From a virus, in the UHGV virus genome UHGV-0208172: a stretch of DNA of 45,009 bases. One strand, written 5' to 3'. The notes below the pieces were generated by a model. It made no database searches. It saw nothing but the letters and a program-made list of their open reading frames with translations, and was not told where the DNA came from. How positions within the stretch are numbered: position 1 is the first letter of the stretch; each line of letters opens with the position of its first letter. This document shows positions 1-45,009 of this stretch, in pieces. Both the position numbers and the translations under genes were made by a program.

Positions 1-516
1 ATGAGTCAGGAATCAGTAGAAGCTGCCTATCGCCGTAAGTTGGCATCAAATCCCGACGGCGAGATGGACTACATAACGTTGCAAATCAGCCACCCGTTGC
101 TGTCAAAGACGTACTATCTTGTGCGCGGGTTACAGGAACTTACGGCAACACTAGAGACAGGCGAAACTATCACATTCGAACCTACCCCGATGGAGGCGTC
201 GGGGGCCGCTAACAACAGTGATATGGACCAGACGACCACGTTTACTTTACCGGATATCCTCAATCAACTTGATGATGAGATGGATAAAATCCCAATGAGC
301 AATACCGAGTTGCCGAAGTTCGTCTTCCGCCGTTACGTCAGTACCGACCTGTCTTACCCGGCTGACGGCCCGGTCGTGTACGAGTTGCAGGCTATAAACC
401 AGGAGAAAGGCGAGTTCTCTGCGGATGTCGGTACACCTATGCTGAACCAACGAAGCACTGGTATACTGATGACACCTAAAGAGATACCGTTATTACGCGG
501 CCTGTTGACCACATGA
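1..516 (+). CDS. minor tail protein, lambda gpL-like (N-terminal domain only)
   Basis: 171-aa ORF beginning at base 1 directly after the gpM-like gene ending at 45006 (circular continuity); residue pattern resembles minor tail protein L family; overlaps next gene. Confidence 0.6.
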   Translation: MSQESVEAAYRRKLASNPDGEMDYITLQISHPLLSKTYYLVRGLQELTATLETGETITFEPTPMEASGAANNSDMDQTTTFTLPDILNQLDDEMDKIPMSNTELPKFVFRRYVSTDLSYPADGPVVYELQAINQEKGEFSADVGTPMLNQRSTGILMTPKEIPLLRGLLTT

Positions 517-878
517 ATATTAATGACTATACGGGTATACCTTACGATTTTCGCAAACGCAATTGCTGGCATCACGTGCGCATCGTACGGGCCGATGCCG
601 GGTTAGAGACCCCGGCGTTCGACGTCACAAGCCCAACGGCGATTAACGAAGCGTTTGACGAAGGCCACCGTGACACGAAGGGGCTTACAAAAATTGATAA
701 GCCTGAAAACTTCTGCGCGGTGTTGATGGGGTATCGCCGTGGCGGTCGTATCGTGTGGCACGCAGGAGTTTACTTCGACGGGATGGTTAGCCATTGCGAG
801 CTTGCGTCCCGTCAGGTACGGCTTGACAGGCTGGCGGACCTCAGAGACACGTACACGGAGATTGAATTTTGGCGATAA
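513..878 (+). CDS. tail assembly protein, gpK-like (putative Cys/His peptidase domain)
   Basis: 121 aa, ATGA overlap with the L-like gene, NCWHH and later His/Cys residues, position between L-like and J-like genes. Confidence 0.5.
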   Translation: MNINDYTGIPYDFRKRNCWHHVRIVRADAGLETPAFDVTSPTAINEAFDEGHRDTKGLTKIDKPENFCAVLMGYRRGGRIVWHAGVYFDGMVSHCELASRQVRLDRLADLRDTYTEIEFWR

Positions 879-3427
879 TCCTGCACTACACGCGAAACGC
901 TGATGGCGCTTTCGACCGTACAAAACACGTCGGGATGCCGATGGAGTTTGTCGTTAACCGTGTCCCGGACGGCGTGCCGGTGCGCGTCTACCTCGGTGAG
1001 ATTGGCGACGATACTGATGTCACTGACGACTTCGATGCGCTTAAAGACGAAGACGCCGTGTACCACATTATTGAGGGCGCTGGTAGTGGGGCGCTTGGCG
1101 CAGTTAGTAAGGTGTTTGGTTTTATCCTCAAGCCTATCGCTAAGTTGTTTGGGCTAAACACCGCAGCCAACGCCAACTACACGGCGACTAACAACCAGAC
1201 AACATCACCAAATAACAGCCTCACAGACCGCTCCAACAAACCGCGGCCTTACGAGCGCTCTTATGATATCTGCGGGACTGTACAGACAATCCCTAATGAC
1301 CTGATGCAGACGTACAAGGCATTCAATTCTACGGGGGCTTTGCTGGAGTATTCGTACTATGACGCAGGGCGCGGGCATCTGCATATTGATGCTGATGGCG
1401 TGACAGAGGATGACACCCTGATAAGCGATATCACAGGTTCCTCTGTTGCCGTGTATGCGCCGTATACTTCGCCGAACAACACCGCTTCACCACAACTACA
1501 AATCGGCGACGTCATTGACCAGAAACTATATGTGACATACTCCAACGACGATGTTGACGGTATTATACTGAAAGCACCCAACGACATCGGAGCTAACCCG
1601 AGCGCTGACGGGAGAGTTCGTTACGACTCGTCTACTAAAATAGGCTACATATATGACAGCTCCGGGGATTCCGCCTTTACCGAATTTCTTAATGTCGGAG
1701 ACATTGCGGTCTTAACTGAATTTTGGGTTAAGGACGTTGCCGTTTTAGATGGGGAGTTTGAAGTGCTTTACGTGGACGATTTTGAGGTGAGAATAGCTAC
1801 AGGTGGCACTAACCAATGGCCTAACCTCGGAAGCACAACCTACAACCTGACCGAGCAATCAATCACGTTTATCGGGCCCAAAGACACTTATGAACCATCG
1901 CTTTCGGACTGGTACTACATGGTGCGCGGAGAAGTTGACCGGGTGCTAGTTAACGTTGCGGGGCAAAATGGCCTCTACAAATACGACGGCGGCTATAACC
2001 GCACCAGCGTAACTGTAGAACTCCAGTACCAGATGATTGACTCTCAGCGTAACCCTTTGAGCGGCATTTACACGGTACGGGCTACAATTACTGGTAATAG
2101 CACGGATTACGTCGGTACGTCTATCTACGGGCAATTGCCGACCGCGTCTCGTTTCCGCGCCCGTATGCGCCGTATAACGAATTTCGATAAGGACTACGAC
2201 GGTACAGTAAGTGACGAGATAACCTTCATCAACCTGTACGGGCAATCACTAGACACCACCCCGCACTACGGCAACAGAACTACCGTACATTGCGCACGTA
2301 AACAGACGCCGCGGGCCGCCAGTATCGATAACCCTGAACTGCGCATGATTGCGACCGAGATGTGCTACAAATACCTCGGCAATGGGGTATTCGATACAGT
2401 AATGACACCGAACACGCAAGCCGTACAATCTCTAATTCGACTGGCGCGCGACCCCGCAGTAGGCAATCTGGAACTGACAACGGCAAACATGGACAAGTTA
2501 CTTGCTGTGCAGGAAGAAATTGAGTCCTATTTCGGAAGTGAATTAGCAGGGCAATTCTGCTACACGTTCGACGACTATGACACAACCATGCAGGACATCG
2601 TTCAGACCATAGCGGAAGCCGTGTTCTGTACCGCGTACCGTAAAGGTGCGGATATTATGCTGCGATTCGACCGTCCTGTCGCGGGGCCTGAAATGGTGTT
2701 CACCCACCGCAGTAAGACGACGGGTACGGAGAAATGGACCCGCACGTTCAACGATTCGACAACCTACGATAGCCTGTCGTTCTCGTACATCGACCCGTAT
2801 ACTAACGTACAGGAGACAATTTATATCCCGGAAGAACTCGGTGCAAACACCGAGGAATACGAATCGAAGGGCGTGCGCAACTACCAACAGGCATATTGGC
2901 TGGCATGGCGTCGCTACCAGCGCAACGCGTTAAGTAAAGTTGTCGTAGAGTTCGAAGCTACAGAAGAAGGCGCTCTCGCTACACCCGGCGGTGTAATCAG
3001 CGTGGTTAAGGGCTCCCGCATCGCCCCGCAGGATGGTTATGTTGTTGCCGTTAACGGGCTTACACTTACACTATCTCAGCCGGTTACGTTTACCCCGGGC
3101 GACGACCACTCCATTATCCTCAAGAAGCGCGACGGCTCTGTGCAGAGTATCTCTGTTATCAAAGGAAGCCACGACCGCGAAGTGATTATGCTCTCCGCAC
3201 CGGAGGAGGCAATTTACACGGGGAATAGTGCGCTAAAAACTGAGTTTTCATTCGGCAACGAAGCAAGGCATAATGCACAGAAGATAGTTGTTTCTTCAAT
3301 CGACCCCGGCGACGACCGCACGGTCAAGATTACAGGCTACAACTATGACGATGGATTCTACAAATACGACGGCGTCGCGCCATACGGCAGCGGTTTCTCC
3401 GACGGATTCAGCAATGGTTTTAATTAA
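869..3427 (+). CDS. tail tip / central tail fibre protein (gpI/gpJ-like host specificity protein)
   Basis: 852-aa ORF after K-like gene; track start is TTG, first in-frame ATG is near 935; N-terminal region has a hydrophobic gpI-like segment. Confidence 0.6.
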   Translation: MAIILHYTRNADGAFDRTKHVGMPMEFVVNRVPDGVPVRVYLGEIGDDTDVTDDFDALKDEDAVYHIIEGAGSGALGAVSKVFGFILKPIAKLFGLNTAANANYTATNNQTTSPNNSLTDRSNKPRPYERSYDICGTVQTIPNDLMQTYKAFNSTGALLEYSYYDAGRGHLHIDADGVTEDDTLISDITGSSVAVYAPYTSPNNTASPQLQIGDVIDQKLYVTYSNDDVDGIILKAPNDIGANPSADGRVRYDSSTKIGYIYDSSGDSAFTEFLNVGDIAVLTEFWVKDVAVLDGEFEVLYVDDFEVRIATGGTNQWPNLGSTTYNLTEQSITFIGPKDTYEPSLSDWYYMVRGEVDRVLVNVAGQNGLYKYDGGYNRTSVTVELQYQMIDSQRNPLSGIYTVRATITGNSTDYVGTSIYGQLPTASRFRARMRRITNFDKDYDGTVSDEITFINLYGQSLDTTPHYGNRTTVHCARKQTPRAASIDNPELRMIATEMCYKYLGNGVFDTVMTPNTQAVQSLIRLARDPAVGNLELTTANMDKLLAVQEEIESYFGSELAGQFCYTFDDYDTTMQDIVQTIAEAVFCTAYRKGADIMLRFDRPVAGPEMVFTHRSKTTGTEKWTRTFNDSTTYDSLSFSYIDPYTNVQETIYIPEELGANTEEYESKGVRNYQQAYWLAWRRYQRNALSKVVVEFEATEEGALATPGGVISVVKGSRIAPQDGYVVAVNGLTLTLSQPVTFTPGDDHSIILKKRDGSVQSISVIKGSHDREVIMLSAPEEAIYTGNSALKTEFSFGNEARHNAQKIVVSSIDPGDDRTVKITGYNYDDGFYKYDGVAPYGSGFSDGFSNGFN

Positions 3428-3439
3428 AGAGGACTCTAT

Positions 3440-5530
3440 ATGTCAAGCGGATGCGGTGACGTTTTAAGCCTGGCGGATTTACAGACCGCCAAGAAACACC
3501 AAATATTTGAAGCTGAGGTTATCACCGGTAAATCCGGTGGGGTTGCTACGGGTGCTGATATTGATTACGCAACAAATCAGGTTACGGGGCAGACGCAGAA
3601 GACCCTCCCTGCCGTGTTGCGTGATGCGGGTTTTTCTCCGGTGTCGTGGGACTTTTCTACCGGTGGCACTCTCACGGCTAACGACCGCGACAAAGTGGTG
3701 TATGACCCCGTAAGTAAAACATGGTATTCGTACGCAGGTACGTTACCAGTTGTTGTACCCGCTGGTTTTAATCCGGTAGGTAACGCTAACTGGAAACCGC
3801 AGACGGACCCCGATTTGCGTAACGAGCTTACCGCATACGATGGGACCACGGTTGACCAGATTGCCCATCGAGTTACGACAATAAAGTCATTTGAAGAGTT
3901 TGGCGCCATTGGCGACGGGGTAACTGATGATACCTCAGCGATGCTGGCGGCATTGTCGTGGTTGGAGGGGGTGCCGTTTGGTAAATTAACAGGGCGAGTT
4001 GGGGCTAAATACCGCATACAACAGAGCCTGGTAATGAAGTTCGACGGCTCTTATACACAGGAGGTTACCTCTACAAGGTATATTGATTTCACCGGAACAA
4101 CAATCGTAGCAGGAGCTTCTGGCATCACATGCTTAAGAATGAGCCATGATTTCTGCCACATCATAAATCCAGTAGTAATTAACCCAGACAACTACTCTGA
4201 CGTTATCGCCTACGCTATCGCGCCAGAAGACGAATCTCAGACTACCGTACGCGTATCACAGCAATTCTGTGTAATGGAGAATCCACGCGCAAGGGGAACC
4301 AAAATTGGTCTTAAGTTTAAACCAGGGCCTACAGTCGGTGGGAGTAATAGCGGTGCGTATTACCACTCAATTATGAACCCAAACTTTGAGCGAGTAGACT
4401 GCGGGTTTTATTTCGAACGTAGTGTAAGCGGAGATAATAATAACACCCGCATTCATATATACGACCCGCACCATGCAACTGGGAACTGTAGCTTCTGGAT
4501 TGAAAGTACAGATAGCCTTCGTGTATTCGGTGGGCACTCAGAAAATATTACACAAGGCACTTGGCCCGCAGACGTGCCTTGTGCAGTGCGTGTTGTTAAG
4601 ACGGTGAACAGTGACACCCAAGTTGCCGGTAACTTGCGATTCTATGGTTACTTTGGCGAATTATGCACTCGTGGGTATCAGATAGATGATAACGTTGGTA
4701 CGTATAACAATTTCTTTGATTGGAGTTGGGTATTCTTAGACCAAACCCCGACACGTGCAGTAGATAAACCTTTTGAATCATTAGCAGAATTCGATGGTGT
4801 ACTTGTCTCTAGTAACTGGGATTCAACCCAGAAGAATATTGCTGGTTGTCGTAGAAGAGAATCTGGTAAACAGGCAGTAATCATACAGAACGATGATACT
4901 TTACCAGCGGAATTATACTCAGACACGAAGTGGAAATTCACATCATCTGTGCTGGAAGCTCCTGTTCAGGATGTAAGGAATAATAACAGTGGTATTCAGA
5001 TTATTGGGGCTACTGACGCAGGGGTTTTAATAACCACAACTCCAGGAACTAAAGGAATAACCCTGTCCAGTTATGATGGCAAAACATCATCTGGAAACCC
5101 AAATGGCGACTTCACCATCACCGGGTATAATGGGTTCCTTCCTGGTGCGGATAACTCTACAGTGCTGGGGTATACAGGCCACAGGTGGAGCGCAGTGTAC
5201 GCTGCGTCCGGGACTATAGTTACATCTGACGAAACGTACAAGACATTCACTACCCCATCCGACGACGAGGCTGCGCGCGAAGCAAACGCAGCAAAAGAAA
5301 TACGTTGCTCACTTCGTAGGTATAAGTTTAACGAGTCTGTCGCTGCTAAAGGTTTCGAATCGGCACGCACACACTTCGGGGTAGGTGCGCAGACAGTGGA
5401 GTCTATTCTGATGTCCAATGGGTTGAACCCTGATAATTATGCGTTTCTGTGCAAGGATGAACTGGATGGTCGGTTTGTGTATTCAATACGGTATGAAGAA
5501 TTATTGGTTTTCCTCATGATGTATTCATAA
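3440..5530 (+). CDS. tailspike / tail fibre with right-handed beta-helix depolymerase domain (pectate-lyase superfamily-like)
   Basis: 696 aa; RBS AAGAGGA upstream; motif FGAIGDGVTDDT typical of pectate-lyase-fold phage depolymerases; last gene of tail module; possible C-terminal chaperone-like domain. Confidence 0.8.
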   Translation: MSSGCGDVLSLADLQTAKKHQIFEAEVITGKSGGVATGADIDYATNQVTGQTQKTLPAVLRDAGFSPVSWDFSTGGTLTANDRDKVVYDPVSKTWYSYAGTLPVVVPAGFNPVGNANWKPQTDPDLRNELTAYDGTTVDQIAHRVTTIKSFEEFGAIGDGVTDDTSAMLAALSWLEGVPFGKLTGRVGAKYRIQQSLVMKFDGSYTQEVTSTRYIDFTGTTIVAGASGITCLRMSHDFCHIINPVVINPDNYSDVIAYAIAPEDESQTTVRVSQQFCVMENPRARGTKIGLKFKPGPTVGGSNSGAYYHSIMNPNFERVDCGFYFERSVSGDNNNTRIHIYDPHHATGNCSFWIESTDSLRVFGGHSENITQGTWPADVPCAVRVVKTVNSDTQVAGNLRFYGYFGELCTRGYQIDDNVGTYNNFFDWSWVFLDQTPTRAVDKPFESLAEFDGVLVSSNWDSTQKNIAGCRRRESGKQAVIIQNDDTLPAELYSDTKWKFTSSVLEAPVQDVRNNNSGIQIIGATDAGVLITTTPGTKGITLSSYDGKTSSGNPNGDFTITGYNGFLPGADNSTVLGYTGHRWSAVYAASGTIVTSDETYKTFTTPSDDEAAREANAAKEIRCSLRRYKFNESVAAKGFESARTHFGVGAQTVESILMSNGLNPDNYAFLCKDELDGRFVYSIRYEELLVFLMMYS

Positions 5531-5534
5531 AACT

Positions 5535-5559
5535 AAGGCCCCATAACGGGGCCTTTTCT
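5535..5559. terminator. bidirectional rho-independent terminator between convergent tail and replication transcription units
   Basis: AAGGCCCC-ATAAC-GGGGCCTT hairpin followed by TTTTCTC; U-rich on both sides. Confidence 0.6.
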
Positions 5560-5697
5560 CTACTCTTCAGATAACTTCTCCAGTACAAACGCCAGTTGTG
5601 CATTAGCGGCGTCTCTTTGCTGCCGTAGTCGTAGAACCTCCTCTTCAAGTTCCTTGATACGTTTTTGCAATGCTGGAATAGGGGCTATGATGTTCAT
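5560..5697 (-). CDS. small hypothetical coiled-coil protein (45 aa)
   Basis: ATG overlaps stop of upstream gene (ATGA coupling); MNIIAPIPALQKRIKELEEEV... ; ends at the terminator; below the ORF-track size cut-off. Confidence 0.3.
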   Translation of the reverse strand: MNIIAPIPALQKRIKELEEEVLRLRQQRDAANAQLAFVLEKLSEE

Positions 5698-5879
5698 TTC
5701 TTACCTTCGCTTTTCTTGAAACTGCGCTTTATGTCCGGCAGCGTGTAGCAGCGTGACTTTTCGTATTTACCGTCCGAGCTTACCAAAACAAAGCTGTTGC
5801 CATCTTTTGATATGTACTCGATGGTGAAAGTATTGAATGAATGTACGCTGTATATTTCATCGCCGACATTAAGTTTCAT
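5694..5879 (-). CDS. hypothetical protein (61 aa)
   Basis: ORF translationally coupled to the helicase gene stop. Confidence 0.45.
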   Translation of the reverse strand: MKLNVGDEIYSVHSFNTFTIEYISKDGNSFVLVSSDGKYEKSRCYTLPDIKRSFKKSEGKK

Positions 5880-7300
5880 TTCTTACCTCGTCTCTTCATG
5901 TAATTAAGCAACTCTTCCTGGACCGATTTCTTCTCGTCTGTGCGCGCGGCGACAACCTCGTCCAGCGTGTCTTTAGCAACTATGTGATACAGGAACACCG
6001 GGCGCTCGTGCCCTGCCTGCTTCTGGCGGACAGGGCCTATACGCTCAACGACCTGCAGATAGTGCTCAAGGTTCCAGCCTTGTGAAATAAACGCCAGATG
6101 GTGACCTCCGTCCTGTAAATTCAAACCATGCCCGGCTGACGCGGGATGCACGCATAGGATTTCGATTTCACCGCGGTTCCACGCTTCCATCTGCTTATTC
6201 CCCTTAGCGCCTTTGGTAAATGCCTGTGCTTGCGGGAATCGCTTAAGGATGCGATCCAGTTCGTGCTTGAACTGATAGGCCACCAGTAACGGTGCACCCT
6301 GTAACTCCTCAACGATAGACTCCAGCGCATCCAGTTTCGTGTCGTGCACTTTCTCCCAGTCTTTGGTTGCTTCGCCGTCCGCCCCCGAAACATACACGGC
6401 ACCGGAGGCAATCTGCAGACACTTAGATATCTTCGCCGCCGCGTTAGCCGCTTCGACTTCGCCGCTTTCCAGTTCCGCGAATAACTTCTCCTCCATGTCG
6501 ATATACGTCTGACGCGCCTTCTTCGGCAGGTCAATTTCAACCGGTACGATAATCGGCGCTTCACAACCGAACCACTCGGAGGGGTCGATAGTCAGGCTGA
6601 TGTCTTTCATCTTCTGATGAATCTCATTATCGGCACCCGGTCGTGCGTGATACTCACGTGCCATAGCCGATTTTCCTTTCTGTACTGAGTTAAACCAGCG
6701 GTCAGTGAATGCCGTATACGATGAGCCGAGGCGTTCGCCTCCATCGATAAACCAGTTCTGGCCCCACAAGTCTTTTAGGCCGTTCGGTGACGGTGTTCCT
6801 GTCAGGTTGATGAAACGCTTAACCTTACCGAACGCCACTTTACTGAGCGCCTTTGCACGCTTGCTTCCACCAGAACGGCTGCGGAACGATTTAAGCTTCG
6901 TGCTTTCATCGGCAACGATAACCGTAAAAGGCCAGTCGTCTTTGCCGTAGTAGTCAATCAGCCACTCGATAACTTCGTAGTTCGTACACACCACGTTAGC
7001 GTCCGACTCCAGCGCTGCGATACGGCGCTTCTCTGAACCGGTCGCATCGACGACATGCAGACACGGGAAGTTCCATTTCTCTTGTTCTGCGGGCCATGTA
7101 CCTGACGCAACACGCAGGGGAGCTAGGATTAACACGCGGTCCTCTTCGGTAAGCTGCCCGTTGCGGAACAATCGGTTGAGCACCCACATAGTAGAGGATG
7201 TTTTACCACCTCCCATACCGCACCATATATTACAGCGCGGGTGTTGCAGCATAAACGAAGTCATGAGCTTCTGGTATTCGCGCCTTTGAAACTTAGACAT
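5876..7300 (-). CDS. SNF2/DEAD-like superfamily 2 DNA helicase
   Basis: Walker A GMGGGKT, DExx box VIVADEST, LTGTP motif, C-terminal helicase domain; 474 aa. Confidence 0.85.
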   Translation of the reverse strand: MSKFQRREYQKLMTSFMLQHPRCNIWCGMGGGKTSSTMWVLNRLFRNGQLTEEDRVLILAPLRVASGTWPAEQEKWNFPCLHVVDATGSEKRRIAALESDANVVCTNYEVIEWLIDYYGKDDWPFTVIVADESTKLKSFRSRSGGSKRAKALSKVAFGKVKRFINLTGTPSPNGLKDLWGQNWFIDGGERLGSSYTAFTDRWFNSVQKGKSAMAREYHARPGADNEIHQKMKDISLTIDPSEWFGCEAPIIVPVEIDLPKKARQTYIDMEEKLFAELESGEVEAANAAAKISKCLQIASGAVYVSGADGEATKDWEKVHDTKLDALESIVEELQGAPLLVAYQFKHELDRILKRFPQAQAFTKGAKGNKQMEAWNRGEIEILCVHPASAGHGLNLQDGGHHLAFISQGWNLEHYLQVVERIGPVRQKQAGHERPVFLYHIVAKDTLDEVVAARTDEKKSVQEELLNYMKRRGKK

Positions 7301-7949
7301 GATTGGCCTCGTAAACTGCTTTTGCGAAACCCCGCGGAGTAAGAGACCGAAGTTGCTTAGTTCTCGCCGAAGCTCCGCCCAAGTATTTCCACCCCCAAAA
7401 ACAACCTATATGTGGAACCGGTTTTTTCTCCGGCATCGCAAAACCGTTACCGGCCCATATGCACGTCTTCTTAGTATAGGCGTCGCGTTTCGGCATCTTA
7501 GGGTGAAATACATCTTCACTTCCGTCCATATAGCCGCCGTACTCAAACGGGTTAAAATAATAGTTTGGCTTACGCCACAACGTTGACAGCTTACCTACCG
7601 GGTTTTCTACCATCCACGGTGACCCGTATACTCGGCCTAACCGTTCAGCCACCTTAGCGGTAGCAACGGCGGTATCTATTACGGATTGTTGCCGTTGGTG
7701 TTTCTCCCCACATCCGGCTAAGTCTGTACAACTAGGGAATGCGAAAATAATATCTGGCTCCGGGAAGTCGGAGAAACAGGAGTTAGGCGAGATGAACTTA
7801 TTCACGTATATAATGTTTTCATGCTGCACGCGCATTTCATACGCCCCGTGGTCAGCTCCGTCGTAGTTGAAACAATAGCAAGTATGGCCTGCTTCCGCCC
7901 ACGGCTGGGCCATAAGGCCCGAACCGTCAAACAATGACCAGACAATCAT
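7293..7949 (-). CDS. compact DNA cytosine-C5 methyltransferase-like protein
   Basis: 218 aa; motif I-like LFDGSG, Pro-Cys-like PSC, ENV motif (WMVENPVG), C-terminal LTPRGF resembling motif IX/X; unusually short. Confidence 0.55.
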   Translation of the reverse strand: MIVWSLFDGSGLMAQPWAEAGHTCYCFNYDGADHGAYEMRVQHENIIYVNKFISPNSCFSDFPEPDIIFAFPSCTDLAGCGEKHQRQQSVIDTAVATAKVAERLGRVYGSPWMVENPVGKLSTLWRKPNYYFNPFEYGGYMDGSEDVFHPKMPKRDAYTKKTCIWAGNGFAMPEKKPVPHIGCFWGWKYLGGASARTKQLRSLTPRGFAKAVYEANHV

Positions 7950-8137
7950 TTCGCCACCAGCACCAGCTCTTTACGCCCGAACGCCGTGACATTACCGGTT
8001 ACATCTTCAATGACCAGTTTACCGTTCGATTCGACGAACACCGTATCTACGGCGGCAGGACGACGGGTCTTAACGTTGAAAATCATGTCGCCCGGTACGA
8101 TGTCACGTGCTGGTTTGCGGTCATATTCGTGTTTCAT
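7946..8137 (-). CDS. hypothetical protein (63 aa)
   Basis: ORF with RBS AAGGAA; 30 nt downstream of a TTGACG-N17-TATAGT promoter. Confidence 0.5.
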   Translation of the reverse strand: MKHEYDRKPARDIVPGDMIFNVKTRRPAAVDTVFVESNGKLVIEDVTGNVTAFGRKELVLVAK

Positions 8138-8167
8138 TTCTCAATTCCTTATATTGTTGGTGTAGGA

Positions 8168-8452
8168 TTAACTATAATAGTTTGCTATTAGGTCGTCAAC
8201 CTGTTTAAACGACCCGACGACAAAAACATTTGCACCGCGTTTACGCATCCGCTCGTGCTCACGTAACTGGTGCGGGTCTGGCTTCGTGTTTTCGTCTTTC
8301 TTCACCTCGACGAACCAGACGATGCCGCCGGGGAGAATTACCAGCAGGTCAGGTGCGCCGGAACGTCCTTCGTAGGAAAGTTTACGAACGAGACCCCCCA
8401 GGGCCTCGAATCGCTCCTTTGCATATTTCTGTACGCGCCCTTCCGGGGTCAT
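8168..8452 (-). CDS. VRR-NUC domain nuclease
   Basis: 94 aa; PD-(D/E)XK-type signature GAPDLLVILPGGIVWFVEVKK. Confidence 0.75.
   Translation of the reverse strand: MTPEGRVQKYAKERFEALGGLVRKLSYEGRSGAPDLLVILPGGIVWFVEVKKDENTKPDPHQLREHERMRKRGANVFVVGSFKQVDDLIANYYS
8171..8199 (-). promoter_or_regulatory. sigma70-like promoter (class B: TTGACG-N17-TATAGT) embedded in the 3' end of the VRR-NUC gene
   Basis: Read on - strand: TTGACG ACCTAATAGCAAACTAT TATAGT; same architecture as promoters at 11967 and 14705. Confidence 0.5.
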
Positions 8453-8601
8453 GAGTGCAGAATCCAGGTAAGGAAAGCCCCGCCTAGAACGGCAACCCCG
8501 ACAAACTTAAAGAACAGGCCGTAACAGAACATCGCAGCTATTCCGGCGCCAAGTAACAGTGCGAGCATGGTTACTATCGTCCAAAATACAAACATTGTCA
8601 T
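8449..8601 (-). CDS. small hydrophobic membrane protein (50 aa), alternative to the overlapping 8507..8815 ORF
   Basis: ATG with RBS GGGAGGGG; MTMFVFWTIVTMLALLLGAGIAAMFCYGLFF...; stop overlaps VRR-NUC start (ATGA). Confidence 0.35.
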   Translation of the reverse strand: MTMFVFWTIVTMLALLLGAGIAAMFCYGLFFKFVGVAVLGGAFLTWILHS

Positions 8602-8815
8602 AATACGCACCCCTCCCGTTTCGTATGCTCAATCCCGCAGCGCGGACAGATTCGGCAGTCTTCTTCATAGAACCAGTAAATTTTCGTTCCAGCACCCACA
8701 GATAAATTGCGATGAACATACCCAATACGGCGACCATCATGCCGTATTGACCCTCGTGACAGTAGACACCGGCGGCAAATCCCGCCAGTATCGCGATAAT
8801 CAGTTTACTTAGCAT
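8507..8815 (-). CDS. hypothetical protein with hydrophobic N-terminus (frame conflict with 8449..8601)
   Basis: 102-aa ORF; N-terminal half membrane-like, C-terminal half low plausibility. Confidence 0.3.
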   Translation of the reverse strand: MLSKLIIAILAGFAAGVYCHEGQYGMMVAVLGMFIAIYLWVLERKFTGSMKKTAESVRAAGLSIRNGRGAYYDNVCILDDSNHARTVTWRRNSCDVLLRPVL

Positions 8816-11075
8816 AACGGTACACCTCTTCCCCGGCCCATGTTAGTGGGAATCCTTCGGCCCATTCAGGTAATGAGCATAGCAGATCACCCATCTCTTT
8901 AACCGTGTACTCCGGTGTGTCTGGTGTTTCGGCGACACATTCGTCATGTACGTGAAGTACAATTGGGTATCCCGCTGCCTCGACCGTCAGGAGTCCGTTA
9001 ACCAGTAAATCACGGCACAACGCTTGAATAATGTTTTCACACAATTTCCCGCCGTGGGTGTACAAAGTTGTCCACTGGCGGGTAGTCTGATTTTCGCCCT
9101 GGTACTTAATGCGAACGTTAGTTGTTACGCGCCCATCCTCGTCAGTTTCTTTAGTCACGCTTAAGCCTATGCCAGGGTAGGACATGATGCGCCCGGACGG
9201 CAACTCCACGCATAGCCACCAACCTGGCACAAAGTTACCCTGTCTGTCTTTCTCTTTAGTACGCCAGATGCGAATGGCCCTATCACCGTTGAGGCGGACT
9301 CTGGCCCCCGCCCAAAACTCTCGCCCCGGATTTCTGATTGCTGCAATTACCGAATCCTTAAGGTCGTTCCAGAATTTTACTGTTTCCGGATGAGCCTCCC
9401 GCCACATGCGCTTGATAGCATCGCAAGTGCGCCAGACTTCTTTAGGCAGCACATAAGAGGCCCGTTCATCTTTTTTACCGGGTTTCGGTGGTCGCTTAGC
9501 CTCCTGGATCCGCGCCCATTCATAACCTCGGGCAGTGGCGGCCCATATATGGTCAGGGAATGTTCCCCGCATTGTCTCCGTCATTTTAAAGAGGTCCAGA
9601 CCGTAAGTTTTAGCCATAGTCATGAAGGCCCCTACGCCCCCCTCGTAGCCAAGGCCGAGTTCGCAACATTTCCCGACCTGTCGCAGGTCCTTACGGGTGG
9701 CTTTCAGTTCTACAGGGTCCATACCAAACATCTTGCCCGCAGTGGCGCAGTAAATATCAATCCCCGCGCGGAACGTCTCAAGGGCAGACGTCTCCCCCGC
9801 CGTCCAGGCTAACCCACGCCCTTCCACGTTTGAGTAGTCGGCAACGAGCAACTTATTGCTTTTTTTCGGGATGATGCAACTGCGGACGGTTGAGGCCGTT
9901 AGTTTAGATACATCAAAACGGCGATGCGCTCGGCCCTTTAAAAGCAAATTGATGCCAAACGATAGCTGGTGCAGCCTGCGGTGCCACTCTTCGTCGGTCT
10001 CCCACTCAAAACGGACAAGCCCACCTTCGTTTTTAGGGTCGTCATGGTAGTACCCGCGCGACAGGTTCTGTGGTTGGAACGCTTTACCCGCAAATCGTAA
10101 AGTGCGCTTTGCCCCGCCGTACTGGATGCACCCACGTCGTCGTCCATCTTTGGACAGTCCTAGCAGGAGCGGTTTATATTTTGTCGACGCCGTGGAGGCT
10201 GCGCCGAGGCGCATCTCAATGATTGTACGCGCATCGTCGGGCAAGTCGTCGTCCTCTAATAAACCTTCGAGCGTTGCTTTCTGCGCATTATAAATATTGT
10301 AGGCCGGTGCCAGTTCCCGAAGGATTGGCAGGAAATCTTTGCCCGTTAGCTTCCCGCCGAACTTCGCGCGGGCCTCGTTTTTTAGCTCTTGCTTGTGGCG
10401 TTCAACCGCCGCTACCGCCGCCTCAGCAAGAGCCGTGTCAACAAAGAAGCCTCGGTCGTTGATTAGCTGGTCCAGCTCCAGTACACGGTCTTCGAATTCT
10501 GAGTTACCCCAACGCGGCAGCTTATGGAACACTTCACGCATCGCAGTGATGTCGCTCACGGCGTACTTGATAAACAAAGCCCACTCGTCCGGGTGCGTCT
10601 CAGCGGTGTAACGGCGGATTTTGTAGTTCTTCGGCGTGGGCTTAGAGAAACGCTTAATCAGCGCCTTGCCGCGTTTATCTTTCGCGTTGTCCGCGGACAC
10701 GCCCAGCACTTCGCACAACGCATCGAGCGACCCCGGCAGCGCGTGACGGAACGCCCAAATCATCGTATCAATGGTGTTACTTACCGGAATATCGAAACCC
10801 CAGCAGTGCTTCATGATGAGCCTGTCGAACATTGAACCATTGTGCCATACCATCTTGATGCGGCTGTTGGGCTTAACAAGGCGGCGTAGCGCGCGGTGCA
10901 AATCGCCTGGCATGTCGCTGCCGTCGGTGCAATCCCATACCTGCACAGGCTCGTCGTCAAAAGCATAGGTACAGATGAGCACTTCGGTTGACGGGTGTTC
11001 GGCGTAAGCGTAGGAACCGACTTTCTTCAAATCGGCTTCGGAGAATGTTTCAAAGTCCAGGTATAAGTAGCTCAT
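8805..11075 (-). CDS. family A DNA polymerase with 3'-5' exonuclease domain
   Basis: Exo I LDFETFS; pol motif A DYSNVEGR, motif B RQVGKCCELGLGYEGG, motif C HVHDE; likely start ATG at 11075 with RBS AAGGAAAAAG (track start 11129 is TTG). Confidence 0.9.
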   Translation of the reverse strand: MSYLYLDFETFSEADLKKVGSYAYAEHPSTEVLICTYAFDDEPVQVWDCTDGSDMPGDLHRALRRLVKPNSRIKMVWHNGSMFDRLIMKHCWGFDIPVSNTIDTMIWAFRHALPGSLDALCEVLGVSADNAKDKRGKALIKRFSKPTPKNYKIRRYTAETHPDEWALFIKYAVSDITAMREVFHKLPRWGNSEFEDRVLELDQLINDRGFFVDTALAEAAVAAVERHKQELKNEARAKFGGKLTGKDFLPILRELAPAYNIYNAQKATLEGLLEDDDLPDDARTIIEMRLGAASTASTKYKPLLLGLSKDGRRRGCIQYGGAKRTLRFAGKAFQPQNLSRGYYHDDPKNEGGLVRFEWETDEEWHRRLHQLSFGINLLLKGRAHRRFDVSKLTASTVRSCIIPKKSNKLLVADYSNVEGRGLAWTAGETSALETFRAGIDIYCATAGKMFGMDPVELKATRKDLRQVGKCCELGLGYEGGVGAFMTMAKTYGLDLFKMTETMRGTFPDHIWAATARGYEWARIQEAKRPPKPGKKDERASYVLPKEVWRTCDAIKRMWREAHPETVKFWNDLKDSVIAAIRNPGREFWAGARVRLNGDRAIRIWRTKEKDRQGNFVPGWWLCVELPSGRIMSYPGIGLSVTKETDEDGRVTTNVRIKYQGENQTTRQWTTLYTHGGKLCENIIQALCRDLLVNGLLTVEAAGYPIVLHVHDECVAETPDTPEYTVKEMGDLLCSLPEWAEGFPLTWAGEEVYRYAK

Positions 11076-11244
11076 TTCTTTTTCCTTAAATCCAGTGCCT
11101 TCGTTTCGCTTAATCTTATTTTCATACAATCACGGCAAATCCACACATGCCGGTGTCCGGCCCGGTAATCATCCGCGTACCACGGAAGCGGTTTGATATA
11201 GTGGTAAACGTGCTTACAGAAAAACATTATTTTCGACCCTTAGT

Positions 11245-11267
11245 AAAAAGGCCCAATGAAGGGCCTT
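11245..11267 (-). terminator. rho-independent terminator downstream of SSB-like gene
   Basis: AAGGCCC-TTCATT-GGGCCTT hairpin followed by TTTTT on - strand. Confidence 0.5.
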
Positions 11268-11286
11268 AGTTAAATTGATTCAGATA

Positions 11287-11913
11287 TTAGCGACGACGGC
11301 GTTCGCGGCGCGGTGCTTCATCTTCTTCGTCGTCTTCCAGGTCATTGACGCTTGCAGCGACTTTAGAACCACCGAACGCTTTACCTTCGCCGACGTATTT
11401 AATTGCCAGCAGGTTAACACCGAGAACTTTGTATTTCTGGCTGAACCAGATTTCTACGCTTACGTTGGCGACGCAACCGCTGTAAACCTGTTCGCCTTCA
11501 ATCTGTTCGCCGTCTACGTTGAAGTCCTGCTCTACCTGAGTCTCGCCTTTTTTAGAGGTTACAATCAGTGGCTGCTTCTGGGCCTTCGCCTTGAAGTAGA
11601 AGCCTTCCGGGAAGTCTTCAAACGGATTGTCGCGCTCGGCAATGTCTTTAATTGCGCATTTATCCATGTGCTTACCTTCTCCGTAGTTGGACTTCATCCA
11701 CTTCTCGGCGGCGGCTGCACCCAACGCCTCTTCAACTACAGCGTAAACGGTGTCGTAGAGCGCGTCGATTTGTGCGTGGTCAGACGGCAGGATGATAGTC
11801 GCGCTGTACTGGCCTTTAGTGATTGAGCCATCATCGTTTTCACGGTCTTTTTCGCGTTCGAATACGTTAACCCAGGCAGTGTTTACTTTACGCAGATTCA
11901 GTTTAATACCCAT
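11287..11913 (-). CDS. phage ssDNA-binding protein-like (DUF2815-type)
   Basis: 208 aa; acidic C-terminal stretch DLEDDEEDE followed by RRERRRR; position next to polymerase and Cas4-like nuclease. Confidence 0.6.
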   Translation of the reverse strand: MGIKLNLRKVNTAWVNVFEREKDRENDDGSITKGQYSATIILPSDHAQIDALYDTVYAVVEEALGAAAAEKWMKSNYGEGKHMDKCAIKDIAERDNPFEDFPEGFYFKAKAQKQPLIVTSKKGETQVEQDFNVDGEQIEGEQVYSGCVANVSVEIWFSQKYKVLGVNLLAIKYVGEGKAFGGSKVAASVNDLEDDEEDEAPRRERRRR

Positions 11914-11966
11914 CTTAATTTCTCGCTTTTAAGTTTACTCCGGGAACTGCCCGGCCAGTGATTAGA

Positions 11967-11995
11967 ACTATAATAGCTAACTATTCAGGTGTCAA
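11967..11995 (-). promoter_or_regulatory. sigma70-like promoter (class B: TTGACA-N17-TATAGT) upstream of SSB-like gene
   Basis: Read on - strand: TTGACA CCTGAATAGTTAGCTAT TATAGT. Confidence 0.5.
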
Positions 11996-11999
11996 CACT

Positions 12000-13241
12000 T
12001 TATTCCAAATCTTCTTCACTAACCTGATTCCAACCGAAGCTGTTAAAGTGATACCGGAAGAAGAACTGAAAGACTTCATCACACGTAAGCCAGGTGCCCA
12101 GTTCTTCTTCCGGTATCACTTTAACAGCTTCGGTTGGCGTCATGAGCACTTCTTTAGTCAGCTTGTCGCCGTAGAGTTCTGCTACTTTCTCTGCGTCTTT
12201 CCACGCACGGTTGCCCATCTTACCCTCCACCAGCTTGTACCCAGGAACTTTCTTACCGGAATGCAATGCGGCGGACATCGCTTTCTCAACCTTGTCGATG
12301 TGCTGGCGCAACAGCGGCAACTTCTCATACTCAACTACGAGTTGCTCCGGCGTCAGTTCCAGCACAAAGTCGTCTTCAAGTTCTTCCGCCAGTACCGCGT
12401 TAACGGTTTTTGTACGCGCGGCGCATTGTTCAGAGAACCGGCACCACTGACAACCATCGACCGACGGCCTGAAGTCCGATGCTTTCAGGTTCTTTTTACC
12501 GCGGAAATAAGCATCAAGCGCTAACAGTGCGCGTTTCTGCGCGAACTTAGCGAACAGTTCCAGACCTTCAACCGAGATGTCCCACTCCGACGCACCGCCT
12601 GCGTACGGCTGAAAGATGACCAGGCGAACAACTGTGATGTTATAACGTCTCTTGAGTCGGCGATAAACACCGAGAGCGTAAAGCATAAGCTGCTTGTTTT
12701 CTTTCGCTTCGACACGATGTCGTCCAGTTTTAAGGTCGCCGATGATTAGCATGTGTTCGTCGGTGTTAGCCAGTTCCTGCACGGCAACAAGGTCGGCCGT
12801 TCCGAACGTCTCAACGCCTTCATACCCCGGATGCAACACCTCAGTAAGATTTACCCGCATTTCCAGCTTGGCGTAAGTCGCTACGTCGATAATTGGTTTG
12901 CAGTAGTCGGTGTACTTGCGCACCTGCTCAATCATGTCCGCCGTAATCAGTACCGCGCCTTTCATCGGGCTAATTAGCGCCTTAATCTGGCCTTTACCCT
13001 CGTCCAGCACGTAAGCACCTACCTCGCGCTCTAATGGCAACGCAGTGCCTTTTATATACTGGTTTAGATGGACCTCAGCTATAGTGTGACATGCGGTTCC
13101 TGTAACGGCGGCTTTACCGGACGTGTTAGGAATATCTTTTTCACAGGCCAGGGATGCAGCGCAACTTAGCCACTTTTTAGCGCCAGACGGTGACAGTAAA
13201 GCGTGCACATCGTTATTGCCGCCGCGTTCCTTTAAAATCAT
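12000..13241 (-). CDS. Cas4/RecB-like PD-(D/E)XK nuclease with Fe-S cysteine cluster (DUF2800-type)
   Basis: 413 aa; N-terminal SPSGAKKWLSC, nuclease motifs DLVAV / IGDLKTG / QLMLYAL, C-terminal CQWCRFSEQC (C-x2-C-x5-C). Confidence 0.7.
   Translation of the reverse strand: MILKERGGNNDVHALLSPSGAKKWLSCAASLACEKDIPNTSGKAAVTGTACHTIAEVHLNQYIKGTALPLEREVGAYVLDEGKGQIKALISPMKGAVLITADMIEQVRKYTDYCKPIIDVATYAKLEMRVNLTEVLHPGYEGVETFGTADLVAVQELANTDEHMLIIGDLKTGRHRVEAKENKQLMLYALGVYRRLKRRYNITVVRLVIFQPYAGGASEWDISVEGLELFAKFAQKRALLALDAYFRGKKNLKASDFRPSVDGCQWCRFSEQCAARTKTVNAVLAEELEDDFVLELTPEQLVVEYEKLPLLRQHIDKVEKAMSAALHSGKKVPGYKLVEGKMGNRAWKDAEKVAELYGDKLTKEVLMTPTEAVKVIPEEELGTWLTCDEVFQFFFRYHFNSFGWNQVSEEDLE
12030..12137. 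repeat. perfect 39-bp inverted repeat (arms 12030-12068 and 12099-12137, 30-nt spacer) inside the nuclease coding sequence
   Basis: Arm 1 CCAACCGAAGCTGTTAAAGTGATACCGGAAGAAGAACTG is the exact reverse complement of arm 2. Confidence 0.85.
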
Positions 13242-13600
13242 CGTAAACTCTCCAAATACAAGTTTAATGCCTGTAGCTGTTCTTCTGTGGGAATGAAAGA
13301 ACCATCGCGATGTAAGTCGCTTAACTGTTGCAACATTCCTGCGAACTGACGTCTTGCGTCAACAGCGACCATGTGATGCTTTTCACTTTTATATATTAAT
13401 GTTTTCGGGTAATCCTCAAGTCTACCAGAAGATTTATTCACGCGGAGTGCTCGAGCTTCATGCACAATGTGGATGTACTTTTTGCCGTTTTGTAACACAG
13501 TAGCTACGCCGCTGTTCTTTCTGCGGTCACCGACGGTATAGACTTTGTCGCCACTACGCAGGTTAAGCCACCATTTATCGGTCATACCCTGTTCTCCCAC
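13238..13600 (-). CDS. hypothetical protein (120 aa)
   Basis: ORF in leftward replication operon, overlaps neighbours. Confidence 0.5.
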   Translation of the reverse strand: MGEQGMTDKWWLNLRSGDKVYTVGDRRKNSGVATVLQNGKKYIHIVHEARALRVNKSSGRLEDYPKTLIYKSEKHHMVAVDARRQFAGMLQQLSDLHRDGSFIPTEEQLQALNLYLESLR

Positions 13601-13854
13601 TGGTCAATTAAATGTCGTGTCTGGCGATGGCAATGCATGGCCCACCCATACATCGACTCGAAGACATAAAAGTCAGGTTTGGCGAATGTCGTGCGCTTAA
13701 TCTGAGACACATGACGGCCTATATCTTTAGGTCGTGGTACTTTTCCTAAGTACGCCATCTCTTCCATATAGTGCGCACCGGACGGCGCACGCAATAGCCA
13801 CAACGCCTCTGTGTTATCCCGCCTGTCAACGGCGCGGTATAGTTGATAAATCAT
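13582..13854 (-). CDS. hypothetical protein (90 aa)
   Basis: ORF in leftward operon. Confidence 0.5.
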   Translation of the reverse strand: MIYQLYRAVDRRDNTEALWLLRAPSGAHYMEEMAYLGKVPRPKDIGRHVSQIKRTTFAKPDFYVFESMYGWAMHCHRQTRHLIDQWENRV

Positions 13855-13897
13855 ATTTCCGACCCTCAGTTAAAGCGGCCCGAAGGCCGCGGGATAG

Positions 13898-14416
13898 TTA
13901 TTCTTCTTCAAAATACTTGTTCTTGATTTCTGTGAGGCGTTCCAGGTACTCAGCCAGGTCTTCGTCTTTAATCGCGGCAATCTTCATCTTCTTACCGGTG
14001 AACTCTTCCAGCAGTTCATCAGAATCATCGCACGCGGCATCGCTCGGGCCTTCGTTAATCGCATCGTCGATAGCCTGAATCTGATTGCGAAGAGACTCGT
14101 AATCAATCATCTCATCTACCTGCTCTGGTGTTACAGTTTCCTCTACTTTAGCTTTACGCGGCTTACGTTTCGGCTTCTCTTCTTCTGCCGGTTTAGTGTC
14201 TACGATGTCTTCGCCTTCGACCGGGATTTCTTTCACCTTATCTACTTCCTCAAGTGCTTTAGCCAGTTCTTTTTTAACTGTTTCTACCCCCGTGACCGCT
14301 ACGTCAACGGTTAATTCACCTACTGATTTGCTGTTTTGCGGTTTCGCGCTGTTAGCGGCAATCAGTTCATGGGCGACTACAAAACGTTCCAGTAATTTTA
14401 AAAATTGGTCTAACAT
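13898..14416 (-). CDS. highly acidic hypothetical protein (172 aa) with a basic KPKRKPRKAK patch
   Basis: ORF translationally coupled to upstream gene (ATGA); Glu/Asp-rich. Confidence 0.55.
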   Translation of the reverse strand: MLDQFLKLLERFVVAHELIAANSAKPQNSKSVGELTVDVAVTGVETVKKELAKALEEVDKVKEIPVEGEDIVDTKPAEEEKPKRKPRKAKVEETVTPEQVDEMIDYESLRNQIQAIDDAINEGPSDAACDDSDELLEEFTGKKMKIAAIKDEDLAEYLERLTEIKNKYFEEE

Positions 14417-14673
14417 TATTTGTTCTCCTGTTTATTTAACTCATTTTTATAGTCTTCGTAGTAAACTACTTCACTTTCAAGCGGTCTGGATGGCTCGCGC
14501 ACCAGACCGGATGCTATACCGCCGTATATCTCGGCACAATCGTACGGCCAGTTTCCGGTAGAGTCGTAGAAGTCAATCGTCGCTTCATCTACAAACCTAA
14601 CACATTCCGTAGCCTCTGCAGGCCAGCCCCCATACTTAGGTAGTTCTTTAAGAAGCAAGTCAATTAACTGCAT
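14416..14673 (-). CDS. hypothetical protein (85 aa)
   Basis: First gene after class B promoter at 14705; RBS GAGAGGAG. Confidence 0.5.
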   Translation of the reverse strand: MQLIDLLLKELPKYGGWPAEATECVRFVDEATIDFYDSTGNWPYDCAEIYGGIASGLVREPSRPLESEVVYYEDYKNELNKQENK

Positions 14674-14704
14674 CTGTTTCTCTCCTCTCGTTTGGTATGG
14701 GCTA

Positions 14705-14733
14705 ACTATAATAGCTAACTATTCACGTGTCAA
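14705..14733 (-). promoter_or_regulatory. sigma70-like promoter (class B: TTGACA-N17-TATAGT) with GTGAATAGT operator-like core
   Basis: Read on - strand: TTGACA CGTGAATAGTTAGCTAT TATAGT; 30 nt upstream of ATG at 14673. Confidence 0.55.
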
Positions 14734-14737
14734 CGGG

Positions 14738-14766
14738 CTTTTATAAAATAATTAATATGGTACTAT
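14738..14766 (+). promoter_or_regulatory. putative weak rightward promoter for the Cro-like gene (-10 TACTAT, AT-rich -35 region), divergent from promoter at 14705
   Basis: TACTATTCAC -10 region identical to class A promoters; poor -35 (CTTTTA). Confidence 0.35.
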
Positions 14767-14797
14767 TCACATATCAACTGACTAAGGAGTAATTGAC

Positions 14798-15013
14798 ATG
14801 CAACCATCTGAACTAGGCATTCGCGTAGAACAACGCCGTAAAGAACTCGGCATCTCCCAGCGCCGTCTGGCTGTCCTGGCCGGCGTTTCCCAGGGCGCGA
14901 TTAACCAGCTTGCACTCGGTGTAACTCAGGACGTCCGCCCGGCAACGCTGTTTAAACTGGCGGAAGTGCTGGAAGTAGACGCCAAGTGGCTGGCGTTAGG
15001 TGAAGGGGCTTAA
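14798..15013 (+). CDS. XRE-family helix-turn-helix transcriptional regulator (Cro/CI-like)
   Basis: 71 aa; HTH QRRLAVLAGVSQGAINQLALG; RBS AAGGAG; only + strand gene within the leftward module. Confidence 0.8.
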   Translation: MQPSELGIRVEQRRKELGISQRRLAVLAGVSQGAINQLALGVTQDVRPATLFKLAEVLEVDAKWLALGEGA

Positions 15014-15029
15014 GCCCCTTTCTTTTTAC

Positions 15030-17297
15030 CTATTCCAAATCCTCCTCTGTCACTGTCAGCATTTCATTCGGTTCGTATATTGTCTTCGGAATCTTGTTAT
15101 CCGTTATCCTGGTGTTAAGCCGGTAGCGGCCAGGTATTATCTGATTGTTTTCGTCGGTTCCTGGCACAAGATACCCCGCCTCAACCATTTTCTTGATCTT
15201 CCCGCGTTCTATAGCTTCTTTGGAGTTAAACGCCTTCGCGTTGGGGTCGGACTGTGCGAGCTTATTAGCTGCGGCTACCGTGATACCTTCGTTGCCGTTG
15301 TAGGTTCCTTCCGCCAGTTCAAACGCCGCCAGTATCGTGGCCTCCGAACTGTTGACGGCGTTCTCTACGGTTTTACGTACGTTTTCTTTACCTTCTTTCG
15401 ACAGCCCCTCTTCCCGCTCTTTCTCCTCGTCGGTCTTGAACGGCTCGAAGCCCCACGGCATCAGCACAAGCGCTTTGTGCGGCTCTGGCAGGTCCAGGTT
15501 TACGATTGTGCCGTATTCCTCTGTGCTACCGAGGAACTCAACCGCGCGGTATTCTTTCGGCGGCGGGGCTTCGCGGAACTGTACCGACTCCAGCACCATG
15601 CCAACCGTCTTCTGTTGGGGTCCGTGTTTGAATTTCGAGTGGTATACATTTATCTGACGGTCTGTCGCGCGTTCGATTGTCAGTTCCACGTCGACACCCG
15701 CGTACAGCGCCCCACTGCCACGGGCTTTCTTCCCGCCCTTAGGCGTATGGTGGACGACGCCCACCGCGGCTTTAGTCGCATCACGTACTTCTTTCAGGAT
15801 GGCGATAACTTTACCCATGCCGATTGCCGTTGATGAGCTGTTCTCGTCGAACTTATCAATCGTCAGGGCCAGCGTCTGGTTGAGGGTGTCGAACGCAACC
15901 ATGCCAATAGGCTCGTCGCCAGCGGTTTCGCGCATTAGCTTAATCAGGCTTTTCAGTTTTCCGACTTCACCCATGTCGATGACATGTACATAATCTTTAC
16001 CTTCCGCGCCATATTTAGCCGCGAGCGCATCAATACGTGTACGTGTGGCGGCGCCGCCCTCGCCGTCGATATAGAAATGGTGGCAACGCTGGGTATCCGC
16101 CCCCGCAAACCGGTATCCGGCGGCGCTGAGGTACATCATCCCCATCGTATAGAATGATTTGTACGTGCCAGATTCCCCGACAATATCCCAGATACAATCC
16201 GACGGCATGTACCCCTCAACGACGAAATCAGCCTTTACCGGTTCTGGTAACTCGTCCCCCTCTGAGTCCTCATCGTCTTCCAGGTCGTCGAGGCTGCATG
16301 AAACAGATTCACGCGCACCCCATCCTATAGCCTCAGCCACTTCACTGAACGGCAGCCCGGTCGCATCGCACGCATACTTCCACACCTCTTTCGGCGACAT
16401 ACCTTCGGTTGCCGTAATGTCGGTGTCGTGAATCATGGTTACGTTCGGCGCTTCATATCCCTCGCGTGGGAAGCACAACAGGAAGTCGTCCGGGCGCGGC
16501 GTCGGGTCGCTGTAGTTTTCTGCGTGTTCATGTGTAGCTGGCATCTTAAGGCCTCGGGGGGTCATGATGCCACCGTACTCGAACGCCAGTGCCTCGAACG
16601 CGTCTGTAAACGCGGTGCGCAGTTCTTCCGGTATCTGGTAGTCAGATGCGCTGCTCACCTCGTAATCCGGGATGCCTTCCAGTAATTCGTCCGGGTCAAT
16701 CAGGTCGTTACGGCGCGACCAGATAACAGTAGAGCCAACCGGCGGCAGGTACATAGGCTGGGACAGAGTGAAACCGCTGCGGTCAGCGCCCATGCCTTTG
16801 AAGAAGTGCTCCAGCAAGCCATGACGAACACGGATGATGTCTCCGCCTTCAACCGGGCGGCCCAGCGGCATGACGACACGAAAGCGCGGTGACTCATCGG
16901 TATGTGATGCCGTGGTATAGATACACATTGCCTGGCGGCTGCGCTTAACCAGGCGCACCGCTTCCTGATACTCTTCCGGCGTCGCACTGTCGAAGTCAAG
17001 ATACGCCAGCGATGATTTGCTTACAGACGCGTCACAGCGGTAGAAGAAGCCTTTGCGCGCTTGCTTAAAGTCACCGGTTTCCGGGTCTTTTACGGTGCTG
17101 TGCGTTGAGTCACACGCGGCAGTGATATAACCAGGCGCGGTCTTAGGGTTAATCCCGTCGCGAACGGCATCGAGCGGCCGGATTAACTCTTTCAGGTCGT
17201 CCAGTGTTGCCGTGTGTGTGGTTCTGACGTTTATATCCTTTTTCTCCGCCCGCGCGTTGCGACGAGACCACGAGTAGGATAAAATTACATCGGACAT
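15030..17297 (-). CDS. primase-helicase (N-terminal primase-like region, C-terminal RecA/DnaB-like AAA ATPase)
   Basis: 755 aa; Walker A GESGTYKS, Walker B-like IGMVAFD; ends with EEDLE. Confidence 0.75.
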   Translation of the reverse strand: MSDVILSYSWSRRNARAEKKDINVRTTHTATLDDLKELIRPLDAVRDGINPKTAPGYITAACDSTHSTVKDPETGDFKQARKGFFYRCDASVSKSSLAYLDFDSATPEEYQEAVRLVKRSRQAMCIYTTASHTDESPRFRVVMPLGRPVEGGDIIRVRHGLLEHFFKGMGADRSGFTLSQPMYLPPVGSTVIWSRRNDLIDPDELLEGIPDYEVSSASDYQIPEELRTAFTDAFEALAFEYGGIMTPRGLKMPATHEHAENYSDPTPRPDDFLLCFPREGYEAPNVTMIHDTDITATEGMSPKEVWKYACDATGLPFSEVAEAIGWGARESVSCSLDDLEDDEDSEGDELPEPVKADFVVEGYMPSDCIWDIVGESGTYKSFYTMGMMYLSAAGYRFAGADTQRCHHFYIDGEGGAATRTRIDALAAKYGAEGKDYVHVIDMGEVGKLKSLIKLMRETAGDEPIGMVAFDTLNQTLALTIDKFDENSSSTAIGMGKVIAILKEVRDATKAAVGVVHHTPKGGKKARGSGALYAGVDVELTIERATDRQINVYHSKFKHGPQQKTVGMVLESVQFREAPPPKEYRAVEFLGSTEEYGTIVNLDLPEPHKALVLMPWGFEPFKTDEEKEREEGLSKEGKENVRKTVENAVNSSEATILAAFELAEGTYNGNEGITVAAANKLAQSDPNAKAFNSKEAIERGKIKKMVEAGYLVPGTDENNQIIPGRYRLNTRITDNKIPKTIYEPNEMLTVTEEDLE

Positions 17298-17355
17298 GTT
17301 GTATTTCCTTCAGCAAGTAATTTGGCCTCGGCGTTCACCGCGTCGGGGCTTTCTT

Positions 17356-17589
17356 TTATTCCAGGTCTTCTAAAGTAGCGGCCATTCCGCGAACTTCAGC
17401 AACGGCGCTATATTTCCCGCCAACATTTTTCACGACACCGGATTTAACCAGTACCTTCAACGACCCTTCAATAATGGCGGAACTATAGTACTTAAAATAA
17501 CTACGGCGCAAGTCGATAACGCTGCACGACCCCTTTTTACGCGTCAACGAAACGACTGCCGTAAATACACGCGACTGGAACTCGGTCAT
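17356..17589 (-). CDS. hypothetical protein (77 aa) ending in LEDLE
   Basis: ATGA coupling with upstream HTH gene. Confidence 0.5.
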   Translation of the reverse strand: MTEFQSRVFTAVVSLTRKKGSCSVIDLRRSYFKYYSSAIIEGSLKVLVKSGVVKNVGGKYSAVAEVRGMAATLEDLE

Positions 17590-17840
17590 TTCACGTTCTC
17601 CTTAATCCACGCTTCCACTTTCTCCGGGTCAAACGTACCGGGCTGACGGCGGCCCATAATGCGGATACAACAATCCGGGAACTTCCCACTCTTTAACCAG
17701 TTATTAAGCGTGCGGCGAGTAACCCCGATACGCTCAGCTACTTCATTCTGTGTCATCTTTAATCTCCTTAATTGTTTCACGCGCGAACGCTGTAGCTGTG
17801 CCGTATTTATTGGGGCAGTATCTGCTCTCATTATGCCCAC
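17586..17840 (-). CDS. AlpA/excisionase-like (MerR-superfamily) HTH DNA-binding protein
   Basis: RIGVTRRTLNNWLKSGKFPD ... EAWI pattern typical of AlpA-family regulators; strong RBS AAGGAG before ATG at 17756; true start ambiguous between 17756 and 17840. Confidence 0.65.
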   Translation of the reverse strand: MGIMRADTAPINTAQLQRSRVKQLRRLKMTQNEVAERIGVTRRTLNNWLKSGKFPDCCIRIMGRRQPGTFDPEKVEAWIKENVK

Positions 17841-17895
17841 TAAACCACGCTTCTATTAGCAACTCTTTCAACTGTTCTTCTGTCAAAGTAACCAT
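17743..17895 (-). CDS. small hypothetical protein (about 50 aa), first gene after leftward promoter
   Basis: ATG at 17895 with GAGGG RBS; frame conflict with long form of the HTH gene. Confidence 0.3.
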   Translation of the reverse strand: MVTLTEEQLKELLIEAWFSGHNESRYCPNKYGTATAFARETIKEIKDDTE

Positions 17896-17927
17896 TCTCA
17901 AACCCTCATTATCAGTTAACGAAGCCA

Positions 17928-17956
17928 AGTATACATTGCGAATAATGGGAAATCAA
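17928..17956 (-). promoter_or_regulatory. putative leftward early promoter (TTGATT-N17-TATACT)
   Basis: Hexamers with 17-nt spacer at the head of the leftward operon. Confidence 0.45.
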
Positions 17957-17971
17957 ACATAATCACACCTA

Positions 17972-18000
17972 TTGACATTACGAAAATCTTCGTTTAAGGT
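17972..18000 (+). promoter_or_regulatory. putative rightward promoter (TTGACA-N17-TAAGGT) in divergent control region
   Basis: Consensus -35 with 17-nt spacer and TAnnnT -10. Confidence 0.4.
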
Positions 18001-18144
18001 GCTTCTATATCTTAGTTACTTTGATTCCTGTTCACCTTGTAATACCCGCTTGAAACGCAGCGGCGCACCAGCGCCAGCGAAGTGTTAAGCGGCAGATTAC
18101 TGAACATATGAATTATAGTAACTTCCCTTCCTAAGTATCTCCTG

Positions 18145-18228
18145 TTGCCCTGGGCAAGCTCTATTCTCATCGGCAGCATATCTTTTAAGCCACTGATAAT
18201 TAAAAGTTTCTATAGTTGCCGTGGGCAA
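18145..18228. promoter_or_regulatory. pair of 13-bp palindromes TTGCC-N3-GGCAA (18145-18157, 18216-18228), putative operator sites
   Basis: TTGCCCTGGGCAA and TTGCCGTGGGCAA, centres 71 bp apart, in the 455-bp divergent non-coding region. Confidence 0.45.
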
Positions 18229-18331
18229 TGATGAGAGTACTTCACTCCGCTGGGGTGGGCTAACGCCCACCCTCTGCGTTGCGTACTCTTTTAAGAAATG
18301 AAAGAATCACAACGGCAACGTAACTATTCTC

Positions 18332-18360
18332 TTGCACACCCCAACATAATAGGATACTAT
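18332..18360 (+). promoter_or_regulatory. sigma70-like early promoter (class A: TTGCAC-N17-TACTAT) with conserved leader
   Basis: TTGCAC ACCCCAACATAATAGGA TACTAT TCACTTACCGAAACGAGA...GAGGAG; near-identical copies at 19738, 30714-30742 (-) and 40437-40465 (-). Confidence 0.6.
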
Positions 18361-18385
18361 TCACTTACCGAAACGAGACAGAGGA

Positions 18386-18586
18386 GTGAGGGTTATGTTT
18401 AAGAAGGGTCAGTTGGTTAAAACGATGTACGGTAGCTTAGGTATTATTGAAAAGAAATCGACAGTGTACCGAAGTTCTTATGTCGTTAGCTTACTCAGGG
18501 AGCACGGGTTAAGTTCCGCGGCGTATTACCGAGAGTATGAAATGAAACTAATTGGCAACAATTTTAAATTCAAAGGGGCGAAGTGA
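18386..18586 (+). CDS. hypothetical early protein (likely start ATG 18395, 63 aa)
   Basis: First ORF after class A promoter; RBS GAGGAG. Confidence 0.5.
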   Translation: MRVMFKKGQLVKTMYGSLGIIEKKSTVYRSSYVVSLLREHGLSSAAYYREYEMKLIGNNFKFKGAK

Positions 18587-18789
18587 TGGAAGAATTATTT
18601 GAAGAACTTAAACATCATAAACTGGAGAGGGTGCATTTCCAGGTAAATAGATACGAGGTTATTTTGCTAGATGGCCCGACTATTTCTTCCGGGACATGTG
18701 AGCTCTTGCTAAAAGTTTTACGTGCACTACGAACGGCATCGAATCATGATGCTCGCGCCGACGACTCTGAGGGAGGTTGCCGTGAATAA
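18583..18789 (+). CDS. hypothetical early protein
   Basis: Overlapping start/stop with upstream ORF. Confidence 0.45.
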   Translation: MMEELFEELKHHKLERVHFQVNRYEVILLDGPTISSGTCELLLKVLRALRTASNHDARADDSEGGCRE

Positions 18790-18837
18790 TTACCCGTTTA
18801 TTTTAATCATCAGCGCAGTTTATGTGGTGCACGCGTT

Positions 18838-19071
18838 GTGGGGGCTGATATGAGAAAACACATAATCAAGGTAGACCATCTGGACGGGGCTAAATTGCCG
18901 ACAAATAAAGTGGAAACGTGGTGCGGGGCCGCCCCGTCATACGGTGAATGGCTGTTCCAGGACGCTCAACACGCTTTATACGCTGTAGAAAACGGATTCA
19001 GGCAAGAGCCTTGCGCCCAGTGTTTATCAGCTATCATCCAGGTAGCAAGTCGGGCATTAAGCGAGGACTAA
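18838..19071 (+). CDS. hypothetical early protein (likely start ATG 18850)
   Basis: ORF in tandem early array. Confidence 0.45.
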   Translation: MGADMRKHIIKVDHLDGAKLPTNKVETWCGAAPSYGEWLFQDAQHALYAVENGFRQEPCAQCLSAIIQVASRALSED

Positions 19072-19074
19072 GTT

Positions 19075-19218
19075 ATGAGAGAAGCATTCGAACGGTGGGC
19101 CGTAGTCGAGGGTCTGCCCGTTAACAAGGGTTCGAAGAAAGAGTACCTGAACGTTAAGACGCGTCTCGCGTGGCGGGCGTGGAAAGCTGGTGTGTTGTCT
19201 GTTGCGAATCCGAGGTGA
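19075..19218 (+). CDS. small hypothetical protein (47 aa)
   Basis: ATG with GAGGA RBS; fills gap between track ORFs; MREAFERWAVVEGLP... Confidence 0.35.
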   Translation: MREAFERWAVVEGLPVNKGSKKEYLNVKTRLAWRAWKAGVLSVANPR

Positions 19219-19221
19219 TTT

Positions 19222-19431
19222 ATGGGTGAGTGGATTAAGTGTAGTGAGCGGATGCCGGAAGAAGGTGAGGACGTACTTGTTTACGACGACTTAAGACAAG
19301 TCCACGAGGGTTACTATCTCCGATATGGAGATTATGTTAGTTGGGAGATTCATTCGTACGACTCATCCTATTACGATGAGGCTAACGTAACGCACTGGAT
19401 GCCGTTACCCGAGCCGCCATCGCTGGCGTAA
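19222..19431 (+). CDS. DUF551-like phage protein
   Basis: 69 aa; W...PE...VLVYD...VTHWMPLPEPP pattern characteristic of DUF551. Confidence 0.6.
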   Translation: MGEWIKCSERMPEEGEDVLVYDDLRQVHEGYYLRYGDYVSWEIHSYDSSYYDEANVTHWMPLPEPPSLA

Positions 19432-19556
19432 CAGGTCAATAGGTTACTATTTGGCTTTGTGACTTACGCTGCTACACAGCAGCGTATCATTTTTCTCATT
19501 TTTGTTCTATTTCACCAAACGCAACAATCGAAGCGACTATTGCAGGAGATGCAACA

Positions 19557-19730
19557 ATGATTACTAAAGAACAGGCCGAACGACTAATCACGTTAATCGA
19601 CACGATGATTGATGCGAAAACCGATTCAGCAACGGCAACAGAGGAATCCGCTACCTGGGCGATTGAAGAAAGAGAAGCAGAAGCGGAGCGCGCGTTACTG
19701 TCGTTCATTGATTCTATAACACACCAATAA
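19557..19730 (+). CDS. small hypothetical protein (57 aa)
   Basis: ATG with AGGAG RBS; preferred over low-complexity antisense ORF 19496..19708. Confidence 0.4.
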   Translation: MITKEQAERLITLIDTMIDAKTDSATATEESATWAIEEREAEAERALLSFIDSITHQ

Positions 19731-19737
19731 AATTTAC

Positions 19738-19766
19738 TTGCACACTGGGATAGAATAGACTACTAT
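19738..19766 (+). promoter_or_regulatory. sigma70-like early promoter (class A: TTGCAC-N17-TACTAT)
   Basis: TTGCAC ACTGGGATAGAATAGAC TACTAT TCATTTACACGAACGAGAGGAG. Confidence 0.55.
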
Positions 19767-19797
19767 TCATTTACACGAACGAGAGGAGAGGCTGAAG

Positions 19798-20259
19798 ATG
19801 AGTAATAAAAACGAAGTATTCGAGTACCTGATTGACCAACTACGGCAGCAGGTAAACAACAACCCATACAAGCAACAGTGCGAAGACCTGGCGCGTGAGG
19901 TGCAGTCACTTAAGAATCAGTTACGGGATGCTTCGGCGCAGCTTAAGGAACTAACCTGTGCGCTGGATTGCGCTGAAAACGAGGTTATGTGTCTTCGTTC
20001 AGTCGTTGACCTGGACCCTAAAGGCGCGATTGGGTACATCCGGCGGGCAAATAGTGCAATGACTGACACCATGCGCCGCCAATACCTTAGCAAAGCACTT
20101 GAGGAACTCGGATGTAAGGATGTGCCTGAGCAATCCGGTTGCCGCAGGGAAGATACACAGGAGTGCGAACACGAATGGAGGGTAGTGCATTACTCAGCAG
20201 GGTTAGAGACGAATAAATGCCGGCTTTGTGGGGCTGAAAAAGAGGTTCGCTACAAATGA
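19798..20259 (+). CDS. hypothetical protein with N-terminal coiled-coil and C-terminal Cys/His-rich region
   Basis: 153 aa; C-terminal CEHEW...CRLCG possible zinc-binding motif. Confidence 0.55.
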   Translation: MSNKNEVFEYLIDQLRQQVNNNPYKQQCEDLAREVQSLKNQLRDASAQLKELTCALDCAENEVMCLRSVVDLDPKGAIGYIRRANSAMTDTMRRQYLSKALEELGCKDVPEQSGCRREDTQECEHEWRVVHYSAGLETNKCRLCGAEKEVRYK

Positions 20260-20459
20260 CCAGCATCTTATTTATATGGGTACTGTCAGCGGGCCAGATG
20301 CAACTAGCGGCATCGGAAACGTTTTACTCGATGGAGGCGTGCCAGTCAGCGGCACGCGCCGCAGAGAACGCGCACTTCCTGTTCCAGGGTGACAAGCCCA
20401 ACGATTCAGAGGTACGTGCTATCTGCTCACCTAAGCGACTTGGTAAACAGGAGAAGTGA
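20256..20459 (+). CDS. small protein with hydrophobic N-terminal signal/TM segment
   Basis: 67 aa; ATGA coupling; MTSILFIWVLSAGQMQLAA. Confidence 0.45.
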   Translation: MTSILFIWVLSAGQMQLAASETFYSMEACQSAARAAENAHFLFQGDKPNDSEVRAICSPKRLGKQEK

Positions 20460-20710
20460 TTATGATTAAACTATACGCAGAGCGCGATTTAGAAATGCTC
20501 GACATGGCTAACAATTACTATTCAAGACATGTGATGGCCGTGACAGAGGAAGGGTTAAACAGTAAATCATCTATCGCCGCGGAGTTGGCGTACCGTGACT
20601 GGATTATTGATGAACAGCAAAAAGAGTTACAGAAATACAAAGACCAGTTCCCGGATTACGTAGAGTGCGCGAACTGTGGGTCAGTTACACATGTGGAAGG
20701 GGTGGAGTGA
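20456..20710 (+). CDS. hypothetical protein
   Basis: 84 aa; overlapping start/stop with neighbours. Confidence 0.45.
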   Translation: MIMIKLYAERDLEMLDMANNYYSRHVMAVTEEGLNSKSSIAAELAYRDWIIDEQQKELQKYKDQFPDYVECANCGSVTHVEGVE

Positions 20711-21015
20711 TGATTGACGTATATATCTATTGGAGCGGGATAGCTTTTAATTTTACCCTTGCCGCTGGGGTTCTTTGGTTGCTTTGGCGCTGGGTGCTGT
20801 TCCCTGCCGTAGAAGCGGCAAGCATGGTGCGGTACTACCGAAGAATCGGAAAAGTGCACGGGATTAAAGTGCACAACTGGTTCAGGCTCTTCCTCGCTAA
20901 CTACGAATTGTTTGGGCGCACGTTCACAGCGCAGCGGTGCGCCTACGGCCACTGGGAAGGGGTAGGGCGTTGGGAGGTATTTCCTGCGGAGGCTGAAAAT
21001 GAGCCTTGCAACTGA
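20665..21015 (+). CDS. hypothetical membrane protein (likely start ATG 20710)
   Basis: One predicted TM helix IAFNFTLAAGVLWLLWRWVLF. Confidence 0.45.
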   Translation: MRELWVSYTCGRGGVMIDVYIYWSGIAFNFTLAAGVLWLLWRWVLFPAVEAASMVRYYRRIGKVHGIKVHNWFRLFLANYELFGRTFTAQRCAYGHWEGVGRWEVFPAEAENEPCN

Positions 21016-21292
21016 CATCCTGAAACGAAGCGGCCTTGCGCCGCTGTCGCCGAGAGCTAAAACACAGATATGCAAGCGCAGGGGTAACGCGCTGTACCTT
21101 GAAATTCAGGCCAGGCGCAAAGCGGTCCGCGCCTGTGGATTCCAGAACGGGAAGGCCGTGAATCTCGGTGAGTTTAAGACACAGGAACGCGCCACAATCG
21201 CAAACCGGTTATTTAATTACTGGAAATCGCTGGGGTATGATGATATTCCGACGAAACCACAGAGACGACAGTACATCTGGAGACACAAATGA
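20999..21292 (+). CDS. basic hypothetical protein, possible nucleic-acid binding
   Basis: 97 aa, Arg/Lys-rich; RBS GGAGG; directly upstream of HslV-like gene. Confidence 0.5.
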   Translation: MSLATDILKRSGLAPLSPRAKTQICKRRGNALYLEIQARRKAVRACGFQNGKAVNLGEFKTQERATIANRLFNYWKSLGYDDIPTKPQRRQYIWRHK

Positions 21293-21729
21293 CTACTATC
21301 GCATTTGACGGAAAGACAATGGCCTGTGACACCCGTGTTGTGTGCGGGAGTAACTGTTACAACACAGACACTAAGATATACGAGAATGATTTCGCTGTTA
21401 TTGGTGTGGCTGGTGATGCGGGGGTTGGAATCCTTTTAGTGAAGGACGATAGTATTTTAGTGCCTAAGCATTACGACTTCGATTTCGAAGCCCTGGTGTT
21501 CGTGAAAGACACAGAAAAGGTGTACAAAGTCGCGTTTTATAAATCATGGGATTGTGCTCTTAGTTCGGTTATTCCGATTGCGGACAGTTTTGCCGCCGTT
21601 GGTTCCGGTTCGCCTTATGCACTGGCGGCTATGGAATGCGAATATTCGGCACATGGTGGCGTAGCCGTTGCATCGAAGTTCGACACTAACACCGGTGGCA
21701 AGATTATTACCAAACAACTATTAGGATAA
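21289..21729 (+). CDS. proteasome beta-subunit / HslV-like N-terminal nucleophile hydrolase
   Basis: 146 aa; N-terminus MTTIAF (Thr2 as potential nucleophile), conserved Lys region, GSGS..ALAAME near C-terminus as in HslV/proteasome beta. Confidence 0.65.
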   Translation: MTTIAFDGKTMACDTRVVCGSNCYNTDTKIYENDFAVIGVAGDAGVGILLVKDDSILVPKHYDFDFEALVFVKDTEKVYKVAFYKSWDCALSSVIPIADSFAAVGSGSPYALAAMECEYSAHGGVAVASKFDTNTGGKIITKQLLG

Positions 21730-21788
21730 TTCCTAACCGTGCTATCCTCCAGTTACTGCATACTTAATACGCACCTGGAGGATTCATC

Positions 21789-22097
21789 TTGGATAAATTT
21801 ACTGAAACAGTGACAGGCTGGCTTCTGGCTGCCGCACTAGCCGGTGGGGTAATCGGGCTAAGGCAACATAAGTCCTCTATTTCCGGCCCTATCGACGGAT
21901 TCTGCTTTATAGCAACCGGCTTCACCTGCGCCGTATTTGGCGCACCTCTTGCCGCTCAATGGTTCGGTATTACCGGCGAACGTGAAATCGCCGGCCTCGG
22001 CTTCATTATCGCTATTCTCTGGATGCCTATCTATTCCCGCCTCTCCGGTATCGTCGCCGGAGAATACATCTCACGTCAAGGAGGCACAGATGAATGA
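21789..22097 (+). CDS. holin (three predicted TM helices), TTG start
   Basis: 102 aa; GGAGGA RBS 8 nt before TTG; hydrophobic segments; immediately upstream of endolysin. Confidence 0.6.
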   Translation: MDKFTETVTGWLLAAALAGGVIGLRQHKSSISGPIDGFCFIATGFTCAVFGAPLAAQWFGITGEREIAGLGFIIAILWMPIYSRLSGIVAGEYISRQGGTDE

Positions 22098-22362
22098 GTT
22101 ATTCTGGTTCGGCGGTATGCTGGCAATCGGAGGCACATCGCTGTTTAATGTATACCACCCCAGCGTTGACGACGGACTATTTGGCCGGGTGCTCTATATC
22201 CTGACCGCTATCGTCTGCGCTGCCGGGTGTATCCACCTGTTACAGGGCGGCATGTCACCGACGCTGCCTGAGACGTTAATCACATTAGTTGCGCTGCGCC
22301 AGATTCGTCAGGCGTGGCTGTCATACGGAGGACATAAGCGTGTCTCGAAACATTTCAGATAA
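22090..22362 (+). CDS. second holin-like / antiholin-like membrane protein
   Basis: 90 aa from ATG 22090 with RBS AGGAGG; two predicted TM helices; overlaps both neighbours. Confidence 0.5.
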   Translation: MNELFWFGGMLAIGGTSLFNVYHPSVDDGLFGRVLYILTAIVCAAGCIHLLQGGMSPTLPETLITLVALRQIRQAWLSYGGHKRVSKHFR

Positions 22363-22828
22363 TGGATTGCATTTCACCGCCACGTTCGAGGGATTCCGCG
22401 GAACTGCGTATCGCGCTACGCCGAACGAGAAGTACCTGACTATTGGCTATGGTCACTACGGGCCTGACGTAACACCAGGTAAGACCATCACACCAGGTCA
22501 AGGTCTCCTGTTACTGAATCGCGATATGGCTAAGGCCGTAGCTGCGGTTGACGCTGCAGCACACCATTCATTGACACAGGCGCAGTTCGATGCAGTGTGC
22601 GACCTGGTGTATAACGCGGGTGCTGGTGTGATTGCGGCTACTACCGGAACCGGTAAGGCGTTGCGTTCCGGTGACATCGCGACGCTGCGGGCTAAACTGG
22701 CACTGTTCATCAATCAGAACGGCAAACCGTTACTCGGCCTGCGCCGCCGTACCGCAGGACGTCTGGCGCTGTTCGACGGTAAACCGTGGCAGGAGGCAGA
22801 GGCTATTGGTCGCGCGGTGAAAGGTTGA
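22340..22828 (+). CDS. endolysin, GH24 lysozyme
   Basis: FEGFRGTAYR ... TIGYGHYG lysozyme signature; GTG start at 22340 with GGAGGA RBS (track ORF starts at upstream TTG 22289). Confidence 0.85.
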   Translation: MSRNISDNGLHFTATFEGFRGTAYRATPNEKYLTIGYGHYGPDVTPGKTITPGQGLLLLNRDMAKAVAAVDAAAHHSLTQAQFDAVCDLVYNAGAGVIAATTGTGKALRSGDIATLRAKLALFINQNGKPLLGLRRRTAGRLALFDGKPWQEAEAIGRAVKG

Positions 22829-22892
22829 CACCTGAGACTAATCCGACGATACTTAAATCACCTCCTGTTCCATCCCTCTGCTCTCCAGTTTT

Positions 22893-22926
22893 ATCCCGGC
22901 CCTGACCCAGCCGGGATTTTTTTTTT
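22893..22926 (+). terminator. strong rho-independent terminator after the lysis genes
   Basis: TCCCGGC-CCTGACCCA-GCCGGGA hairpin followed by T10. Confidence 0.8.
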
Positions 22927-22948
22927 ATCTATTTTCTGTAATGACTAG

Positions 22949-22977
22949 TTGACTATTACTCTCGACCCTACTATATT
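22949..22977 (+). promoter_or_regulatory. sigma70-like promoter (TTGACT-N17-TATATT) with ACGAGA leader
   Basis: TTGACT ATTACTCTCGACCCTAC TATATT then CGACAACGAGAACGGAG before ATG 23014. Confidence 0.5.
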
Positions 22978-23013
22978 TACTCCATCGACAACGAGAACGG
23001 AGTAGAGAGAGAA

Positions 23014-23202
23014 ATGATGACTAAGATTAAGCATACCGATAACTGGGGCGATTTCATGGAGATAGAGAAGTGCCGGGACGGGACATTACTTATAACTTGT
23101 ACAGACGGAGATAGCGACGAATCGGTTAGTGTTAACGTGAGTATGGATGATTTTATGATTATTGTTGGGCAAGTGGCGTCTTTTTACGGAGATGATAAAT
23201 GA
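23014..23202 (+). CDS. hypothetical acidic protein (62 aa)
   Basis: First ORF after promoter at 22949. Confidence 0.45.
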   Translation: MMTKIKHTDNWGDFMEIEKCRDGTLLITCTDGDSDESVSVNVSMDDFMIIVGQVASFYGDDK

Positions 23203-23348
23203 AAATCACAGATATTGAAGCATTCGAAGATGCACAACTGATGGCTCGCATCGCCATTAATAACCTGAGCGACAATATCCCGGCGGACGCGTTCTGGGCC
23301 GCTGCGATGCGGGCACTGAAAGCAGCTTATGCAGGAGAGAAGAAATGA
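23199..23348 (+). CDS. small hypothetical protein (49 aa)
   Basis: ATGA-coupled ORF below track cut-off; MKITDIEAFEDAQLMARIA... Confidence 0.35.
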   Translation: MKITDIEAFEDAQLMARIAINNLSDNIPADAFWAAAMRALKAAYAGEKK

Positions 23349-23503
23349 GCGAGTCAGAAGGAAATATCACAACACCATCCGCCGGGAAGAAAGTCAACCG
23401 CACCCCGTTCCCGACACGCGAGGAACTGATGAAACGTAACAGTTTCCCCGGGCCGGACAAGAACAAATATCTCAATCGCATGTGGGGAGAGCGTAAAGAA
23501 TGA
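23345..23503 (+). CDS. small hypothetical protein (52 aa)
   Basis: ATGA-coupled ORF; MSESEGNITTPSAGKK... Confidence 0.35.
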   Translation: MSESEGNITTPSAGKKVNRTPFPTREELMKRNSFPGPDKNKYLNRMWGERKE

Positions 23504-23673
23504 CTAACAACGAATACGAGAAACTTAGCGTCGAATCCGCGACCGGTGAATCTGAAATAGCATGGATTGACACCAACATTGAGCACCACTTACGGCAAGT
23601 AGACATCCTTATGGAACGCCGCCGTGAACTTATTAACCGCTTTAACCTGAACAAAGGTGACGCCAATGCCTAA
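23500..23673 (+). CDS. small hypothetical protein (57 aa)
   Basis: ATGA-coupled ORF; MTNNEYEKLSVESATGESEIAWIDT... Confidence 0.35.
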   Translation: MTNNEYEKLSVESATGESEIAWIDTNIEHHLRQVDILMERRRELINRFNLNKGDANA

Positions 23674-23818
23674 AATCACAATCACATCGCTCGAGCGCCG
23701 TATTCTGGGGCTTGAGTCGGAGAAACAGACGTTAGGCGGGCAACTATCAATTAACGGTGAGTTTCAACTGGAGGCGTTTAAGTTGCTGCTTGAGCGCATG
23801 AAGAATGAAAGCGCTTAA
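23666..23818 (+). CDS. small hypothetical protein (50 aa)
   Basis: Overlapping-start ORF; MPKITITSLERRILGLESEKQ... Confidence 0.35.
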   Translation: MPKITITSLERRILGLESEKQTLGGQLSINGEFQLEAFKLLLERMKNESA

Positions 23819-23987
23819 GCCGGTAGTTATTGATGGCGTCCTGTGGAAACCCTACTCGGTTAATCACATCGACGCCGACGGGAAGAAGTTCAGCTTCTAC
23901 ATTTTTGCAATTAGCCGTGAGCACGCGGCCTGTGTGGTCGACGATATACGTGAGACGGCGTGGCTTGGTGATGAGATAGTGGGGTGA
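23805..23987 (+). CDS. hypothetical protein (60 aa)
   Basis: Track ORF in tandem small-gene array. Confidence 0.4.
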   Translation: MKALKPVVIDGVLWKPYSVNHIDADGKKFSFYIFAISREHAACVVDDIRETAWLGDEIVG

Positions 23988-23991
23988 GAGT

Positions 23992-24252
23992 ATGGAACAG
24001 ATTGAGCAACTCAAGATGGACAACAAAGACCTTAAGAAGGCGCTGGATAAGATGAACGGTAAATATTCAAAAGCAACTCAGGAGCTGACCGCGGCGAAAC
24101 TGGAAGTTGAACACTTAGTTCGTGTACGCAACATGCTAGAGAAAGAAAAAATTTCACGTAGCCAGAAAATGCGAACAGACACAAAAATATCAATGTTAAT
24201 TGGTATCGTGGTTGGAATGTTAATTATGTGGGGTGTTGGATATGTTCAGTGA
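23992..24252 (+). CDS. coiled-coil protein with C-terminal TM anchor
   Basis: 86 aa; heptad-like N-terminus, C-terminal ISMLIGIVVGMLIMWGVGYV. Confidence 0.5.
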   Translation: MEQIEQLKMDNKDLKKALDKMNGKYSKATQELTAAKLEVEHLVRVRNMLEKEKISRSQKMRTDTKISMLIGIVVGMLIMWGVGYVQ

Positions 24253-24394
24253 CATTAACGCAGCAATCGAAGAAGCAATCTGGCGACGTTACAACGGCAC
24301 TTCTGCCTGGTACAACGCGGTAATATGGTCGCCGTGGTGCAGGACCGCGATAACAAATATCCGAATGCGATGTGGACAACGAGGAATTTCTTAG
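24242..24394 (+). CDS. small hypothetical protein (50 aa), weak
   Basis: Only + frame open between neighbouring ORFs; Trp/Cys-rich, low plausibility. Confidence 0.25.
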   Translation: MFSDINAAIEEAIWRRYNGTSAWYNAVIWSPWCRTAITNIRMRCGQRGIS

Positions 24395-24632
24395 GATGAT
24401 TACCAGCATTCCGAACCTGATTAAAGAATTTGGCACGATGGCGGAGACATGCCGGCAAACCGGTATCAACGAAATGACGATTGCCAAGTACAGTAAAGAC
24501 GTTGATTGTGAGCGCCATGTAATTTATAACAATCGTCTGATGACGCACGTTAAGACAAGCCCGGTGTTATTCACGCGCCGGGGTATCACTAAAACAGAGC
24601 AACGCATTGCTAAAAAGGAGAGCGGGGAATGA
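24372..24632 (+). CDS. putative HTH DNA-binding protein (likely start ATG 24396)
   Basis: HTH-like segment AETCRQTGINEMTIAKYSK. Confidence 0.5.
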   Translation: MDNEEFLRMITSIPNLIKEFGTMAETCRQTGINEMTIAKYSKDVDCERHVIYNNRLMTHVKTSPVLFTRRGITKTEQRIAKKESGE

Positions 24633-24811
24633 TTGAGATTTTGAGAGCTGCAAATGCCGCTGGCGACCTGGTGTTTTGGCTGGCCTTTCTCGGTGTGCTG
24701 ATAAAACAACCGACTTTGTTTAACAGTCTTCCCCGATATCTGTGGTGGCCTATGTTTTTAGGCATGGGTGTATCGGGCGTGGCGGGCATCCTGTTGTGGT
24801 TTTTCAAATGA
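24629..24811 (+). CDS. small membrane protein (two TM helices)
   Basis: 60 aa; ATGA coupling; two hydrophobic helices. Confidence 0.45.
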   Translation: MIEILRAANAAGDLVFWLAFLGVLIKQPTLFNSLPRYLWWPMFLGMGVSGVAGILLWFFK

Positions 24812-24912
24812 GACTACTAATCATACCTAACGCATGGGCTATTGCCGTAGCTAACGACCATTACGGCGGCGATGGTAAAAGAGCACCACGACACGGCCTA
24901 TATAACTGATAC

Positions 24913-24934
24913 AAGCCCTCTACGGAGGGCTTTT
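24913..24934 (+). terminator. rho-independent terminator after early region
   Basis: GCCCTC-TACG-GAGGGC hairpin followed by TTTTCT. Confidence 0.6.
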
Positions 24935-24991
24935 CTGTACATCCCGCCCAATCCCCTTATATAATCCATTTAGACGCGTAGGGCGCGTCTG

Positions 24992-25576
24992 GTGCGCTCT
25001 GATGGTCAGACGCATATGCAAGGGGATTCTATGAAGCTGAAACTTAAGCAGCCATCGCCAGAGGTGGTGCAAGCTGCACATGAAGAAGCTGTTAGTGCAA
25101 ACCGCCGCCGTAGACGACCGCGCGGCAAACAGAGCCTTTATCAATCATCCCGTAATTCCGCCGCGTTGTGGGACCCGGACTATTGCGACGCGTTAATCGA
25201 GTTCTTCGACCGCACGTCATGGGAACTTGTGCCTACGTCTAAGGGTGATAAACGCCCGCTGATTCAGGATAAGCCCCCGTCTCTGGCCCGCTTTGCCTTA
25301 CACATCGGCGTCACTATCCCGATTATTAAGCTGTGGTTGCGAGAGATTCCCGCATTTGCAGAAGCCTGGGAGACCGCACAGGCACTGGAAGAGGCATACT
25401 TCACTGAGACCGGGGCCGCGGGTATATCCGCTACGTTTGCCGCTGCGAAACTGGGCCTAAGCAAAGAAAAACCGGTTGAATCCACCGAAGAAACAGCACC
25501 GACTGAGATTATTTTCAGTGTCGCAGAGCCTGTAGGTAAAATTGTAACAACGAACATGGGCGAGGTAGAGGAATGA
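24992..25576 (+). CDS. terminase small subunit (likely start ATG 25031)
   Basis: HTH-like SLARFALHIGVTIPIIKLWLRE; immediately upstream of and overlapping TerL; RBS AAGGGGA before 25031. Confidence 0.75.
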   Translation: MRSDGQTHMQGDSMKLKLKQPSPEVVQAAHEEAVSANRRRRRPRGKQSLYQSSRNSAALWDPDYCDALIEFFDRTSWELVPTSKGDKRPLIQDKPPSLARFALHIGVTIPIIKLWLREIPAFAEAWETAQALEEAYFTETGAAGISATFAAAKLGLSKEKPVESTEETAPTEIIFSVAEPVGKIVTTNMGEVEE

Positions 25577-26823
25577 GTATTCAGCTATCCGCACCACAGG
25601 CGCTGTTCCTGAACTGCAATAATAAATACAAAGCCTATGTTGGTGGCTTCGGCAGCGGCAAGACATTTGTCGGCTGCCTCGACCTGCTTACGTTCATGCT
25701 CAAGCACCCCGGTACGCGACTCGGATACTTCGGCCCTACGTACCCGGCTATCCGCGACATCTTCTACCCGACATTCGAGGAAGCAGCGAACCTGCTTGGC
25801 CTTGATGTGCTGGTTAAATCCGGCGACAAAGAAGTCGTGGTTACTCGTGGTAAGACGGTTCTCGGGACCGTCATCTGCCGTTCGATGGATAACCCCGGCT
25901 CTATCGTCGGCTTCAAAATCGCTGCTGCAGTCGTCGATGAGTTGGACGTATTGAGCCGCGAGAAGGCTGAGCTGGCGTGGAACAAAATCGTCGCCCGTAT
26001 GCGTCTGGTTATCCCTGGTGTAACTAACCACATCTCCGTTACCACGACGCCAGAAGGGTTCAAGTTCGTCTATGCCAAGTTCAAAGAGAACCCGACTCCG
26101 AGTTACTCGATGGTGCAGGCGTCCACTCACGAGAACGCGCGATTCCTGCCTCCGGATTACATTAGCTCGCTGACTGAGACTTACCCCGCGCAACTGATTA
26201 ACGCGTATCTGAATGGGGAGTTCGTCAACCTGACATCCGGCAGCGTCTACTACGCCTACGACCGCCGTAAGCATCGCAGCAAAGAGACAATTCAACCTGG
26301 CGACACGCTGTACATCGGGCAGGACTTCAACGTTACGAAGAACGCCAGCGCCGTGTATGTGCAACGTAAAGACGGCTGGCACGCAGTAGCAGAACTGAAA
26401 GGCCTGTTCGATACGCCGGACACCGTGCGCGTAATTACTGAGAAGTGGAAGTCGCAAGGCCATCGCATCGTCGTTTACCCTGACGCCAGCGGCAAGAACC
26501 GCAAGACCAACTCGGCATCAATCTCAGATATTGCGTTACTCCAGCAGGCCGGGTTCGATGTTCGCGCTAAATCTGCCAACCCTCCGGTTAAAGACCGTGT
26601 TTTAGCCGTGAATACCGCACTGGAAAAAGGTAAGCTGTGGGTTAACGACCACTTATGCCCCGAGATAGCGAAGACGCTGGAGCAGCAGGCATACGACGAT
26701 AACGGAGAGCCGGCCAAAGACGGCGTTATTGACCATATGGCGGATGCTCTCGGCTATCCTGTAGTTTACGAGATGCCTGTGGTTAAACCCGTAATCAACA
26801 TCCCGGTGACTTTCGCACTTTAA
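25573..26823 (+). CDS. terminase large subunit
   Basis: Walker A GGFGSGKT near N-terminus; 416 aa; followed by portal gene. Confidence 0.85.
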   Translation: MSIQLSAPQALFLNCNNKYKAYVGGFGSGKTFVGCLDLLTFMLKHPGTRLGYFGPTYPAIRDIFYPTFEEAANLLGLDVLVKSGDKEVVVTRGKTVLGTVICRSMDNPGSIVGFKIAAAVVDELDVLSREKAELAWNKIVARMRLVIPGVTNHISVTTTPEGFKFVYAKFKENPTPSYSMVQASTHENARFLPPDYISSLTETYPAQLINAYLNGEFVNLTSGSVYYAYDRRKHRSKETIQPGDTLYIGQDFNVTKNASAVYVQRKDGWHAVAELKGLFDTPDTVRVITEKWKSQGHRIVVYPDASGKNRKTNSASISDIALLQQAGFDVRAKSANPPVKDRVLAVNTALEKGKLWVNDHLCPEIAKTLEQQAYDDNGEPAKDGVIDHMADALGYPVVYEMPVVKPVINIPVTFAL

Positions 26824-26835
26824 GAGGATTATTCA

Positions 26836-28317
26836 ATGTTAACTATGAACGGTCAGAATCAGGGTGTTAAGACAAAACACCGGGAATGGCTGCATCACTT
26901 CGATAAATGGCAGAAGGTACGCCACGCGCTGGAAGGCGACCTTATTCACTATCTCCGTAACGTCGGGAAGAACGAGCCTGACCCGACCTACGCGGCACAG
27001 CGACAGGAAGAATACGAGAACGGCGCTATCTGCTACAACTTCACTAAACGTACCCTGGCTGGGATGGTGGGGTCAGTGATGCGCAAAGACCCTGAGCAGA
27101 TTATCCCGCCTGAGCTTGAGTACCTGTTACGCAATGCCGACGGTTCCGGTGTCGGACTGTGGCAGCACGCGCAGGATACGCTAATGGAGATTGACTCGGT
27201 AGGCCGTGGTGGGTTGCTGGTGGACGCGCCGGAGACTGCTGCGGCAACGGCAGCCGAACAGAACGCGGGATTATTAAACCCGGTCATCGCATTCTACACC
27301 GCAGAGAACATCATCAACTGGCGACTGACACGCATCGGTTCTGTTAACCGGGTGACGATGGTCGTGTTGCGCGAGGTGTGGGAATACTCGGAACCGGGCG
27401 CGGAGTTCGAAACAAAGTTCGGTGAGCAATACCGCGTTCTCGATTTGATTGACGGGCGCTACCGCCAGCGTATTTACCGCTTCGATGCCGAAGGTGGCGC
27501 TCAGGGTGAAGTAAAAGAAATCTTCCCGGAACTTGGCGGACAGTTACGCGGCAAAATCCCGTTCACGTTCATCGGGGCGAGCAACAACGATGCCACCATT
27601 GACGACGCACCTTTGCTACCGTTAGCTGAGCTTAATATCGGGCATTTCCGCAACAGCGCCGATAATGAGGAATCCAGCTTCGTCGTGGGCCAGCCCACTC
27701 TGTTCATCGCCCCTGGTGAGAATATGAGCACGGAACAGTGGACCGAAGCCAACCCTCACGGCGTGCGCATGGGGTCGCGTTCAGGCCACAACATTGGCTA
27801 CGGCGGTAATGCGTTTCTGGTTCAGGCCGGAGAGAACAATCTCGCCAAGCAGAACATGCTGGATAAAGAGAATCAGGCCATTCAGATTGGTGCGCAGCTT
27901 ATTACCCCGACGCAGCAAATCACTGCAGAATCGGCCCGTCTGCAACGTGGCGCTGATACGTCTGTTATGGCGACAATCGCGCGTAATGTAAGCATGGCGT
28001 ATACCGATGCGTTGCGCTGGGTAGCCGCGATGCTAGGGCTGCGTGAAGGCACAGAGATTGAGTTCAAGCTGAATATGGAGTTCTTCCTGCAGCCGATGAC
28101 CGCTCAGGACCGTGCACAGTGGATGGCGGATATTAACGCGGGCCTACTACCAGCTACCGCTTATTATGCTGCGTTGCGTAAGGCGGGGGTAACCGACTGG
28201 ACCGACGAGGACATTCAGAACGCTATTGAGGATGCGCCGCTGCCGTTGGGTGCTGCTACTCCGGTAGCGGGGGAGATTCCGCAGTCGGCGCAGCAACAAG
28301 ACACCGCCCAGCAGTAA
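26836..28317 (+). CDS. portal protein
   Basis: 493-aa ORF immediately after TerL with RBS AAGAGGA; position and size typical. Confidence 0.75.
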   Translation: MLTMNGQNQGVKTKHREWLHHFDKWQKVRHALEGDLIHYLRNVGKNEPDPTYAAQRQEEYENGAICYNFTKRTLAGMVGSVMRKDPEQIIPPELEYLLRNADGSGVGLWQHAQDTLMEIDSVGRGGLLVDAPETAAATAAEQNAGLLNPVIAFYTAENIINWRLTRIGSVNRVTMVVLREVWEYSEPGAEFETKFGEQYRVLDLIDGRYRQRIYRFDAEGGAQGEVKEIFPELGGQLRGKIPFTFIGASNNDATIDDAPLLPLAELNIGHFRNSADNEESSFVVGQPTLFIAPGENMSTEQWTEANPHGVRMGSRSGHNIGYGGNAFLVQAGENNLAKQNMLDKENQAIQIGAQLITPTQQITAESARLQRGADTSVMATIARNVSMAYTDALRWVAAMLGLREGTEIEFKLNMEFFLQPMTAQDRAQWMADINAGLLPATAYYAALRKAGVTDWTDEDIQNAIEDAPLPLGAATPVAGEIPQSAQQQDTAQQ

Positions 28318-28328
28318 GTTCGCATATA

Positions 28329-28348
28329 GCCCCGAAAGGGGCTTTCTT
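28329..28348 (+). terminator. hairpin attenuator / weak terminator after portal gene
   Basis: AGCCCC-GAAA-GGGGCT followed by TTCTTA. Confidence 0.4.
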
Positions 28349-28353
28349 ATAGT

Positions 28354-29430
28354 ATGCTATTAACTTTAGTGCCACAGGATTTAACTATGAGCTTACTTAC
28401 ATCCCTAATCAGCCACCAGATATGGCTGCAACGCACCGCATCCGGTGAAGTGAAAGACCTTGCGCCGTTTCTTCAGGAAATGCGAGACGAAATCAAACGG
28501 CAGGTGCTGTTATTCGGCGACGACGGTCGCAGCACTGCGCGACTGAATAAATTGTTACGCGACCTGGAAGAAGCACTGAGCGGACTTACAGGCGACTGGC
28601 AAACAAAGCTGACAGAAGACCTTAAAGAACTGGCGGCGTATGAAGCGGAGTGGAATGTAAAAACGCTGACGGCTAACGTAGACGCGGAATTTGTTACGCC
28701 CACTGCTGAACAGGTGTGGGCCGCTGCCGAGTTTCAACCATTATCGTTAGGTGACAAGCCAGTCGACTTCACTAAGCTGATGGCAGGCTGGGGTGAAACA
28801 GAAGTCGCGCGCCTTGTAACCGGTGTTAAGATGGGTTTCGTTCAAGGCCTGACAACGCGGCAGATTGTTAAGAATGTCGTAGGCGCTGGCGGGCTGGCGG
28901 ACATCTCTGAGCGTAACGCAGCTACTGTAATCCGCACCGCGCTGTCCCATGTATCTAACGAAGCACGCAACGAGACGTACCGCCAGAACGACGACATCAT
29001 CGAGAAATATGAATGGGTGTCAACGCTGGACAGCCGTACCAGTACGATTTGCAGAGCCAAGGACGGTATGAAGTGGGAAATTGGTAAGGGGCCGATGCCC
29101 CCCGCCCATCCGAACTGTCGAAGTACCACTGCACCCGTAATCAGTTCGGAGTTCGACTTCCTGGATAAAGGCGCAAAACGCGCGGCTAAGGGCGCAGACG
29201 GCGGTACTCAGGTAAGCGCGGACACCACCTATTACGAGTTCCTGAAACAACAACCGGCATGGTTTCAGGATGAAGCACTCGGGCCAACCCGCGGTAAGAT
29301 TTTCCGCAACAGCGGTATATCGCCAGAAGAGTTTCGCGTAATATCTGTAGATGGTTTCGGGAATCCGCTCACGCTTAAGCAGATGGCGGAACTCGATAAA
29401 CGTGTTGCTGATTATCTGAAAGGGGATTAA
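28354..29430 (+). CDS. head morphogenesis protein (Mu F / SPP1 gp7-like by position)
   Basis: 358-aa ORF following portal; alternative start ATG 28387. Confidence 0.6.
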   Translation: MLLTLVPQDLTMSLLTSLISHQIWLQRTASGEVKDLAPFLQEMRDEIKRQVLLFGDDGRSTARLNKLLRDLEEALSGLTGDWQTKLTEDLKELAAYEAEWNVKTLTANVDAEFVTPTAEQVWAAAEFQPLSLGDKPVDFTKLMAGWGETEVARLVTGVKMGFVQGLTTRQIVKNVVGAGGLADISERNAATVIRTALSHVSNEARNETYRQNDDIIEKYEWVSTLDSRTSTICRAKDGMKWEIGKGPMPPAHPNCRSTTAPVISSEFDFLDKGAKRAAKGADGGTQVSADTTYYEFLKQQPAWFQDEALGPTRGKIFRNSGISPEEFRVISVDGFGNPLTLKQMAELDKRVADYLKGD

Positions 29431-29891
29431 TGATGGGCTTTTTCAAAGTAACTGATGTGCCGTCGCGTCGTGTAGTCCAGTACGCCCGCGTGTCTGGCTC
29501 CGGTGAGAACGTGGTATTTATTGAGGACGAAAGTGTACTTGGTACACCGGTAGACGACATGCCGTTTGCGGATAAAACCGGTATCGCGCTACCAGCGGCG
29601 GGCATGCTTTACGAGATTCCGTATCTGGCGGACGCTGGCGACGTATACTTCTCTGTGCAACCGAAAGACGCTGAACTGGCAGACGGCAGCGCAACTATCC
29701 CTGTTGAGGTTAAGGCAGGCAAAGCGCCGTATACTCTGACCTGGTACAAAGACGGTAAGGAAGTGGTAAACGCTCCGGAAGAGGCATTGTCTCTGACGGT
29801 TAATGCAGTTGGCGAATACTTCGTTAAAGTCGCCGATGCTGACGGCGTAGAGGCGGTAAGCAAAGCGGCGAAGGTTACTAAGCCAGAATGA
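29430..29891 (+). CDS. Ig-like domain-containing protein (possible capsid decoration)
   Basis: 153 aa; C-terminal YTLTWYKDGKEV...GEYFVKV I-set-like signature. Confidence 0.55.
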   Translation: MMGFFKVTDVPSRRVVQYARVSGSGENVVFIEDESVLGTPVDDMPFADKTGIALPAAGMLYEIPYLADAGDVYFSVQPKDAELADGSATIPVEVKAGKAPYTLTWYKDGKEVVNAPEEALSLTVNAVGEYFVKVADADGVEAVSKAAKVTKPE

Positions 29892-29893
29892 TA

Positions 29894-29916
29894 AAAGGCC
29901 CCATTATGGGGCCTTA
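29894..29916. terminator. bidirectional terminator (AAGGCCCC-ATTAT-GGGGCCTT)
   Basis: Hairpin between convergent + packaging genes and - moron; same family as 5535 and 37986. Confidence 0.6.
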
Positions 29917-30212
29917 ACTTTCCATACTTCCCTTAGCGCTACGAGTTTATGATTACCAATATCCCTTGATATTATTGAATCTGTAAAACCATTGAACCAT
30001 GATTTCATCCAGTCAGACGTTCTGAAATCGGCGTACAGAATATGTATTGTTTGCGGAGTGTCAACGTCGTAATGTTGGCACACATAAACACATCCGCTGG
30101 CGAATATAACAGCTTTAAACGTATCGTAGTCTTCTGAATCCGGGAACTCGCTGGAGTCCCCAACAAGATACCTGTACGCGTATTTTTTAGTAGTCTTCTT
30201 TCTTTTCCGCAT
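29904..30212 (-). CDS. hypothetical protein (102 aa), moron gene
   Basis: Track ORF; last codons lie within terminator hairpin. Confidence 0.45.
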   Translation of the reverse strand: MRKRKKTTKKYAYRYLVGDSSEFPDSEDYDTFKAVIFASGCVYVCQHYDVDTPQTIHILYADFRTSDWMKSWFNGFTDSIISRDIGNHKLVALREVWKVKAP

Positions 30213-30221
30213 AGTACTTTC

Positions 30222-30461
30222 TCAGAAGTGCCTGACGGGTTGTTTAAACTTCCAGTCACAATCTACCTGTTTAATAGCGCCTTTTGCAACAAGGCTGTCT
30301 ATGAAATCCTGGCCCGAATTCGTCTTGTACCACGTATATCTGTTCCCGACTTTTACTCCAGGTAGGCTGTGATACACAACGGCATCAACCACCATAAAAG
30401 AGACACCGATAGCCCCTTTCTCTGCATATAGTTTTTTGCTCACACTGCTCATGTAGCGCAT
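30222..30461 (-). CDS. hypothetical protein (79 aa), moron gene
   Basis: Track ORF in reverse 3-gene operon. Confidence 0.45.
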   Translation of the reverse strand: MRYMSSVSKKLYAEKGAIGVSFMVVDAVVYHSLPGVKVGNRYTWYKTNSGQDFIDSLVAKGAIKQVDCDWKFKQPVRHF

Positions 30462-30493
30462 CTCCCACGTAGATAGTTAGTAAGGTAAAGCCC

Positions 30494-30679
30494 TTAGGCC
30501 TTACGAATTGTATATCCATACCCGAGGTAGCCGTTTTTCTCTTGCATAGCGGAGGCGCGCAACATAGCAGCATTCTCGCCTTTTACTACAGCGACCACAT
30601 AATCCGTAGAGTCTGGGCCGTTTTCCACAACTTCATACGCCTGTACGTTCTTGGTGGTAAGTTCATATGTGTTAGTCAT
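30494..30679 (-). CDS. hypothetical protein (61 aa), moron gene
   Basis: First gene after class A promoter; RBS AAGGAA. Confidence 0.5.
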   Translation of the reverse strand: MTNTYELTTKNVQAYEVVENGPDSTDYVVAVVKGENAAMLRASAMQEKNGYLGYGYTIRKA

Positions 30680-30713
30680 TTCTAAATTCCTTATCTCTCG
30701 TTTCGATAAGTGA

Positions 30714-30742
30714 ATAGTATCCTATTATGTTGGGGTGTGCAA
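30714..30742 (-). promoter_or_regulatory. sigma70-like early promoter (class A: TTGCAC-N17-TACTAT), reverse orientation
   Basis: Read on - strand: TTGCAC ACCCCAACATAATAGGA TACTAT TCACTTATCGAAACGAGAGATAAGGAA...ATG. Confidence 0.6.
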
Positions 30743-30794
30743 ACTATTTGTTTACGTATTCCATATATTCCGCCTAATTGTAAATGTTGGAATA

Positions 30795-30837
30795 AACTAT
30801 TCGAATAGTTGACTTTTCACTGAAAATATGCTAAGCT
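30795..30837 (+). promoter_or_regulatory. putative rightward promoter (TTGACT-N17-TAAGCT) overlapped by perfect 16-bp palindrome AACTATTCGAATAGTT
   Basis: Palindrome 30795-30810 overlaps the -35 hexamer (30809-30814). Confidence 0.45.
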
Positions 30838-31016
30838 CCACCTGAGCTTGTGAAGTATGAACAAGCGACCGCGGCGCGGGCAGGTAACGGAGCGGGACGT
30901 AAGTCCTGAGTGTAGTTACGCTGACGCGTTCGGAAGGGCCATACTCTATTGCTTGTGTAAAAAGTAACTGGTTTACTGAGATTACGCCGTTTCTATGTTT
31001 AAATGATAAGGACTAG

Positions 31017-31039
31017 CGCCCCGCTTTAAGGCGGGGCTT
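31017..31039 (+). terminator. hairpin terminator/attenuator about 25 nt upstream of the spanin start codon
   Basis: GCCCCGC-TTTAAG-GCGGGGC followed by TTT. Confidence 0.45.
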
Positions 31040-31061
31040 TACTTATCGAGAAAGGAGAAAC

Positions 31062-31448
31062 ATGAATCTTAAAGCAACTGTCGTAGCAGGAGCATGTTCC
31101 ATCATCCTGGTCTACGCATACGGCATCTATCAGTACCGCAGCGGCTGGAGTGAAGGTCGGGCGAATCTCGTTTCGCAGCAACAGCAGAAAGCACTGGCCG
31201 AATTAGCTAAGAAAACACAACGGCAGCAGCAGGATGAATCAAAGGCCGCAGCCGCTGACAACGAAGGCAAGACGAAATCAGAGGTAATCACCCGTGAAGT
31301 CGTTAAGTACATTAAAACGCCTGGCCGCAGCGTGTGCGCTTTTGACCCTGAGCGCGTGCAGCTCAAGTCCCGCGCCGTCGCCAACGCCAATTCCATCCCC
31401 GGATACGACGATGATGCAGCCGCCGTGCAAGCTGGCCCCGCCAAGTAG
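31062..31448 (+). CDS. i-spanin (Rz-like inner membrane spanin)
   Basis: 128 aa; N-terminal TM VVAGACSIILVYAYGIY, Gln/Ala-rich coiled-coil; RBS AAGGAG; overlapped by embedded lipoprotein gene. Confidence 0.75.
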   Translation: MNLKATVVAGACSIILVYAYGIYQYRSGWSEGRANLVSQQQQKALAELAKKTQRQQQDESKAAAADNEGKTKSEVITREVVKYIKTPGRSVCAFDPERVQLKSRAVANANSIPGYDDDAAAVQAGPAK

Positions 31449-31557
31449 CGACGCTGACGAGGACTTAGCTATTGACGTTCAGAATGCCGAATGTGTACGG
31501 CAACTGAGACTGAAAGTGTTCATGTTGCAGGATTACGTGAGGAATATTCTGGAATAG
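31294..31557 (+). CDS. o-spanin (Rz1-like outer membrane lipoprotein)
   Basis: 87 aa; lipobox LTLSAC, Pro-rich; overlaps the i-spanin 3' end in another frame and extends beyond it; GTG start with GAGGT RBS. Confidence 0.7.
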   Translation: MKSLSTLKRLAAACALLTLSACSSSPAPSPTPIPSPDTTMMQPPCKLAPPSSDADEDLAIDVQNAECVRQLRLKVFMLQDYVRNILE

Positions 31558-31585
31558 TTGCCTTGCATGTTGGAATAATTTATTC

Positions 31586-32344
31586 TTGACATGTAAATCC
31601 GGGTGGCCCGGGTTCCAACGTCCAGGGGACATACTGACTATGAATCGTTTTTTACGTTATCCGTTCCAGGAAGAAGCTGGGGCAGAAGATAAATCTGGCG
31701 GCGGTGACGCGCCGAAAATGTTCACCGCTGAAGAAGTTCAGGCGCTGATCGAGAAAGAAGTTGCCGGGCTTAAGGCTAACCAGGAAGCGTTGTTGGCGGA
31801 GAAGAAAGAAGCCGCTCGTAAAGCAAAAGAGGCCGAAGAAGAGCGGCAGCGCGCACATCAGGAGGCTTTAAAAGCCGCTGGTAAGATGGACGAGTTCGAA
31901 AAGACGATTCGTAGCCAGTATGACCCGGTGTTAGCTGAGAAAGATGGTCGCATCTCCAGAATGGCAGAGCGCATCCTCGGCAGCGAACGTAAAGCGGTGT
32001 TAGGCTCTTTCGCTGGTGACTTTATTACCCCGGAAGCAGTGGACATCCTCGCACCGTTCGTTAAGACTGAGTTCGACGGCGATGATGTGGTTACTAAGTT
32101 TGTCGGCGCAGACGGTAACGTAATCACGACTGACCCGGAACAGTTCCGCAAATACCTGCGTGAACATAAAGCGTTTTCGCATTTGATTAAAGCAAATGCA
32201 GCTTCCGGCGGCGGGGCTTCCGGTAGCAAAGGCGGCGGGGCCGCACCAGCGTTTAAAGACATGAGTGAAGCAGAGCGTATCGCTCTGTACGAATCGAACC
32301 CTGCCGAATTTGAACGGCAACTTAAAGCCCTGAGGAAAAAATAA
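31586..32344 (+). CDS. capsid scaffolding protein (likely start ATG 31640)
   Basis: Ala/Glu/Lys-rich, coiled-coil character; immediately upstream of major capsid gene. Confidence 0.65.
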   Translation: MTCKSGWPGFQRPGDILTMNRFLRYPFQEEAGAEDKSGGGDAPKMFTAEEVQALIEKEVAGLKANQEALLAEKKEAARKAKEAEEERQRAHQEALKAAGKMDEFEKTIRSQYDPVLAEKDGRISRMAERILGSERKAVLGSFAGDFITPEAVDILAPFVKTEFDGDDVVTKFVGADGNVITTDPEQFRKYLREHKAFSHLIKANAASGGGASGSKGGGAAPAFKDMSEAERIALYESNPAEFERQLKALRKK

Positions 32345-33393
32345 TGGCAATTACTACTATCGGCGACATCGTAACTGGTAAAGAATCGGTCATTCTGTCT
32401 TACATGACAGAGGACCCGGTAGAGAAAACCGCGTTCTTCCAGTCCGGTATCCTTACCCCGACTCCGTACGCCGCTGCTATCGCAAACGGCCCATCCAACA
32501 AAGCTGTTCTGCCGTACTGGAAAGCGATTGATACCTCTATCGAGCCGAACTACTCGAACGATGTATATCAGGACGTCGCTACCCCGCGTAACGTGCAGAC
32601 CGGTGAGATGATGGCGCGCGTAGCGTACCTGAACGAAGGTTTCGGCCAGGCGGACCTGACTGTAGAACTGACCAGCCAGAACCCGCTGCAATCTGTAGCG
32701 TCCCGTCTGGATAACTTCTGGCAGCGTCAGGCACAACGTCGTCTGATTGCCACTACGCTCGGCCTGTACAACGACAACGTTGCCGCGACCGATGCTTACC
32801 ACGAGCAGAATGACATGGTTGTAGACGTGTCTGCTACTCTTGGCTTCGACTCTGGTGCGTTCATCGATGCTACCCAGACTATGGGTGACGCTCTGATTGG
32901 CAACGGAGGTGAAGTGTTGGGTGCTATCGCGATGCACAGCTTCGTTTATGCGCAGGCTCGTAAGCAGCAGCTTATCGACTTCATCCGTGACGCTGACAAC
33001 AACACCATGTTCGCCACCTACCAGGGCTATCGTGTGATTGTTGACGACAGCATGACCGTAGTCGGTACAGGTGGCGACCGTAAGTTCATCTCCATCATCT
33101 TCGGCAACGGCGCTATCGGTTACGGGGAAGGCAACCCGACCAATCCGCTGGCCTATGAGCGCGAAGAGTCTCGCGGTAACGGTGGCGGTGTAGAAACCCT
33201 GTGGACCCGTAAGACTTGGTTGCTGCACCCGTTTGGCTACAGCTTCACCAGCGCGGTAATCACCGGCAACGGCACCGAGACCGTCGCACGCTCTGCTTCC
33301 TGGCAGGACCTGGCGAACGCCTCCAACTGGAACCGCGTTGTTGAGCGTAAGCATGTACCGATTGCCTTCCTGGTAACTGGTGTCGGTGCTTAA
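32344..33393 (+). CDS. major capsid protein
   Basis: 349 aa; RBS GAGGAAAAAA; follows scaffold; followed by hairpin terminator typical of abundant capsid mRNA. Confidence 0.75.
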   Translation: MAITTIGDIVTGKESVILSYMTEDPVEKTAFFQSGILTPTPYAAAIANGPSNKAVLPYWKAIDTSIEPNYSNDVYQDVATPRNVQTGEMMARVAYLNEGFGQADLTVELTSQNPLQSVASRLDNFWQRQAQRRLIATTLGLYNDNVAATDAYHEQNDMVVDVSATLGFDSGAFIDATQTMGDALIGNGGEVLGAIAMHSFVYAQARKQQLIDFIRDADNNTMFATYQGYRVIVDDSMTVVGTGGDRKFISIIFGNGAIGYGEGNPTNPLAYEREESRGNGGGVETLWTRKTWLLHPFGYSFTSAVITGNGTETVARSASWQDLANASNWNRVVERKHVPIAFLVTGVGA

Positions 33394-33410
33394 GGTTAAG
33401 CTATAATCGA

Positions 33411-33433
33411 GAGGGACTTCGGTCCCTCTTTTC
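33411..33433 (+). terminator. rho-independent terminator/attenuator after major capsid gene
   Basis: GAGGGAC-TTCG-GTCCCTC followed by TTTTC. Confidence 0.6.
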
Positions 33434-33452
33434 ATTTACTAAGAGGTAAATT

Positions 33453-33752
33453 ATGGCTAAGACCGGAAAAGGCTTACCGCGCAGCCTTCAGAACGTTGAC
33501 TTTAGCGACCTAGATATCCCAGTGACGCCTGCTACTACCAGCGTAGTTGGTGGGGTTAAAAAGTCAGCTACTGTAGCTGCACCCGCGGCCATTACTGCCG
33601 CTGCCGGAGTTCAGGCCGCCGCAGACCCGACTAAGGCAGAGTTTGATGCGCTTGTAGCGGAGTACAATAAACTCCGAACCGATGTTACCGCGCTGCGCAC
33701 TACCGTAGCGAACCTGTTAACCGCGCTTAAAAACGCAGGAACTGTAAGCTAA
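33453..33752 (+). CDS. hypothetical structural protein (Ala-rich)
   Basis: 99 aa; RBS AAGAGG; in head module. Confidence 0.5.
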   Translation: MAKTGKGLPRSLQNVDFSDLDIPVTPATTSVVGGVKKSATVAAPAAITAAAGVQAAADPTKAEFDALVAEYNKLRTDVTALRTTVANLLTALKNAGTVS

Positions 33753-33764
33753 AGGAGCTTAAAA

Positions 33765-34115
33765 ATGGTTGATGTAATTAAACGTCGTATTACCGGTGTT
33801 TCTGACGATTCTCCTGCCGACGGTCAGGTTGAAATCGACATGGCGAATATCTCACCAGCATCTTTTTCTACCGCGCTCGCGGCTACCACCGCAGTTACGG
33901 CGGGGCAGACTATGACCCTGACCGTCGCGGTAACCGGCGGTCTGGAGCCATATTCCTACCAGTGGTACAAGAACAACAACGCTATCGCCGGGGCAAACGC
34001 TGCTACCTATGCGAAGGCGTCCACTACTACCGCAGATTCAGGCACGTATAAAGTGGTTGTTCACGATGTGTATGGTAATATTATCTCCAGCAGCACTGTA
34101 GCAACTGTGTCTTAA
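33765..34115 (+). CDS. Ig-like (I-set/Big-like) domain protein
   Basis: 116 aa; YSYQWYKNNNAIAGA...DSGTYKVVV signature. Confidence 0.6.
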   Translation: MVDVIKRRITGVSDDSPADGQVEIDMANISPASFSTALAATTAVTAGQTMTLTVAVTGGLEPYSYQWYKNNNAIAGANAATYAKASTTTADSGTYKVVVHDVYGNIISSSTVATVS

Positions 34116-34151
34116 TACAACGGCCCTTCGGGGCCGTAATAAGGAAAGGTC

Positions 34152-34331
34152 ATGGCAGATAATTATGTAATCCGCGAAAAGTACACCCACGTTGACGTTG
34201 TTGACGGTCAGGTGATGCCTGTTCGCGGTGTGGTAGAGGCTGATGAACTGGTTGCAACCCAACCGGACAACGAAGAAGCGCACAACAACGGCGGTGGTAC
34301 TAAGCGTCGTCGCCGTAAGTCAGAGGAATAA
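34152..34331 (+). CDS. small hypothetical protein (59 aa) ending in a basic tail
   Basis: ATG with AAGGAAAGG RBS; below track cut-off. Confidence 0.4.
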   Translation: MADNYVIREKYTHVDVVDGQVMPVRGVVEADELVATQPDNEEAHNNGGGTKRRRRKSEE

Positions 34332-34334
34332 TTT

Positions 34335-34847
34335 ATGCCGCTAATCGTGGAAACTGGGGCAATCGTCCCGAATGCCGACAGTTACATTAGTCTGGCCGAC
34401 GCCCGCGCGTTAGCGGCTAATTATGGTCTGGAGTTACCTGCTGACGATACCGCTGCCGAAGTAGCTCTGCGCAACGGCGCTACGTATGTCGGGCTTGCAG
34501 AACCCCAGATGTGCGGCCGTCGCGTATCAGCTGAACAGTCTCTGGCGTACCCTCGCACCGGTGTTACGCTGAATGGCTTCCCAGTAGCTAACAATACCAT
34601 TCCGAAGCAGGTGATTCTTGCGCAAGTAATCGCCGCTGTTACATATGGCGCAGGCGCTGATGTCCGGGCTAACTCAGACGGGCGTTCCGTGCAGACTGAG
34701 CGTGTCGAGGGCGCGGTGACAGTGACGTACTTCAACAACGGCAGCAGTGGAGCCACAACCGCGATTACCGCCGCTGACGACGCTTTACGTCCGTTACTGT
34801 GTGGCGGTCTTAACAATGGCTTCTCATTTAACGTGTACCGGGGTTAA
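34335..34847 (+). CDS. putative head-tail connector / head completion protein
   Basis: 170 aa; position between capsid and tail genes. Confidence 0.45.
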   Translation: MPLIVETGAIVPNADSYISLADARALAANYGLELPADDTAAEVALRNGATYVGLAEPQMCGRRVSAEQSLAYPRTGVTLNGFPVANNTIPKQVILAQVIAAVTYGAGADVRANSDGRSVQTERVEGAVTVTYFNNGSSGATTAITAADDALRPLLCGGLNNGFSFNVYRG

Positions 34848-34849
34848 AA

Positions 34850-35464
34850 ATGGCGAAGACTAAAACAGAGATATTTACGCTAATCGGTTCAGAGCTACCT
34901 GATAACACGACCGGGCAAATCACGCCAGCGAAGTTACGTGGGGTGTTAACCCAGATGGCTGACTCACCTATTTACGCCACTCCAGGTGTTAAAGAGGTTG
35001 AAGTTCTCCGTGCTGCGTCGACCGTGACACAAGCGCCCACCGCGGTAGATACAGCGTTGCAGTTAACTTTCGGGGCCGCTCAGGGTAGCGCTTCTGACCC
35101 AGTAATGATTAATGCCGCAGGGCTGGTTACGTTCAACACCGCTGGTAACTACGCCGTTCGCATCAAGTTACAGGCCGGTCGCTCAGGCGCTAGTGGAACG
35201 TCCATCCTGTTGTCCCGCATTCTTCTCAATGGCGCCCAGTACGGTTCTCCGGCCGCCACGAAACTGGTAAGCGCCGATACTACAATCCCGATTGAATCTC
35301 GCGTCGTTATTAACCCCACCGCGGGCCAGACGTTTTCCGTGCAGATTATGCGGGATAGCGCCGGGAGCAACTTTGGTGGCGTATACCCGCAAGTGGCTAC
35401 CGTAACTGCATGGGGTACAGCTCCGTCCGCGCTACTGGTTATCTCTAGACTGGAGGCCGCGTAA
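34850..35464 (+). CDS. hypothetical structural protein
   Basis: 204 aa; in connector region. Confidence 0.45.
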   Translation: MAKTKTEIFTLIGSELPDNTTGQITPAKLRGVLTQMADSPIYATPGVKEVEVLRAASTVTQAPTAVDTALQLTFGAAQGSASDPVMINAAGLVTFNTAGNYAVRIKLQAGRSGASGTSILLSRILLNGAQYGSPAATKLVSADTTIPIESRVVINPTAGQTFSVQIMRDSAGSNFGGVYPQVATVTAWGTAPSALLVISRLEAA

Positions 35465-35823
35465 TGAGCACAGCTTTCAGTAAACGTATGCAAGGCGTGG
35501 GTACGCGCCTGCTAACCAAATTCGGCAGTACGGTATCTCTTGTTCGCGCTGGTTCGAAAGTATGGGATGAAGTTCTCGGTGAGTACGTCTGGTCCGCGGA
35601 TGAAGTGTTGCCGTTGAAGGCCGTTCCTGTTCCGGTAAACGCGGGACTGGTAAACGGTACGACGATTCAGGTGGGTGACATGATTGTTAAAGCGGATTGC
35701 AGTGTCGTTCCGAAGATGGAAGACAAAGTGCAATTCGGCGGCGAACAATGGTCTGTCGTAGCTATAGAGAAGAAGATGGTTAACGATGATGTCGTGGCAT
35801 ACTTTATTCAGGTGAGAAAATGA
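35464..35823 (+). CDS. putative head-tail joining protein
   Basis: 119 aa; ATGA coupling. Confidence 0.45.
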   Translation: MSTAFSKRMQGVGTRLLTKFGSTVSLVRAGSKVWDEVLGEYVWSADEVLPLKAVPVPVNAGLVNGTTIQVGDMIVKADCSVVPKMEDKVQFGGEQWSVVAIEKKMVNDDVVAYFIQVRK

Positions 35824-36215
35824 GTTTCTCGCTTGATGTCTCTAAGTTCGTGGAAAAGGCGAAGAAGAATCCCGAGAAGGTGATGCGTCAGGTGTCTATC
35901 AAGCTGTTTTCCGCTATCATAAAGGCGAGTCCGGTAGATACAGGCCGCTTTCGTATGAACTGGATGGCGTCTGGCGGTACTCCTGCTTCCGGGATTACGG
36001 ACGCTACAGATAAATCAGGAAACACGGCAACCGGAAACGCTACAAGTTTCGTGCTGAAAGCCGCTGACTGGCACGAGTTCACGCTGACAAATAACCTGCC
36101 GTATGCACAACGGCTGGAGTATGGTTGGTCGCAGCAAGCGCCACAAGGATTTGTCAGGGTGAACGTGTCCCGCTTCCAGCAACTCATTAACGAAGAAGCC
36201 AACAAGGTGAAATGA
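35820..36215 (+). CDS. putative neck / tail completion protein
   Basis: 131 aa; overlapping starts within connector module. Confidence 0.45.
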   Translation: MSFSLDVSKFVEKAKKNPEKVMRQVSIKLFSAIIKASPVDTGRFRMNWMASGGTPASGITDATDKSGNTATGNATSFVLKAADWHEFTLTNNLPYAQRLEYGWSQQAPQGFVRVNVSRFQQLINEEANKVK

Positions 36216-36350
36216 TGGACAAGTCACGTCGTCAATACTTCATACTCGCGTGCCATTGGCTGGCCGGAAGTAGGTACGATTTCGTCATGCTACATCTTAA
36301 TTTCGGAAAGTCACGAGTTATGGCGACGAAGGCTCGCGCTGTGGTAGCCT

Positions 36351-36809
36351 ATGACCGTCGTCTTGCCTCAGAAGAAAGTAAATGTGGGGTATATGATGGG
36401 CTACTTTGAGGACTTAACAAAAGCGTTCGATGTGCCGCTGGTAGCCTTCGGAACAACCAACGGCATCAAGGTCGCGCTTGAAAACATCGACGCGCCGACG
36501 TCAACCGATACACCGTATCTGGCAAGTTACATGCTGCTTTCGGATACGGAACAGGCGGATTTGTTCTTCACGGAACAACGCTCTGGTATTTATCAGGTCG
36601 ACATTAACTACGCATCGGTGAAAGGTAGCGCACCAATCAATAAAATGGCAGACTTACTTAACACGGCGTTTAAAGCAGGTAAGTCATTTTCGCGTAACGA
36701 CATCTGCGCCGAGGTTCAATCGGTTAGCCTGGGGCCGCTGATTGTAGAAAACGGATGGACCAAACGACCCTTGTCAATTAACTTTATTGCATTCACCAAG
36801 AGGCTGTGA
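36351..36809 (+). CDS. putative tail terminator / tail tube-associated protein
   Basis: About 140-152 aa; immediately upstream of major tail protein. Confidence 0.45.
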   Translation: MTVVLPQKKVNVGYMMGYFEDLTKAFDVPLVAFGTTNGIKVALENIDAPTSTDTPYLASYMLLSDTEQADLFFTEQRSGIYQVDINYASVKGSAPINKMADLLNTAFKAGKSFSRNDICAEVQSVSLGPLIVENGWTKRPLSINFIAFTKRL

Positions 36810-37981
36810 ATATGGCTACAACTCCTTTTAAGGGCGCGAATACCGCGCAATTCTATGTGGCGGAAGTTACCCCGGGCGTAACACCAAGTAACCCGGTATG
36901 GTCGCCGTTGCGTAACACCGGTGGTGTTCCAGCTGTAACTCGCGATGCGCTGACCTCCAACGAACTGGACGGCAGCCGAGAAACCACATCCATCCGAACC
37001 GGTAACAAGCAGGTTAGCGGGGAGTATGCCATCGAACTTAGCTCCCGTAGCCAGGATGATTTCCTCGCGGGCGCGATGACTTCTACGTGGCAGGATGGGG
37101 TAACCTTATCCGCTGTTGGCATTACGGTAGACCCTGTGGCTAAAACCTTTACCCGCGCCACCGGCAGCTTCATTACTGACGGCGTAGAGGTCGGGGACCT
37201 TCTGTATTTTGACGCTTTAACCGGTGATAACTCTAAGCCGTTCATCGTTACCGCAGTAACTGCTACTGTGGTTACGGGTGCAGGTATTCAACACACCCTG
37301 ACCGCCGAAGGTCCTATCGAGACCGACGGTAAAACTGGCGATAAACTGGAAACCAGTAACGCGTGTAAGACGTTCTCCATCCTGACATGGTTCAAAGGGC
37401 AGTGCGGGAACCCGGACGCGTACATGTTGACCAAAGGCGTGGAAATCTCCGGTTTCACCATCGAGCAGGCCGTAAACGCTATGGTAACCGGCAGCTTCCC
37501 GTTCATCGGTCTGAGCCAGGAAATTCTTACCGCGCCGCCGACAGGTTCCGACTTCTCTCAGGTCACATTCACTGATGAGCCGTTCTCGTCGGTTGATGTG
37601 TCTGTGTTCGACGGGTCCACGCCGTTGCGTTGCGATACTCTCACTATCACAAACGACAACGGTGCTTCTGCGCAGTTCGAACTCGGCAACAGTAGCGTTG
37701 CGTTCGTGGAACGTGGTCGCGCGGCTAACACCTTCTCCATCTCTGGTAAGCTGTACGACATGGCGATGATTCAGAAGTTTATCAACGAACAGCAGGTAGA
37801 GATTAACTCTATTCTGGCGGGGGTAAATGGGGCTATGTCTTTTAGTCTGAAACGTGCCGAACTTACGGCGGTTACACCTGAGATTGGCGGCCCTGAGTCA
37901 ATTACTCAGTCCATTGAAGGTCAGGCTACTGGAAACCAGTACCAGTCGTCTATTGTTATCCAGCGTATCGCCTATGCATAA
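36806..37981 (+). CDS. major tail (tube) protein
   Basis: 391 aa; followed by strong bidirectional terminator; position in tail module. Confidence 0.65.
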   Translation: MNMATTPFKGANTAQFYVAEVTPGVTPSNPVWSPLRNTGGVPAVTRDALTSNELDGSRETTSIRTGNKQVSGEYAIELSSRSQDDFLAGAMTSTWQDGVTLSAVGITVDPVAKTFTRATGSFITDGVEVGDLLYFDALTGDNSKPFIVTAVTATVVTGAGIQHTLTAEGPIETDGKTGDKLETSNACKTFSILTWFKGQCGNPDAYMLTKGVEISGFTIEQAVNAMVTGSFPFIGLSQEILTAPPTGSDFSQVTFTDEPFSSVDVSVFDGSTPLRCDTLTITNDNGASAQFELGNSSVAFVERGRAANTFSISGKLYDMAMIQKFINEQQVEINSILAGVNGAMSFSLKRAELTAVTPEIGGPESITQSIEGQATGNQYQSSIVIQRIAYA

Positions 37982-37985
37982 AACT

Positions 37986-38008
37986 AAGGCCCCGTTTGGG
38001 GCCTTTTT
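37986..38008. terminator. bidirectional rho-independent terminator (AAGGCCCC-GTTT-GGGGCCTT + T5)
   Basis: Hairpin plus TTTTT; separates major tail gene from convergent reverse cassette. Confidence 0.7.
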
Positions 38009-38009
38009 C

Positions 38010-38564
38010 TTACAAACCTAATCTTAAAGCAATGCCTATAGCGTTCGATTTAACGTAACCCGGTATGATGTAGGTGTCATAATCTTTTACGCCATCAATA
38101 TCGTACAGGTAACCACGGCTGTCCCCTTCAAACGTATAGCCGTCTCTGTGCAAGCGAACGATTCTCACATCATGCCCCGCGGCAACGATAGGGGCCACTT
38201 CGCTGGCGAATCCACCGTCGGAAACTACAAAAACTTCGTTGCCGCCGGGCAAGTTTTCAGCAAGATACTTACCGAAATAATCACTACCAAGTACCGGTTT
38301 AATGAATTGTTCAGAGATAGCAATCATGAACTGACGTCGCGACAAACCATTAAGGAAGCCTTCCGGCTTTTCTTTCCGCGCTCGGTCGTCGTAGCCGTCG
38401 AGAAATTCGTGGTAAGCATCAGGGCCTAACGCCGCCAGGGCAACATTGAACATTGGATTCTTGAAACTGGCAGTTCCTTTTGCAAAGCCCATTTCTACCA
38501 GTGCCATAGCAAGAGTGTCTTTCCCGCAACCAGCAGGACCATTAAGAATAATTACCTTAGCCAT
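38010..38564 (-). CDS. P-loop nucleotide kinase, dNMP-kinase-like (T4 gp1-like) or polynucleotide 5'-kinase
   Basis: 184 aa; Walker A GPAGCGKDT at N-terminus; overall pattern resembles phage dNMP kinases. Confidence 0.65.
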   Translation of the reverse strand: MAKVIILNGPAGCGKDTLAMALVEMGFAKGTASFKNPMFNVALAALGPDAYHEFLDGYDDRARKEKPEGFLNGLSRRQFMIAISEQFIKPVLGSDYFGKYLAENLPGGNEVFVVSDGGFASEVAPIVAAGHDVRIVRLHRDGYTFEGDSRGYLYDIDGVKDYDTYIIPGYVKSNAIGIALRLGL

Positions 38565-39049
38565 TATTTATCACTCCCGTGCGATTTTAAGTGTGTAGAG
38601 TTCCCGTTACAGTCGTATTCAGTAACCGCGTGAGTGGTTATACCGAGGCCGCGGAAATGCTTTATTACCGCTGGCGAGTCGTCGAACGCACACAAGATTC
38701 TTTCTAGCCCGATCGCACGCAACACCTCTTCTTTAATTACGATGTCTTTTCTGTTGTCGTGTTTGCTGCGCATGATTAGCTGATAAAATTCGACGCGGTG
38801 GCGCTGCAGCCACATTCTGGTTTCTTTTTCTGCATCATCACTACGGCCCGTTAAAATAATAACGGCATAGCGACGATTGAGGGCGTTACACAGTTCGATG
38901 TTATCTCTAATTGGTTCATCATCTTTGCACGCCATGTTAAATGGCTTCCACGCCCACGTTTCGTCGTAGTTATCTTTCGGCAGCAGGTGCAAACGATGTG
39001 TCCCATCCGCCAATGTCCCGTCTAAATCGAAAATTACAATATCTTTCAT
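38564..39049 (-). CDS. HAD-superfamily phosphatase, polynucleotide-kinase 3'-phosphatase-like
   Basis: 161 aa; N-terminal FDLDGTLA motif, ILTGR, KEEV...FDD motif pattern like T4 Pnk phosphatase domain. Confidence 0.7.
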   Translation of the reverse strand: MKDIVIFDLDGTLADGTHRLHLLPKDNYDETWAWKPFNMACKDDEPIRDNIELCNALNRRYAVIILTGRSDDAEKETRMWLQRHRVEFYQLIMRSKHDNRKDIVIKEEVLRAIGLERILCAFDDSPAVIKHFRGLGITTHAVTEYDCNGNSTHLKSHGSDK

Positions 39050-40176
39050 CCCAGCATCTCCGGTGAAATAGTTAAACGTGCGACCTCGCCATATTCGGCG
39101 CTATAAGTAATTACATTTGCGCTACGGCCTGACATCCATCCGCCGCGGGAGGCGTAGGCGTCTTTAGCCGCTAAGGTGCGGTGTTGCTCAACAATCATGT
39201 TACGGCTTTCTACAATCTTCTGGTGGTGGAGATGTCCGACATGTGCGTAGCTGTACTCGCTTTCGCCAAATGCTTTGCGGAACTTAGCTATCATAATGGG
39301 TTCGACCACCTCAAACCGGCATTTATGCCCGTGTGTAAAGAACAGCGTCGTTTTCCCGTGTTGCACCATCTTGTAAACATCCGGCGACGTATCGACGAAC
39401 ACACGAGGCTCATTGCCATACAGTGTACTGAACATCTCAGCCAACCAAATCATTCCGCTTTCGTCGTGGTTCCCTTGCACGATAAGCAAGCGAACATTTT
39501 TATGTTTAACAAGGGCCATATCGACAACACGGCGGACCATACGAATCATGTAGCGGACCAGTTTCTGATAGCGTGTATCCGCATCAAGAACATGACCACT
39601 TGCGGGTGTAACTGCATCCAGGCTATCGAAGTGAGCGAGGTCGCCCAGCAGATTAATAACTCCTGTTCCTGCATCCGGTGCTTTCTGAAACGCTGCATCG
39701 AACCAACGAGAGAACAGGTCTTCTGCAATCTTCATATCCCAGTCGTCGCCGCTCTCGTCGGCCCAGGCCAGCATACCGAGATGGAAATCAGATACCGTGT
39801 AAAGATTAAGTAGCTTGTCGTCGCGTTTTGCTCGAGTCGCTTTAACAGGCGCAACCGGCGTAATCTCTGACTTCATACCTTCAACTACGGCTTTCATCAA
39901 TTCAACCTGACGTTCGGCGTCTGTGTCGGTCTTAACCCATTGCAACTTAGTGTTGCCGAACTCGTCTACCAGTGACGACGTTCCTTTAATCTTGTAGCCG
40001 TCTGGTACGAGGTGGCTAACGTCGCGTCCGTGGCCTACGCCTTTCTTAGCCAGCTTCGCTTTACGGATACGAATAACGCGGTCTGAGATGCCGTATTTAC
40101 GGGCGATGTCGATATTCTTCATCCCGGCGTTCAATTCTTCCTGTAACTGTTCGTCGGTTATTTTCTTCTTGGCCAT
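39046..40176 (-). CDS. calcineurin-like metallophosphoesterase with N-terminal HTH domain
   Basis: 376 aa; HTH NIDIARKYGISDRVIRIRK; phosphoesterase motifs SDFH, GDLAHFD, GNHDE, THGH, GHLHH. Confidence 0.75.
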   Translation of the reverse strand: MAKKKITDEQLQEELNAGMKNIDIARKYGISDRVIRIRKAKLAKKGVGHGRDVSHLVPDGYKIKGTSSLVDEFGNTKLQWVKTDTDAERQVELMKAVVEGMKSEITPVAPVKATRAKRDDKLLNLYTVSDFHLGMLAWADESGDDWDMKIAEDLFSRWFDAAFQKAPDAGTGVINLLGDLAHFDSLDAVTPASGHVLDADTRYQKLVRYMIRMVRRVVDMALVKHKNVRLLIVQGNHDESGMIWLAEMFSTLYGNEPRVFVDTSPDVYKMVQHGKTTLFFTHGHKCRFEVVEPIMIAKFRKAFGESEYSYAHVGHLHHQKIVESRNMIVEQHRTLAAKDAYASRGGWMSGRSANVITYSAEYGEVARLTISPEMLG

Positions 40177-40214
40177 GCTTACGTCCTCGTGTTTAGGATT
40201 TGTCCTATACTAGC

Positions 40215-40421
40215 TTACTTCTCGTTAACATTCGAGTTGCACGCCCAGATTAAAATAAAGACCCACGGCAGCATAGCCCAACCAAGAAACAGGTTAGCCA
40301 TGAATATAGCTAACTTCGCTTTATGGTTACGGAAGTACGCAACCAGGAAAGGCGCGAAATAAGCGAGCAGTGCAAACAGAATTAAGGAAACTGGTAAACT
40401 GGACATTTTAAACCCCTTCAT
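40215..40421 (-). CDS. superinfection-immunity-family small membrane protein (Imm-like)
   Basis: YFAPFLVAYFRNHKAKLAIFMANLFLGWAMLPWVFILIWA matches conserved pattern of this family; likely start ATG 40406 with AAGGGG RBS. Confidence 0.65.
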   Translation of the reverse strand: MKGFKMSSLPVSLILFALLAYFAPFLVAYFRNHKAKLAIFMANLFLGWAMLPWVFILIWACNSNVNEK

Positions 40422-40436
40422 TGTTGGTGTAAGTGA

Positions 40437-40465
40437 ATAGTACCCTATTATATTGGGGTGCGCAA
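40437..40465 (-). promoter_or_regulatory. sigma70-like early promoter (class A variant: TTGCGC-N17-TACTAT), reverse orientation
   Basis: Read on - strand: TTGCGC ACCCCAATATAATAGGG TACTAT TCACTTACACCAACAATG. Confidence 0.55.
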
Positions 40466-40573
40466 GTAATGTGATAGAATAATTTTGCGCCTAGTGTCGC
40501 ACACGAAAAGCGGGTGGTTCCCGTCTGGCGCATTTATCGTTAACCTGTAACCTCTTAACCAAAGGATTAAAGA

Positions 40574-40993
40574 ATGAAACTTTCTGATTTCTATTTCGAA
40601 GAGAAAGCGCTGGTAGGCAAGAAGATGCCGATTCTGCTACCAAACGGTGAAGACTCCGGTGAGTGGCTTAATGTGGTAAGCCCTGACGCGGATGTCGCCG
40701 TTAAAGCGGGGCGTGCTTTCATTATCGCGTACCGCCGCGGGCTGGCGCGTTTTGAAGAACTGGAAAAAGCTGCCAAAGAATCCGGCGACTATACTGAATA
40801 TAACCTGGCGATTAATGAACTAGCGGAAGACCTCAACCGGCAACTAGCGGCAGAAGTCGTAAACGGCTGGAGCTTTGACGACGAGCCTTTCTCTAAGGAA
40901 GCGTTTAACAAATTGCTCGACCAGTTCAAAGGTCTTGGAACCCAGGTTGCAGCTTTCCATAACGCCGAGCGCAAAGCATTACAGGAAAAGTAG
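40574..40993 (+). CDS. tail assembly chaperone (gpG-like)
   Basis: 139 aa; RBS AAAGGA; immediately upstream of tape measure gene, with overlapping -1 frame ORF. Confidence 0.6.
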   Translation: MKLSDFYFEEKALVGKKMPILLPNGEDSGEWLNVVSPDADVAVKAGRAFIIAYRRGLARFEELEKAAKESGDYTEYNLAINELAEDLNRQLAAEVVNGWSFDDEPFSKEAFNKLLDQFKGLGTQVAAFHNAERKALQEK

Positions 40994-41358
40994 ACGCGCT
41001 GTACAGGTTCGCCACCTACGAGTTTGTGGATAAGCATAAAATCAGAGAGTTTGATTCTATAGCTGACGGCCACGAACAGGCGCTTATCGCGATGGGTGTA
41101 ATCGATAAGAAAAAACGTGCAGCGCGACGGGGTGGGCCGGAATGCCCGCCCCTTTTTATATCCACCTTTGAGACGTACTGTGGCATTAAGTTTACGCGAC
41201 ACGTGCGCGAGGACGCTGTAGTATTGTTCGCAAGAGAATCCGTTACGTGGCAAGACCTGAAAGCCTATCTCGATGTTACGCAAAAACAGCTTAGCCTGTT
41301 CGAGATAGACATTATCATGGGCTTAGAAGCAATCTTTGAAGGTAGAAATCATGGCTGA
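40963..41358 (+). CDS. -1 frame extension of tail assembly chaperone (gpGT-like frameshift product region)
   Basis: Frame -1 relative to 40574..40993 is open from 40963; overlap contains GGAAAAG; ORF runs into tape measure start. Confidence 0.4.
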   Translation, partial: RRAQSITGKVDALYRFATYEFVDKHKIREFDSIADGHEQALIAMGVIDKKKRAARRGGPECPPLFISTFETYCGIKFTRHVREDAVVLFARESVTWQDLKAYLDVTQKQLSLFEIDIIMGLEAIFEGRNHG

Positions 41359-43624
41359 TACCGCTAGCTTGATAGTACGAGTATCCTCGACCGGCGTCGA
41401 TAAAACCACATCGCAACTGAACGGCCTTACCAAAGCGGCTGGCGCTGCCGCCGCTGCCGTTGTTAGTCTGGAAACCGCTAAGCAGGTGTTCAGCGCACTG
41501 GTGGACTCCCAGCGAAACTTCGATAAGCTGAACTCCGGCCTCATCACAATGACCGGGAGTGCTGAGAACGCGGCTAAGGCTTTCAGCGTACTGCAACAGT
41601 TCGCAAAAGAGACCCCGTACGGTCTCAATCAGGCGGTCGAGGGCTTCACTAAACTTGTAGCCCTCGGTCTTAACCCAAGCAAAGAGGCGCTGATTTCCTA
41701 CGGCAACACCGCCGCGGCGATGGGTAAAGACCTTAATCAAATGATTGAGGCGGTGGCGGACGCCAGTACCTTTGAGTTTGAGCGACTGAAAGAGTTTGGC
41801 ATCAAGTCGTCACAGCAGGCGGATACAGTTTCTTTCACGTTCCGCGGTGTTACCACCACGGTTAAAAAGAACTCCGAAGAGATTCAGAAATATCTGTTAA
41901 ACATCGGTAACACTGATTTCGCCGGGGCTATGGAGACGCGCTCGAAGACATTAGATGGTCAGTTGTCGAGCCTCGCCGACTCCTTCGACGGCCTTGTTCT
42001 TGCGGTAGCGCAATCCGGTTTTGGCGATGCCGTAGGTGAGCAAGCAGCGATGGCGGAAGACGCAGTGACGGCGCTTACCGACGCCATCGCGTCTAATGAG
42101 ATAGCAGCCACACTCCAGGATTGGGCAACACTGTTCAATGAGTCGTTCAAGTTTATTTCTGATGCCTTGAACGACCTGGCATATGACACCGAGGACAAAT
42201 CCGCGGATATGTCAGATTCGCTTGGGACCATCCCTGACGCCATCCGTGAGTGGTTGCCCGACATCCAGCGGACATTCCACGAGGTTATTGCGTGGTTCCA
42301 GCGCATTGACGATTACGCCGTGGCGTTGGGCCAGACCCTTGCTGATGTGTTTGACCCGAGCAAAACGGCAGCGCTAACATTTAAAAACCTGACCGCAGAG
42401 GCTGACGCCGCATACGCCGCCAGCATAAAACGCGCAGAGGCGGAATCACAGGCCATTACCGACAGGTCTAAGCAGCGTAAGAAAGAAATTGAGGAACAGC
42501 GCAAGCAGTACGACGAGCGCAAGAAGCAAGAAATTGACTTAGCCAGCCTTGTTAATAAAAAGGGAGGAACTGGCAGTACCGGAAACGCCAACGATAAAGC
42601 AGCAAAAGCCGCCGCCAAGAAAGCAGAACAATTGCGGAATCAGGCCCAGGATTATCTGGACACTTTGGCCCGCCAGAACAACGACGAGATAAAGGCTATC
42701 GACGCGCAGGAACAGCAGAAACTGGCTAAGGCAAAAGAATTCTACAGTCAGGGCGCGCTGTCACTGAAAGAATACGAACAAGCAAAAACGGCTATTGTCC
42801 TCGAAGCTGGACAAAAACGACAAGATGAACTGGATAAACGCCAGAAAGAAGCCCAGGAAAAGCAACAGAAAGGCGACGACTTCATGGCTCAGATTATGGG
42901 TCAGAACGCTACTGAGCTTGAGCTTCTCGACATCCAGGAACAGCAGAAACTGGCAGTAGCGGATAAGTACCGTGAGCAGGGGCTTATTAGTGAGAAACAG
43001 TACCAGGCCGCGCTTAACGCCATCAACGAGCAATACGCAACCAAGCGTGCCGACGCAACGGCAACCGCCTTCGGTAACATGGCCTCAAACATCGGGTCTG
43101 CGTTGGGGGAGGCTTCTGGTGCATATAAGGCGTTCGCTATCGTACAGGCCACTATCGCCACGTACACCGCAGCTATTGAGGCGTACAAGTCCACGGCTGC
43201 CATCCCTGTAGTTGGTCCGTTCCTGGCCCCTGTAGCCGCTGCCGCTGCCGTTGGGGCAGGTATGGCGCAGGTTTCCGCTATAAGGTCCGCACGTGAACAG
43301 GGCGGTCAATTATCCGCGGGGCAGGCTTCCACCATCGCAGAACGCGGTAAACCAGAAGTTATCATGCCAGCTGGTGCGTCACGCGTGCGCACCGCGCAGC
43401 AGATGAAAGAAATTATGGGGCAAAACGGGTCTTCTTCCGGCCCGTCTAATGTTACTATCGTAAACAACACGAGTTCTCAAATCGGCAACGTATCCACCGA
43501 ACAAGATGATGAAGGCCGTTTGCGTATCATCATCGAAGAGCAAGTTGCCGCATCTTTGCAGAACAGCAACAGCAAGATTAGCAAGGCCCGCAAGGCCACA
43601 AGAAACGCGCCGGGGTTCAAATAA
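41336..43624 (+). CDS. tail tape measure protein
   Basis: 762 aa; Ala/Gln/Glu-rich, coiled-coil; follows chaperone genes. Confidence 0.85.
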   Translation: MKVEIMADTASLIVRVSSTGVDKTTSQLNGLTKAAGAAAAAVVSLETAKQVFSALVDSQRNFDKLNSGLITMTGSAENAAKAFSVLQQFAKETPYGLNQAVEGFTKLVALGLNPSKEALISYGNTAAAMGKDLNQMIEAVADASTFEFERLKEFGIKSSQQADTVSFTFRGVTTTVKKNSEEIQKYLLNIGNTDFAGAMETRSKTLDGQLSSLADSFDGLVLAVAQSGFGDAVGEQAAMAEDAVTALTDAIASNEIAATLQDWATLFNESFKFISDALNDLAYDTEDKSADMSDSLGTIPDAIREWLPDIQRTFHEVIAWFQRIDDYAVALGQTLADVFDPSKTAALTFKNLTAEADAAYAASIKRAEAESQAITDRSKQRKKEIEEQRKQYDERKKQEIDLASLVNKKGGTGSTGNANDKAAKAAAKKAEQLRNQAQDYLDTLARQNNDEIKAIDAQEQQKLAKAKEFYSQGALSLKEYEQAKTAIVLEAGQKRQDELDKRQKEAQEKQQKGDDFMAQIMGQNATELELLDIQEQQKLAVADKYREQGLISEKQYQAALNAINEQYATKRADATATAFGNMASNIGSALGEASGAYKAFAIVQATIATYTAAIEAYKSTAAIPVVGPFLAPVAAAAAVGAGMAQVSAIRSAREQGGQLSAGQASTIAERGKPEVIMPAGASRVRTAQQMKEIMGQNGSSSGPSNVTIVNNTSSQIGNVSTEQDDEGRLRIIIEEQVAASLQNSNSKISKARKATRNAPGFK

Positions 43625-45006
43625 TGACTGACTTATACTTTCCACGTAGCCTTAAGCCGGTGGTGTCGAAAGGCTACTCAATGACCAGACGTAACAACGT
43701 CTGGAGTGTAGATTTAGCTGGCGGCGGCGTACGTCAGGGCCGCGACACGTATTACGACGTGTTTCCGGTGAGCGTAACCCTGATTACATCCGCAATGGGG
43801 CGGCAGGCGTTTCTATCGTTCCTTGAAAAAGTAGACGGCGGTGCGTCAAGTTTCTGGATGGCGCACGACTTCGGCATGGGTATTGAAGATTATCAGGTAA
43901 CAATCACGTCCACCATCGCCGAGTCCACCGAAGACGGCATTAACTGGACTATTACTTTCACGGCAACCGCCGAGAAATCACCGTTCCAGGACCTTGAGAA
44001 CCAGTGCCTGATTAACAATCTGCCAGATTTGTATGGTTGTTACGGGGATTGTCTGGGTAGTTTCCTGAAAATATACGCGAACTACGAGACAACGTTCCCG
44101 CGCATCTGGAGCAATGAAGGGCCTGCAGGATACCCGCCGATTAACCTTCTGGCGTCGACTCTTGATAGCCGCATTGTGTATGACGGGCCGCAGGTTTATT
44201 ACATCAACCGCAACGGCAATCTTGTGCAGTCCGCCGCCAATGAATGGCCTCTTACGTTTATTGATGGAGTTGCCGTTGGGCGTGTGCCTCCGGAAAACCT
44301 CTCTACCAACCTTTACACAGAGAGCGCAACGCCTAATGCGTGGCCATATAGCTCCAGTCAACTTTCAGTCGTAACCATCAACGACGGGGATACAAATTTG
44401 ACAACAGGCGTGCTTACCACCGTGCAGTCAAGAGTTGACGCTCAGTTTTTGGTGCACGAGATGCAGATGGCCGCAGGGGATAAAGTCACATTTTCAGGGA
44501 GAGTAGCCGGAGTTTACGGGCGAATGCGCTGTCGTGTTGCGAAGGCTGGGGCATTCAGTGATTCATGTGATATTGAATTAGCGTCTGCGGGGGAGAGTCA
44601 CACAAGCAATTTCACCGCTAATGTCATAACAGAAAGCGACGGGTATATAAACTTTGACGCCACATTTACCGCCCCTGGGGATGATACCTACCTGCTTCAA
44701 ATGCGGGTAAGAGCCGCGGTTGGTGACGACAACATCCCTGTCGGAACAGTATTCAAAGCGCAAATGATGCAGTTGGAGGCTGGAGGTATCAGGTCTTCTT
44801 ATATCGCTACACCAGTAACCTCAGCCAACCGTACCGCCGCGTCGGCAAAAGTAGTAATGGGCGGCGCAACAAGCATCGACATTACCTACTCCGACGGCTC
44901 TGTGGTAAACGTTCCGTCTGTAGCTGATTACGCGATTATCCCGCAGGCCGATTCTGCGTGGGGTAGTAAATATATCACTCGTATTGATTTTAATGTGGAC
45001 GGCTAA
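43624..45006 (+). CDS. distal tail protein (gpM-like N-terminal domain with C-terminal extension)
   Basis: 460 aa; ATGA coupling to tape measure; N-terminal 110 aa resembles minor tail protein M family; stop 3 nt before window end. Confidence 0.6.
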   Translation: MTDLYFPRSLKPVVSKGYSMTRRNNVWSVDLAGGGVRQGRDTYYDVFPVSVTLITSAMGRQAFLSFLEKVDGGASSFWMAHDFGMGIEDYQVTITSTIAESTEDGINWTITFTATAEKSPFQDLENQCLINNLPDLYGCYGDCLGSFLKIYANYETTFPRIWSNEGPAGYPPINLLASTLDSRIVYDGPQVYYINRNGNLVQSAANEWPLTFIDGVAVGRVPPENLSTNLYTESATPNAWPYSSSQLSVVTINDGDTNLTTGVLTTVQSRVDAQFLVHEMQMAAGDKVTFSGRVAGVYGRMRCRVAKAGAFSDSCDIELASAGESHTSNFTANVITESDGYINFDATFTAPGDDTYLLQMRVRAAVGDDNIPVGTVFKAQMMQLEAGGIRSSYIATPVTSANRTAASAKVVMGGATSIDITYSDGSVVNVPSVADYAIIPQADSAWGSKYITRIDFNVDG

Positions 45007-45009
45007 CTT

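Follow-up and report, generated by a model that had tools for sequence, protein, structure and literature searches.

In phages 434 and P22, operators have the geometry of a 14-bp two-fold site. Those of P22 C2 and Cro are of the TTAAG-N4-CTTAA type, while 434 has the half-site ACAA and a tripartite arrangement of clustered sites in OR/OL. The stoperators of cluster A mycobacteriophages (L5 gp71) are asymmetric, oriented with transcription, linked to lysogenic immunity and located mostly away from promoters. A third precedent comes from PHIRE searches of fBC-Eco01 (PMC9825357) and Golestan (PMC7203180), in which a repeated motif with seven copies per genome was assigned to a phage RNA polymerase; both papers report lysogeny genes to be absent. 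The repeated motif is the same as the one described here, which is thus already published as a PHIRE 'phage promoter'. However, these genomes do not encode the polymerase to which it was assigned, and the PHIRE papers offer no operator reading, no link to an XRE gene and no separation of promoter architectures; we found no paper proposing an operator reading of the motif.

The window analysed, UHGV-0208172 (45,009 nt), is the entire genome of a Kagunavirus (Guernseyvirinae), a virulent phage of E. coli. TTGC(A/G)C-N17-TACTAT followed by TCAYTTA is present at exactly four places, each 30–34 nt 5′ of a first gene (class A, P1–P4; Table 1), and TTGCRC-N17-TACTAT has no fifth match at zero mismatches within the window. 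Their positions and strands, the −35 (TTGCAC or TTGCGC), the 17-nt spacer, the −10 TACTAT and the adjoining TCAYTTA all agree with the initial annotation of this DNA. The distance to the first gene, given there as fixed, is roughly so (34, 31, 34 and 30 nt from −10 to ATG for P1–P4), and the ACGAGA-type leader holds for three of the four elements, P4 carrying ACACCAACAAT. P1 matches P3 at 47 of the 48 positions that run from TTGCAC through ACGAGA. The palindromic core GTGAATAGT-N3-CTATTAT was found as claimed and is the reverse complement of ATAATAG-N3-ACTATTCAC. In class A this palindrome overlies the −10.

Table 1. Promoters, palindrome sites and candidate regulator genes in the window
Feature	Position	Strand	Promoter hexamers	Palindrome	Downstream or context
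Class A P1	18332..18363	+	−35 TTGCAC 18332-18337; −10 TACTAT 18355-18360	AATAGGATACTATT 18348-18361; extended form ATAATAG-N4-CTATTCA 18346-18363	leader AACGAGA at 18372; ATG at 18395
Class A P2	19738..19769	+	−35 19738-19743; −10 19761-19766	19754-19767	leader AACGAGA at 19778; ATG at 19798
Class A P3	30711..30742	-	−35 30742-30737; −10 30719-30714	30713-30726	leader AACGAGA; ATG at 30679
Class A P4	40434..40465	-	−35 TTGCGC 40465-40460; −10 40442-40437	40436-40449	leader ACACCAACAAT; ATG probably at 40406
Class B B1	8171..8199	-	TTGACG-N17-TATAGT (10/12)	8176-8189	shares last 30 nt of gene 8168-8452; leader ACACCAACAAT; ATG at 8137
Class B B2	11967..11995	-	TTGACA-N17-TATAGT (11/12)	11972-11985	upstream of ssDNA-binding-type gene (ATG 11913) and DNA polymerase A
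Class B B3	14705..14733	-	TTGACA-N17-TATAGT (11/12 consensus)	14710-14723, in spacer, touching −10	leader AACGAGAGGAG; ATG at 14673; leftward early/replication unit
Weak operator (putative)	14754..14767	+	invariant TACTAT −10 (14761-14766)	AATATGGTACTATT, overlying −10	before XRE gene
Exact palindrome without promoter	19438..19451			19438-19451	7 nt past stop of gene 19222-19431; just 5′ of terminator 19465-19486
Class C promoter	22944..22977	+	TTGACT-N17-TATATT (10/12)	ACTAGTTGACTATT, one mismatch, over −35	AACGAGA 12 nt past −10
Class C site (tentative)	30804..30837	+	TTGACT (30809-30814); poor −10 TAAGCT (30832-30837)	AATAGTTGACTTTT, one mismatch, over TTGACT	−10 inside hairpin stem
XRE/HTH_3 gene	14798..15013	+			monocistronic; 71-aa product, 434 Cro-like; terminator 15002-15021 next
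HTH_17 (excisionase/AlpA-like) gene	17586..17756	-			probably 56 aa; start ATG 17756

The four sites are real, but that list is incomplete. Absent from it are three leftward promoters, two sites in the control region 14674-14797, two degenerate sites and one exact site that has no promoter. P1–P4 are host-type promoters within a larger set of 9 to 11 palindrome-bearing promoters, and in place of the proposed regulon of four operons stand no fewer than seven strong promoters, three of which serve replication genes and have better hexamers, as well as weaker sites. These three (class B) are near-consensus leftward promoters with the palindrome within the spacer, and they are the best three consensus promoter matches in the interval 5–25 kb. 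The class C promoter, with AACGAGA placed as in class A, heads a rightward unit of small genes and packaging genes; it is kept in Kagunavirus and Jerseyvirus, the Jerseyvirus mismatch falling in the opposite half. At the weak site before the XRE gene, a putative autoregulatory site, the right half-site alone is kept across both genera. No −35 is recognisable at the exact palindrome at 19438, whose position is kept among Kagunaviruses.

That the class A elements are sigma70-type promoters heading transcription units, as first suggested, is supported by their sequence features. The hexamers lie 17 nt apart, class A keeping TTG and TA...T and class B matching 10–11 of 12 consensus positions; the promoters stand 30–60 nt before first genes, in units bounded by terminators. 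Terminator-like hairpins occur at 5535-5555, 15002-15021, 19465-19486, 29895-29915 and 37986-38005. The P2 unit comes after the third of these and continues into lysis genes. The P3 unit consists of four small leftward genes and stops at the bidirectional terminator 29895-29915, and the P4 unit comprises Imm, a metallophosphoesterase, a PNKP-type phosphatase and a 184-aa gene, with the last hairpin at its end. A plain host sigma70 programme, one of the two options first envisaged, leaves unexplained a symmetric element that stands in varying registers relative to the hexamers.

This element, AATAG-N4-CTATT, has eight exact sites, and 13 sites at up to one mismatch compared with 0.93 ± 1.02 in shuffled sequences, none of 100 shuffles reaching 13; a chance origin of the family is thus excluded. 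Among palindromes of the form 5-N(2..6)-5 it alone stands out as an outlier in the window, and it alone does so in every Kagunavirus and Jerseyvirus genome examined. All five occurrences of CTATTCAC are in promoter regions. The initial annotation would have been undermined by a core equally frequent in coding regions; seven of the eight exact palindromes are intergenic, where intergenic DNA makes up 5.2% of the window on a rough gene map, and the eighth falls within the final 30 nt of a gene.

Comparison with related phages points to an operator. Among 72 unique class A and 78 unique class B sequences the half-sites are near-invariant while the flanks vary, and the hexamers are near-invariant over all 150 unique homologous sequences. 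Measured from the −35, the palindrome of class B is shifted by 6 bp from that of class A, and Jerseyvirus keeps both architectures. Because the half-sites are near-invariant, the register shifts and one exact site has no promoter, the palindrome is an element separate from the promoter. It also differs by phage lineage: Cornellvirus, which has a Salmonella host as Jerseyvirus does, carries TATTAS-N4-STAATA at equivalent promoter positions, its member VSiA lacking AATAG-N4-CTATT even when one mismatch is allowed, and L074 and L080 carry TTAGC-N2-GCTAA inside TTGACx-N17-TAnnnT promoters. The 60-nt P1 element (18325-18384) matches, among phages, Guernseyvirinae records only, and has zero matches in 5,426 E. 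coli genomes. The suggestion that the −10 is embedded in an operator-like palindrome is borne out by this pattern of conservation, and the predicted operator consensus is the 14–18-bp palindrome (A/T)(T/G)AATAG-N4-CTATT(C/A)(A/T).

The best model, which we favour with modest confidence from sequence comparison, is that these sigma70 promoters are repressed by the 71-aa 434-Cro-like protein. Its HTH domain scores 47.2 bits against Pfam HTH_3 (cut-off 23; E=2e-12), and its best solved relative is 434 Cro, matched at full length by residues 6–68 (E=2e-6); it also matches 434 repressor and P22 C2 (E about 0.006 for the latter). The divergent control region 14674-14797 contains a strong site (14710) and a weak one (14754, over the TACTAT −10 of the XRE gene), an arrangement kept in both genera. 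An HTH domain, a two-fold 14–18-bp site over the promoter core and a site at the regulator's own promoter are thus found together, as for regulators of the Cro/CI type. In a survey of 80 IMG/VR loci and reference genomes, every locus with a Kaguna-type or Jersey-type recognition helix had 2–8 palindrome copies, whereas other helix types (about 35 loci) had none, or occasionally one. Tsm2 is the exception with two exact palindromes, neither of them in its XRE control region, which counts against the model. So does the AATAG core common to Kagunavirus and Jerseyvirus, whose XRE proteins share only 49% identity and differ at four recognition-helix positions. At the level of lineages, which are non-independent samples, other helix types are accompanied by another palindrome or by none; because helix and palindrome vary together between lineages only, the same pattern would be expected of any phage protein that is lineage-specific.

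The likeness to 434 extends to a single-domain HTH_3 protein, a 14-bp two-fold operator over the promoter core and a regulator gene in a divergent region with sites of unequal quality. Unlike the 434 and lambdoid switches, here single operators are dispersed over at least nine promoters, with the half-site AATAG. With P22 the phage shares the 5-N4-5 layout with outer A/T positions and a similar start of the recognition helix (GVSQGAINQ here, GVSNVAISQ in P22 C2), but the half-site bases differ. A lambdoid immunity region was rejected: the window yielded only one Cro/C1-type HTH, that of the 71-aa protein, which lacks a C-terminal domain, and each operator stands alone, dispersed over the genome. 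The annotation of the close relative Schulenburg shows neither a CI partner nor an integrase or lysogeny module. The many copies in scattered intergenic regions, at least one of them (19438) outside a promoter, recall stoperators; mycobacteriophage-type stoperators were likewise rejected, the sites here being palindromic and, all but 19438, within promoters of a virulent phage.

Two regulators had been put forward, the Cro-like and the AlpA-like protein. The former is favoured by its likeness to 434 Cro and P22 C2, the sites in its own region and the operator geometry. That the same operators are instead bound by the HTH_17 protein, or by an unrecognised small early protein, seems unlikely. 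The HTH_17 protein would fit the shared core better, being 78–88% identical between Kagunavirus and Jerseyvirus, compared with 49% for XRE; in almost every locus surveyed it accompanies the palindrome, and it is missing from VSiA, which has zero sites. A probable ortholog (by gene order only), K1B4 HTH gene 008, is listed as 'early' in the only RNA-seq time course, which gives coarse, gene-level timing (PMC12645636). However, HTH_17 is disfavoured because two Kagunavirus contigs without it, L023 and L043, retain six and three intact sites, respectively; XRE and the helicase-primase are present in both, HTH_17 was not found even at E<=10, and a 149-aa protein and a 47-aa CxxC protein stand in its place. 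The palindrome is also absent from the putative promoter 17956-17928 of the unit containing HTH_17. Finally, HTH_17/excisionase-type proteins typically target direct or asymmetric repeats, not 14-bp dyads, which counts against HTH_17 as the binder. Recombination could account for the near-identity of the class A elements if they were portable promoter cassettes or boundaries for moron exchange, which is compatible with the operator model; we find this improbable. The 47/48 identity of P1 and P3 extends to spacer positions unneeded for promoter or operator function, the ACCCCAAYAT spacer is kept even in Jerseyvirus, and the cargo at the P3 position varies (where this genome has four small genes, Schulenburg has a sliding-clamp-like gene). 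Yet conservation is uneven along the element, focused on hexamers and half-sites, and class B promoters have the palindrome in common but not the flanks.

It is quite improbable that the palindrome belongs to a phage-specific promoter rather than being an operator, whether the promoter is read by a phage RNA polymerase or by a host polymerase that a phage factor redirects. The element always overlaps the −10 or −35 region, and the same consensus, tgAATAGTa-ccTATTat-T (the reverse complement of the core), is given as seven 'phage promoters' in PMC9825357, with seven PHIRE promoters likewise in PMC7203180. Against this, no phage RNA polymerase gene appears in the Schulenburg annotation or in a Pfam scan of five ORFs of 696–852 aa, which are tail J, tailspike, Pol A, an AAA helicase-primase and the tape measure. 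Moreover, the palindrome is two-fold symmetric, occurs in either orientation and in registers 6 bp apart against good sigma70 hexamers, and is found once (19438) without a promoter. Binding by a host protein common to E. coli and Salmonella and exploited by the phage would explain an identical core in phages of two host genera despite diverged XRE proteins, and the degenerate site ACTAGTTGACTATT bears a weak resemblance to what we take to be a TrpR-type ACTAG half-site. We consider such a binder very improbable, given that VSiA shares the Salmonella host of Jerseyvirus but has a different palindrome at equivalent promoters; the lack of any P1 match in the E. coli genomes also argues against it, and we know of no E. 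coli regulator with this consensus.

In the favoured model, repression by the XRE protein, host RNA polymerase with sigma70 would read the four class A promoters, each holding one operator. The same operator would lie in B1–B3 of the leftward replication genes, and a weaker form in the promoter of the XRE gene itself and in one or two rightward promoters. The operator would most likely be bound by a dimer of the 71-aa protein. It would span about −20 to −3 in class A, covering the −10, and about −27 to −10 in class B, between the hexamers. The protein would act as a Cro-type repressor, because when bound at either position it would block RNA polymerase. We infer repression rather than activation, and also its timing: the XRE protein would accumulate post-infection and turn down the perfect-operator promoters together, whereas degenerate-site promoters, that of XRE among them, would respond at higher concentrations only. 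The notion of a simple 'early shut-off' may fall short, since the P2 unit includes lysis genes and a degenerate site lies on a late-type promoter.

The circuit represents tidy but conventional regulation. A broader and rather doubtful possibility is that a single protein, the 71-aa Cro-like one, acts as master timer for the whole virulent siphophage subfamily, with its operator at nearly every sigma70 promoter. If so, operator quality and register would encode the order of shut-off, graded from perfect over the −10, through perfect in the spacer and one mismatch over the −35, to a half-site on its own promoter. A phage sigma factor, polymerase modifier or polymerase would all be unneeded, and the XRE protein could, in addition, act on superinfecting genomes by silencing their early promoters.

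The window is an essentially complete genome of a Kagunavirus-type siphophage (Guernseyvirinae), with ~90% identity to phiSD1, Bas73, SZH-1 and NTEC3 in an 8-kb test stretch (63-70% of the stretch aligned) and the same layout as the annotated relative Schulenburg. Few phages are isolated more often than Kaguna- and Jerseyviruses for therapy and biocontrol of E. coli and Salmonella; to our knowledge, their gene regulation is essentially undescribed. A paper on Serratia phage eta was discarded as a comparison, since eta has only the structural module in common.

The initial annotation had described four near-identical promoter elements (class A, P1-P4), and all four were found exactly where it placed them. 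The pattern TTGCRC-N17-TACTAT has four zero-mismatch matches in the window and none besides, and TCAYTTA directly follows TACTAT in every one. The ACGAGA-type leader ascribed to all four is present in three (as AACGAGA); P4 has ACACCAACAAT in its place. The distances from the -10 to the start codon are 34, 31, 34 and 30 nt for P1 to P4, respectively, and P1 and P3 are identical at 47 of 48 positions from the -35 through the leader. The core noted as roughly palindromic is real: on the promoter strand, ATAATAG-N3-ACTATTCAC forms the inverted repeat AATAG-N4-CTATT, which begins 10 nt past the -35 and overlies the -10. The spacer ACCCCAAYAT between -35 and palindrome (18338-18347, 30730-30736, 40453-40459) also occurs in Jerseyvirus class A sites, being conserved in both genera with no obvious need for promoter or operator function. 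The P2 unit continues into lysis genes, so the label 'early' is unproven. The P4 unit (38010-40406, -) is possibly a cassette for RNA repair or anti-defence. Its products are a superinfection immunity protein resembling T4 Imm, a calcineurin-like phosphoesterase, a HAD phosphatase of PNKP type and an unknown protein of 184 aa.

These four elements belong to a family larger than first proposed. In an unbiased count of all 5-N(2..6)-5 palindromes in the window and five related genomes, AATAG-N4-CTATT was the sole outlier. Allowing up to one mismatch, the window contains 13 sites versus 0.93 ± 1.02 expected from dinucleotide shuffles, and 0 of 100 shuffles reached 13. Nor is the core equally frequent in coding regions: by a rough gene map, seven of the eight exact copies are intergenic (intergenic DNA being 5.2% of the genome), and the eighth lies within the final 30 nt of a gene. 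A sweep for more late-promoter sites, at up to two mismatches, detected no further intergenic ones.

Coordinates of promoters, palindromes and associated features
Feature	Coordinates	Strand	Description
Exact palindrome (n=8)	8176, 11972, 14710, 18348, 19438, 19754, 30713, 40436		AATAG-N4-CTATT
Class A promoters P1, P2	18332-18360, 19738-19766	+	TTGCRC-N17-TACTAT
Class A promoters P3, P4	30742-30714, 40465-40437	-	TTGCRC-N17-TACTAT
Class B promoters B1-B3	8199-8171, 11995-11967, 14733-14705	leftward	TTGAC(A/G)-N17-TATAGT
Class C promoter	22949-22977	rightward	TTGACT-N17-TATATT, one-mismatch palindrome over -35
Class C promoter, more tentative	30809-30837	rightward	one-mismatch palindrome over -35
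Exact palindrome without promoter	19438-19451		no usable -35; between stop codon and terminator
Leader (G/A)AACGAGA	18372, 19778, 22990	+
Leader (G/A)AACGAGA	30696, 14686	-
Bidirectional terminators	5535-5555, 29895-29915, 37986-38005		AAGGCCCC-N3/4-GGGGCCTT
HTH_17 replacement module	L023:12559-13144; L043:3624-4209		149-aa and 47-aa CxxC...CxxC proteins, two unrelated genes

The class B promoters are the top three promoter-consensus matches within 5-25 kb and stand at the head of replication-gene units; here the palindrome begins 4 nt past the -35 and ends at the first T of the -10. The firmer class C promoter has AACGAGA 12 nt past its -10, near the 11-12 nt of class A leaders. The transcript of the more tentative one would be only ~190 nt, up to a strong terminator at 31018-31037; the segment 30809-31037 (+) has no ORF of at least 45 aa, a 36-aa ORF is annotated there in Schulenburg, and the transcript could function as a small RNA or encode a micro-protein. 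The promoterless palindrome, located 316 bp ahead of the P2 operator, might function as a roadblock or looping partner; in several relatives (L023:14630-14675 and other Kagunavirus loci) two to three tandem GGTGTAACAGGT copies precede it and a terminator follows. A one-mismatch palindrome, TATAGTATGCTATT, at 28348-28361 lies immediately past a terminator (28328-28343) and overlaps the head-morphogenesis start codon; it is conserved in two Kagunaviruses and may be a chance occurrence or a weak site. The three bidirectional terminators, of near-same sequence, are placed where convergent units meet and represent the second commonest palindrome across related genomes. In the B3 unit, the gene at 13238-13600 (-) has a sub-threshold Phage_ProQ_C_like match (24.7 bits versus a cut-off of 27), and its product may be an RNA-binding protein.

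Conservation was analysed in 41 Kagunavirus and 13 Jerseyvirus genomes or contigs. In the unique sequences taken from Kagunaviruses (72 class A and 78 class B), variation falls in the flanks and part of the centre, with the hexamers and the two half-sites near-invariant. In Jerseyviruses both architectures occur at orthologous positions, with a more symmetric site, TAATAG-N4-CTATTA. A 60-nt P1 element matched 256 phage records, all 256 of them Guernseyvirinae, and had no match in 5,426 complete E. coli genomes; this absence led us to reject a host or prophage origin for it. Five promoters have the (G/A)AACGAGA leader 11-13 nt past the -10, the spacing being fixed relative to the promoter and not to the ATG. 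This leader is conserved in Jerseyvirus loci and even in Cornellvirus (VSiA) and Tsm2, without the palindrome there; a second leader type, ACACCAACAAT, is common to P4 and B1. The (G/A)AACGAGA leader is possibly a translation or RNA-stability signal, and no Rfam family was detected anywhere in the window. As for the palindromes, their position upstream of the presumed transcript starts makes an RNA-level role unlikely.

Two HTH proteins are encoded by the window, XRE (HTH_3, 71 aa, 14798-15013 (+), E=2e-12) and the AlpA/excisionase-like HTH_17 (17586-17840 (-), its start more probably at 17756). Two sites lie in the divergent region 14674-14797: the B3 operator and, at 14754, the weaker AATATGGTACTATT, which overlies an invariant TACTAT immediately before the XRE gene; in Jerseyviruses this gene's own promoter is TTGCAC-N17-TACTAT. 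The nearest solved relatives of XRE are 434 Cro (E=2e-6, almost full length), 434 repressor and P22 C2. Operators are 14-bp dyads in 434 and follow a 5-N4-5 layout in P22, and the palindrome's geometry accordingly fits XRE. Among 80 sampled IMG/VR loci encoding XRE relatives, all those with a Kaguna-type (GVSQGAINQLALG) or Jersey-type (GVSQSLITHLATG) helix carry 2-8 palindrome copies, mostly as the top palindrome; in ~35 loci whose helix is of another type it is absent or, sometimes, present once, and Tsm2 has two copies, neither within its XRE region. This co-variation is seen at lineage level only. Kaguna and Jersey XRE share only 49% identity, their recognition helices differing at four places with the core unchanged; between the two genera, one half-site shows the only systematic change, TGAATAG versus TTAATAG/ATAATAG. 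In Cornellvirus and Tsm2 (L006-L010: Tsm2, SE1, VSiA), helicase-primase follows the XRE gene in the same orientation, resembling the order of lambda cro then replication genes. In Kaguna- and Jerseyviruses helicase-primase is inverted, and the XRE gene stands alone as a unit, closed by a terminator of its own (window 14798-17297).

HTH_17 was the other candidate binder: it is 78-88% conserved between genera, better than XRE, and co-occurs with the palindromes. It is disfavoured because two loci, L023 and L043, have XRE and helicase-primase and keep six and three fully intact sites, respectively, with HTH_17 absent. In some Kagunaviruses, HTH_17 and its 77-aa neighbour (window 17356-17756) are swapped for the replacement module, the position being a swappable early-gene slot adjoining helicase-primase. 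A shared host factor was also weighed. In VSiA (Cornellvirus, Salmonella host), AATAG-N4-CTATT is absent even with one mismatch allowed, and the equivalents of P1, P3 and P4 carry TATTAS-N4-STAATA instead; the L074/L080 lineage has the same promoter plan (TTGACx-N17-TAnnnT) with TTAGC-N2-GCTAA in the spacer, three per locus. These differences indicate that the palindrome is set by phage lineage and not by a shared host factor. De novo palindrome signals in Tsm2 and VSiA were weak by exact counting and became interpretable only via orthologous promoters.

The motif itself is already published: seven PHIRE 'phage promoters' of fBC-Eco01, consensus tgAATAGTa-ccTATTat-T, were ascribed to a phage RNA polymerase (PMC9825357), and Golestan also has seven PHIRE promoters (PMC7203180). 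We rejected the polymerase reading because no RNA polymerase gene appears among the five window ORFs of 696-852 aa scanned against Pfam or in the annotation of Schulenburg; the motif's symmetry, its variable register and the exact copy lacking a promoter argue against a promoter-only reading. We found no paper reading the motif as an operator or tying it to the XRE gene. The sole published time course (PMC12645636) covers 5-120 min, the phage having a latent period of ~30 min, and gives no transcript starts; HTH gene 008 is classed there as early and DNA-binding gene 004 as middle. These two genes were matched to HTH_17 and XRE, respectively, by gene order only.

From these sequence features we infer that the elements are sigma70 promoters with an embedded putative operator for a Cro-type repressor. 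An 18-bp site at about -20 to -3 in class A, and about -27 to -10 in class B, would exclude polymerase. As XRE accumulates, promoters with perfect operators would be turned down together, a predicted direction and timing, and degenerate sites and XRE's own promoter would be under weaker control. The proposal that one regulator or a host sigma70 programme governs these units as one regulon is partly supported. In mechanism, the proposed circuit stands closest to the Cro/operator systems of 434 and P22, which are alike in protein family, operator geometry and a divergent autoregulated control region. Unlike them, this phage shows no CI or lysogeny module, and its operators occur singly, spread across 9 to 11 promoters and not clustered. 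Mycobacteriophage stoperators are similarly dispersed but asymmetric and outside promoters. Such a mechanism varies a classic theme and adds no new principle.

If true, a compact Cro-plus-operator circuit governs replication genes, small early genes and accessory cassettes (Imm, RNA-repair-like genes), which would offer a direct handle for engineering Kaguna- and Jerseyviruses, allow promoter annotation to be corrected in >250 deposited genomes and provide a simple model of how a virulent phage controls its genes over time. Palindromes that differ by lineage would represent a natural set of orthogonal repressor/operator pairs.

Follow-up and report, generated by a model that had tools for sequence, protein, structure and literature searches.

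The window analysed here, a stretch of 45,009 nucleotides of the virus genome UHGV-0208172, carries a gene whose 146-residue product belongs to the PPH family of proteasome homologs and adopts the alpha-beta-beta-alpha Ntn/proteasome fold in a confident predicted structure. The full catalytic residue set was recognised in the translated sequence, the gene is under purifying selection, and it is accessory, being absent from about two-thirds of close Kagunavirus relatives. Taken as a whole, these observations are probably explained by a PPH subunit with a complete catalytic apparatus, a putative threonine peptidase that would work without HslU and provide a conditional benefit. An earlier note made from the letters of the window had interpreted the ORF as an HslV/proteasome-beta-like N-terminal nucleophile hydrolase, and this interpretation was supported by profile, fold and catalytic residues. 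Features of the locus are listed in Table 1.

Table 1. Position of the PPH gene, its predicted functional elements and its upstream neighbour in the window; residue counts refer to 260 distant full-length members.
Feature	Position	Strand	Basis or conservation
PPH-family proteasome homolog gene	21289..21729	+	146 aa plus stop
GGAG Shine-Dalgarno and ATGA stop/start overlap	21279..21292	+	Sequence
Thr2 codon (ACT), predicted nucleophile Thr1 after Met removal	21292..21294	+	Thr 254/260, Ser 5/260
Asp14 codon (proteasome Asp17)	21328..21330	+	Asp 257/260, Glu 3/260
Lys29 codon (proteasome Lys33; Lys of DTKIY)	21373..21375	+	253/260
Gly42 codon (oxyanion-hole Gly47)	21412..21414	+	253/260; end of strand E36-42 in model
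Residual H1 (46-51, 6 residues) then loop, no H2 (residues 46-65)	21424..21483	+	DSSP of AF2 model
Gly105-Ser106-Gly107 (proteasome Ser129 / HslV GSGG)	21601..21609	+	G105, G107 260/260; S106 246/260, Thr 10/260
Asp132 codon in FDxxTG motif (proteasome Asp166)	21682..21684	+	250/260
97-aa basic protein (PHROG 9632)	20999..21292	+	pI 10.8; PHROG 9632 E 2e-52; no assigned function

The ORF is genuine, starts with ATG and encodes an acidic protein (pI 4.7) with the sequence MTTIAFDGKTMACDTRVVCGSNCYNTDTKIYE...AVGSGSPYALAAMECEY...KQLLG. The sequence features listed in the earlier note, namely the MTTI start, the Lys-containing DTKIY segment and the GSGS motif, were all found in this product. The ATG and the upstream ORF's TGA share bases as ATGA, with GGAG ahead of them at 21279-21282, an arrangement that would couple PPH translation to the upstream gene. 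The GC content of 21289-21729 was 0.46, against 0.51 for the window and 0.52 and 0.54 for the flanking kilobases, and this lower value would fit a mobile accessory cassette.

Searches with the single sequence gave only marginal matches in the PDB, Pfam and NCBIfam, and the fold could be settled only with a family profile and a structure: the Pfam Proteasome model (PF00227) was matched over residues 98-121 only, with 19.5 bits against a gathering threshold of 22.4, and the best proteasome-type match of phmmer against the PDB had an E value of 0.035. The decisive match came from a phage-specific library, in which PHROG 1040 ('peptidase HslV family') was aligned to residues 1-143 with E 4e-35. 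When 1.84 billion cluster representatives were searched exhaustively, 888 clusters were obtained at E<=1e-3, nearly all of 135-160 aa and aligned from residue 1. When a 117-member family profile was compared with solved chains, HslV was matched with E 2e-9 to 7e-7, BPH with 1.5e-8 and proteasome beta5 with about 3e-7. The AlphaFold2 (AF2) model built from the family alignment was compact and confident (mean pLDDT 93.9, pTM 0.88), and its top Foldseek matches in the PDB were all proteasome-like, including Staphylococcus aureus HslV (E 3e-7) and Thiobacillus denitrificans BPH (TMq 0.75); structure searching also found the same fold in many predicted phage proteins. The earlier note had been prepared to give up its reading if no significant match to the Ntn fold appeared, and such matches were obtained by both profile and Foldseek.

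Secondary structure was assigned to the model by DSSP as strands E3-6, E10-14, E16-19, E22-25, E30-32, E36-42, E66-72, E77-85, E90-96, E102-105 and E139-143 and helices H46-51, H108-116 and H121-131. The H3/H4 pair is thus intact, and a single short helix takes the place of H1 and H2 of HslV: the model contains no helix between H46-51 and strand E66-72, and profile-PDB alignments placed a 13-residue gap relative to HslV within residues 46-65. The C-terminal S12/H5 is likewise missing, since strand 139-143 is followed by three residues to the end. Two matches of unusual length were recorded. The best viral structural match in BFVD, A0A1W6DWU9, has 263 aa, nearly twice the length of a PPH, with 56% identity over 131 columns, and this length could mean that the gene is fused to its neighbour, or that the ORF of a related phage was called too long. 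A protein of 2655 aa (P0376) contains five stretches matching query residues 7-33 (an N-terminal segment of 27) with E 4e-7; it could be built of repeats, or the match could be spurious and due to composition.

Residue conservation was counted in 260 distant full-length members, using proteasome numbering after Fuchs et al. 2021 and HslV alignments, and column conservation was determined in alignments of 68 and 117 members, in which those from outside the query's clade were 30-35% identical to it. Judged by these alignments, the complete catalytic set (Thr2, Asp14, Lys29, Gly42, Ser106 and Asp132) is present. The nucleophile Thr and the Lys, whose lack of conservation would have told against the earlier note, were kept in nearly all members, and the Ser/Gly positions were likewise conserved (Table 1). 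Lys29 was invariant in three family alignments and Asp14 nearly invariant in two of them; Gly105-Ser106-Gly107 was aligned with the HslV GSGG motif in profile-PDB alignments, and residue 135 was Thr, Ser or Cys in 259 of the 260 members. Invariant columns in both the 68- and the 117-member alignment were M1, I4, A5, K29, G105, G107, A111 and A114, and those conserved to at least 90% included T2, T3, D7, G8, D14, G42, A103, S106, L112, A113, M115, D132 and G136. Met stood immediately ahead of the nucleophile in 256 of 260 members, which indicates that there is no propeptide. Within Kagunavirus, pairwise dN/dS was 0.11-0.22, demonstrating purifying selection on the gene.

These values bear on the proposal that the protein is a decaying or catalytically dead remnant acting only as a scaffold. 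The gene is dispensable and often lost, and its GC content (0.46) is below that of its surroundings (0.51-0.54), as might be expected of such a remnant; however, the low dN/dS, the retention of all catalytic residues in the window copy and, among 260 distant relatives, in at least 246, and the confident, compact AF2 model make this explanation very improbable.

Fuchs et al. 2021 placed PPH in group I together with HslV, BPH, AAH and CPH, closest to BPH and HslV, and described subunits of about 140 residues from Caudovirales phages and proteobacterial prophages that keep the Thr1/Asp17/Lys33 triad and Gly47, start with Met-Thr without a propeptide, and lack helix H2 and the C-terminal S12/H5. 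The protein encoded in the window has 146 aa (median 147 aa in the 260 distant homologs), comes from a Kagunavirus-like siphophage and has homologs in 313 phage records, with distant members on phage-like contigs; it keeps Thr2, Asp14, Lys29 and Gly42 without a propeptide, lacks H2 and S12/H5 in the AF2 model, and shows sequence affinity to BPH and HslV, not to Anbu or WPH. Its alpha-beta-beta-alpha sandwich and N-terminal nucleophile place it in the proteasome-like branch of the Ntn hydrolases. By these matching features the protein is assigned to the PPH family, of which WP_042125023.1 is the representative in that paper.

A typical PPH (P0134; model pLDDT 96.2) has H1 at residues 43-54 followed by short turns, with no real H2. 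Compared with it, the Guernseyvirinae protein has an H1 of 6 residues instead of 12, with a 12-column deletion at this site, a longer beta hairpin (residues 77-96), and GSG(S/A)PY in place of the PPH consensus GSGRDF. The Guernseyvirinae PPH is thus trimmed further still, in a family that is itself minimal.

The protein is neither HslV proper nor a proteasome beta subunit proper, as judged from model scores and architecture. The HslV equivalog models TIGR03692 and NF003964 gave 14.3 bits against a cutoff of 157.75 and 13.5 against 137, and the bacterial/archaeal beta-subunit models TIGR03690 and TIGR03634 gave 23.6 against 191.9 and 20.2 against 224. Compared with HslV (ClpQ), the phage protein shares about 20-27% identity and is 30 residues shorter, as the earlier note had pointed out in calling it smaller than bacterial HslV; H2 is absent and H1 truncated, two helices that in HslV line the pocket into which the HslU C-terminus fits, and no hslU lies beside the phage gene. 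BPH (PDB 5ovs, 5ovu) differs in its length of about 185-200 aa, in possessing H1 as well as H2, in its long, acidic pore loop, and in being cellular and not phage-encoded. Relative to the 20S proteasome beta subunit (PF00227), the phage protein has no propeptide, no alpha-subunit partner, no H2 and no H5; the annotated genes of the close relative Bas73 include no alpha subunit.

The earlier note had suggested that the phage subunit could hijack host HslU. In this reading it would take the place of host HslV on HslU, and the resulting hybrid would be an ATP-dependent protease whose choice of substrates is changed. HslV is indeed the closest or near-closest solved relative, the MTTI N-terminus and the GSG-x-PY motif are HslV-like, no unfoldase is encoded by the phage, and E. 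coli hosts encode HslU. The pocket of HslV that receives the HslU C-terminus is formed by residues 54 and 57 (H1), 79 and 80 (H2) and 114 (PMC6429459), and the AF2 model, with only 6 residues of H1 and no H2, is short of the helices that carry most of these positions. Hijacking of HslU is disfavoured because these pocket helices are truncated or absent; the equivalog scores of about 14 bits against cutoffs of 137-158 point the same way, as does the finding of Fuchs et al. 2021 that no AAA+ protein co-occurs with PPH. That study also found the gene context of PPH uninformative. Neither the closely related Bas73 genome nor four distant homolog neighbourhoods have an annotated AAA+ unfoldase. A hybrid with HslU, which might still form through another docking mode, is accordingly quite unlikely.

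In the preferred explanation, a PPH peptidase independent of HslU, activation would begin with removal of Met1. E. coli HslV also starts MTTI, and methionine aminopeptidase exposes its Thr1; by analogy, host methionine aminopeptidase would remove Met1 from the phage protein, and since this frees Thr1, autocatalytic cleavage of a propeptide would not be needed. The freed amino group of Thr1 would serve as base and its side chain as nucleophile, giving a threonine peptidase. Subunits of the proteasome family are usually inactive as monomers, and self-assembly would most likely proceed through the retained H3/H4 face. That face joins the beta rings in proteasomes (Fuchs et al. 2021), and the loss of H2 and the shortening of H1 could alter or abolish ring assembly. 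The enzyme would probably do without host HslU and would act either on unstructured peptides or on just one or a few proteins of host or phage origin, and the outcome would be a conditional fitness benefit and not an essential step in replication, lysis or assembly.

Chemistry other than proteolysis was also considered: the protein could be a ligase or transpeptidase resembling connectase, or an amidase whose substrate is a small molecule or a modified peptide. Connectase shows that this fold can support ligation instead of proteolysis; the phage protein, however, does not have the S3/S4 insertion of connectase and stands much nearer to those members that are proteolytic, and non-proteolytic Ntn chemistry is judged improbable. 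A more specific version of the proteolytic explanation, put forward here as a speculative extension of low probability, is a self-sufficient viral mini-proteasome: a ring or open oligomer without an unfoldase, made together with lysis and late genes, that would selectively destroy a host protein of the immunity or stress-response type. If it were true, a host-strain-dependent advantage would explain the gain and loss of PPH between close relatives, and the protein would be the first functionally defined viral protease of the proteasome family and its smallest active member. PADLOC gave no defence-system match for PPH. Anti-defence-type Pfam matches were observed a few kilobases from PPH on two distant contigs, namely Acb2_Tad1_hairpin (L008, 508-906) and AcrVA2-like (L007, 9357-10376).

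At the nucleotide level, this region of the window shares 87-91% identity with siphophages of E. coli and Raoultella in the genus Kagunavirus (Guernseyvirinae), such as vB-Eco-KMB36, RP180 and the BASEL phage Bas73. Homologs in related phages, which the earlier note had proposed to look for, were abundant: the 313 records obtained by tblastn are mostly Salmonella Jerseyvirus with about 64% identity, and distant copies, about 30% identical, are carried by Klebsiella Jedunavirus phages, IME346 among them. The lysis cassette was covered to at least 80% in 117 phage records and the PPH gene to at least 80% in only 37 (both at the nucleotide level); by organism name, the cassette was found in 104 Escherichia and 11 Kagunavirus records and the PPH gene in 30 and 3, respectively.

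Phage Bas71 of the BASEL collection illustrates the PPH-less state. Its basic protein is 94% identical, the intergenic region and the holin start are identical, and almost exactly the PPH ORF is missing. The end of the upstream gene reads TGG AGA CAC AAA TGA in PPH-positive phages (window 21277-21292), creating GGAG and ATGA, and TGG CGT CAT AAA TAA in Bas71 (L005, about 2910-2925), the codons at this junction being synonymous. About 20 nt resembling the 3' end of PPH persist in Bas71, and this apparent remnant hints that PPH was lost from Bas71 by deletion and not gained by PPH-positive phages through insertion.

Because viable close relatives do without the gene, it cannot be essential to lysis, replication or capsid maturation, and candidate functions as an essential lysis factor and as the capsid protease were both rejected for this reason. 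A prohead protease active in capsid maturation might have been suspected because none is annotated in Bas73, where only scaffold and major head protein genes are found. PPH is nevertheless outside the head gene cluster and absent from most close relatives that share the structural module, and isolation of PPH-less Bas71 as a plaque-forming phage implies that capsids mature normally without it; no prohead protease is known to have a proteasome-like fold, and this function is extremely improbable.

As stated in the earlier note, the gene lies just upstream of the lysis genes, being followed by a holin (PHROG 2359, E 1e-29) and an endolysin (Pfam Phage_lysozyme, E 7e-27). The order in Kagunavirus and Jerseyvirus is small ORFs without assigned function, the basic protein of 97 (or 121) aa, PPH, holin, holin and endolysin, followed by small ORFs including a NinH-like gene and then terminase, all on one strand, with the replication genes on the opposite strand. 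The earlier note had placed the gene in an early operon; with PPH through terminase on one strand and replication on the other, it could be co-transcribed with late genes as readily as with early ones. PPH would be translated by coupling to the upstream gene, within a transcription unit that would run on into holin, endolysin and terminase. Promoter and terminator scans around the gene gave counts no higher than in shuffled sequence.

This position raises the idea of a lysis-timing factor that processes the downstream holin, antiholin or endolysin. PPH stands immediately before the holin-holin-endolysin genes throughout Guernseyvirinae, and the same slot before the lysis genes is occupied in an unrelated lambdoid-like contig (L009, 5001-6204), in which a nin-like region (NinB, RecA_dep_nuc) is followed by PPH, a 77-aa holin-like gene, Phage_lysozyme and terminase. 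The slot ahead of the lysis cassette is, on the other hand, a common cargo site in lambdoid phages. Bas71 and about two-thirds of related records have the cassette, at about 91% nucleotide identity, without PPH, and PPH is not beside lysis genes in IME346 or in the distant contigs L006-L008, where it lies among small genes or beside a portal gene. Modulation of lysis is thus possible and cannot be required, and processing of lysis proteins as the function of PPH is considered unlikely.

The PPH finding is correct but rediscovers what was known: a paper of 2021 had named and modelled the family, PHROG 1040 carries its label, and GenBank product names exist, near-identical Kagunavirus and Jerseyvirus genes being already named 'peptidase HslV family'. 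Labels in many records include this name as well as 'ATP-dependent protease', 'nucleophile aminohydrolase' and 'N-terminal nucleophile hydrolase domain containing protein'. No experimental work on PPH or a phage HslV-like protein was found in the literature, in which the only paper was the bioinformatic one of 2021, and neither the phage 590B paper nor the BASEL paper mentions the gene. The additions made here are incremental and comprise the presence/absence polymorphism, the synonymous recoding of the junction, the extra truncation of H1 and the structural case against HslU docking. Bas73 (PPH-positive) and Bas71 (PPH-negative), both of which grow on E. coli K-12 derivatives, form a natural pair and a ready genetic system in which the function of a viral proteasome homolog is a tractable question; a subunit lacking H2 may or may not form a closed chamber.

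The basic protein encoded next to PPH, whose basic character (pI 10.8) agrees with the earlier note, gave no Pfam or NCBIfam match; it also matches PHROG 4947, likewise without an assigned function, and we take it to resemble an AP2-type DNA-binding motif. Its C-terminal half (GKAVNLGEFKTQERATIANRLFNYWKSLGY) is kept in gp18 of Jerseyvirus wksl3 (E 2e-18), and the N-terminal half varies in length. A conserved two-gene module of basic protein and PPH was considered and rejected, since the gene upstream of PPH in IME346 is unrelated and Bas71 has retained the basic protein although it lacks PPH, which shows that this neighbour is not an obligate partner.

A conserved RNA hairpin was predicted between the PPH stop and the holin (window 21731-21793), with 9-bp stem arms at 21744-21752 and 21775-21783 and an energy of -18.4 kcal/mol (z -3.3 against shuffles). 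It has no T-run and is therefore not a terminator. Its 3' arm, CUGGAGGAU, contains the Shine-Dalgarno sequence of the holin, which starts with TTG at 21789, and the hairpin may control holin translation; its sequence is invariant in the window, in PPH-positive Bas73 and in PPH-negative Bas71.

Follow-up and report, generated by a model that had tools for sequence, protein, structure and literature searches.

The window, a 45,009-nt stretch of DNA (UHGV-0208172), is a near-complete genome of an E. coli phage of the Kagunavirus group (Guernseyvirinae), sharing 88–91% nucleotide identity with Kagunavirus genomes. Its lysis genes lie in two loci on the plus strand, and all five of the open reading frames assigned to lysis in the first-pass annotation were found at the coordinates given there. 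Directly upstream of the first locus, and within the same predicted transcription unit, is a gene for an HslV-family peptidase-like protein (21289–21729; phrog_1040, E = 4e-35), which carries the same annotation in the phages EC3-1, Ivi and Sciku. The first holin-like gene, hol1 (21789–22097), encodes a putative class I-like holin or antiholin of 102 amino acids with three hydrophobic segments in its hydropathy profile (phrog_2359, E = 1e-29), and its equivalent is labelled 'antiholin/holin class I' in the Sciku record. The ATG of hol2 (22090–22362) overlaps the hol1 stop by 8 nt, and the encoded protein of 90 amino acids (phrog_2508, E = 3e-33), a candidate second holin or antiholin, shows one strong transmembrane (TM) segment, a weaker hydrophobic stretch near the N-terminus and a basic C-terminal tail (HKRVSKHFR). 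The pair has the attributes by which holins and antiholins are recognised, namely small size, at least one TM segment, a charged C-terminus and a position beside an endolysin gene; either of the two could be the holin.

The endolysin gene (22340–22828), which overlaps hol2 by 23 nt, encodes a soluble GH24 protein of 162 amino acids that matches the Pfam Phage_lysozyme family (PF00959) over residues 15–138 with 95.2 bits (cut-off 22.3), also matches an endolysin family in PHROG, and is approximately 92% identical over 161 amino acids to 'Endolysin mtEC340M' (PDB 8HP8), the chain of which begins VSRNIS. A SAR endolysin was considered and rejected, as the first 80 residues contain no hydrophobic segment by hydropathy. 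Lacking an N-terminal TM segment, the protein is therefore taken to be a canonical endolysin of the cytoplasm, dependent on a hole-forming holin. The unusual start codons proposed earlier, TTG for the first holin and GTG for the endolysin, are borne out by their ribosome-binding sites and by conservation. The hol1 TTG at 21789 has a GGAGG motif 7 nt upstream, a combination kept in four Kagunaviruses, and GGAGG likewise precedes the endolysin GTG at 22340. Three further Kagunaviruses have the same TTG and GTG starts, and Jersey has ATG at the positions equivalent to the GTG starts of both the endolysin and the outer-membrane spanin (o-spanin) discussed below, which confirms these two sites. The description of the locus as one overlapping unit that ends in a strong terminator also holds, with a real intrinsic terminator at 22893–22927 (8-bp stem, -13.8 kcal/mol, z = -3.7, followed by 9–10 U).

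The second locus lies 8.2 kb downstream of the endolysin, in agreement with the separation of about 8 kb reported at first, and encodes a predicted spanin pair (31062–31557). The i-spanin gene (31062–31448) starts with an ATG preceded by AAGGAG and encodes 128 amino acids, with a single N-terminal TM helix at about residues 5–23. Residues 1–24 are the sole hydrophobic stretch of the protein (maximum KD 1.94), and beyond them follows a polar, Gln/Ala/Lys-rich and putatively helical periplasmic domain containing Cys92. The o-spanin gene (31294–31557; 87 amino acids) starts with a GTG preceded by GAGG. It is read in the +1 frame; the two genes share 155 bp, and the last 109 bp of the o-spanin gene lie past the end of the i-spanin gene, an 'overlapped' architecture. 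The N-terminus of the o-spanin reads MKSLSTLKRLAAACALLTLSA and then Cys22, the last residue of a lipobox (LSAC), with Ser23, and so no Asp, at the +2 position; a Pro-rich linker and two periplasmic cysteines (Cys45 and Cys67) complete the protein. Thus the TM domain and the lipobox, the absence of which had been named as a possible refutation, are both present, as are all of the sequence features of two-component spanins, that is, a TM i-spanin, a lipoprotein o-spanin, overlapping genes and cysteines (Summer 2007, Kongari 2018). The i-spanin matches phrog_2536, an Rz-like spanin family (E = 1e-55), and the o-spanin matches phrog_1267 (E = 1e-20) and phrog_5672 (E = 5e-30). Identity of the i-spanin is 93% to K1H and 66% to Jersey by tblastn, and 88–95% among other Kagunaviruses; in all, 662 phage records contain a match to it, and for 505 of these the coverage is at least 80%. 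Judged by these signals, the pair belongs to the 'Jersey' family of i-/o-spanins, for which a 155-bp overlap and invariant Cys45 and Cys67 have been published (Kongari 2018, PMC6139136).

These proteins could in principle be small head-assembly or other proteins with hydrophobic N-termini arising by chance, since they are encoded within the head module, neither has a match to any Pfam family at E <= 0.01 or to NCBIfam above cut-off, and the literature yielded no experimental test of Jersey-family spanins (or of holins of phrog_2359 or phrog_2508). However, such a reading is highly improbable given the complete signature of a type II TM protein with an overlapping +1-frame lipoprotein, its Pro-rich linker and conserved cysteines, the PHROG match, and the curation of the family as spanins by the group that defined them. 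In addition, the same family occupies a comparable place in a Dhillonvirus-like phage, and the list of open reading frames in the window contains no other spanin candidate adjoining the endolysin. Spanin and holin functions are accordingly predictions from sequence signals and family annotation. The absence of a Pfam match does bear on the designation of the pair as Rz/Rz1-type: this is apt for architecture and functional class, but not as a statement of sequence homology, as neither protein matches a Pfam spanin model, and both therefore count as analogues of lambda Rz/Rz1, with no detectable homology.

A contiguous lysis cassette of the lambda type was rejected, as the 8.2-kb gap holds at least 15 open reading frames, a strong terminator and two promoters. 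Open reading frames and the annotation of relatives place terS, terL, portal, MuF-like head morphogenesis and Hoc-like decoration genes at 24992–29891 (plus strand; phrog_3945 for the Hoc-like gene). A GC-rich hairpin at 29895–29915 (-16.3 kcal/mol), between the convergent Hoc-like gene and a minus-strand island, is possibly a bidirectional terminator, with a weak U tract on the plus strand. The island itself (29904–30742, minus strand) contains three small open reading frames behind its own promoter (30711–30742). The spanin genes follow, with the Hoc-like gene as upstream and the scaffold gene as downstream neighbour, and the scaffold and major capsid genes (31640–33393, plus strand) lie in the same predicted unit, closed by a terminator at 33409–33430. 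The first-pass annotation had put the spanins at the head of the late structural operon, immediately before scaffold and capsid. The scaffold gene does follow; however, the spanins come after genes for packaging, portal, head morphogenesis and decoration, and with terminase, portal and two head genes between the two lysis loci they lie midway through the head module.

Promoters and terminators are throughout consensus predictions, and these support an assignment of the two loci to separate transcription units with different promoter types. The 3.1-kb holin-endolysin unit is predicted to start at a sigma-70-like promoter of a first type, family A (19738–19769, plus strand; TTGCAC-N17-TACTATTCA). 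Four copies of family A occur in the window (18332+, 19738+, 30742- and 40465-), three of them exact and one with a single mismatch, and copies of this type also precede the first rightward genes beside the replication module and two minus-strand accessory islands. The second type, family B, is found on the plus strand at 22946–22977 (TAGTTGACT-N17-TATATT), at the start of a unit of small open reading frames, terS, terL, portal, MuF-like and Hoc-like genes, and at 30806–30837 (TAGTTGACT-N17-TAAGCT), for the spanin, scaffold and capsid unit, where it is conserved in relatives. Promoters are annotated in Jersey at the equivalents of 19738 (family A) and 22946 (family B). The spanins had been described as lying behind a promoter-leader-terminator unit, of which the promoter at 30806–30837 and a leader stand. 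The third element is a GC-rich hairpin at 31018–31037 (plus strand, -17.2 kcal/mol), 24 nt ahead of the first codon of the i-spanin gene, and its function as a terminator is doubtful because the U tract is weak. Its stem in Sciku carries a compensatory change from C-G to A-U, and Jersey has a hairpin of different sequence, without a U tract, at the equivalent position.

The order hol1, hol2, endolysin, terL, MuF-like gene, i-spanin, o-spanin was identical in eight of the eight related loci that hold both gene sets, which include the type phage Jersey and the Dhillonvirus-like phage Bas85. The distance from endolysin to spanins is 7.8–8.7 kb in Guernseyvirinae and approximately 6.6 kb in Bas85, and the split layout is annotated alike in the public records of relatives. 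Members of the Guernseyvirinae (Jersey, K1G/K1H/K1ind, Sciku, Schulenberg, Golestan and SeF1) share with the window the genes, their order, spacing and neighbours, and the 155-bp spanin overlap; they differ in the variable minus-strand island, in the copy number of the leader and by ordinary sequence divergence. The slot of the island holds a beta-clamp gene in Ivi, a methyltransferase gene in S102, one small open reading frame in EC3-1 and nothing in Jersey. This variable slot, just upstream of the spanins, and a leader whose flanks are much less conserved than the leader itself, possibly a mark of recent exchange, might suggest that the separation arose recently in this genome alone, by rearrangement or mosaic insertion. 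However, none of the relatives examined departs from this order and spacing, even where protein identity falls to 43–48%, and with the synteny extending to Jersey and the Dhillonvirus-like phage such an origin is refuted and its likelihood negligible. The split is an old, conserved and syntenic trait of the lineage.

It has also been reported previously. In the genome announcement of Schulenberg the holin/antiholin and endolysin genes are described as 'genetically separate' from the spanins (PMC6763661); in Golestan the holins and endolysin are ORF66–68 and the spanins ORF7–8 (PMC7203180), and in SeF1 the spanins are gp9–10 and the holins and endolysin gp63–65 (PMC9409062). The five genes of the window very probably make up a two-locus lysis system that is standard for siphophages of the Guernseyvirinae (Kagunavirus). 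The separation of the lysis genes is real, but it is already in print and common to the whole subfamily, and hence ordinary. The first-pass view of it as unusual, held against the customary contiguity of spanins with holin and endolysin, does not apply to this lineage.

In mechanistic terms, the holin/antiholin pair and the GH24 endolysin would be translationally coupled at the end of a rightward unit just upstream of the packaging genes, and the spanins would open a second unit, with its own sigma-70-type promoter and a structured leader, inside the head-gene module. By analogy with lambda, holin would build up in the inner membrane and then trigger, endolysin would escape and degrade the peptidoglycan, and pre-assembled, disulfide-linked spanin complexes, TM-anchored in the inner and lipid-anchored in the outer membrane, would be freed to fuse both. 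In the lambda model, intact peptidoglycan restrains the spanins, which act only after holin and endolysin (Kongari 2018, PMC6139136). Spanins would be needed only before holin triggering, and any region expressed during morphogenesis can therefore harbour their genes.

The split has nevertheless been considered as a timing device, in which the holin-endolysin unit is expressed early and the spanins only with the late head genes, tying outer-membrane rupture to morphogenesis. The promoters are consistent with this to the extent that the holin unit shares family A with replication-adjacent rightward genes and accessory islands, the spanin unit has family B and a structured leader, and a strong terminator stands between them. 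However, the packaging unit right after the endolysin likewise starts at family B, so that the type of promoter is no clean marker of structural genes, and all of the promoters resemble the ordinary host sigma-70 type, with no phage regulator identified. In an RNA-seq time course of the Kagunavirus K1B4, the only one on a close relative and of too low a resolution to tell which of the two loci is expressed first, lysozyme falls in a broad 'middle' class together with MuF-like, capsid and tail genes (PMC12645636). The placing of holins and endolysin in an 'early region' was an assumption. Moreover, action of the lambda spanins is gated by peptidoglycan rather than by the time of synthesis, so a separate promoter does not by itself imply separate control of outer-membrane disruption. 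The earlier proposal of different transcriptional control stands for the predicted units and promoters, but does not on that ground extend to outer-membrane disruption, and a timing device appears unlikely.

As in lambda (S-R-Rz/Rz1), a holin with an antiholin and a soluble endolysin are combined with TM and lipoprotein spanins in overlapping frames, and the lambda spanins resemble those of the window in being the first genes after a promoter-leader-hairpin unit, ahead of head genes. In contrast, the lambda genes are contiguous and share one late transcript, whereas a distance of 8.2 kb and assignment to a different predicted unit set the window spanins apart. The lambda antiholin arises from a dual start and not from a second gene, and Rz1 is fully embedded in Rz whereas the window o-spanin gene runs beyond that of the i-spanin. 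Lambda R is a transglycosylase, unlike the lysozyme-family endolysin of the window. Scattered lysis genes with spanins apart from holin and endolysin are also found in T7 (3.5, 17.5, 18.5/18.7) and, unlinked, in the T4 set (e, t, pseT.3/pseT.2). However, holin and endolysin are themselves unlinked in T4 and overlapping in the window, the T4 spanin genes have a 'separated' architecture, and the two phage groups are unrelated.

Rather than the split, the structured leader RNA of the spanin unit merits further attention. It spans 30843–30945 (plus strand), where stem-loop I and a long stem-loop II are joined by a linker of 2 nt, and shows covariation in its alignment (A1); comparison with Rfam gave no match. 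Scored with the covariance model built for it (R1), the window leader reaches 119.6 bits, a second copy in Sciku 83 bits and the region ahead of the Jersey spanins 38 bits. The leader recalls the put RNAs of HK022 and the PR'-6S-tR' late leader of lambda, in that its two stem-loops follow directly on a promoter and precede a hairpin. It differs in being longer (approximately 100 nt), in beginning at the 5' end of the transcript and in a downstream hairpin without a good U tract. R1 gave no significant match (best E = 0.92) in HK022 positions 24000–32000, a stretch presumed to hold the PL/PR-put region. The window genome contains the leader once. In Sciku and many IMG/VR relatives a paralogous second copy lies in the early control region, which gives these genomes one leader in the early and one in the late unit, much like putL/putR and nutL/nutR.

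All features named in the first-pass annotation lie where it placed them, as checked against the ORF list and the sequence. The first lysis locus holds two holin-like genes (hol1 and hol2) and a soluble GH24 endolysin. The hol1 gene (21789-22097, +) begins at a TTG with GGAGG 7 nt upstream, and this is its only sensible start because the next in-frame ATG appears only at codon 79. It is followed by hol2 (22090-22362, +), which starts with ATG and overlaps the hol1 stop (ATGAATGA), and by the endolysin gene (22340-22828, +), which has a GTG start with GGAGG upstream and overlaps hol2 by 23 nt. Identical TTG and GTG starts in the same contexts are present in the relatives EC3-1, Ivi and Sciku, and the endolysin and o-spanin start sites are fixed because Jersey has ATG at the equivalent positions. 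The TTG and GTG starts suggested at first reading are thus upheld, with fitting ribosome binding sites, and so is the strong terminator after the endolysin (8-bp stem, -13.8 kcal/mol, followed by 9-10 U).

Comparison with PHROGs identified both hol1 (1e-29) and hol2 (3e-33) as holins and the third protein as endolysin. Pfam matched Phage_lysozyme on the endolysin (95 bits) and no family on hol1, hol2 or either spanin, and there were zero NCBIfam matches at or above the curated cut-offs. Over 161 residues the endolysin shares ~92% identity with the solved structure of 'Endolysin mtEC340M' (PDB 8HP8), whose chain N-terminus, VSRNIS, is the translation from the endolysin GTG of the window. Hydropathy scans gave three hydrophobic segments in hol1, and one strong and one weaker segment with a basic tail in hol2; the endolysin is not of the SAR type since it has no N-terminal transmembrane (TM) segment by the same scan. 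An HslV-family peptidase-like gene (21289-21729, +; phrog_1040, 4e-35, with a weak Pfam Proteasome match) stands directly 5' of the holins in Kagunaviruses and is absent from this place in Jersey.

The second locus carries the i-spanin (31062-31448, +), with an ATG start and AAGGAG upstream, and the o-spanin (31294-31557, +), with a GTG start and GAGG upstream, in a frame different from that of the i-spanin. Both are Rz-like spanins in PHROGs (1e-55 for the i-spanin; 1e-20 and 5e-30 for the o-spanin). The Rz/Rz1-type pair proposed at first reading is borne out by a single N-terminal TM segment in the i-spanin (hydropathy scan) and by a lipobox, LSAC, with Cys22 and Ser at +2, in the o-spanin (motif scan). 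The published 'Jersey' spanin family, whose members include K1G, K1H and K1ind1-3, has an overlapped architecture with a 155-bp overlap and invariant o-spanin residues Cys45 and Cys67 (Kongari et al. 2018, PMC6139136). The window spanins reproduce this architecture, the 155 bp and Cys45/Cys67, and the i-spanin is present in 662 phage records. We infer holin and spanin functions in this phage for the respective proteins.

Annotators should look for Guernseyvirinae spanins inside the head module, where several public records shorten or omit the o-spanin. In EC3-1 (L001 10972-11118) and S102 (L006 3205-3351) it is annotated only as a 147-nt 3' fragment that begins at an internal ATG and has neither signal peptide nor lipobox; the GTG matching 31294 is present in EC3-1. 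A 12-mer, ATGTTGGAATAA, flanks the spanins (30784-30795 and 31567-31578, +) and was dropped as a regulator site because its recurrence cannot be told apart from chance in 45 kb. Both copies sit a few bases 5' of a TTGAC motif.

The 12.5 kb around the lysis loci is 88-91% identical in nucleotides to E. coli Kagunavirus siphophages (fEg-Eco19, EC3-1, NTEC3 and others) and matched 488 phage records, chiefly Salmonella Jerseyviruses and Escherichia Kagunaviruses. A search with the left half gave the same picture, and the 45 kb of the window is close to the 44-46 kb of whole genomes in this group. The distance between the two lysis loci, which had been read as unusual, is the norm among these relatives. 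The same two-locus layout is annotated in the records of EC3-1 and Ivi, and in Sciku as curated by the Center for Phage Technology. Jersey, the type phage of the subfamily, has holins gp62-63, endolysin gp64, and spanins gp09-10 between the Hoc-like gp07 and the scaffold gp11. The Dhillonvirus-like Bas85 has only 43-48% protein identity, yet its holin-holin-endolysin set lies 5' of the terminase and its spanins directly follow the head-morphogenesis gene. A tblastn map recovered the order hol1, hol2, endolysin, terL, MuF-like head morphogenesis gene, i-spanin, o-spanin in all eight loci having both sets, with 7.8-8.7 kb from endolysin to spanins in Guernseyvirinae and ~6.6 kb in Bas85. Both loci are listed by gene number for Golestan (PMC7203180) and SeF1 (PMC9409062), and in T4 the spanin genes are likewise distant from holin and endolysin (PMC6139136). 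The announcement of the Sciku genome says nothing about lysis genes, and a literature search joining Jerseyvirinae with Rz1 returned no paper. Guernseyvirinae and their relatives share the split layout as a conserved trait, which has already been annotated and published. In itself it matters little; it confirms that lysis genes can lie apart, as already known from T4 and documented for the subfamily. For those engineering these therapeutic phages or the EC340-type endolysin, it means that the genes for disrupting the outer membrane are to be sought at a second locus.

Predicted promoters place the two loci in different transcription units. A 47-nt repeated element carries a promoter of the form TTGCAC-N17-TACTATTCA (family A; longer consensus TTGCAC-N17-TACTATTCAyTTA..GAAACGAGA) in four copies at 18332 (+), 19738 (+), 30742 (-) and 40465 (-), extending over 18332-18378 (+), 19738-19769 (+), 30696-30742 (-) and 40430-40465 (-); the four look like one co-regulated promoter class. 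The copy at 19738 lies just 5' of a 3.1-kb gene run (19798-22828) that closes with the HslV-like peptidase, the two holins, the endolysin and the strong terminator, while that at 18332 is predicted to head a short unit ending at a terminator-like hairpin (19465-19486). The two minus-strand copies would head accessory islands within the structural region. A second type (family B), TAGTTGACT-N17-TAnnnT, has two copies, at 22946 and 30806. The first is directly 3' of the lysis terminator and heads small ORFs, terS, terL, portal, MuF-like and Hoc-like genes; the second heads a leader, the spanins, scaffold and capsid, as far as a terminator at 33409-33430. The two lysis loci thus fall into separate predicted units whose promoter types differ, although these promoters are ordinary sigma-70-like consensus matches, which are silent on timing. 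The spanins do head a predicted transcription unit, but not the late structural operon as had been stated, since they come after five packaging and head genes.

A third promoter family, GTTGACA..GAATAGTTAGCTATTATAGT, occurs inside the replication-gene block (8171-8200, 11967-11996 and 14705-14734, -). The slot that separates the Hoc-like gene from the spanin promoter (29904-30679, -) is variable, holding three small ORFs in the window, a beta-clamp-domain gene in Ivi, a methyltransferase in S102 and one small ORF in EC3-1, and being empty in Jersey. It looks like an accessory-gene hotspot.

In the lambda model (reviewed in PMC6139136), spanin complexes fuse membranes only after murein degradation. 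By analogy with lambda, the holin would accumulate and then trigger, the cytoplasmic endolysin would gain access to the murein and degrade it, and only then could the spanin complexes, which already span the envelope, fuse the inner membrane with the outer one. The position of the spanin genes is not constrained to the cassette, because spanins need only be present by the membrane-fusion step. On this analogy, a separate spanin promoter would not imply separately timed outer-membrane disruption. The different transcriptional control proposed in the first-pass annotation therefore stands as separate predicted units and promoter types, and separate timing of outer-membrane disruption does not follow from it; the observation was accurate, and its interpretation partly right and overstated on novelty, position and functional implication. 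The RNA-seq time course of Kagunavirus K1B4, the sole such dataset for a close relative, assigns the lysozyme gene to a single broad 'middle' class together with those for the MuF-like, capsid and tail proteins (PMC12645636), from coarse sampling sorted into three classes, with spanins unmentioned and supplements that hold no per-gene phage expression table.

The leader, rather than the split, is the one part where something new may lie and is worth closer study, as a candidate regulatory RNA in a group of therapeutic phages in wide use. The 305 nt 5' of the i-spanin (30757-31061) are the best-conserved stretch of the region, with 96-98% identity in other Kagunaviruses (flanking genes 83-95%) and 96-97% in the Salmonella Jerseyviruses S102 and ER5 (flanking genes 72-86%); the transcribed part keeps 97-100% identity in 20 of 21 relatives. 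Between the 30806 promoter and the spanins, at the predicted 5' end of the transcript, lies a structured element of ~100 nt with two stem-loops (30843-30945, +). A 36-aa ORF (30857-30967), a hypothetical protein in some records, was rejected as coding: 1-nt indels at three sites break it in five of the 21 relatives, which makes the region non-coding, and its ATG is GTG in one, within surrounding RNA that is 97-100% identical.

A pattern scan of IMG/VR returned 50 stretches, with two copies on many contigs, one before the spanins and a diverged paralogue after the early rightward promoter (Sciku 37537-37640). Covariation between the spanin-side and early-side types is clear: one lower-stem pair is C-G in nine sequences, U-A in six and A-U in three, another pair is U-A in eight, A-U in seven and G-C in three, and the apical hairpin keeps its form with wholly different sequence. 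A covariance model (R1) built from aligned copies of both types scored 119.6 bits on the window element, 83 bits on the second Sciku copy and 38 bits (E = 5e-8) on Jersey 7297-7395, inside the annotated 'gp08' just 5' of its spanins. The model found no second copy in the window, even with filters off, and none in Bas85. The early rightward control region of the window (17973-18290, +) has a TTGACA-N17-TAAGGT promoter, ~280 nt that hold no convincing ORF, and a hairpin, GGGGTGGGC-TAAC-GCCCACCC, at 18254-18274. Sciku and L022 have the leader paralogue in the first part of this region. In the window unrelated sequence has taken its place; over the 3' part (18187-18380) identity to L022 remains at 95%.

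The leader may be a put-/nut-like antitermination element or a 5' stabiliser, both being possible. That it is a new cis element of the put-/nut-like kind, through which RNA polymerase would read through downstream hairpins and the late spanin-first unit would be switched on, is an improbable reading in our estimate; were it true, the spanins would be, like the lysis genes of lambda, the first ones to follow the late antitermination leader. R1 gave nothing significant (best E = 0.92) for homology to put in HK022 24000-32000, which we take to hold its early control region, and Rfam gave no family over the whole window at the gathering threshold or over 30650-31120 at E <= 1. The terminator that had been assigned to the promoter-leader unit, a hairpin at 31018-31037, is doubtful because a proper U tract is absent. 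It is kept as a structure, with a compensatory C-G to A-U change in Sciku and a different hairpin at the same place in Jersey. The leader's minimum free energy fold joins GUUUCU (30989-30994) to AGAAAC (31056-31061), a stretch that partly overlaps the i-spanin Shine-Dalgarno, in a pairing that encloses this hairpin; the predicted pairing suggests possible translational occlusion of the i-spanin.

Follow-up and report, generated by a model that had tools for sequence, protein, structure and literature searches.

A reverse three-gene accessory cassette between a repeated promoter and a hairpin, exchanged between two intergenic sites in Kagunaviruses

A reverse cassette of three small genes separates the Hoc-like and spanin genes of the phage genome analysed here (UHGV-0208172, a sequence of 45,009 nt referred to below as the window). 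The cassette consists of a GC hairpin terminator, the three minus-strand genes and a copy of a promoter that is found phage-wide. Comparison with the corresponding loci of related phages shows that it moves as a unit between two intergenic positions, portal|MuF and Hoc|spanin, where it is exchanged for unrelated cargos. The locus is probably an autonomous accessory moron operon with leftward early or middle expression, which is exchanged by way of its promoter and hairpin and whose products would bind host or defence proteins. A previous sequence-only reading had proposed a moron at this locus, and the comparative data bear this out in that the insertion is reverse, self-contained and accessory.

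The window belongs to a Kagunavirus (Guernseyvirinae) and displays ~90% identity to the closest deposited genomes. The phage is a virulent siphophage and a coliphage. Alignment of filled and empty sites places the whole cassette at 29892..30756 on the minus strand, where it replaces a hairpin segment of ~36 bp present at the empty Hoc|spanin site, with a gain of ~830 bp. Empty loci read ...GCCCCGAAAGGGGCTTTTTAGTGCCTGTGAT|TATTCCAG at this position, and the window resumes the common sequence at TATTCCA (30757). Positions 29895-30748 show 88-90% identity with phiWAO78-1 (3390-4232) and SXAU_B4 (8881-9732). The three genes have a G+C content of 0.41-0.47 and a GC3 of 0.43-0.51, as opposed to 0.53-0.56 and 0.54-0.65, respectively, in the portal, MuF, Hoc and capsid genes, and the G+C dip of the cassette indicates a foreign composition. 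No Rfam families were found in the region 29400-31700.

The three minus-strand ORFs of 102, 79 and 61 aa that had been read from the sequence are present where they were placed, at 29904-30212, 30222-30461 and 30494-30679, and each is preceded by a Shine-Dalgarno-like sequence. The first gene in the direction of transcription, g61 (30494..30679, minus strand), encodes 61 aa with a slightly acidic pI of 5.1 and has the ribosome binding site (RBS) AAGGAA 8 nt upstream of its ATG. For the middle gene, the RBS sequence GGGAG precedes the second ATG in the 79-aa ORF by 9 nt. The start is probably at position 30452 since most homologues are 76 aa in length, and the gene is termed g76 (30222..30452, minus strand; 76 aa, basic, pI 9.5) rather than by the mechanical ORF that extends to 30461. 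The last gene, g102 (29904..30212, minus strand), encodes a basic protein of 102 aa (pI 8.9) with a K/R-rich N-terminus and has GAGAAAG before its ATG. The gene order g61-g76-g102 is kept in at least 12 other phage genomes or contigs. Pairwise dN/dS values are 0.09-0.19 for g61, 0.08-0.12 for g76 and 0.05-0.08 for g102; judged by these ratios, all three genes are under purifying selection. By the criteria of RBS, conservation as a unit and dN/dS, the three ORFs are real genes.

The proteins had been described as devoid of recognisable domains, and this holds in database searches. Neither Pfam (E <= 0.1) nor PADLOC models (E <= 1) match g61, g76 or g102, an NCBIfam profile scan of the three proteins gave nothing usable, and PDB sequence searches with single sequences and with family profiles yielded only noise. 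No transmembrane segments were detected in any of the three, thus the products would be soluble proteins. A literature search revealed nothing specific to the three cassette genes.

The sole PHROGs match for the three proteins is that of g61, a member of the uncharacterised phage family phrog_16707 (E = 7.7e-14). This family ranges over Drexlerviridae, Guernseyvirinae, Pantoea phage PdC23, T4-like Aeromonas phages and Serratia prophages, and g61 homologues form 48 clusters; an alignment of the family displays the conserved motifs EVVENGPDxxDYV and YLGYGYTIR. The homologues are found in varied settings: in the early-left operon beside cI in Serratia prophages, in an Erf-containing operon in PdC23, and in a reverse insert adjoining the large terminase gene in Klebsiella phage VLCpiS13e. 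With the g61 profile, a C-terminal stretch of RNase III was matched in the PDB at E = 0.07, but this is not significant and the topology is unlike that of a dsRBD.

An AF2 model of g61 (pLDDT 84) has the topology helix-β-β-α-β. A Foldseek search of this model against the PDB found nothing below E = 1, and a BFVD fold search returned uncharacterised phage proteins only. ClpS, the N-degron adaptor of ClpAP, appears among the fold neighbours of the model, with a weak resemblance; PaaB, MzrA, T4 Dmd and T7 Gp2 are found at similar Z, and β-β-α-β is a very common small fold. Membership of the ClpS family was rejected, as there is no Pfam match and hhalign of the g61 family profile against a manually entered E. 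coli ClpS sequence gave a probability of 0.1%. The ClpS fold was rejected also: ClpS has two helices between strands 1 and 2 that form the N-degron pocket, whereas the g61 model shows only a 5-residue loop between its first two strands and no pocket helices.

Homologues of g76 with 32-36% identity are found in small-gene clusters of Drexlerviridae. The g102 family is an orphan one: a collection of 5.8 billion proteins contains no more than 3 close clusters, and the gene is found in four phage records. An exhaustive HMMER search of 1.84 billion representatives found one distant relative, P0061 (136 aa), which has Cys, His, Asp and Arg residues in common with g102 and whose contig context is uninformative; the remaining matches are long repetitive proteins and were set aside as repeat artefacts. 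AF2 gave no usable model of g102 (pLDDT 39, from a 5-sequence alignment). The phiWAO78-1 copy of g102 has a +2 change in the A-tract at its 5′ end, and in SXAU_B4 the protein match begins only at residue 11, so that the N-terminus there may also be different.

Upstream of g61 is a predicted class II phage promoter (30714..30742, minus strand), with a −35 TTGCAC at 30742-30737, a 17-nt spacer and a −10 TACTAT at 30719-30714. It is overlapped by the palindrome AATAGGATACTATT (30713-30726), of the form AATAG-N4-CTATT. The sequence from 30707 to 30742 recurs at 18.3 kb and 40.4 kb with 92-100% identity, and with a related copy at 19.75 kb there are four class II copies in the window. The copy at 18332..18361 (plus strand) heads a rightward arm of small genes. 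The one at 19738..19767 (plus strand), which reads TTGCAC ... AATAGACTACTATT, was recognised by its palindrome and by alignment of the copies, and that at 40436..40465 (minus strand), found as a member of the repeat family, heads a second reverse cassette (38010-40405) encoding a dNMP kinase, a HAD phosphatase and a metallophosphoesterase. A 25-mer of the promoter has 3 occurrences against 0.00 expected, and the palindrome has 8 in the window against 0.04 expected. Between promoter and g61 lies a predicted 5′ UTR (30680..30707, minus strand) that carries the RBS AAGGAA and was delimited by comparison of the promoter copies, the transcription start position being putative; its first ~20 nt (CACTTAyCGAAACGAGA) are common to the leader of the 18.3-kb copy.

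The hexamers TTGCAC and TACTAT match the consensus at 3/6 and 4/6 positions, and a generic sigma-70 scan did not list the cassette promoter. The hexamers that flank the palindrome in the different copies (TTGCAC/TACTAT or TTGACA/TATAGT, at 17-nt spacing) fit host sigma-70. In the Kagunavirus fBC-Eco01, seven copies of a PHIRE "phage promoter" consensus, tgAATAGTa-ccTATTat-T, were reported and attributed to a phage-encoded RNA polymerase (PMC9825357). This motif is the palindrome core of the cassette promoter, i.e., the same element, and the report draws no link from it to cassette exchange (PMC9825357). A non-systematic look through the window noticed no RNA polymerase gene. Because the promoter is common to the small-gene arm and to the nucleotide-metabolism cassette, the operon is most likely expressed together with early or middle genes and not with virion genes. 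However, the rightward arm under the same promoter class also reaches the endolysin gene at 22.3 kb, thus promoter class alone leaves the timing unfixed.

At the other end of the cassette a terminator scan predicts a GC-rich hairpin terminator, AAGGCCCCATTATGGGGCCTT (29895..29915, minus strand), which lies 3 nt past the stop codon of the Hoc-like gene. On the minus strand it reads AAGGCCCCATAATGGGGCCTT followed by TTATCATT. The sequence-only reading had taken this terminator to be bidirectional. That claim has support for one strand only: the scan flagged the minus strand alone, and on the plus strand the stem is followed by AACTTTCC, a poor T-run. The cassette takes this hairpin along to portal|MuF, including its A/GTTA loop and the TTAAC next to it. 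Three GGCCCC hairpins are present in the window.

That the insertion interrupts a rightward structural module was confirmed in relatives, most of which have between the Hoc-like and spanin genes either ~345 bp or another reverse cargo; at 9 loci a conserved ~345-bp region alone separates the two genes. Presence or absence of the three genes was likewise checked in relatives, and they are not conserved structural genes but occur in ~1-5% of these phages: the cassette is carried by 3 of ~240 related phage records and by 2 of 39 IMG/VR contigs. Searches for the cassette DNA in 5,426 complete E. coli genomes and for g102 in PLSDB plasmids found no match. The absence from >95% of relatives implies that the cassette would be dispensable.

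Most copies of the cassette are located not at Hoc-like|spanin, where it is found in the window and in loci L009 and L027, but at portal|MuF, where it is found in phages phiWAO78-1, SXAU_B4 and pink and in loci L004-L008, L010 and L026. In the window this second docking site is empty (28318..28353, no strand assigned) and consists of the hairpin GCCCCGAAAGGGGC followed by the degenerate motif TTATAGTATGCTATTAAC. A survey of both sites comprised 48 filled sites in ~50 loci; 41 of these have the promoter motif, 12 of 16 at portal|MuF and 29 of 32 at Hoc-like|spanin, and nearly all have the hairpin. At filled sites the hairpin has the form GGCCCC-loop-GGGGCC, whereas empty sites have only GCCCCGAAAGGGGC and lack the promoter motif at portal|MuF (25/25) as well as at Hoc-like|spanin (9/9). 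The promoter motif travels with the cargo and is missing from all empty sites surveyed, and the candidate explanation that it is a resident of the Hoc|spanin site was rejected on the basis of the nine empty sites there. At least 20 unrelated alternative reverse cargos are found at the two sites, several of them at both, again with a hairpin of this kind at one end and this promoter at the other. Among them are an N6/N4 DNA methylase, a KilA-N protein and a Vut_1 transporter.

The breakpoints can be located from the alignments. The window combines the cargo side of the phiWAO78-1 portal|MuF site with the flank side of the Hoc-like|spanin site, and in a five-way alignment the crossover falls inside TGAATAGTAyCCTATTATrTTGGGGT, within the 34-bp promoter core. 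The left junction of the cassette is at the hairpin. Breakpoints in the promoter and at the hairpin suggest that the repeated regulatory sequences recombine homologously, a route also proposed for the PeSL cassettes of T4-type phages.

Other explanations of the cassette should be considered. It might be a selfish or competitive module, such as an addiction set of toxin-antitoxin type or a system by which one phage excludes another, which would be kept because it promotes its own transmission or keeps out co-infecting phages. A compact three-gene operon with one acidic (pI 5.1) and two basic proteins (pI 9.5 and 8.9), conserved and mobile as a unit between sites, would suit such a role, and hot-spot cargos nearby include small proteins of lipoprotein or membrane type that are typical of exclusion. 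We consider it unlikely, however: there is neither a PADLOC match nor a Pfam match to a toxin-antitoxin family, none of the three proteins has a membrane segment, and the genes are separable, as phage pink has lost g76 from its cassette and g61 and g76 are found alone in other phage groups. A second idea assigns the mobility to g102, as a DNA-binding or nuclease protein akin to homing endonucleases, with g61 and g76 as passengers. Homing endonuclease genes are typically reverse, promoter-bearing inserts between conserved genes, as is this cassette, which is found at two different intergenic sites in close relatives; g102 moreover has the K/R-rich N-terminus, and Cys, His, Asp and Arg are kept in its distant relative. 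Yet no HNH, GIY-YIG, LAGLIDADG or other nuclease profile matches at E <= 0.1, there is no PDB match, and at 102 aa the protein is below the size of typical homing endonucleases, which are longer. Unrelated cargos without g102 also show the same two-site behaviour with the same promoter and hairpin boundaries, so that a mobility function encoded by the cassette is unnecessary, and we regard this explanation as very improbable.

The position of the genes inside the morphogenesis block (portal, MuF, decoration, scaffold, capsid) could suggest that the products are head-assembly or virion accessory proteins, as small proteins can be assembly chaperones. This is hard to reconcile with their absence from >95% of phages whose head genes are nearly identical, with their opposite strand, variable position and a promoter common to non-structural genes, with the location of homologues elsewhere in early or accessory regions and not in head modules, and with the interchange of the cassette with methylases and similar cargos; a virion role appears only remotely probable. 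Equally remote is the view that the ORFs are mere passengers, either decaying or without function, and that only promoter and terminator matter. The A-tract change in phiWAO78-1 g102, the match from residue 11 in SXAU_B4 and the loss of g76 in phage pink may be viewed as signs of decay, but the three genes have dN/dS values of 0.05-0.19 at dS of up to 0.8, at least 9 independent contigs have intact reading frames, and the RBSs are conserved.

The preferred reading, that of an accessory moron operon, can be put in terms of a mechanism. Host sigma-70 RNA polymerase would start at the class II promoter and read g61, g76 and g102 in the leftward direction, opposite to the structural genes, until it reaches the GGCCCC hairpin (29915-29895) directly beside the Hoc-like gene and stops there. 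The three small, soluble, presumably cytoplasmic products would then bind host or defence proteins stoichiometrically, in the service of host takeover or counter-defence. This is the weakest step of the mechanism; from size, context and analogy, stoichiometric binding of host or defence proteins is the most likely mode of action. Searches of Pfam, PHROGs, NCBIfam, PDB sequences, BFVD and PDB folds, which bear indirectly on known anti-defence families, yielded uncharacterised proteins only. A benefit in only some hosts would explain the patchy distribution of the cassette. Recombination between the repeated promoter and hairpin sequences would swap cassettes in a PeSL-like manner (see below).

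A broader reading, which we put forward tentatively and think rather doubtful, is that of a PeSL- or integron-like system of cassette exchange in Guernseyvirinae, with g61-g76-g102 as a new counter-defence or takeover module composed of three protein families that lack characterised relatives. There would be two or three fixed docking sites in the structural operon, either empty with a hairpin alone or loaded, and a loaded site would hold one of dozens of promoter-cargo-terminator units. One possibility within this reading is that g61 serves as a minimal ClpS-like decoy against host proteolysis or a defence sensor. In the literature found, no such exchange system is described for Guernseyvirinae.

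Kagunaviruses are widely collected as therapeutic phages for use against pathogenic E. coli, and small accessory genes of this sort probably determine their host range beyond the step of receptor binding. The three genes, which are genuine, selected, mobile and rare, together with the two docking sites, offer a place to seek host-specific functions in counter-defence or takeover. The promoter and hairpin boundaries also mark a natural, tolerated locus for payload engineering in Kagunaviruses.

A cassette of this type is in itself unsurprising, given how familiar morons and hyperplastic regions are from other phages. The moron as defined by Hendrix and Juhala consists of one or more extra genes that bring their own promoter and terminator, have a deviant composition, are dispensable for growth and separate two genes that are neighbours in related phages. 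All sequence-level features of the morons of lambdoid and other tailed phages are present in the cassette, the terminator as a predicted and the promoter as a candidate element. Classical morons, however, were defined in temperate phages, where the prophage often expresses them, whereas the cassette is in a virulent siphophage and its promoter is common to the phage's own, probably early, genes. Another parallel is the PeSL (promoter-early stem-loop) arrangement of T4-type phages, in which non-essential ORFans lie between a repeated sigma-70-like promoter and a stem-loop terminator (PMC2839356; PMC4122927). As in that arrangement, the cassette breakpoints between close relatives coincide with the promoter and stem-loop motifs, and the empty portal|MuF site resembles a composite of a terminator and a degenerate promoter without cargo. 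The differences are that PeSL elements are found in T4-type phages and in large hyperplastic regions, whereas here the phage is a siphophage of the Guernseyvirinae, the motifs are AATAG-N4-CTATT and a GGCCCC hairpin, and the cassettes are found at two or three discrete sites of the structural operon. The value of the cassette is mainly that of a clean, testable example that extends PeSL-type exchange from T4-like myoviruses to a siphovirus subfamily.

The phage, a virulent siphophage, belongs to the genus Kagunavirus (Guernseyvirinae). With a 2.2-kb probe spanning the region, matches came from 187 phage records, chiefly Guernseyvirinae of Escherichia and Salmonella, and the best whole-arm matches, BUCT825 and fEg-Eco19, reach only ~90% identity. 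On the plus strand, the portal gene (26836-28317) is followed by genes for a MuF-like head morphogenesis protein (28354-29430) and an Ig-like "Hoc-like" decoration protein (29430-29891). Next come three small minus-strand ORFs, and after a conserved spacer of ~300 bp the plus strand continues with i-spanin and o-spanin (31062-31557), scaffold (31586-32344) and major capsid protein (32344-33393). The three ORFs, g102 (29904-30212, 102 aa), g76 (30222-30461, 79 aa as a mechanical ORF) and g61 (30494-30679, 61 aa), lie exactly where the sequence-only reading had placed them.

A Shine-Dalgarno-like sequence precedes each of the three genes, and the intergenic spacers are short and operon-like (32-41 nt and 9 nt). 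The middle gene encodes 76 aa in most homologues, starting at the second ATG, with GGGAG 9 nt upstream. The order g61-g76-g102 is kept in phages phiWAO78-1 and SXAU_B4, in seven Logan/ENA contigs and in two IMG/VR contigs; Salmonella phage pink has the cassette without g76. Compared with other cassette copies, dN/dS (Nei-Gojobori) is 0.09-0.19 for g61, 0.08-0.12 for g76 and 0.05-0.08 for g102, with dS up to 0.8, and these ratios point to clear purifying selection on all three protein sequences. The predicted pI values are 5.1, 9.5 and 8.9 for g61, g76 and g102, respectively. None of the three proteins contains a hydrophobic stretch sufficient to cross a membrane (top 19-residue Kyte-Doolittle score 1.47).

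Individual alleles show further variation. Between the window and L001 (phiWAO78-1), L004 and L008-L010, g76 has a dS of ~0.6-0.8, far above that of its neighbours g61 and g102 against the same genomes (0.07-0.38). The window g76 allele (30222-30452) is thus mosaic, which indicates its replacement inside the cassette. In the K-rich 5′ end of g102, an A6 tract (~30180-30190) is A8 in phiWAO78-1 (~1780-1800), a +2 frameshift that could be a homopolymer sequencing error, an inactivation or a slippage-prone tract. The tblastn match to g102 in SXAU_B4 begins only at residue 11.

The sequence upstream of g61 (30707-30742) recurs at 40430-40465 with 92% identity; its 25-nt core occurs 3 times in the window vs 0.00 expected, and the palindrome at its centre, AATAG-N4-CTATT, 8 times vs 0.04 expected (8176, 11972, 14710, 18348, 19438, 19754, 30713 and 40436). 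Alignment of the eight copies yields two promoter classes. Class I, gTTGACA-N17-TATAGT, has three copies directed towards the leftward replication genes, i.e., those for a family A DNA polymerase, an AAA_25-domain protein that is likely the replicative helicase, and a PD-(D/E)XK nuclease. Class II, TTGCAC-N17-TACTAT followed by the leader CACTTAyCGAAACGAGA, has four copies. In class I promoters the palindrome falls within the spacer, and in class II it overlaps the -10; no clear -35 or -10 accompanies the copy at 19438. The literature has the motif only as a PHIRE "phage promoter" consensus, tgAATAGTa-ccTATTat-T, described in Kagunavirus fBC-Eco01 (PMC9825357). The hexamers on either side fit host sigma-70, and the arrangement suggests that the palindrome is an operator for a dimeric regulator acting on most transcription units of the phage.

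Predicted class II promoters at 18.3 and 19.75 kb head the rightward arm, with its small genes of unknown function; others head the g61-g76-g102 cassette (30714-30742, minus strand) and a second reverse cassette. The latter (37973-40465, genes from 38010, minus strand) sits within the tail-gene block, with its promoter at 40436-40465 and a GGCCCC hairpin at 37988, and encodes a small hydrophobic-looking ORF, a 376-aa metallophosphoesterase, a HAD/PNKP-type phosphatase and a dNMP kinase. "Early" timing of the g61-g76-g102 cassette would follow from its promoter being shared with other class II units, an argument made weaker by the endolysin gene, which the rightward arm with its class II promoters also reaches.

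At the other end of the cassette, the terminator scan picked out a hairpin, AAGGCCCCATAATGGGGCCTT followed by TTATCATT (29915-29895, minus strand), as an intrinsic terminator. In plus-strand orientation the same stem precedes AACTTTCC, and the scan did not call it. Thus the proposal of a bidirectional terminator is only half supported, holding as a prediction for the minus strand but not for the plus strand.

Cassette DNA is matched over most of its length by only two deposited phages (88-90% identity) and has no match among 5,426 complete E. coli genomes. A comparison with related phages shows that it is missing from most of them, with a prevalence of 1-5%. The region is a promoter-genes-terminator unit of deviating base composition, absent from most relatives and under purifying selection, and its earlier interpretation as a moron, a well-known kind of object, is supported except for the labels "early" and "bidirectional". 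The protein g102 is essentially an orphan, with three close clusters among 5.8 billion proteins, four phage records, one 136-aa relative (34% identity) among 1.84 billion representatives, and no match among PLSDB plasmids. Relatives of g76 (32-36% identity) are found in small-gene clusters of Drexlerviridae. A member of phrog_16707, g61 has homologues in Cronobacter and Klebsiella siphophages, T4-like Aeromonas phages, Pantoea phage PdC23 (inside an Erf-containing operon) and Serratia lambdoid prophages, where it directly follows cI within the early-left operon; VLCpiS13e once more carries it in a reverse insert, adjoining the large terminase gene. Thus the three genes are separable, each with a history of its own.

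Searches of Pfam, NCBIfam, PADLOC and PDB sequences, with single sequences and family profiles, found nothing recognisable for the three proteins, which are new, uncharacterised families. The predicted g61 model has no Foldseek match in the PDB below E = 1, and its BFVD matches are only uncharacterised phage proteins. ClpS membership was rejected: hhalign against ClpS was negative, and the model is without the helix pair from which ClpS forms its substrate pocket. The resemblance is taken to lie at the level of the predicted fold. The predicted g102 structure is of low confidence (pLDDT 39).

Host RNA polymerase would transcribe the cassette leftward from ~30707 to ~29895, at the same early or middle stage as the other class II units. 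The proteins, all three small and soluble, might, tentatively, be stoichiometric binders of host or defence proteins, serving host takeover or counter-defence. Such a role is suggested circumstantially, because DNA methylases and other accessory functions of that sort are also found in the insertion hot spots and because g61 relatives occur in early accessory regions of unrelated phages; if useful in some hosts only, it could perhaps explain the 1-5% prevalence. The data agree less well with a selfish or exclusion module, a homing element driven by g102, factors for head assembly, or decaying passengers. The cassette is of moderate to low interest until a phenotype is found.

Between the cassette and i-spanin, just 5′ of the spanin ribosome binding site, is a ~200-nt unit (30809-31048, plus strand) with a predicted sigma-70-like promoter (30809-30837, TTGACT-17-TAAGCT) and a predicted strong intrinsic terminator (31018-31037). 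Among 26 distinct Kagunavirus loci its identity is 97%, and the flanking genes are less conserved; ~8 of 35 unique loci have a broken or frameshifted version of the annotated 36-aa ORF (30857-30967). The RNA is predicted to fold with z = -2.26, and RNAalifold gives 73 pairs, of which 4 show compensatory changes that come chiefly from a single divergent locus. No Rfam family matches. The unit may represent a structured leader or else a small RNA, and its layout is reminiscent of the λ PR'-6S-tR' unit or put-like antitermination elements.

The cassette occupies two alternative sites. In both deposited matches it lies between portal and MuF (site A) and not after the Hoc-like gene, as also in phage pink (a Jerseyvirus) and metagenomic contigs L004-L008, L010 and L026; in L009, L027 and the window it lies between Hoc and spanin (site B). 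A survey of both sites covered annotated phages and 39 IMG/VR loci retrieved by way of their Hoc-like protein. Empty sites, 40 bp at site A (25 loci) and ~345 bp at site B (9 loci), show the hairpin GCCCCGAAAGGGGC and never the class II promoter motif. Filled sites show a GGCCCC-loop-GGGGCC hairpin, and the motif is present in 12 of 16 loci at site A (244-1432 bp) and 29 of 32 at site B (511-1300 bp). Promoter and hairpin are therefore part of the cargo rather than of the site.

By clustering, the minus-strand cargo ORFs fall into at least 20 unrelated families, including an N6/N4 DNA methylase, a KilA-N protein, a Vut_1-type transporter and a CapR/zinc-ribbon protein. Several are found at both sites: the 173-aa family fills eight B sites and one A site, the methylase two B sites and one A site, and a 60-aa family and the g61-g76-g102 cassette likewise occur at each. 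The largest site A cargo (1.4 kb; IMG/VR contig L032, 1493-2925) encodes the Vut_1-type transporter and, beside it, a 244-aa protein without Pfam match, which may resemble DpdA-like transglycosylases; if so, a 7-deazaguanine DNA-modification (anti-restriction) cargo is suggested.

In a five-way alignment the window equals phiWAO78-1 site A towards the cargo and site B towards the flank, switching within a 34-bp core, TGAATAGTAyCCTATTATrTTGGGGTsTGCAAA; the left cassette junction is at the hairpin. Thus the breakpoints lie in repeated regulatory motifs, the pattern that would be expected from recombination between repeated promoter and terminator motifs, and cassettes would be exchanged by homologous recombination at promoter and hairpin. 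In the window's own empty portal-MuF gap (28318-28353), GCCCCGAAAGGGGC is directly followed by a degenerate motif, TTATAGTATGCTATTAAC, which shares 12 of 16 positions with the promoter palindrome; the gap looks like a terminator-promoter composite left without cargo. Discrete docking sites in Kagunavirus structural operons, with promoter- and hairpin-bounded cargos apparently swapped in the manner of PeSL cassettes, are new as far as found in the literature. The PeSL cassettes of T4-type phages, for which motif recombination has been proposed and partly demonstrated (PMC2839356, PMC4122927), show the same breakpoint pattern as the Kagunavirus cassette sites.

Follow-up and report, generated by a model that had tools for sequence, protein, structure and literature searches.

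A conserved RNA domain followed by variable downstream hairpins is typical of leader-type regulators such as riboswitches and attenuators. Stem-loops at the 5′ terminus stabilize E. coli mRNAs, as in the ompA 5′ UTR, and in the lambda N leader a long stem of the kind processed by RNase III couples processing to translation. Factor-independent antitermination, furthermore, is represented by the put RNA of phage HK022, which is ~70 nt long and has two stems; putL lies just downstream of PL (PMC9378689). Here, we describe an RNA leader of ~220 nt that precedes the spanin, scaffold, and capsid genes in a window of 45,009 nt (the whole stretch of DNA that was analyzed) from a Kagunavirus phage; the gap between the −10 element and the spanin start is 224 nt.

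Like riboswitch, attenuator, and LoaP- or EAR-type leaders, this leader places a conserved 5′ domain and varying GC hairpins, one of which pairs with the ribosome-binding site (RBS), at the 5′ side of a long operon, but it differs in having no Rfam family match, a domain-to-hairpin distance of ~45–90 nt, and no alternative pairing backed by covariation. With HK022 put it shares a promoter-proximal, bulged RNA of two stem-loops ahead of terminators and long operons transcribed by host RNA polymerase, possibly in two operons per genome and with no dedicated antiterminator protein evident, whereas its domain is larger (~90 nt with a 65-nt arm), belongs to virulent siphoviruses, and is followed by conserved single-stranded motifs and the RBS-pairing hairpin. 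A hairpin at the predicted extreme 5′ end recalls the ompA-type stabilizers, and a long interrupted double-stranded stem including the RBS recalls the RNase III-processed hairpins of T7 and the lambda N leader; the conservation of unpaired bases and the reuse of the module nonetheless exceed what a stabilizer needs. The likeness to lambda pR′-qut-tR′ consists of a constitutive-looking promoter, a non-coding transcript of ~200 nt, a hairpin before lysis and head genes, and a −10-like hexamer near the start.

Conservation of the arrangement

A promoter, a long leader, and a GC hairpin before the spanin, scaffold, and capsid genes had been pointed out in a preliminary description of the window, which had also raised the question of whether related genomes lack them. 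The arrangement is real and conserved, being present in 233 and 269 phage records, i.e., ~500 Guernseyvirinae. In the 38 loci of the Kaguna type, the leader is the most conserved stretch of the neighborhood, with an identity of 96–98% against 85–93% for the flanking coding sequence, and in 47 of 47 loci it ends at the same position, exactly at the spanin AUG. Phages of the Jersey type have a diverged version of the leader, in which the helices are kept through compensatory changes. The promoter, the RNA elements, the ORF in the leader, and the i-spanin gene given below are on the plus strand, and the DNA motifs are given without strand. The first gene after the leader encodes an Rz-like i-spanin (31062–31448; Shine–Dalgarno (SD) sequence AAGGAG at 31052–31057 and ATG at 31062) and is overlapped by the o-spanin gene (31294–31557); the scaffold gene starts at 31641, and the major capsid gene occupies 32344–33393. 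A transcriptomic study of a Guernseyvirinae phage gives timing at the gene level, with the capsid gene in the middle class, and no transcript ends (PMC12645636).

When the whole window was searched against Rfam 15 (4227 families), no match was obtained at the gathering score, and in the leader region at E up to 10 the best sub-threshold match reached 16 bits against a threshold of 42. A tRNA/tmRNA-like or CRISPR-repeat-like reading was set aside with no Rfam matches; the CCCCGC/GCGGGG stem resembles the type I-E CRISPR repeat stem, which we take to be a likeness of 6 bp alone, the flanks being different. A covariance model of the 5′ arm (R1, described below) rejected 92 unrelated contigs, and a scan of genome contigs gave two chance matches, in a planctomycete and Saccharopolyspora. 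Scanning metagenomes mostly added identical copies of the Kaguna type. The search for a third, more distant clade of the RNA with loose DNA patterns in IMG/VR returned chance matches, and two phage records at 60–80% identity were left out of this comparison. One family of these chance matches, each 60 nt long, falls within a conserved coding gene that probably encodes terminase.

Promoter and upstream motifs

The sigma70-type promoter TTGACT-N17-TAAGCT of the preliminary description is indeed present (30809–30837), with the −35 hexamer at 30809–30814, the −10 hexamer at 30832–30837, and a TG at −15/−14 (30829–30830) that makes it an extended −10 promoter. All 47 related loci share the 17-bp spacing and the TG without variation and retain both hexamers, the −35 as TTGACT (37 loci), TAGACT (7), TAGATT (2), or TCGACT (1) and the −10 as TAAGCT (37) or TACGCT (10). 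A simple consensus scanner did not call this promoter because TAAGCT fits the −10 consensus at just three of six positions; in OM272052, the same site carries the annotation “predicted host promoter.” From promoter geometry alone, transcription is predicted to start near 30844. The −10-like hexamer is repeated (Kaguna type, TAAGCT-N5-TGAGCT; Jersey type, TACGCT-N3-TACGCT), and the repeat spans the predicted start, not positions +1 to +6 or later.

Upstream of the promoter, two direct TATTCC half-sites (reverse complement, GGAATA) lie 9 bp apart at 30757–30771, ~−87 to −73 from the predicted start, and the pair is present in both clades as ATTCCAGTTATTCC. Also, GGAAT forms its densest cluster of the window here (4 per 120 nt versus 0.19 expected). 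An inverted repeat, GGAATA-AAC-TATTC (30789–30802), is centered at ~−49 and is a candidate operator for a DNA-binding regulator; GAATA-N3-TATTC has just two occurrences in the 45 kb, at 30790 and 31573, and the Jersey clade keeps the GGAATA-N3-TATTC inverted repeat as GGAATACTTTATTC. The perfect 16-bp palindrome AACTATTCGAATAGTT (30795–30810), previously singled out as overlapping the −35, is real and unique, being the sole exact copy in the window (2 matches versus 0.13 expected at ≤3 mismatches), but is confined to the Kaguna type: it is degenerate in locus L027, and the Jersey version is not palindromic. This palindrome is composed of AATAG/CTATT half-sites, as is a genome-wide promoter motif, AATAG-N4-CTATT, of which 13 copies were found versus 0.93 expected. 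A one-mismatch copy of this promoter-associated inverted repeat, AATAG-TTGA-CTTTT (30804–30817), lies over the −35, and the late −35 of SETP7 is also overlain by a one-mismatch copy. As judged from the sequence comparison, the motifs conserved in both clades are GGAATA-N3-TATTC at ~−49 and the one-mismatch AATAG-N4-CTATT, not the 16-bp palindrome; being operator-like, these two would point to a regulator that links early and late promoters.

A structured 5′ domain

Beginning ~2 nt from the predicted 5′ end is P1, a 5′-terminal hairpin with the stem GCUUGU/ACAAGC (30846–30866). In the Jersey clade its place is taken by a different hairpin, ACGCU-UUC-AGCGU, and the distance to the geometry-predicted start is 2 nt in both clades despite the unrelated sequences; this helix is 99% paired, and both sides are changed at 4 of 6 pairs. 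A linker of GA (Kaguna type) or A (Jersey type) joins P1 to the P2-P3-P4 arm, the two stem-loops coming directly after the promoter. The arm (30869–30933; covariance model R1) spans 65 nt and consists of three helices, namely P2 (30869–30877 with 30926–30933), P3 (30881–30888 with 30915–30923), and P4 (30893–30898 with 30903–30908), the last capped by a GUAA loop; its internal loops are conserved, reading GNA(G/A)C along one side and AG(U/C)GUA along the opposite side. In the 5′ domain as a whole, 95.2% of the cells are paired, compared with 84.5% in shuffles and 29–41% in shifted controls. Double changes occur at 16 of 28 pairs (0 of 500 shuffles were as good), one P2 pair being seen in three states (C-G, U-A, and A-U); this covariation comes from few independent lineages, i.e., two clades and a handful of variants and paralogs, in alignments fitted to the model. 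After the arm, every copy has a conserved and mostly unpaired core, GGAAGGGCC-N5-CUAUUG (30932–30951), which is identical or nearly so in Kaguna-type late, Jersey-type late, and early-locus copies. The unpaired bases of the internal loops are also conserved, but the P4 loop is not, unlike boxB.

Covariation analysis across related phages, which had been proposed as a check in the preliminary description, thus revealed strong covariation for a defined fold, and because of this result the alternative offered there, a riboregulatory leader or small RNA, is favored by the evidence. The single-sequence fold energy of the leader is unremarkable (z = −1.57). An alternative pairing, GCGGCG/CGCCGU, which is part of the single-sequence minimum-energy fold, is compatible with the data but has no double changes, while the local P2 has them. 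A long-range pairing of the 5′ end with 31044–31058 suggested by RNAalifold competes with P1 and with the stems S1, S2, and S3 of the 3′ hairpin (31042–31061), and was dropped because P1 and S1–S3 are better supported.

The promoter and the 5′ domain also turn up in the early operon, in at least 20 isolates (other Kagunaviruses), and most genomes, including this window, carry one copy only. Long GC hairpins of three kinds, one late and two early, are found downstream of this 5′ domain, and an identical 100-nt domain is “late” in phage L018 and “early” in phage L328; by this distribution, the promoter and the 5′ domain together are an autonomous module. At the early locus, a promoter is followed by an RNA of ~230 nt and a long GC hairpin, the genes having a promoter cassette of their own farther on, and the early copies have a short C-rich segment complementary to the G-rich arm of the hairpin. 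Such a layout, with a hairpin and a second promoter before the genes, fits a stand-alone RNA and a leader equally well. At the early locus of the window itself, we noticed another ORF-less and very strongly folded RNA (z = −7.1).

A hairpin that reaches the ribosome-binding site

The middle region of the leader (30952–30988) is variable, its length and sequence depending on the clade (7 nt are deleted in L027). It holds a small predicted hairpin, AGUAA (30963–30967) with UUACU (30973–30977), in which the loop positions vary and the stem changes through wobble pairs alone, and then a conserved AGAUUACGCCG (30978–30988). The 3′ domain (30989–31061; covariance model R2), in turn, is one interrupted hairpin of 26 bp comprising S1 (30989–30994 with 31056–31061), S2 (30998–31000 with 31050–31052), S3 (31004–31010 with 31042–31048), S4 (31014–31016 with 31039–31041), and S5 (31018–31024 with 31031–31037), and its base takes in the last two bases of the SD sequence and the whole spacer between SD and AUG. 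The hairpin is 98% paired (48–56% in shifted controls), and 6 of its 26 pairs show double changes; all six are located low in the stem, in S1 and S3, whose formation has to await passage of the polymerase beyond the hairpin. A folding energy of −27.4 kcal/mol is predicted, and the predicted probability of being unpaired is ≤0.02 for SD positions 4–5 and the spacer.

In the preliminary description, the GC hairpin followed by TTT was taken for a terminator. The stem-loop itself, GCCCCGCTTTAAGGCGGGGC (31018–31037), does exist: it has 8 pairs, 7 of which are G-C, and varies with compensation (GCCCUGC/GCAGGGC, GCCCGGC/GCCGGGC, and GCCCGAC/GUCGGGC). It is, however, the apex of the longer stem, and the U-tract that follows (TTTACTTATC, in the Kaguna-type tail UUUACUUAUC) is base-paired. 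The predicted energy of the apical stem, −15.8 kcal/mol, is like that of other terminator-like stems in the window. Because terminator-like hairpin patterns in the region are not above chance (5 found versus 3.4 expected), the reality of this hairpin rests on conservation and covariation. Only 3 U (Kaguna type) or 2 U (Jersey type) come after the stem, and the substitutions preserve pairing with the 5′ flank, not the U content; the Jersey-clade tail is UUAGCGUAUA, which is not U-rich but keeps the pairing. Given this tail, what selection maintains, so far as the aligned sequences tell, is double-stranded RNA that extends to the RBS and not a terminator, and transcription attenuation cannot serve as a mechanism common to all members, the Jersey hairpin being without a U-tract. 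Partial termination may occur at the apical hairpin in the Kaguna type. Also, the interrupted hairpin of 26 bp with its covariation attains the length of about two turns of double-stranded RNA of an RNase III site, and is a putative site of cleavage.

Proposed function of the leader

The best reading of these results is a new cis-regulatory leader RNA; with a confidence that falls a little short of even, we consider the locus to hold the promoter of the spanin-scaffold-capsid transcription unit in a Guernseyvirinae phage, together with a structured leader RNA that acts on this unit in cis. The leader probably controls the extent of transcription and translation into the spanin, scaffold, and capsid genes, and as the mechanism we infer attenuation or antitermination combined with gating of the RBS. 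Host sigma70 RNA polymerase would initiate near 30844 at the extended −10, with operator-like inverted repeats lying upstream and over the −35. The first ~95 nt would then fold into P1 and the 65-nt P2-P3-P4 arm, followed by single-stranded GGAAGGGCC...CUAUUG, and this 5′ domain would act as the sensing or effector part by binding RNA polymerase, a protein, or a ligand. The last 73 nt would serve as an expression platform, where the stem-loop at 31018–31037 and the short U run would halt or pause some of the polymerases; in transcripts that read through, the stem-loop would grow into the 26-bp hairpin, engaging the final two bases of the SD sequence and the entire spacer ahead of the i-spanin AUG. 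The 26-bp hairpin would in this way limit or gate spanin translation, and it may also be a site of processing or stability; termination and RBS gating are both inferred. No mutually exclusive antiterminator pairing with support from covariation was found in the leader. One candidate, pairing 30891–30907 with 31009–31025 (a complementarity of 17 nt), is broken in L018 and L027 and uncompensated in P4 variants.

If the leader were a factor-independent processive antiterminator like HK022 put, its nascent 5′ domain would stay on RNA polymerase and carry the E. coli or Salmonella enzyme past the leader hairpin and the internal terminators of a 19-kb late operon, among them that after the capsid gene, with the same role for the early operon in some phages. 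We think this unlikely, and give the same modest weight to its corollary, namely that the 5′ domain represents a second, unrelated family of self-sufficient antiterminator RNA, here in virulent Guernseyvirinae siphoviruses. The two stem-loops are 1–2 nt apart directly after the promoter as in put, unpaired internal-loop bases are conserved, and the module stands in two operons of some genomes as do putL and putR. Terminator-like hairpins follow the module in both loci, with more at 33409, 37986, and 41129, the gene after the capsid terminator begins ~22 nt on with no room for a promoter, and no antiterminator protein is annotated or detectable. Nevertheless, neither model R1 run on HK022 24000–40751 (the PL/PR region; no match at E up to 10) nor a local alignment to putL (not significant, 92 of 1000 shuffles scoring equally) shows homology to HK022 put; the arm is ~65 nt against 37 nt of put stem II, and the module is single-copy in most genomes, this window included. 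The leader hairpins, furthermore, are weak terminators at best, and there is therefore little to antiterminate. A site of the N/Nus type (nut/rrn) was rejected with boxA missing from the leader: GCTCTTTAACAA has no match there at ≤3 mismatches and 41 matches window-wide against 38.9 expected. Very improbable is the lambda-like late switch drawn in the preliminary description, where a pR′-type transcript ends at a tR′-like terminator until a Q-type protein acts. The promoter, the transcript of ~195 nt, and the hairpin before lysis and head genes do resemble pR′-6S-tR′, and the start site carries a repeated −10-like hexamer, but the defining parts of the analogy are missing. Neither the 83 annotated CDS of Bas70 nor the 67 of SETP7 include a Q-like gene, and tblastn of HK022 Q against the window gave nothing (best E, 0.84), this sequence search covering the lambda/HK022 Q family only. 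The repeated hexamer spans the start site and does not lie in the early transcribed stretch; the terminator, with its tail paired in both types, is weak in Kaguna-type phages and devoid of a U-tract in those of the Jersey type; and the leader has a conserved fold, for which lambda 6S RNA has no known need.

A stable trans-acting non-coding RNA of ~200 nt, made by termination at or cleavage in the long hairpin, having a protein or RNA of the host or the phage as its binding partner, and only secondarily placed before late genes, would account for the extreme sequence conservation and for the early locus, whose layout is that of an independent RNA gene; the 26-bp hairpin is, by the established length of such substrates, long enough for RNase III, and the window's early locus also has a strongly folded ORF-less RNA (z = −7.1). 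We still rate this as distinctly unlikely. In each of the 47 loci, the late copy stops precisely at the spanin AUG, and covariation links its basal helix to the RBS spacer, which is a feature of a cis element; the Jersey hairpin lacks a U-tract, and no target complementarity was found. A trans pairing of the late leader with the early leader (CCCUUCC versus GGAAGGG) was tried and gave a duplex energy that was not significant, 9 of 60 shuffles being as good. Lower again in our estimation is a passive 5′ UTR, whose 5′-terminal hairpin and dense structure would protect the highly expressed capsid mRNA from RNase E and shield the long untranslated leader from Rho without any regulatory decision. 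Such a role suits an operon that encodes the most abundant virion proteins, and it suits P1, which in either clade begins ~2 nt from the predicted 5′ end although the sequences are unrelated. It would leave unexplained the loops, the internal loops, and the single-stranded motifs, which hardly vary among clades and paralogs, the RBS pairing kept by compensatory change, and the early-locus copies, for which a hairpin and a second promoter intervene before the genes. That the conservation reflects a gene for a small protein (36 aa in Kaguna-type and 39 aa in Jersey-type phages, with AFGRAxLYC in common) is scarcely credible. A 36-aa ORF (30857–30967) is open in 29 of the 47 loci and annotated as a hypothetical protein in several GenBank relatives, and in the Jersey clade an ORF initiated by GTG runs in the same frame through the conserved TTCGGAAGGGCC...CTATTGC; against a gene, the ORF is truncated or frameshifted in six relatives and its ATG is absent in 12, L018 uses another frame for the conserved segment, and the early copies L325 and L326 stop before it. 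Substitutions by codon position number 7/4/3 (3 synonymous versus 11 non-synonymous) in the 36-aa ORF and 4/6/6 in the Jersey ORF, with no excess at third positions; the ATG lies ~13 nt from the 5′ end within the P1 loop with no convincing SD sequence, and what is conserved is compensatory base-pair changes. The leader ORF, as its substitutions indicate, is without coding constraint, and we judge it to be non-coding. The leader had been called untranslated, and that wording overlooked the ORF but agrees with its lack of a coding signature.

The preferred reading, a cis-regulatory leader, concerns the Guernseyvirinae (Kagunavirus and Jerseyvirus), which are among the commonest isolates for therapy and biocontrol of E. 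coli and Salmonella. A defined RNA element absent from Rfam stands at the entry of the capsid operon in ~500 sequenced genomes, and the “hypothetical protein” inside the leader in many records is probably no gene. Should the leader control elongation, it would be the second kind of RNA-only antiterminator known; should it sense a factor, it would be a new phage riboregulator. For engineering, the promoter and the 5′ domain may be used as a portable module.

The stretch before the scaffold gene

A degenerate copy of the upstream element, ending in TTGACA, had been noted before the scaffold gene, and it corresponds to a second GGAATA cluster (31541–31611) with a second ATGTTGGAATAA at 31567–31578 and TTGACA at 31586–31591. 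The repeat of the 12-mer ATGTTGGAATAA is not significant alone (3 matches versus 3.3 expected at ≤2 mismatches). As a promoter, 31567–31591 was rejected: TTGACA becomes TTGTTA in Jersey-type and some Kaguna-type phages, and no −10 follows. What does hold of the supposed copy is the invariant GAATA-N3-TATTC palindrome shared with the upstream site, here GAATA-ATT-TATTC (31573–31585). The stretch is 97–98% conserved in the Kaguna type and 86–91% in the Jersey type, and a conserved hairpin, CCGGG-NGG-CCCGG (31599–31611), lies ahead of the scaffold RBS.

Genomic setting and late promoter

The window is the genome of a Kagunavirus (subfamily Guernseyvirinae), complete or nearly so, and the region of interest is intergenic (30680-31061); by BLAST, this region is matched in 233 records of Escherichia and Salmonella phages at 90-99% identity. 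To its left are leftward accessory genes, the first of which starts at 30679, and the leader, a folded RNA of ~220 nt, is followed on the right by the genes of i-spanin (31062), the overlapping o-spanin (31294-31557), scaffold (31641) and major capsid (32344-33393), as judged from the genes of the window and the annotations of its relatives. The leftward genes (29904-30679) were found in only one of 38 related loci of the Kaguna type, the Kagunavirus clade of leader, and in the relatives without them, there is a strong terminator at the end of an upstream rightward gene, just ahead of the conserved promoter block. The transcription unit therefore begins at this block. Lying between the late promoter and a Hoc-like head gene, the interval 29904-30679 forms a hypervariable "moron" slot, with a bidirectional terminator at its flank (29895-29915).

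The promoter, palindrome, leader and hairpin of the preliminary description were all found where it had placed them. The promoter is of the extended -10 type (TG at 30829-30830) and its geometry is kept across 47 related loci: neither the TG nor the 17-bp spacer varies, the -35 element is TTGACT (37 loci), TAGACT (7), TAGATT (2) or TCGACT (1), and the -10 element is TAAGCT (37) or TACGCT (10). A consensus scanner gave no call here because TAAGCT fits just three of the six positions of TATAAT; the record of phage fBC-Eco01 already annotates the same promoter and hairpin as software predictions. Judged solely by promoter geometry, transcription would start at ~30844. Also, the -10 hexamer has a near-exact repeat at the predicted start, TAAGCT-N5-TGAGCT (30832-30848), which in the Kaguna type makes the DNA palindrome AAGCTC-N5-GAGCTT and in loci of the Jersey type (the Jerseyvirus clade; e.g., L322, 5728-5745) reads TACGCT-N3-TACGCT; tandem -10 elements, a pause element or an operator could account for this repeat.

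Candidate operators

The 16-bp palindrome is indeed unique in the window but is degenerate in the related locus L027 and not palindromic in the Jersey clade. Other motifs around the promoter are better supported. Kept in both clades are two TATTCC half-sites (30757-71) and an inverted repeat, GGAATA-AAC-TATTC (30789-802), centred near -49. GAATA-N3-TATTC occurs only twice in 45 kb, at the late promoter and at 31573-85, and these two regions are the densest GGAAT clusters of the genome. Over the -35 element, furthermore, AATAG-TTGA-CTTTT (30804) is one mismatch from the inverted repeat AATAG-N4-CTATT, of which the window has 13 copies against 0.93 expected: eight exact (8176, 11972, 14710, 18348, 19438, 19754, 30713 and 40436) and five with one mismatch (2518, 14754, 22944, 28348 and 30804). 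Most of the copies cover the spacer and -10 element of strong promoters (TTGACA-N17-TATAGT on the minus strand and TTGCAC-N17-TACTAT), and the repeat is enriched also in the Jersey phage SETP7 (9 copies vs 1.5 expected), where one copy lies over the late -35 element. In fBC-Eco01, the same motif has been published only as a "phage promoter" of the motif finder PHIRE (PMC9825357). These motifs look like candidate operators for one phage regulator common to early and late promoters. A cassette of promoter and 5' UTR, TTGCACACCCCAACATAATAGGATACTATTCACTTA, is present in three copies (18331-18366 on the plus strand; 30742-30707 and 40465-40430 on the minus strand), each ~25-35 nt upstream of a gene start, and one serves as promoter for the leftward accessory genes divergent from the late promoter.

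The element at 31567-31591, previously described as a degenerate copy of the promoter region, turned out not to be a promoter copy: its TTGACA is replaced by TTGTTA in phages of the Jersey type and in some of the Kaguna type, and it lacks a following -10 element. Instead, it has the invariant GAATA-N3-TATTC palindrome (GAATA-ATT-TATTC, 31573-85) and more GGAATA half-sites, as at the late promoter. The surrounding o-spanin/scaffold junction (31550-31650) is conserved at 97-98% (86-91% in the Jersey type) and includes, ~30 nt upstream of the scaffold ATG, a small hairpin, CCGGG-NGG-CCCGG (31599-611), whose loop is free to vary; the junction may be a second operator or an element for scaffold translation or stability.

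Conservation of the leader

Identity in 50-nt windows over 30800-31050 is 96-98% among the 38 Kaguna-type loci (IMG/VR), against mostly 85-93% in the spanin, scaffold and capsid genes of the same loci. The Jersey type, with 269 records in BLAST, has a diverged leader that is ~28 nt shorter (ten loci), and the two types together span essentially the whole subfamily. Several records call a 36-aa ORF (30857-30967) a hypothetical protein, but this ORF does not evolve as a gene would: it is frameshifted or truncated in six relatives, its ATG is absent in 12, and its substitutions (7/4/3 by codon position; three synonymous vs 11 non-synonymous) have no third-position bias. In the Jersey clade, an ORF starting with GTG runs in the same frame across the conserved TTCGGAAGGGCC...CTATTGC (codon positions 4/6/6), and in locus L018 and two early-locus copies, the nucleotides are kept while the reading or the stop differs. 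The conservation therefore acts at the RNA or DNA level.

Fold of the 5' domain

A covariance model of the 5' domain (R1) was built from 12 Kaguna-type sequences, to which Jersey-type and paralogous copies were then aligned. It comprises helices P1 (30846-51 with 30861-66), P2 (30869-77 with 30926-33), P3 (30881-88 with 30915-23) and P4 (30893-98 with 30903-08), and manual comparison found that the helices persist with different sequences between the clades; P4, for example, reads GGGAC/GUCC in the majority of Kaguna-type copies and GGUGC/GCAC in some of them, the Jersey type having GGGCG/CGCCC. In 28 distinct sequences (18 in an earlier count), whose alignment was fitted to R1 and whose independent lineages are few, standard pairs occupy 95.2% of cells against 84.5% in shuffles and 29-41% with shifted partners, and none of 500 shuffles reached any pairing measure. 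Both-sided changes were seen in 16 of the 28 pairs of the domain, one P2 pair having three states (C-G, U-A and A-U). The apical loop of P4 varies freely (GUAA, GUUAA, UCACAA, AUUA, CUCG); near-invariant are the internal loops GNA(G/A)C and AG(U/C)GUA, ACCGCG and the downstream GGAAGGGCC-N5-CUAUUG. The fold energy of the single sequence does not stand out (z = -1.57).

The 3' hairpin

The proposed terminator hairpin is real as a GC stem (31018-31037) with compensatory variants, GCCCUGC/GCAGGGC in the Kaguna type and GCCCGGC/GCCGGGC or GCCCGAC/GUCGGGC in the Jersey type, but it is the apex of a longer hairpin. Below it are S4 (31014-16 with 31039-41), S3 (UGAUAAG, 31004-10, with CUUAUCG, 31042-48), S2 (30998-31000 with 31050-52) and S1 (GUUUCU, 30989-94, with AGAAAC, 31056-61), which ends one base before the AUG. 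In the covariance model of this hairpin (R2) and its alignment, 98% of cells are paired against 48-56% when shifted, and six of 26 pairs have double changes, including S1 (U-A to A-U) and S3 (G-C to U-A, A-U to C-G). Directly 3' of the GC stem, the Kaguna type has CUUUACUUAUC and the Jersey type CUUAGCGUAUA; pairing is conserved but U-richness is not. Since S1 to S3 form only once polymerase is past any termination point, it is the read-through transcript that is under selection. The predicted ensemble has both the SD-AUG spacer and the final two bases of the SD paired, with an unpaired probability of no more than 0.02. In predicted stem energy (-15.8 kcal/mol) and in its short U run, the GC stem differs little from the other terminator-like sites of the phage, and partial termination would thus be possible in Kaguna-type phages.

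A paralogous module in the early operon

By a metagenome scan and R1, a second copy of the promoter and 5' domain was found in some Kagunaviruses, in the early rightward operon adjoining an excisionase-like HTH gene. It is full-length in at least 20 isolate genomes (e.g., Golestan, EcoPhCCP1, SHAK7858 and GZMU_E2010), with further variants ~82% identical, whereas R1 found a single, late copy in each of the window, Bas70 and SETP7. Early and late copies have in common the promoter from -35 to +1, P1-P4, GGAAGGGCC...CUAUUG and a short motif, ACUGA-N9-GUUUCUAU; the early ones carry new compensatory variants of P3/P4, and the 100-nt 5' domain of the late copy in L018 is identical to that of the early copy in L328. 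The early copies run on into different long GC-rich hairpins, either GAGAGUAC...GGGGUGGGC-UAAC-GCCCACCC...GUACUCUUUU or GGUGCC-UUCG-GGCACC with an interrupted U-rich tail, followed by a separate promoter cassette (TTGCAC-N17-TACTAT) and the first gene. The early locus of the window (17972-18396) has another promoter, TTGACA-N17-TAAGGT, at the start of the early rightward operon, and a different, very strongly folded leader of ~300-400 nt that has no ORF (MFE -110.8 kcal/mol vs -77.6 ± 4.7 in shuffles, z = -7.1), then the same distal long GC hairpin (18236-18292) and second-promoter cassette; in other Kagunaviruses, the late-type promoter and 5' RNA domain replace the 5' part of this leader. 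With the module in both loci before different hairpins, the 5' domain is portable and promoter-linked, and the downstream hairpin is exchangeable.

Comparison with known systems and possible mechanism

Rfam 15 has no family for either domain, and R1 had no match in 92 unrelated viral contigs or in HK022, including its cis-acting antiterminator RNAs putL and putR; two genomic matches were discarded as chance, R1 finding nothing in either. The put RNA is ~70 nt (PMC9378689), and the likeness to it is two stems directly after the promoter; putL, taken from the HK022 record, has no significant similarity to the 5' domain, and boxA is absent from the leader. No description of the leader RNA was found in Rfam or in the literature searched, and only automated promoter/terminator predictions and a "hypothetical protein" call are already on record. 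As a structured RNA motif it is new, although its general kind, the phage promoter-proximal leader, is familiar.

The evidence, which is entirely comparative, establishes the elements of the leader with their conservation, fold, modularity and lack of coding constraint, and we tentatively favour a cis-regulatory leader, in which the promoter-coupled 5' domain would be an effector or sensor and the late-locus hairpin an exchangeable platform that can pause or terminate weakly and might gate the spanin RBS. The start site, any termination or processing, the gating of the RBS and a binding partner of the leader are what we infer. Factor-independent, processive antitermination like that of put is an unlikely but serious alternative: in both loci the module is followed by terminator-like hairpins, and there are terminators within the late operon, one of which (33409-33430) abuts the next gene, whose position at 33453 leaves no space for a promoter, so that the downstream head/tail genes need read-through.

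The early-locus layout favours a terminated or processed trans-acting RNA, which we consider somewhat less probable still, and a passive stabiliser or Rho shield ranks slightly lower. A switch of the Q type, as in the lambda analogy of the preliminary description, is very improbable, given that no Q homologue was found in the annotations of Bas70 and SETP7 or by sequence search of the window with HK022 Q; the least probable product is a small protein, the 36-aa ORF being free of coding constraint.

Minor observations

Immediately 3' of the major capsid gene, the terminator-like hairpin at 33409-33430 has the sequence GAGAGGGACTTCGGTCCCTCTT, with TTCATTT after it. The early leader has CCCTTCC (18125-18131), a perfect complement of the conserved GGAAGGG in the late leader (30932-30938), which is probably chance; a duplex search between the two leaders was not significant, nine of 60 shuffles being as good. 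Early leaders also have a (CTCA)n microsatellite of variable length directly upstream of the GGTGCC-TTCG-GGCACC hairpin, at ~950-985 in L325 (Golestan) and ~955-975 in L326 (EcoPhCCP1).
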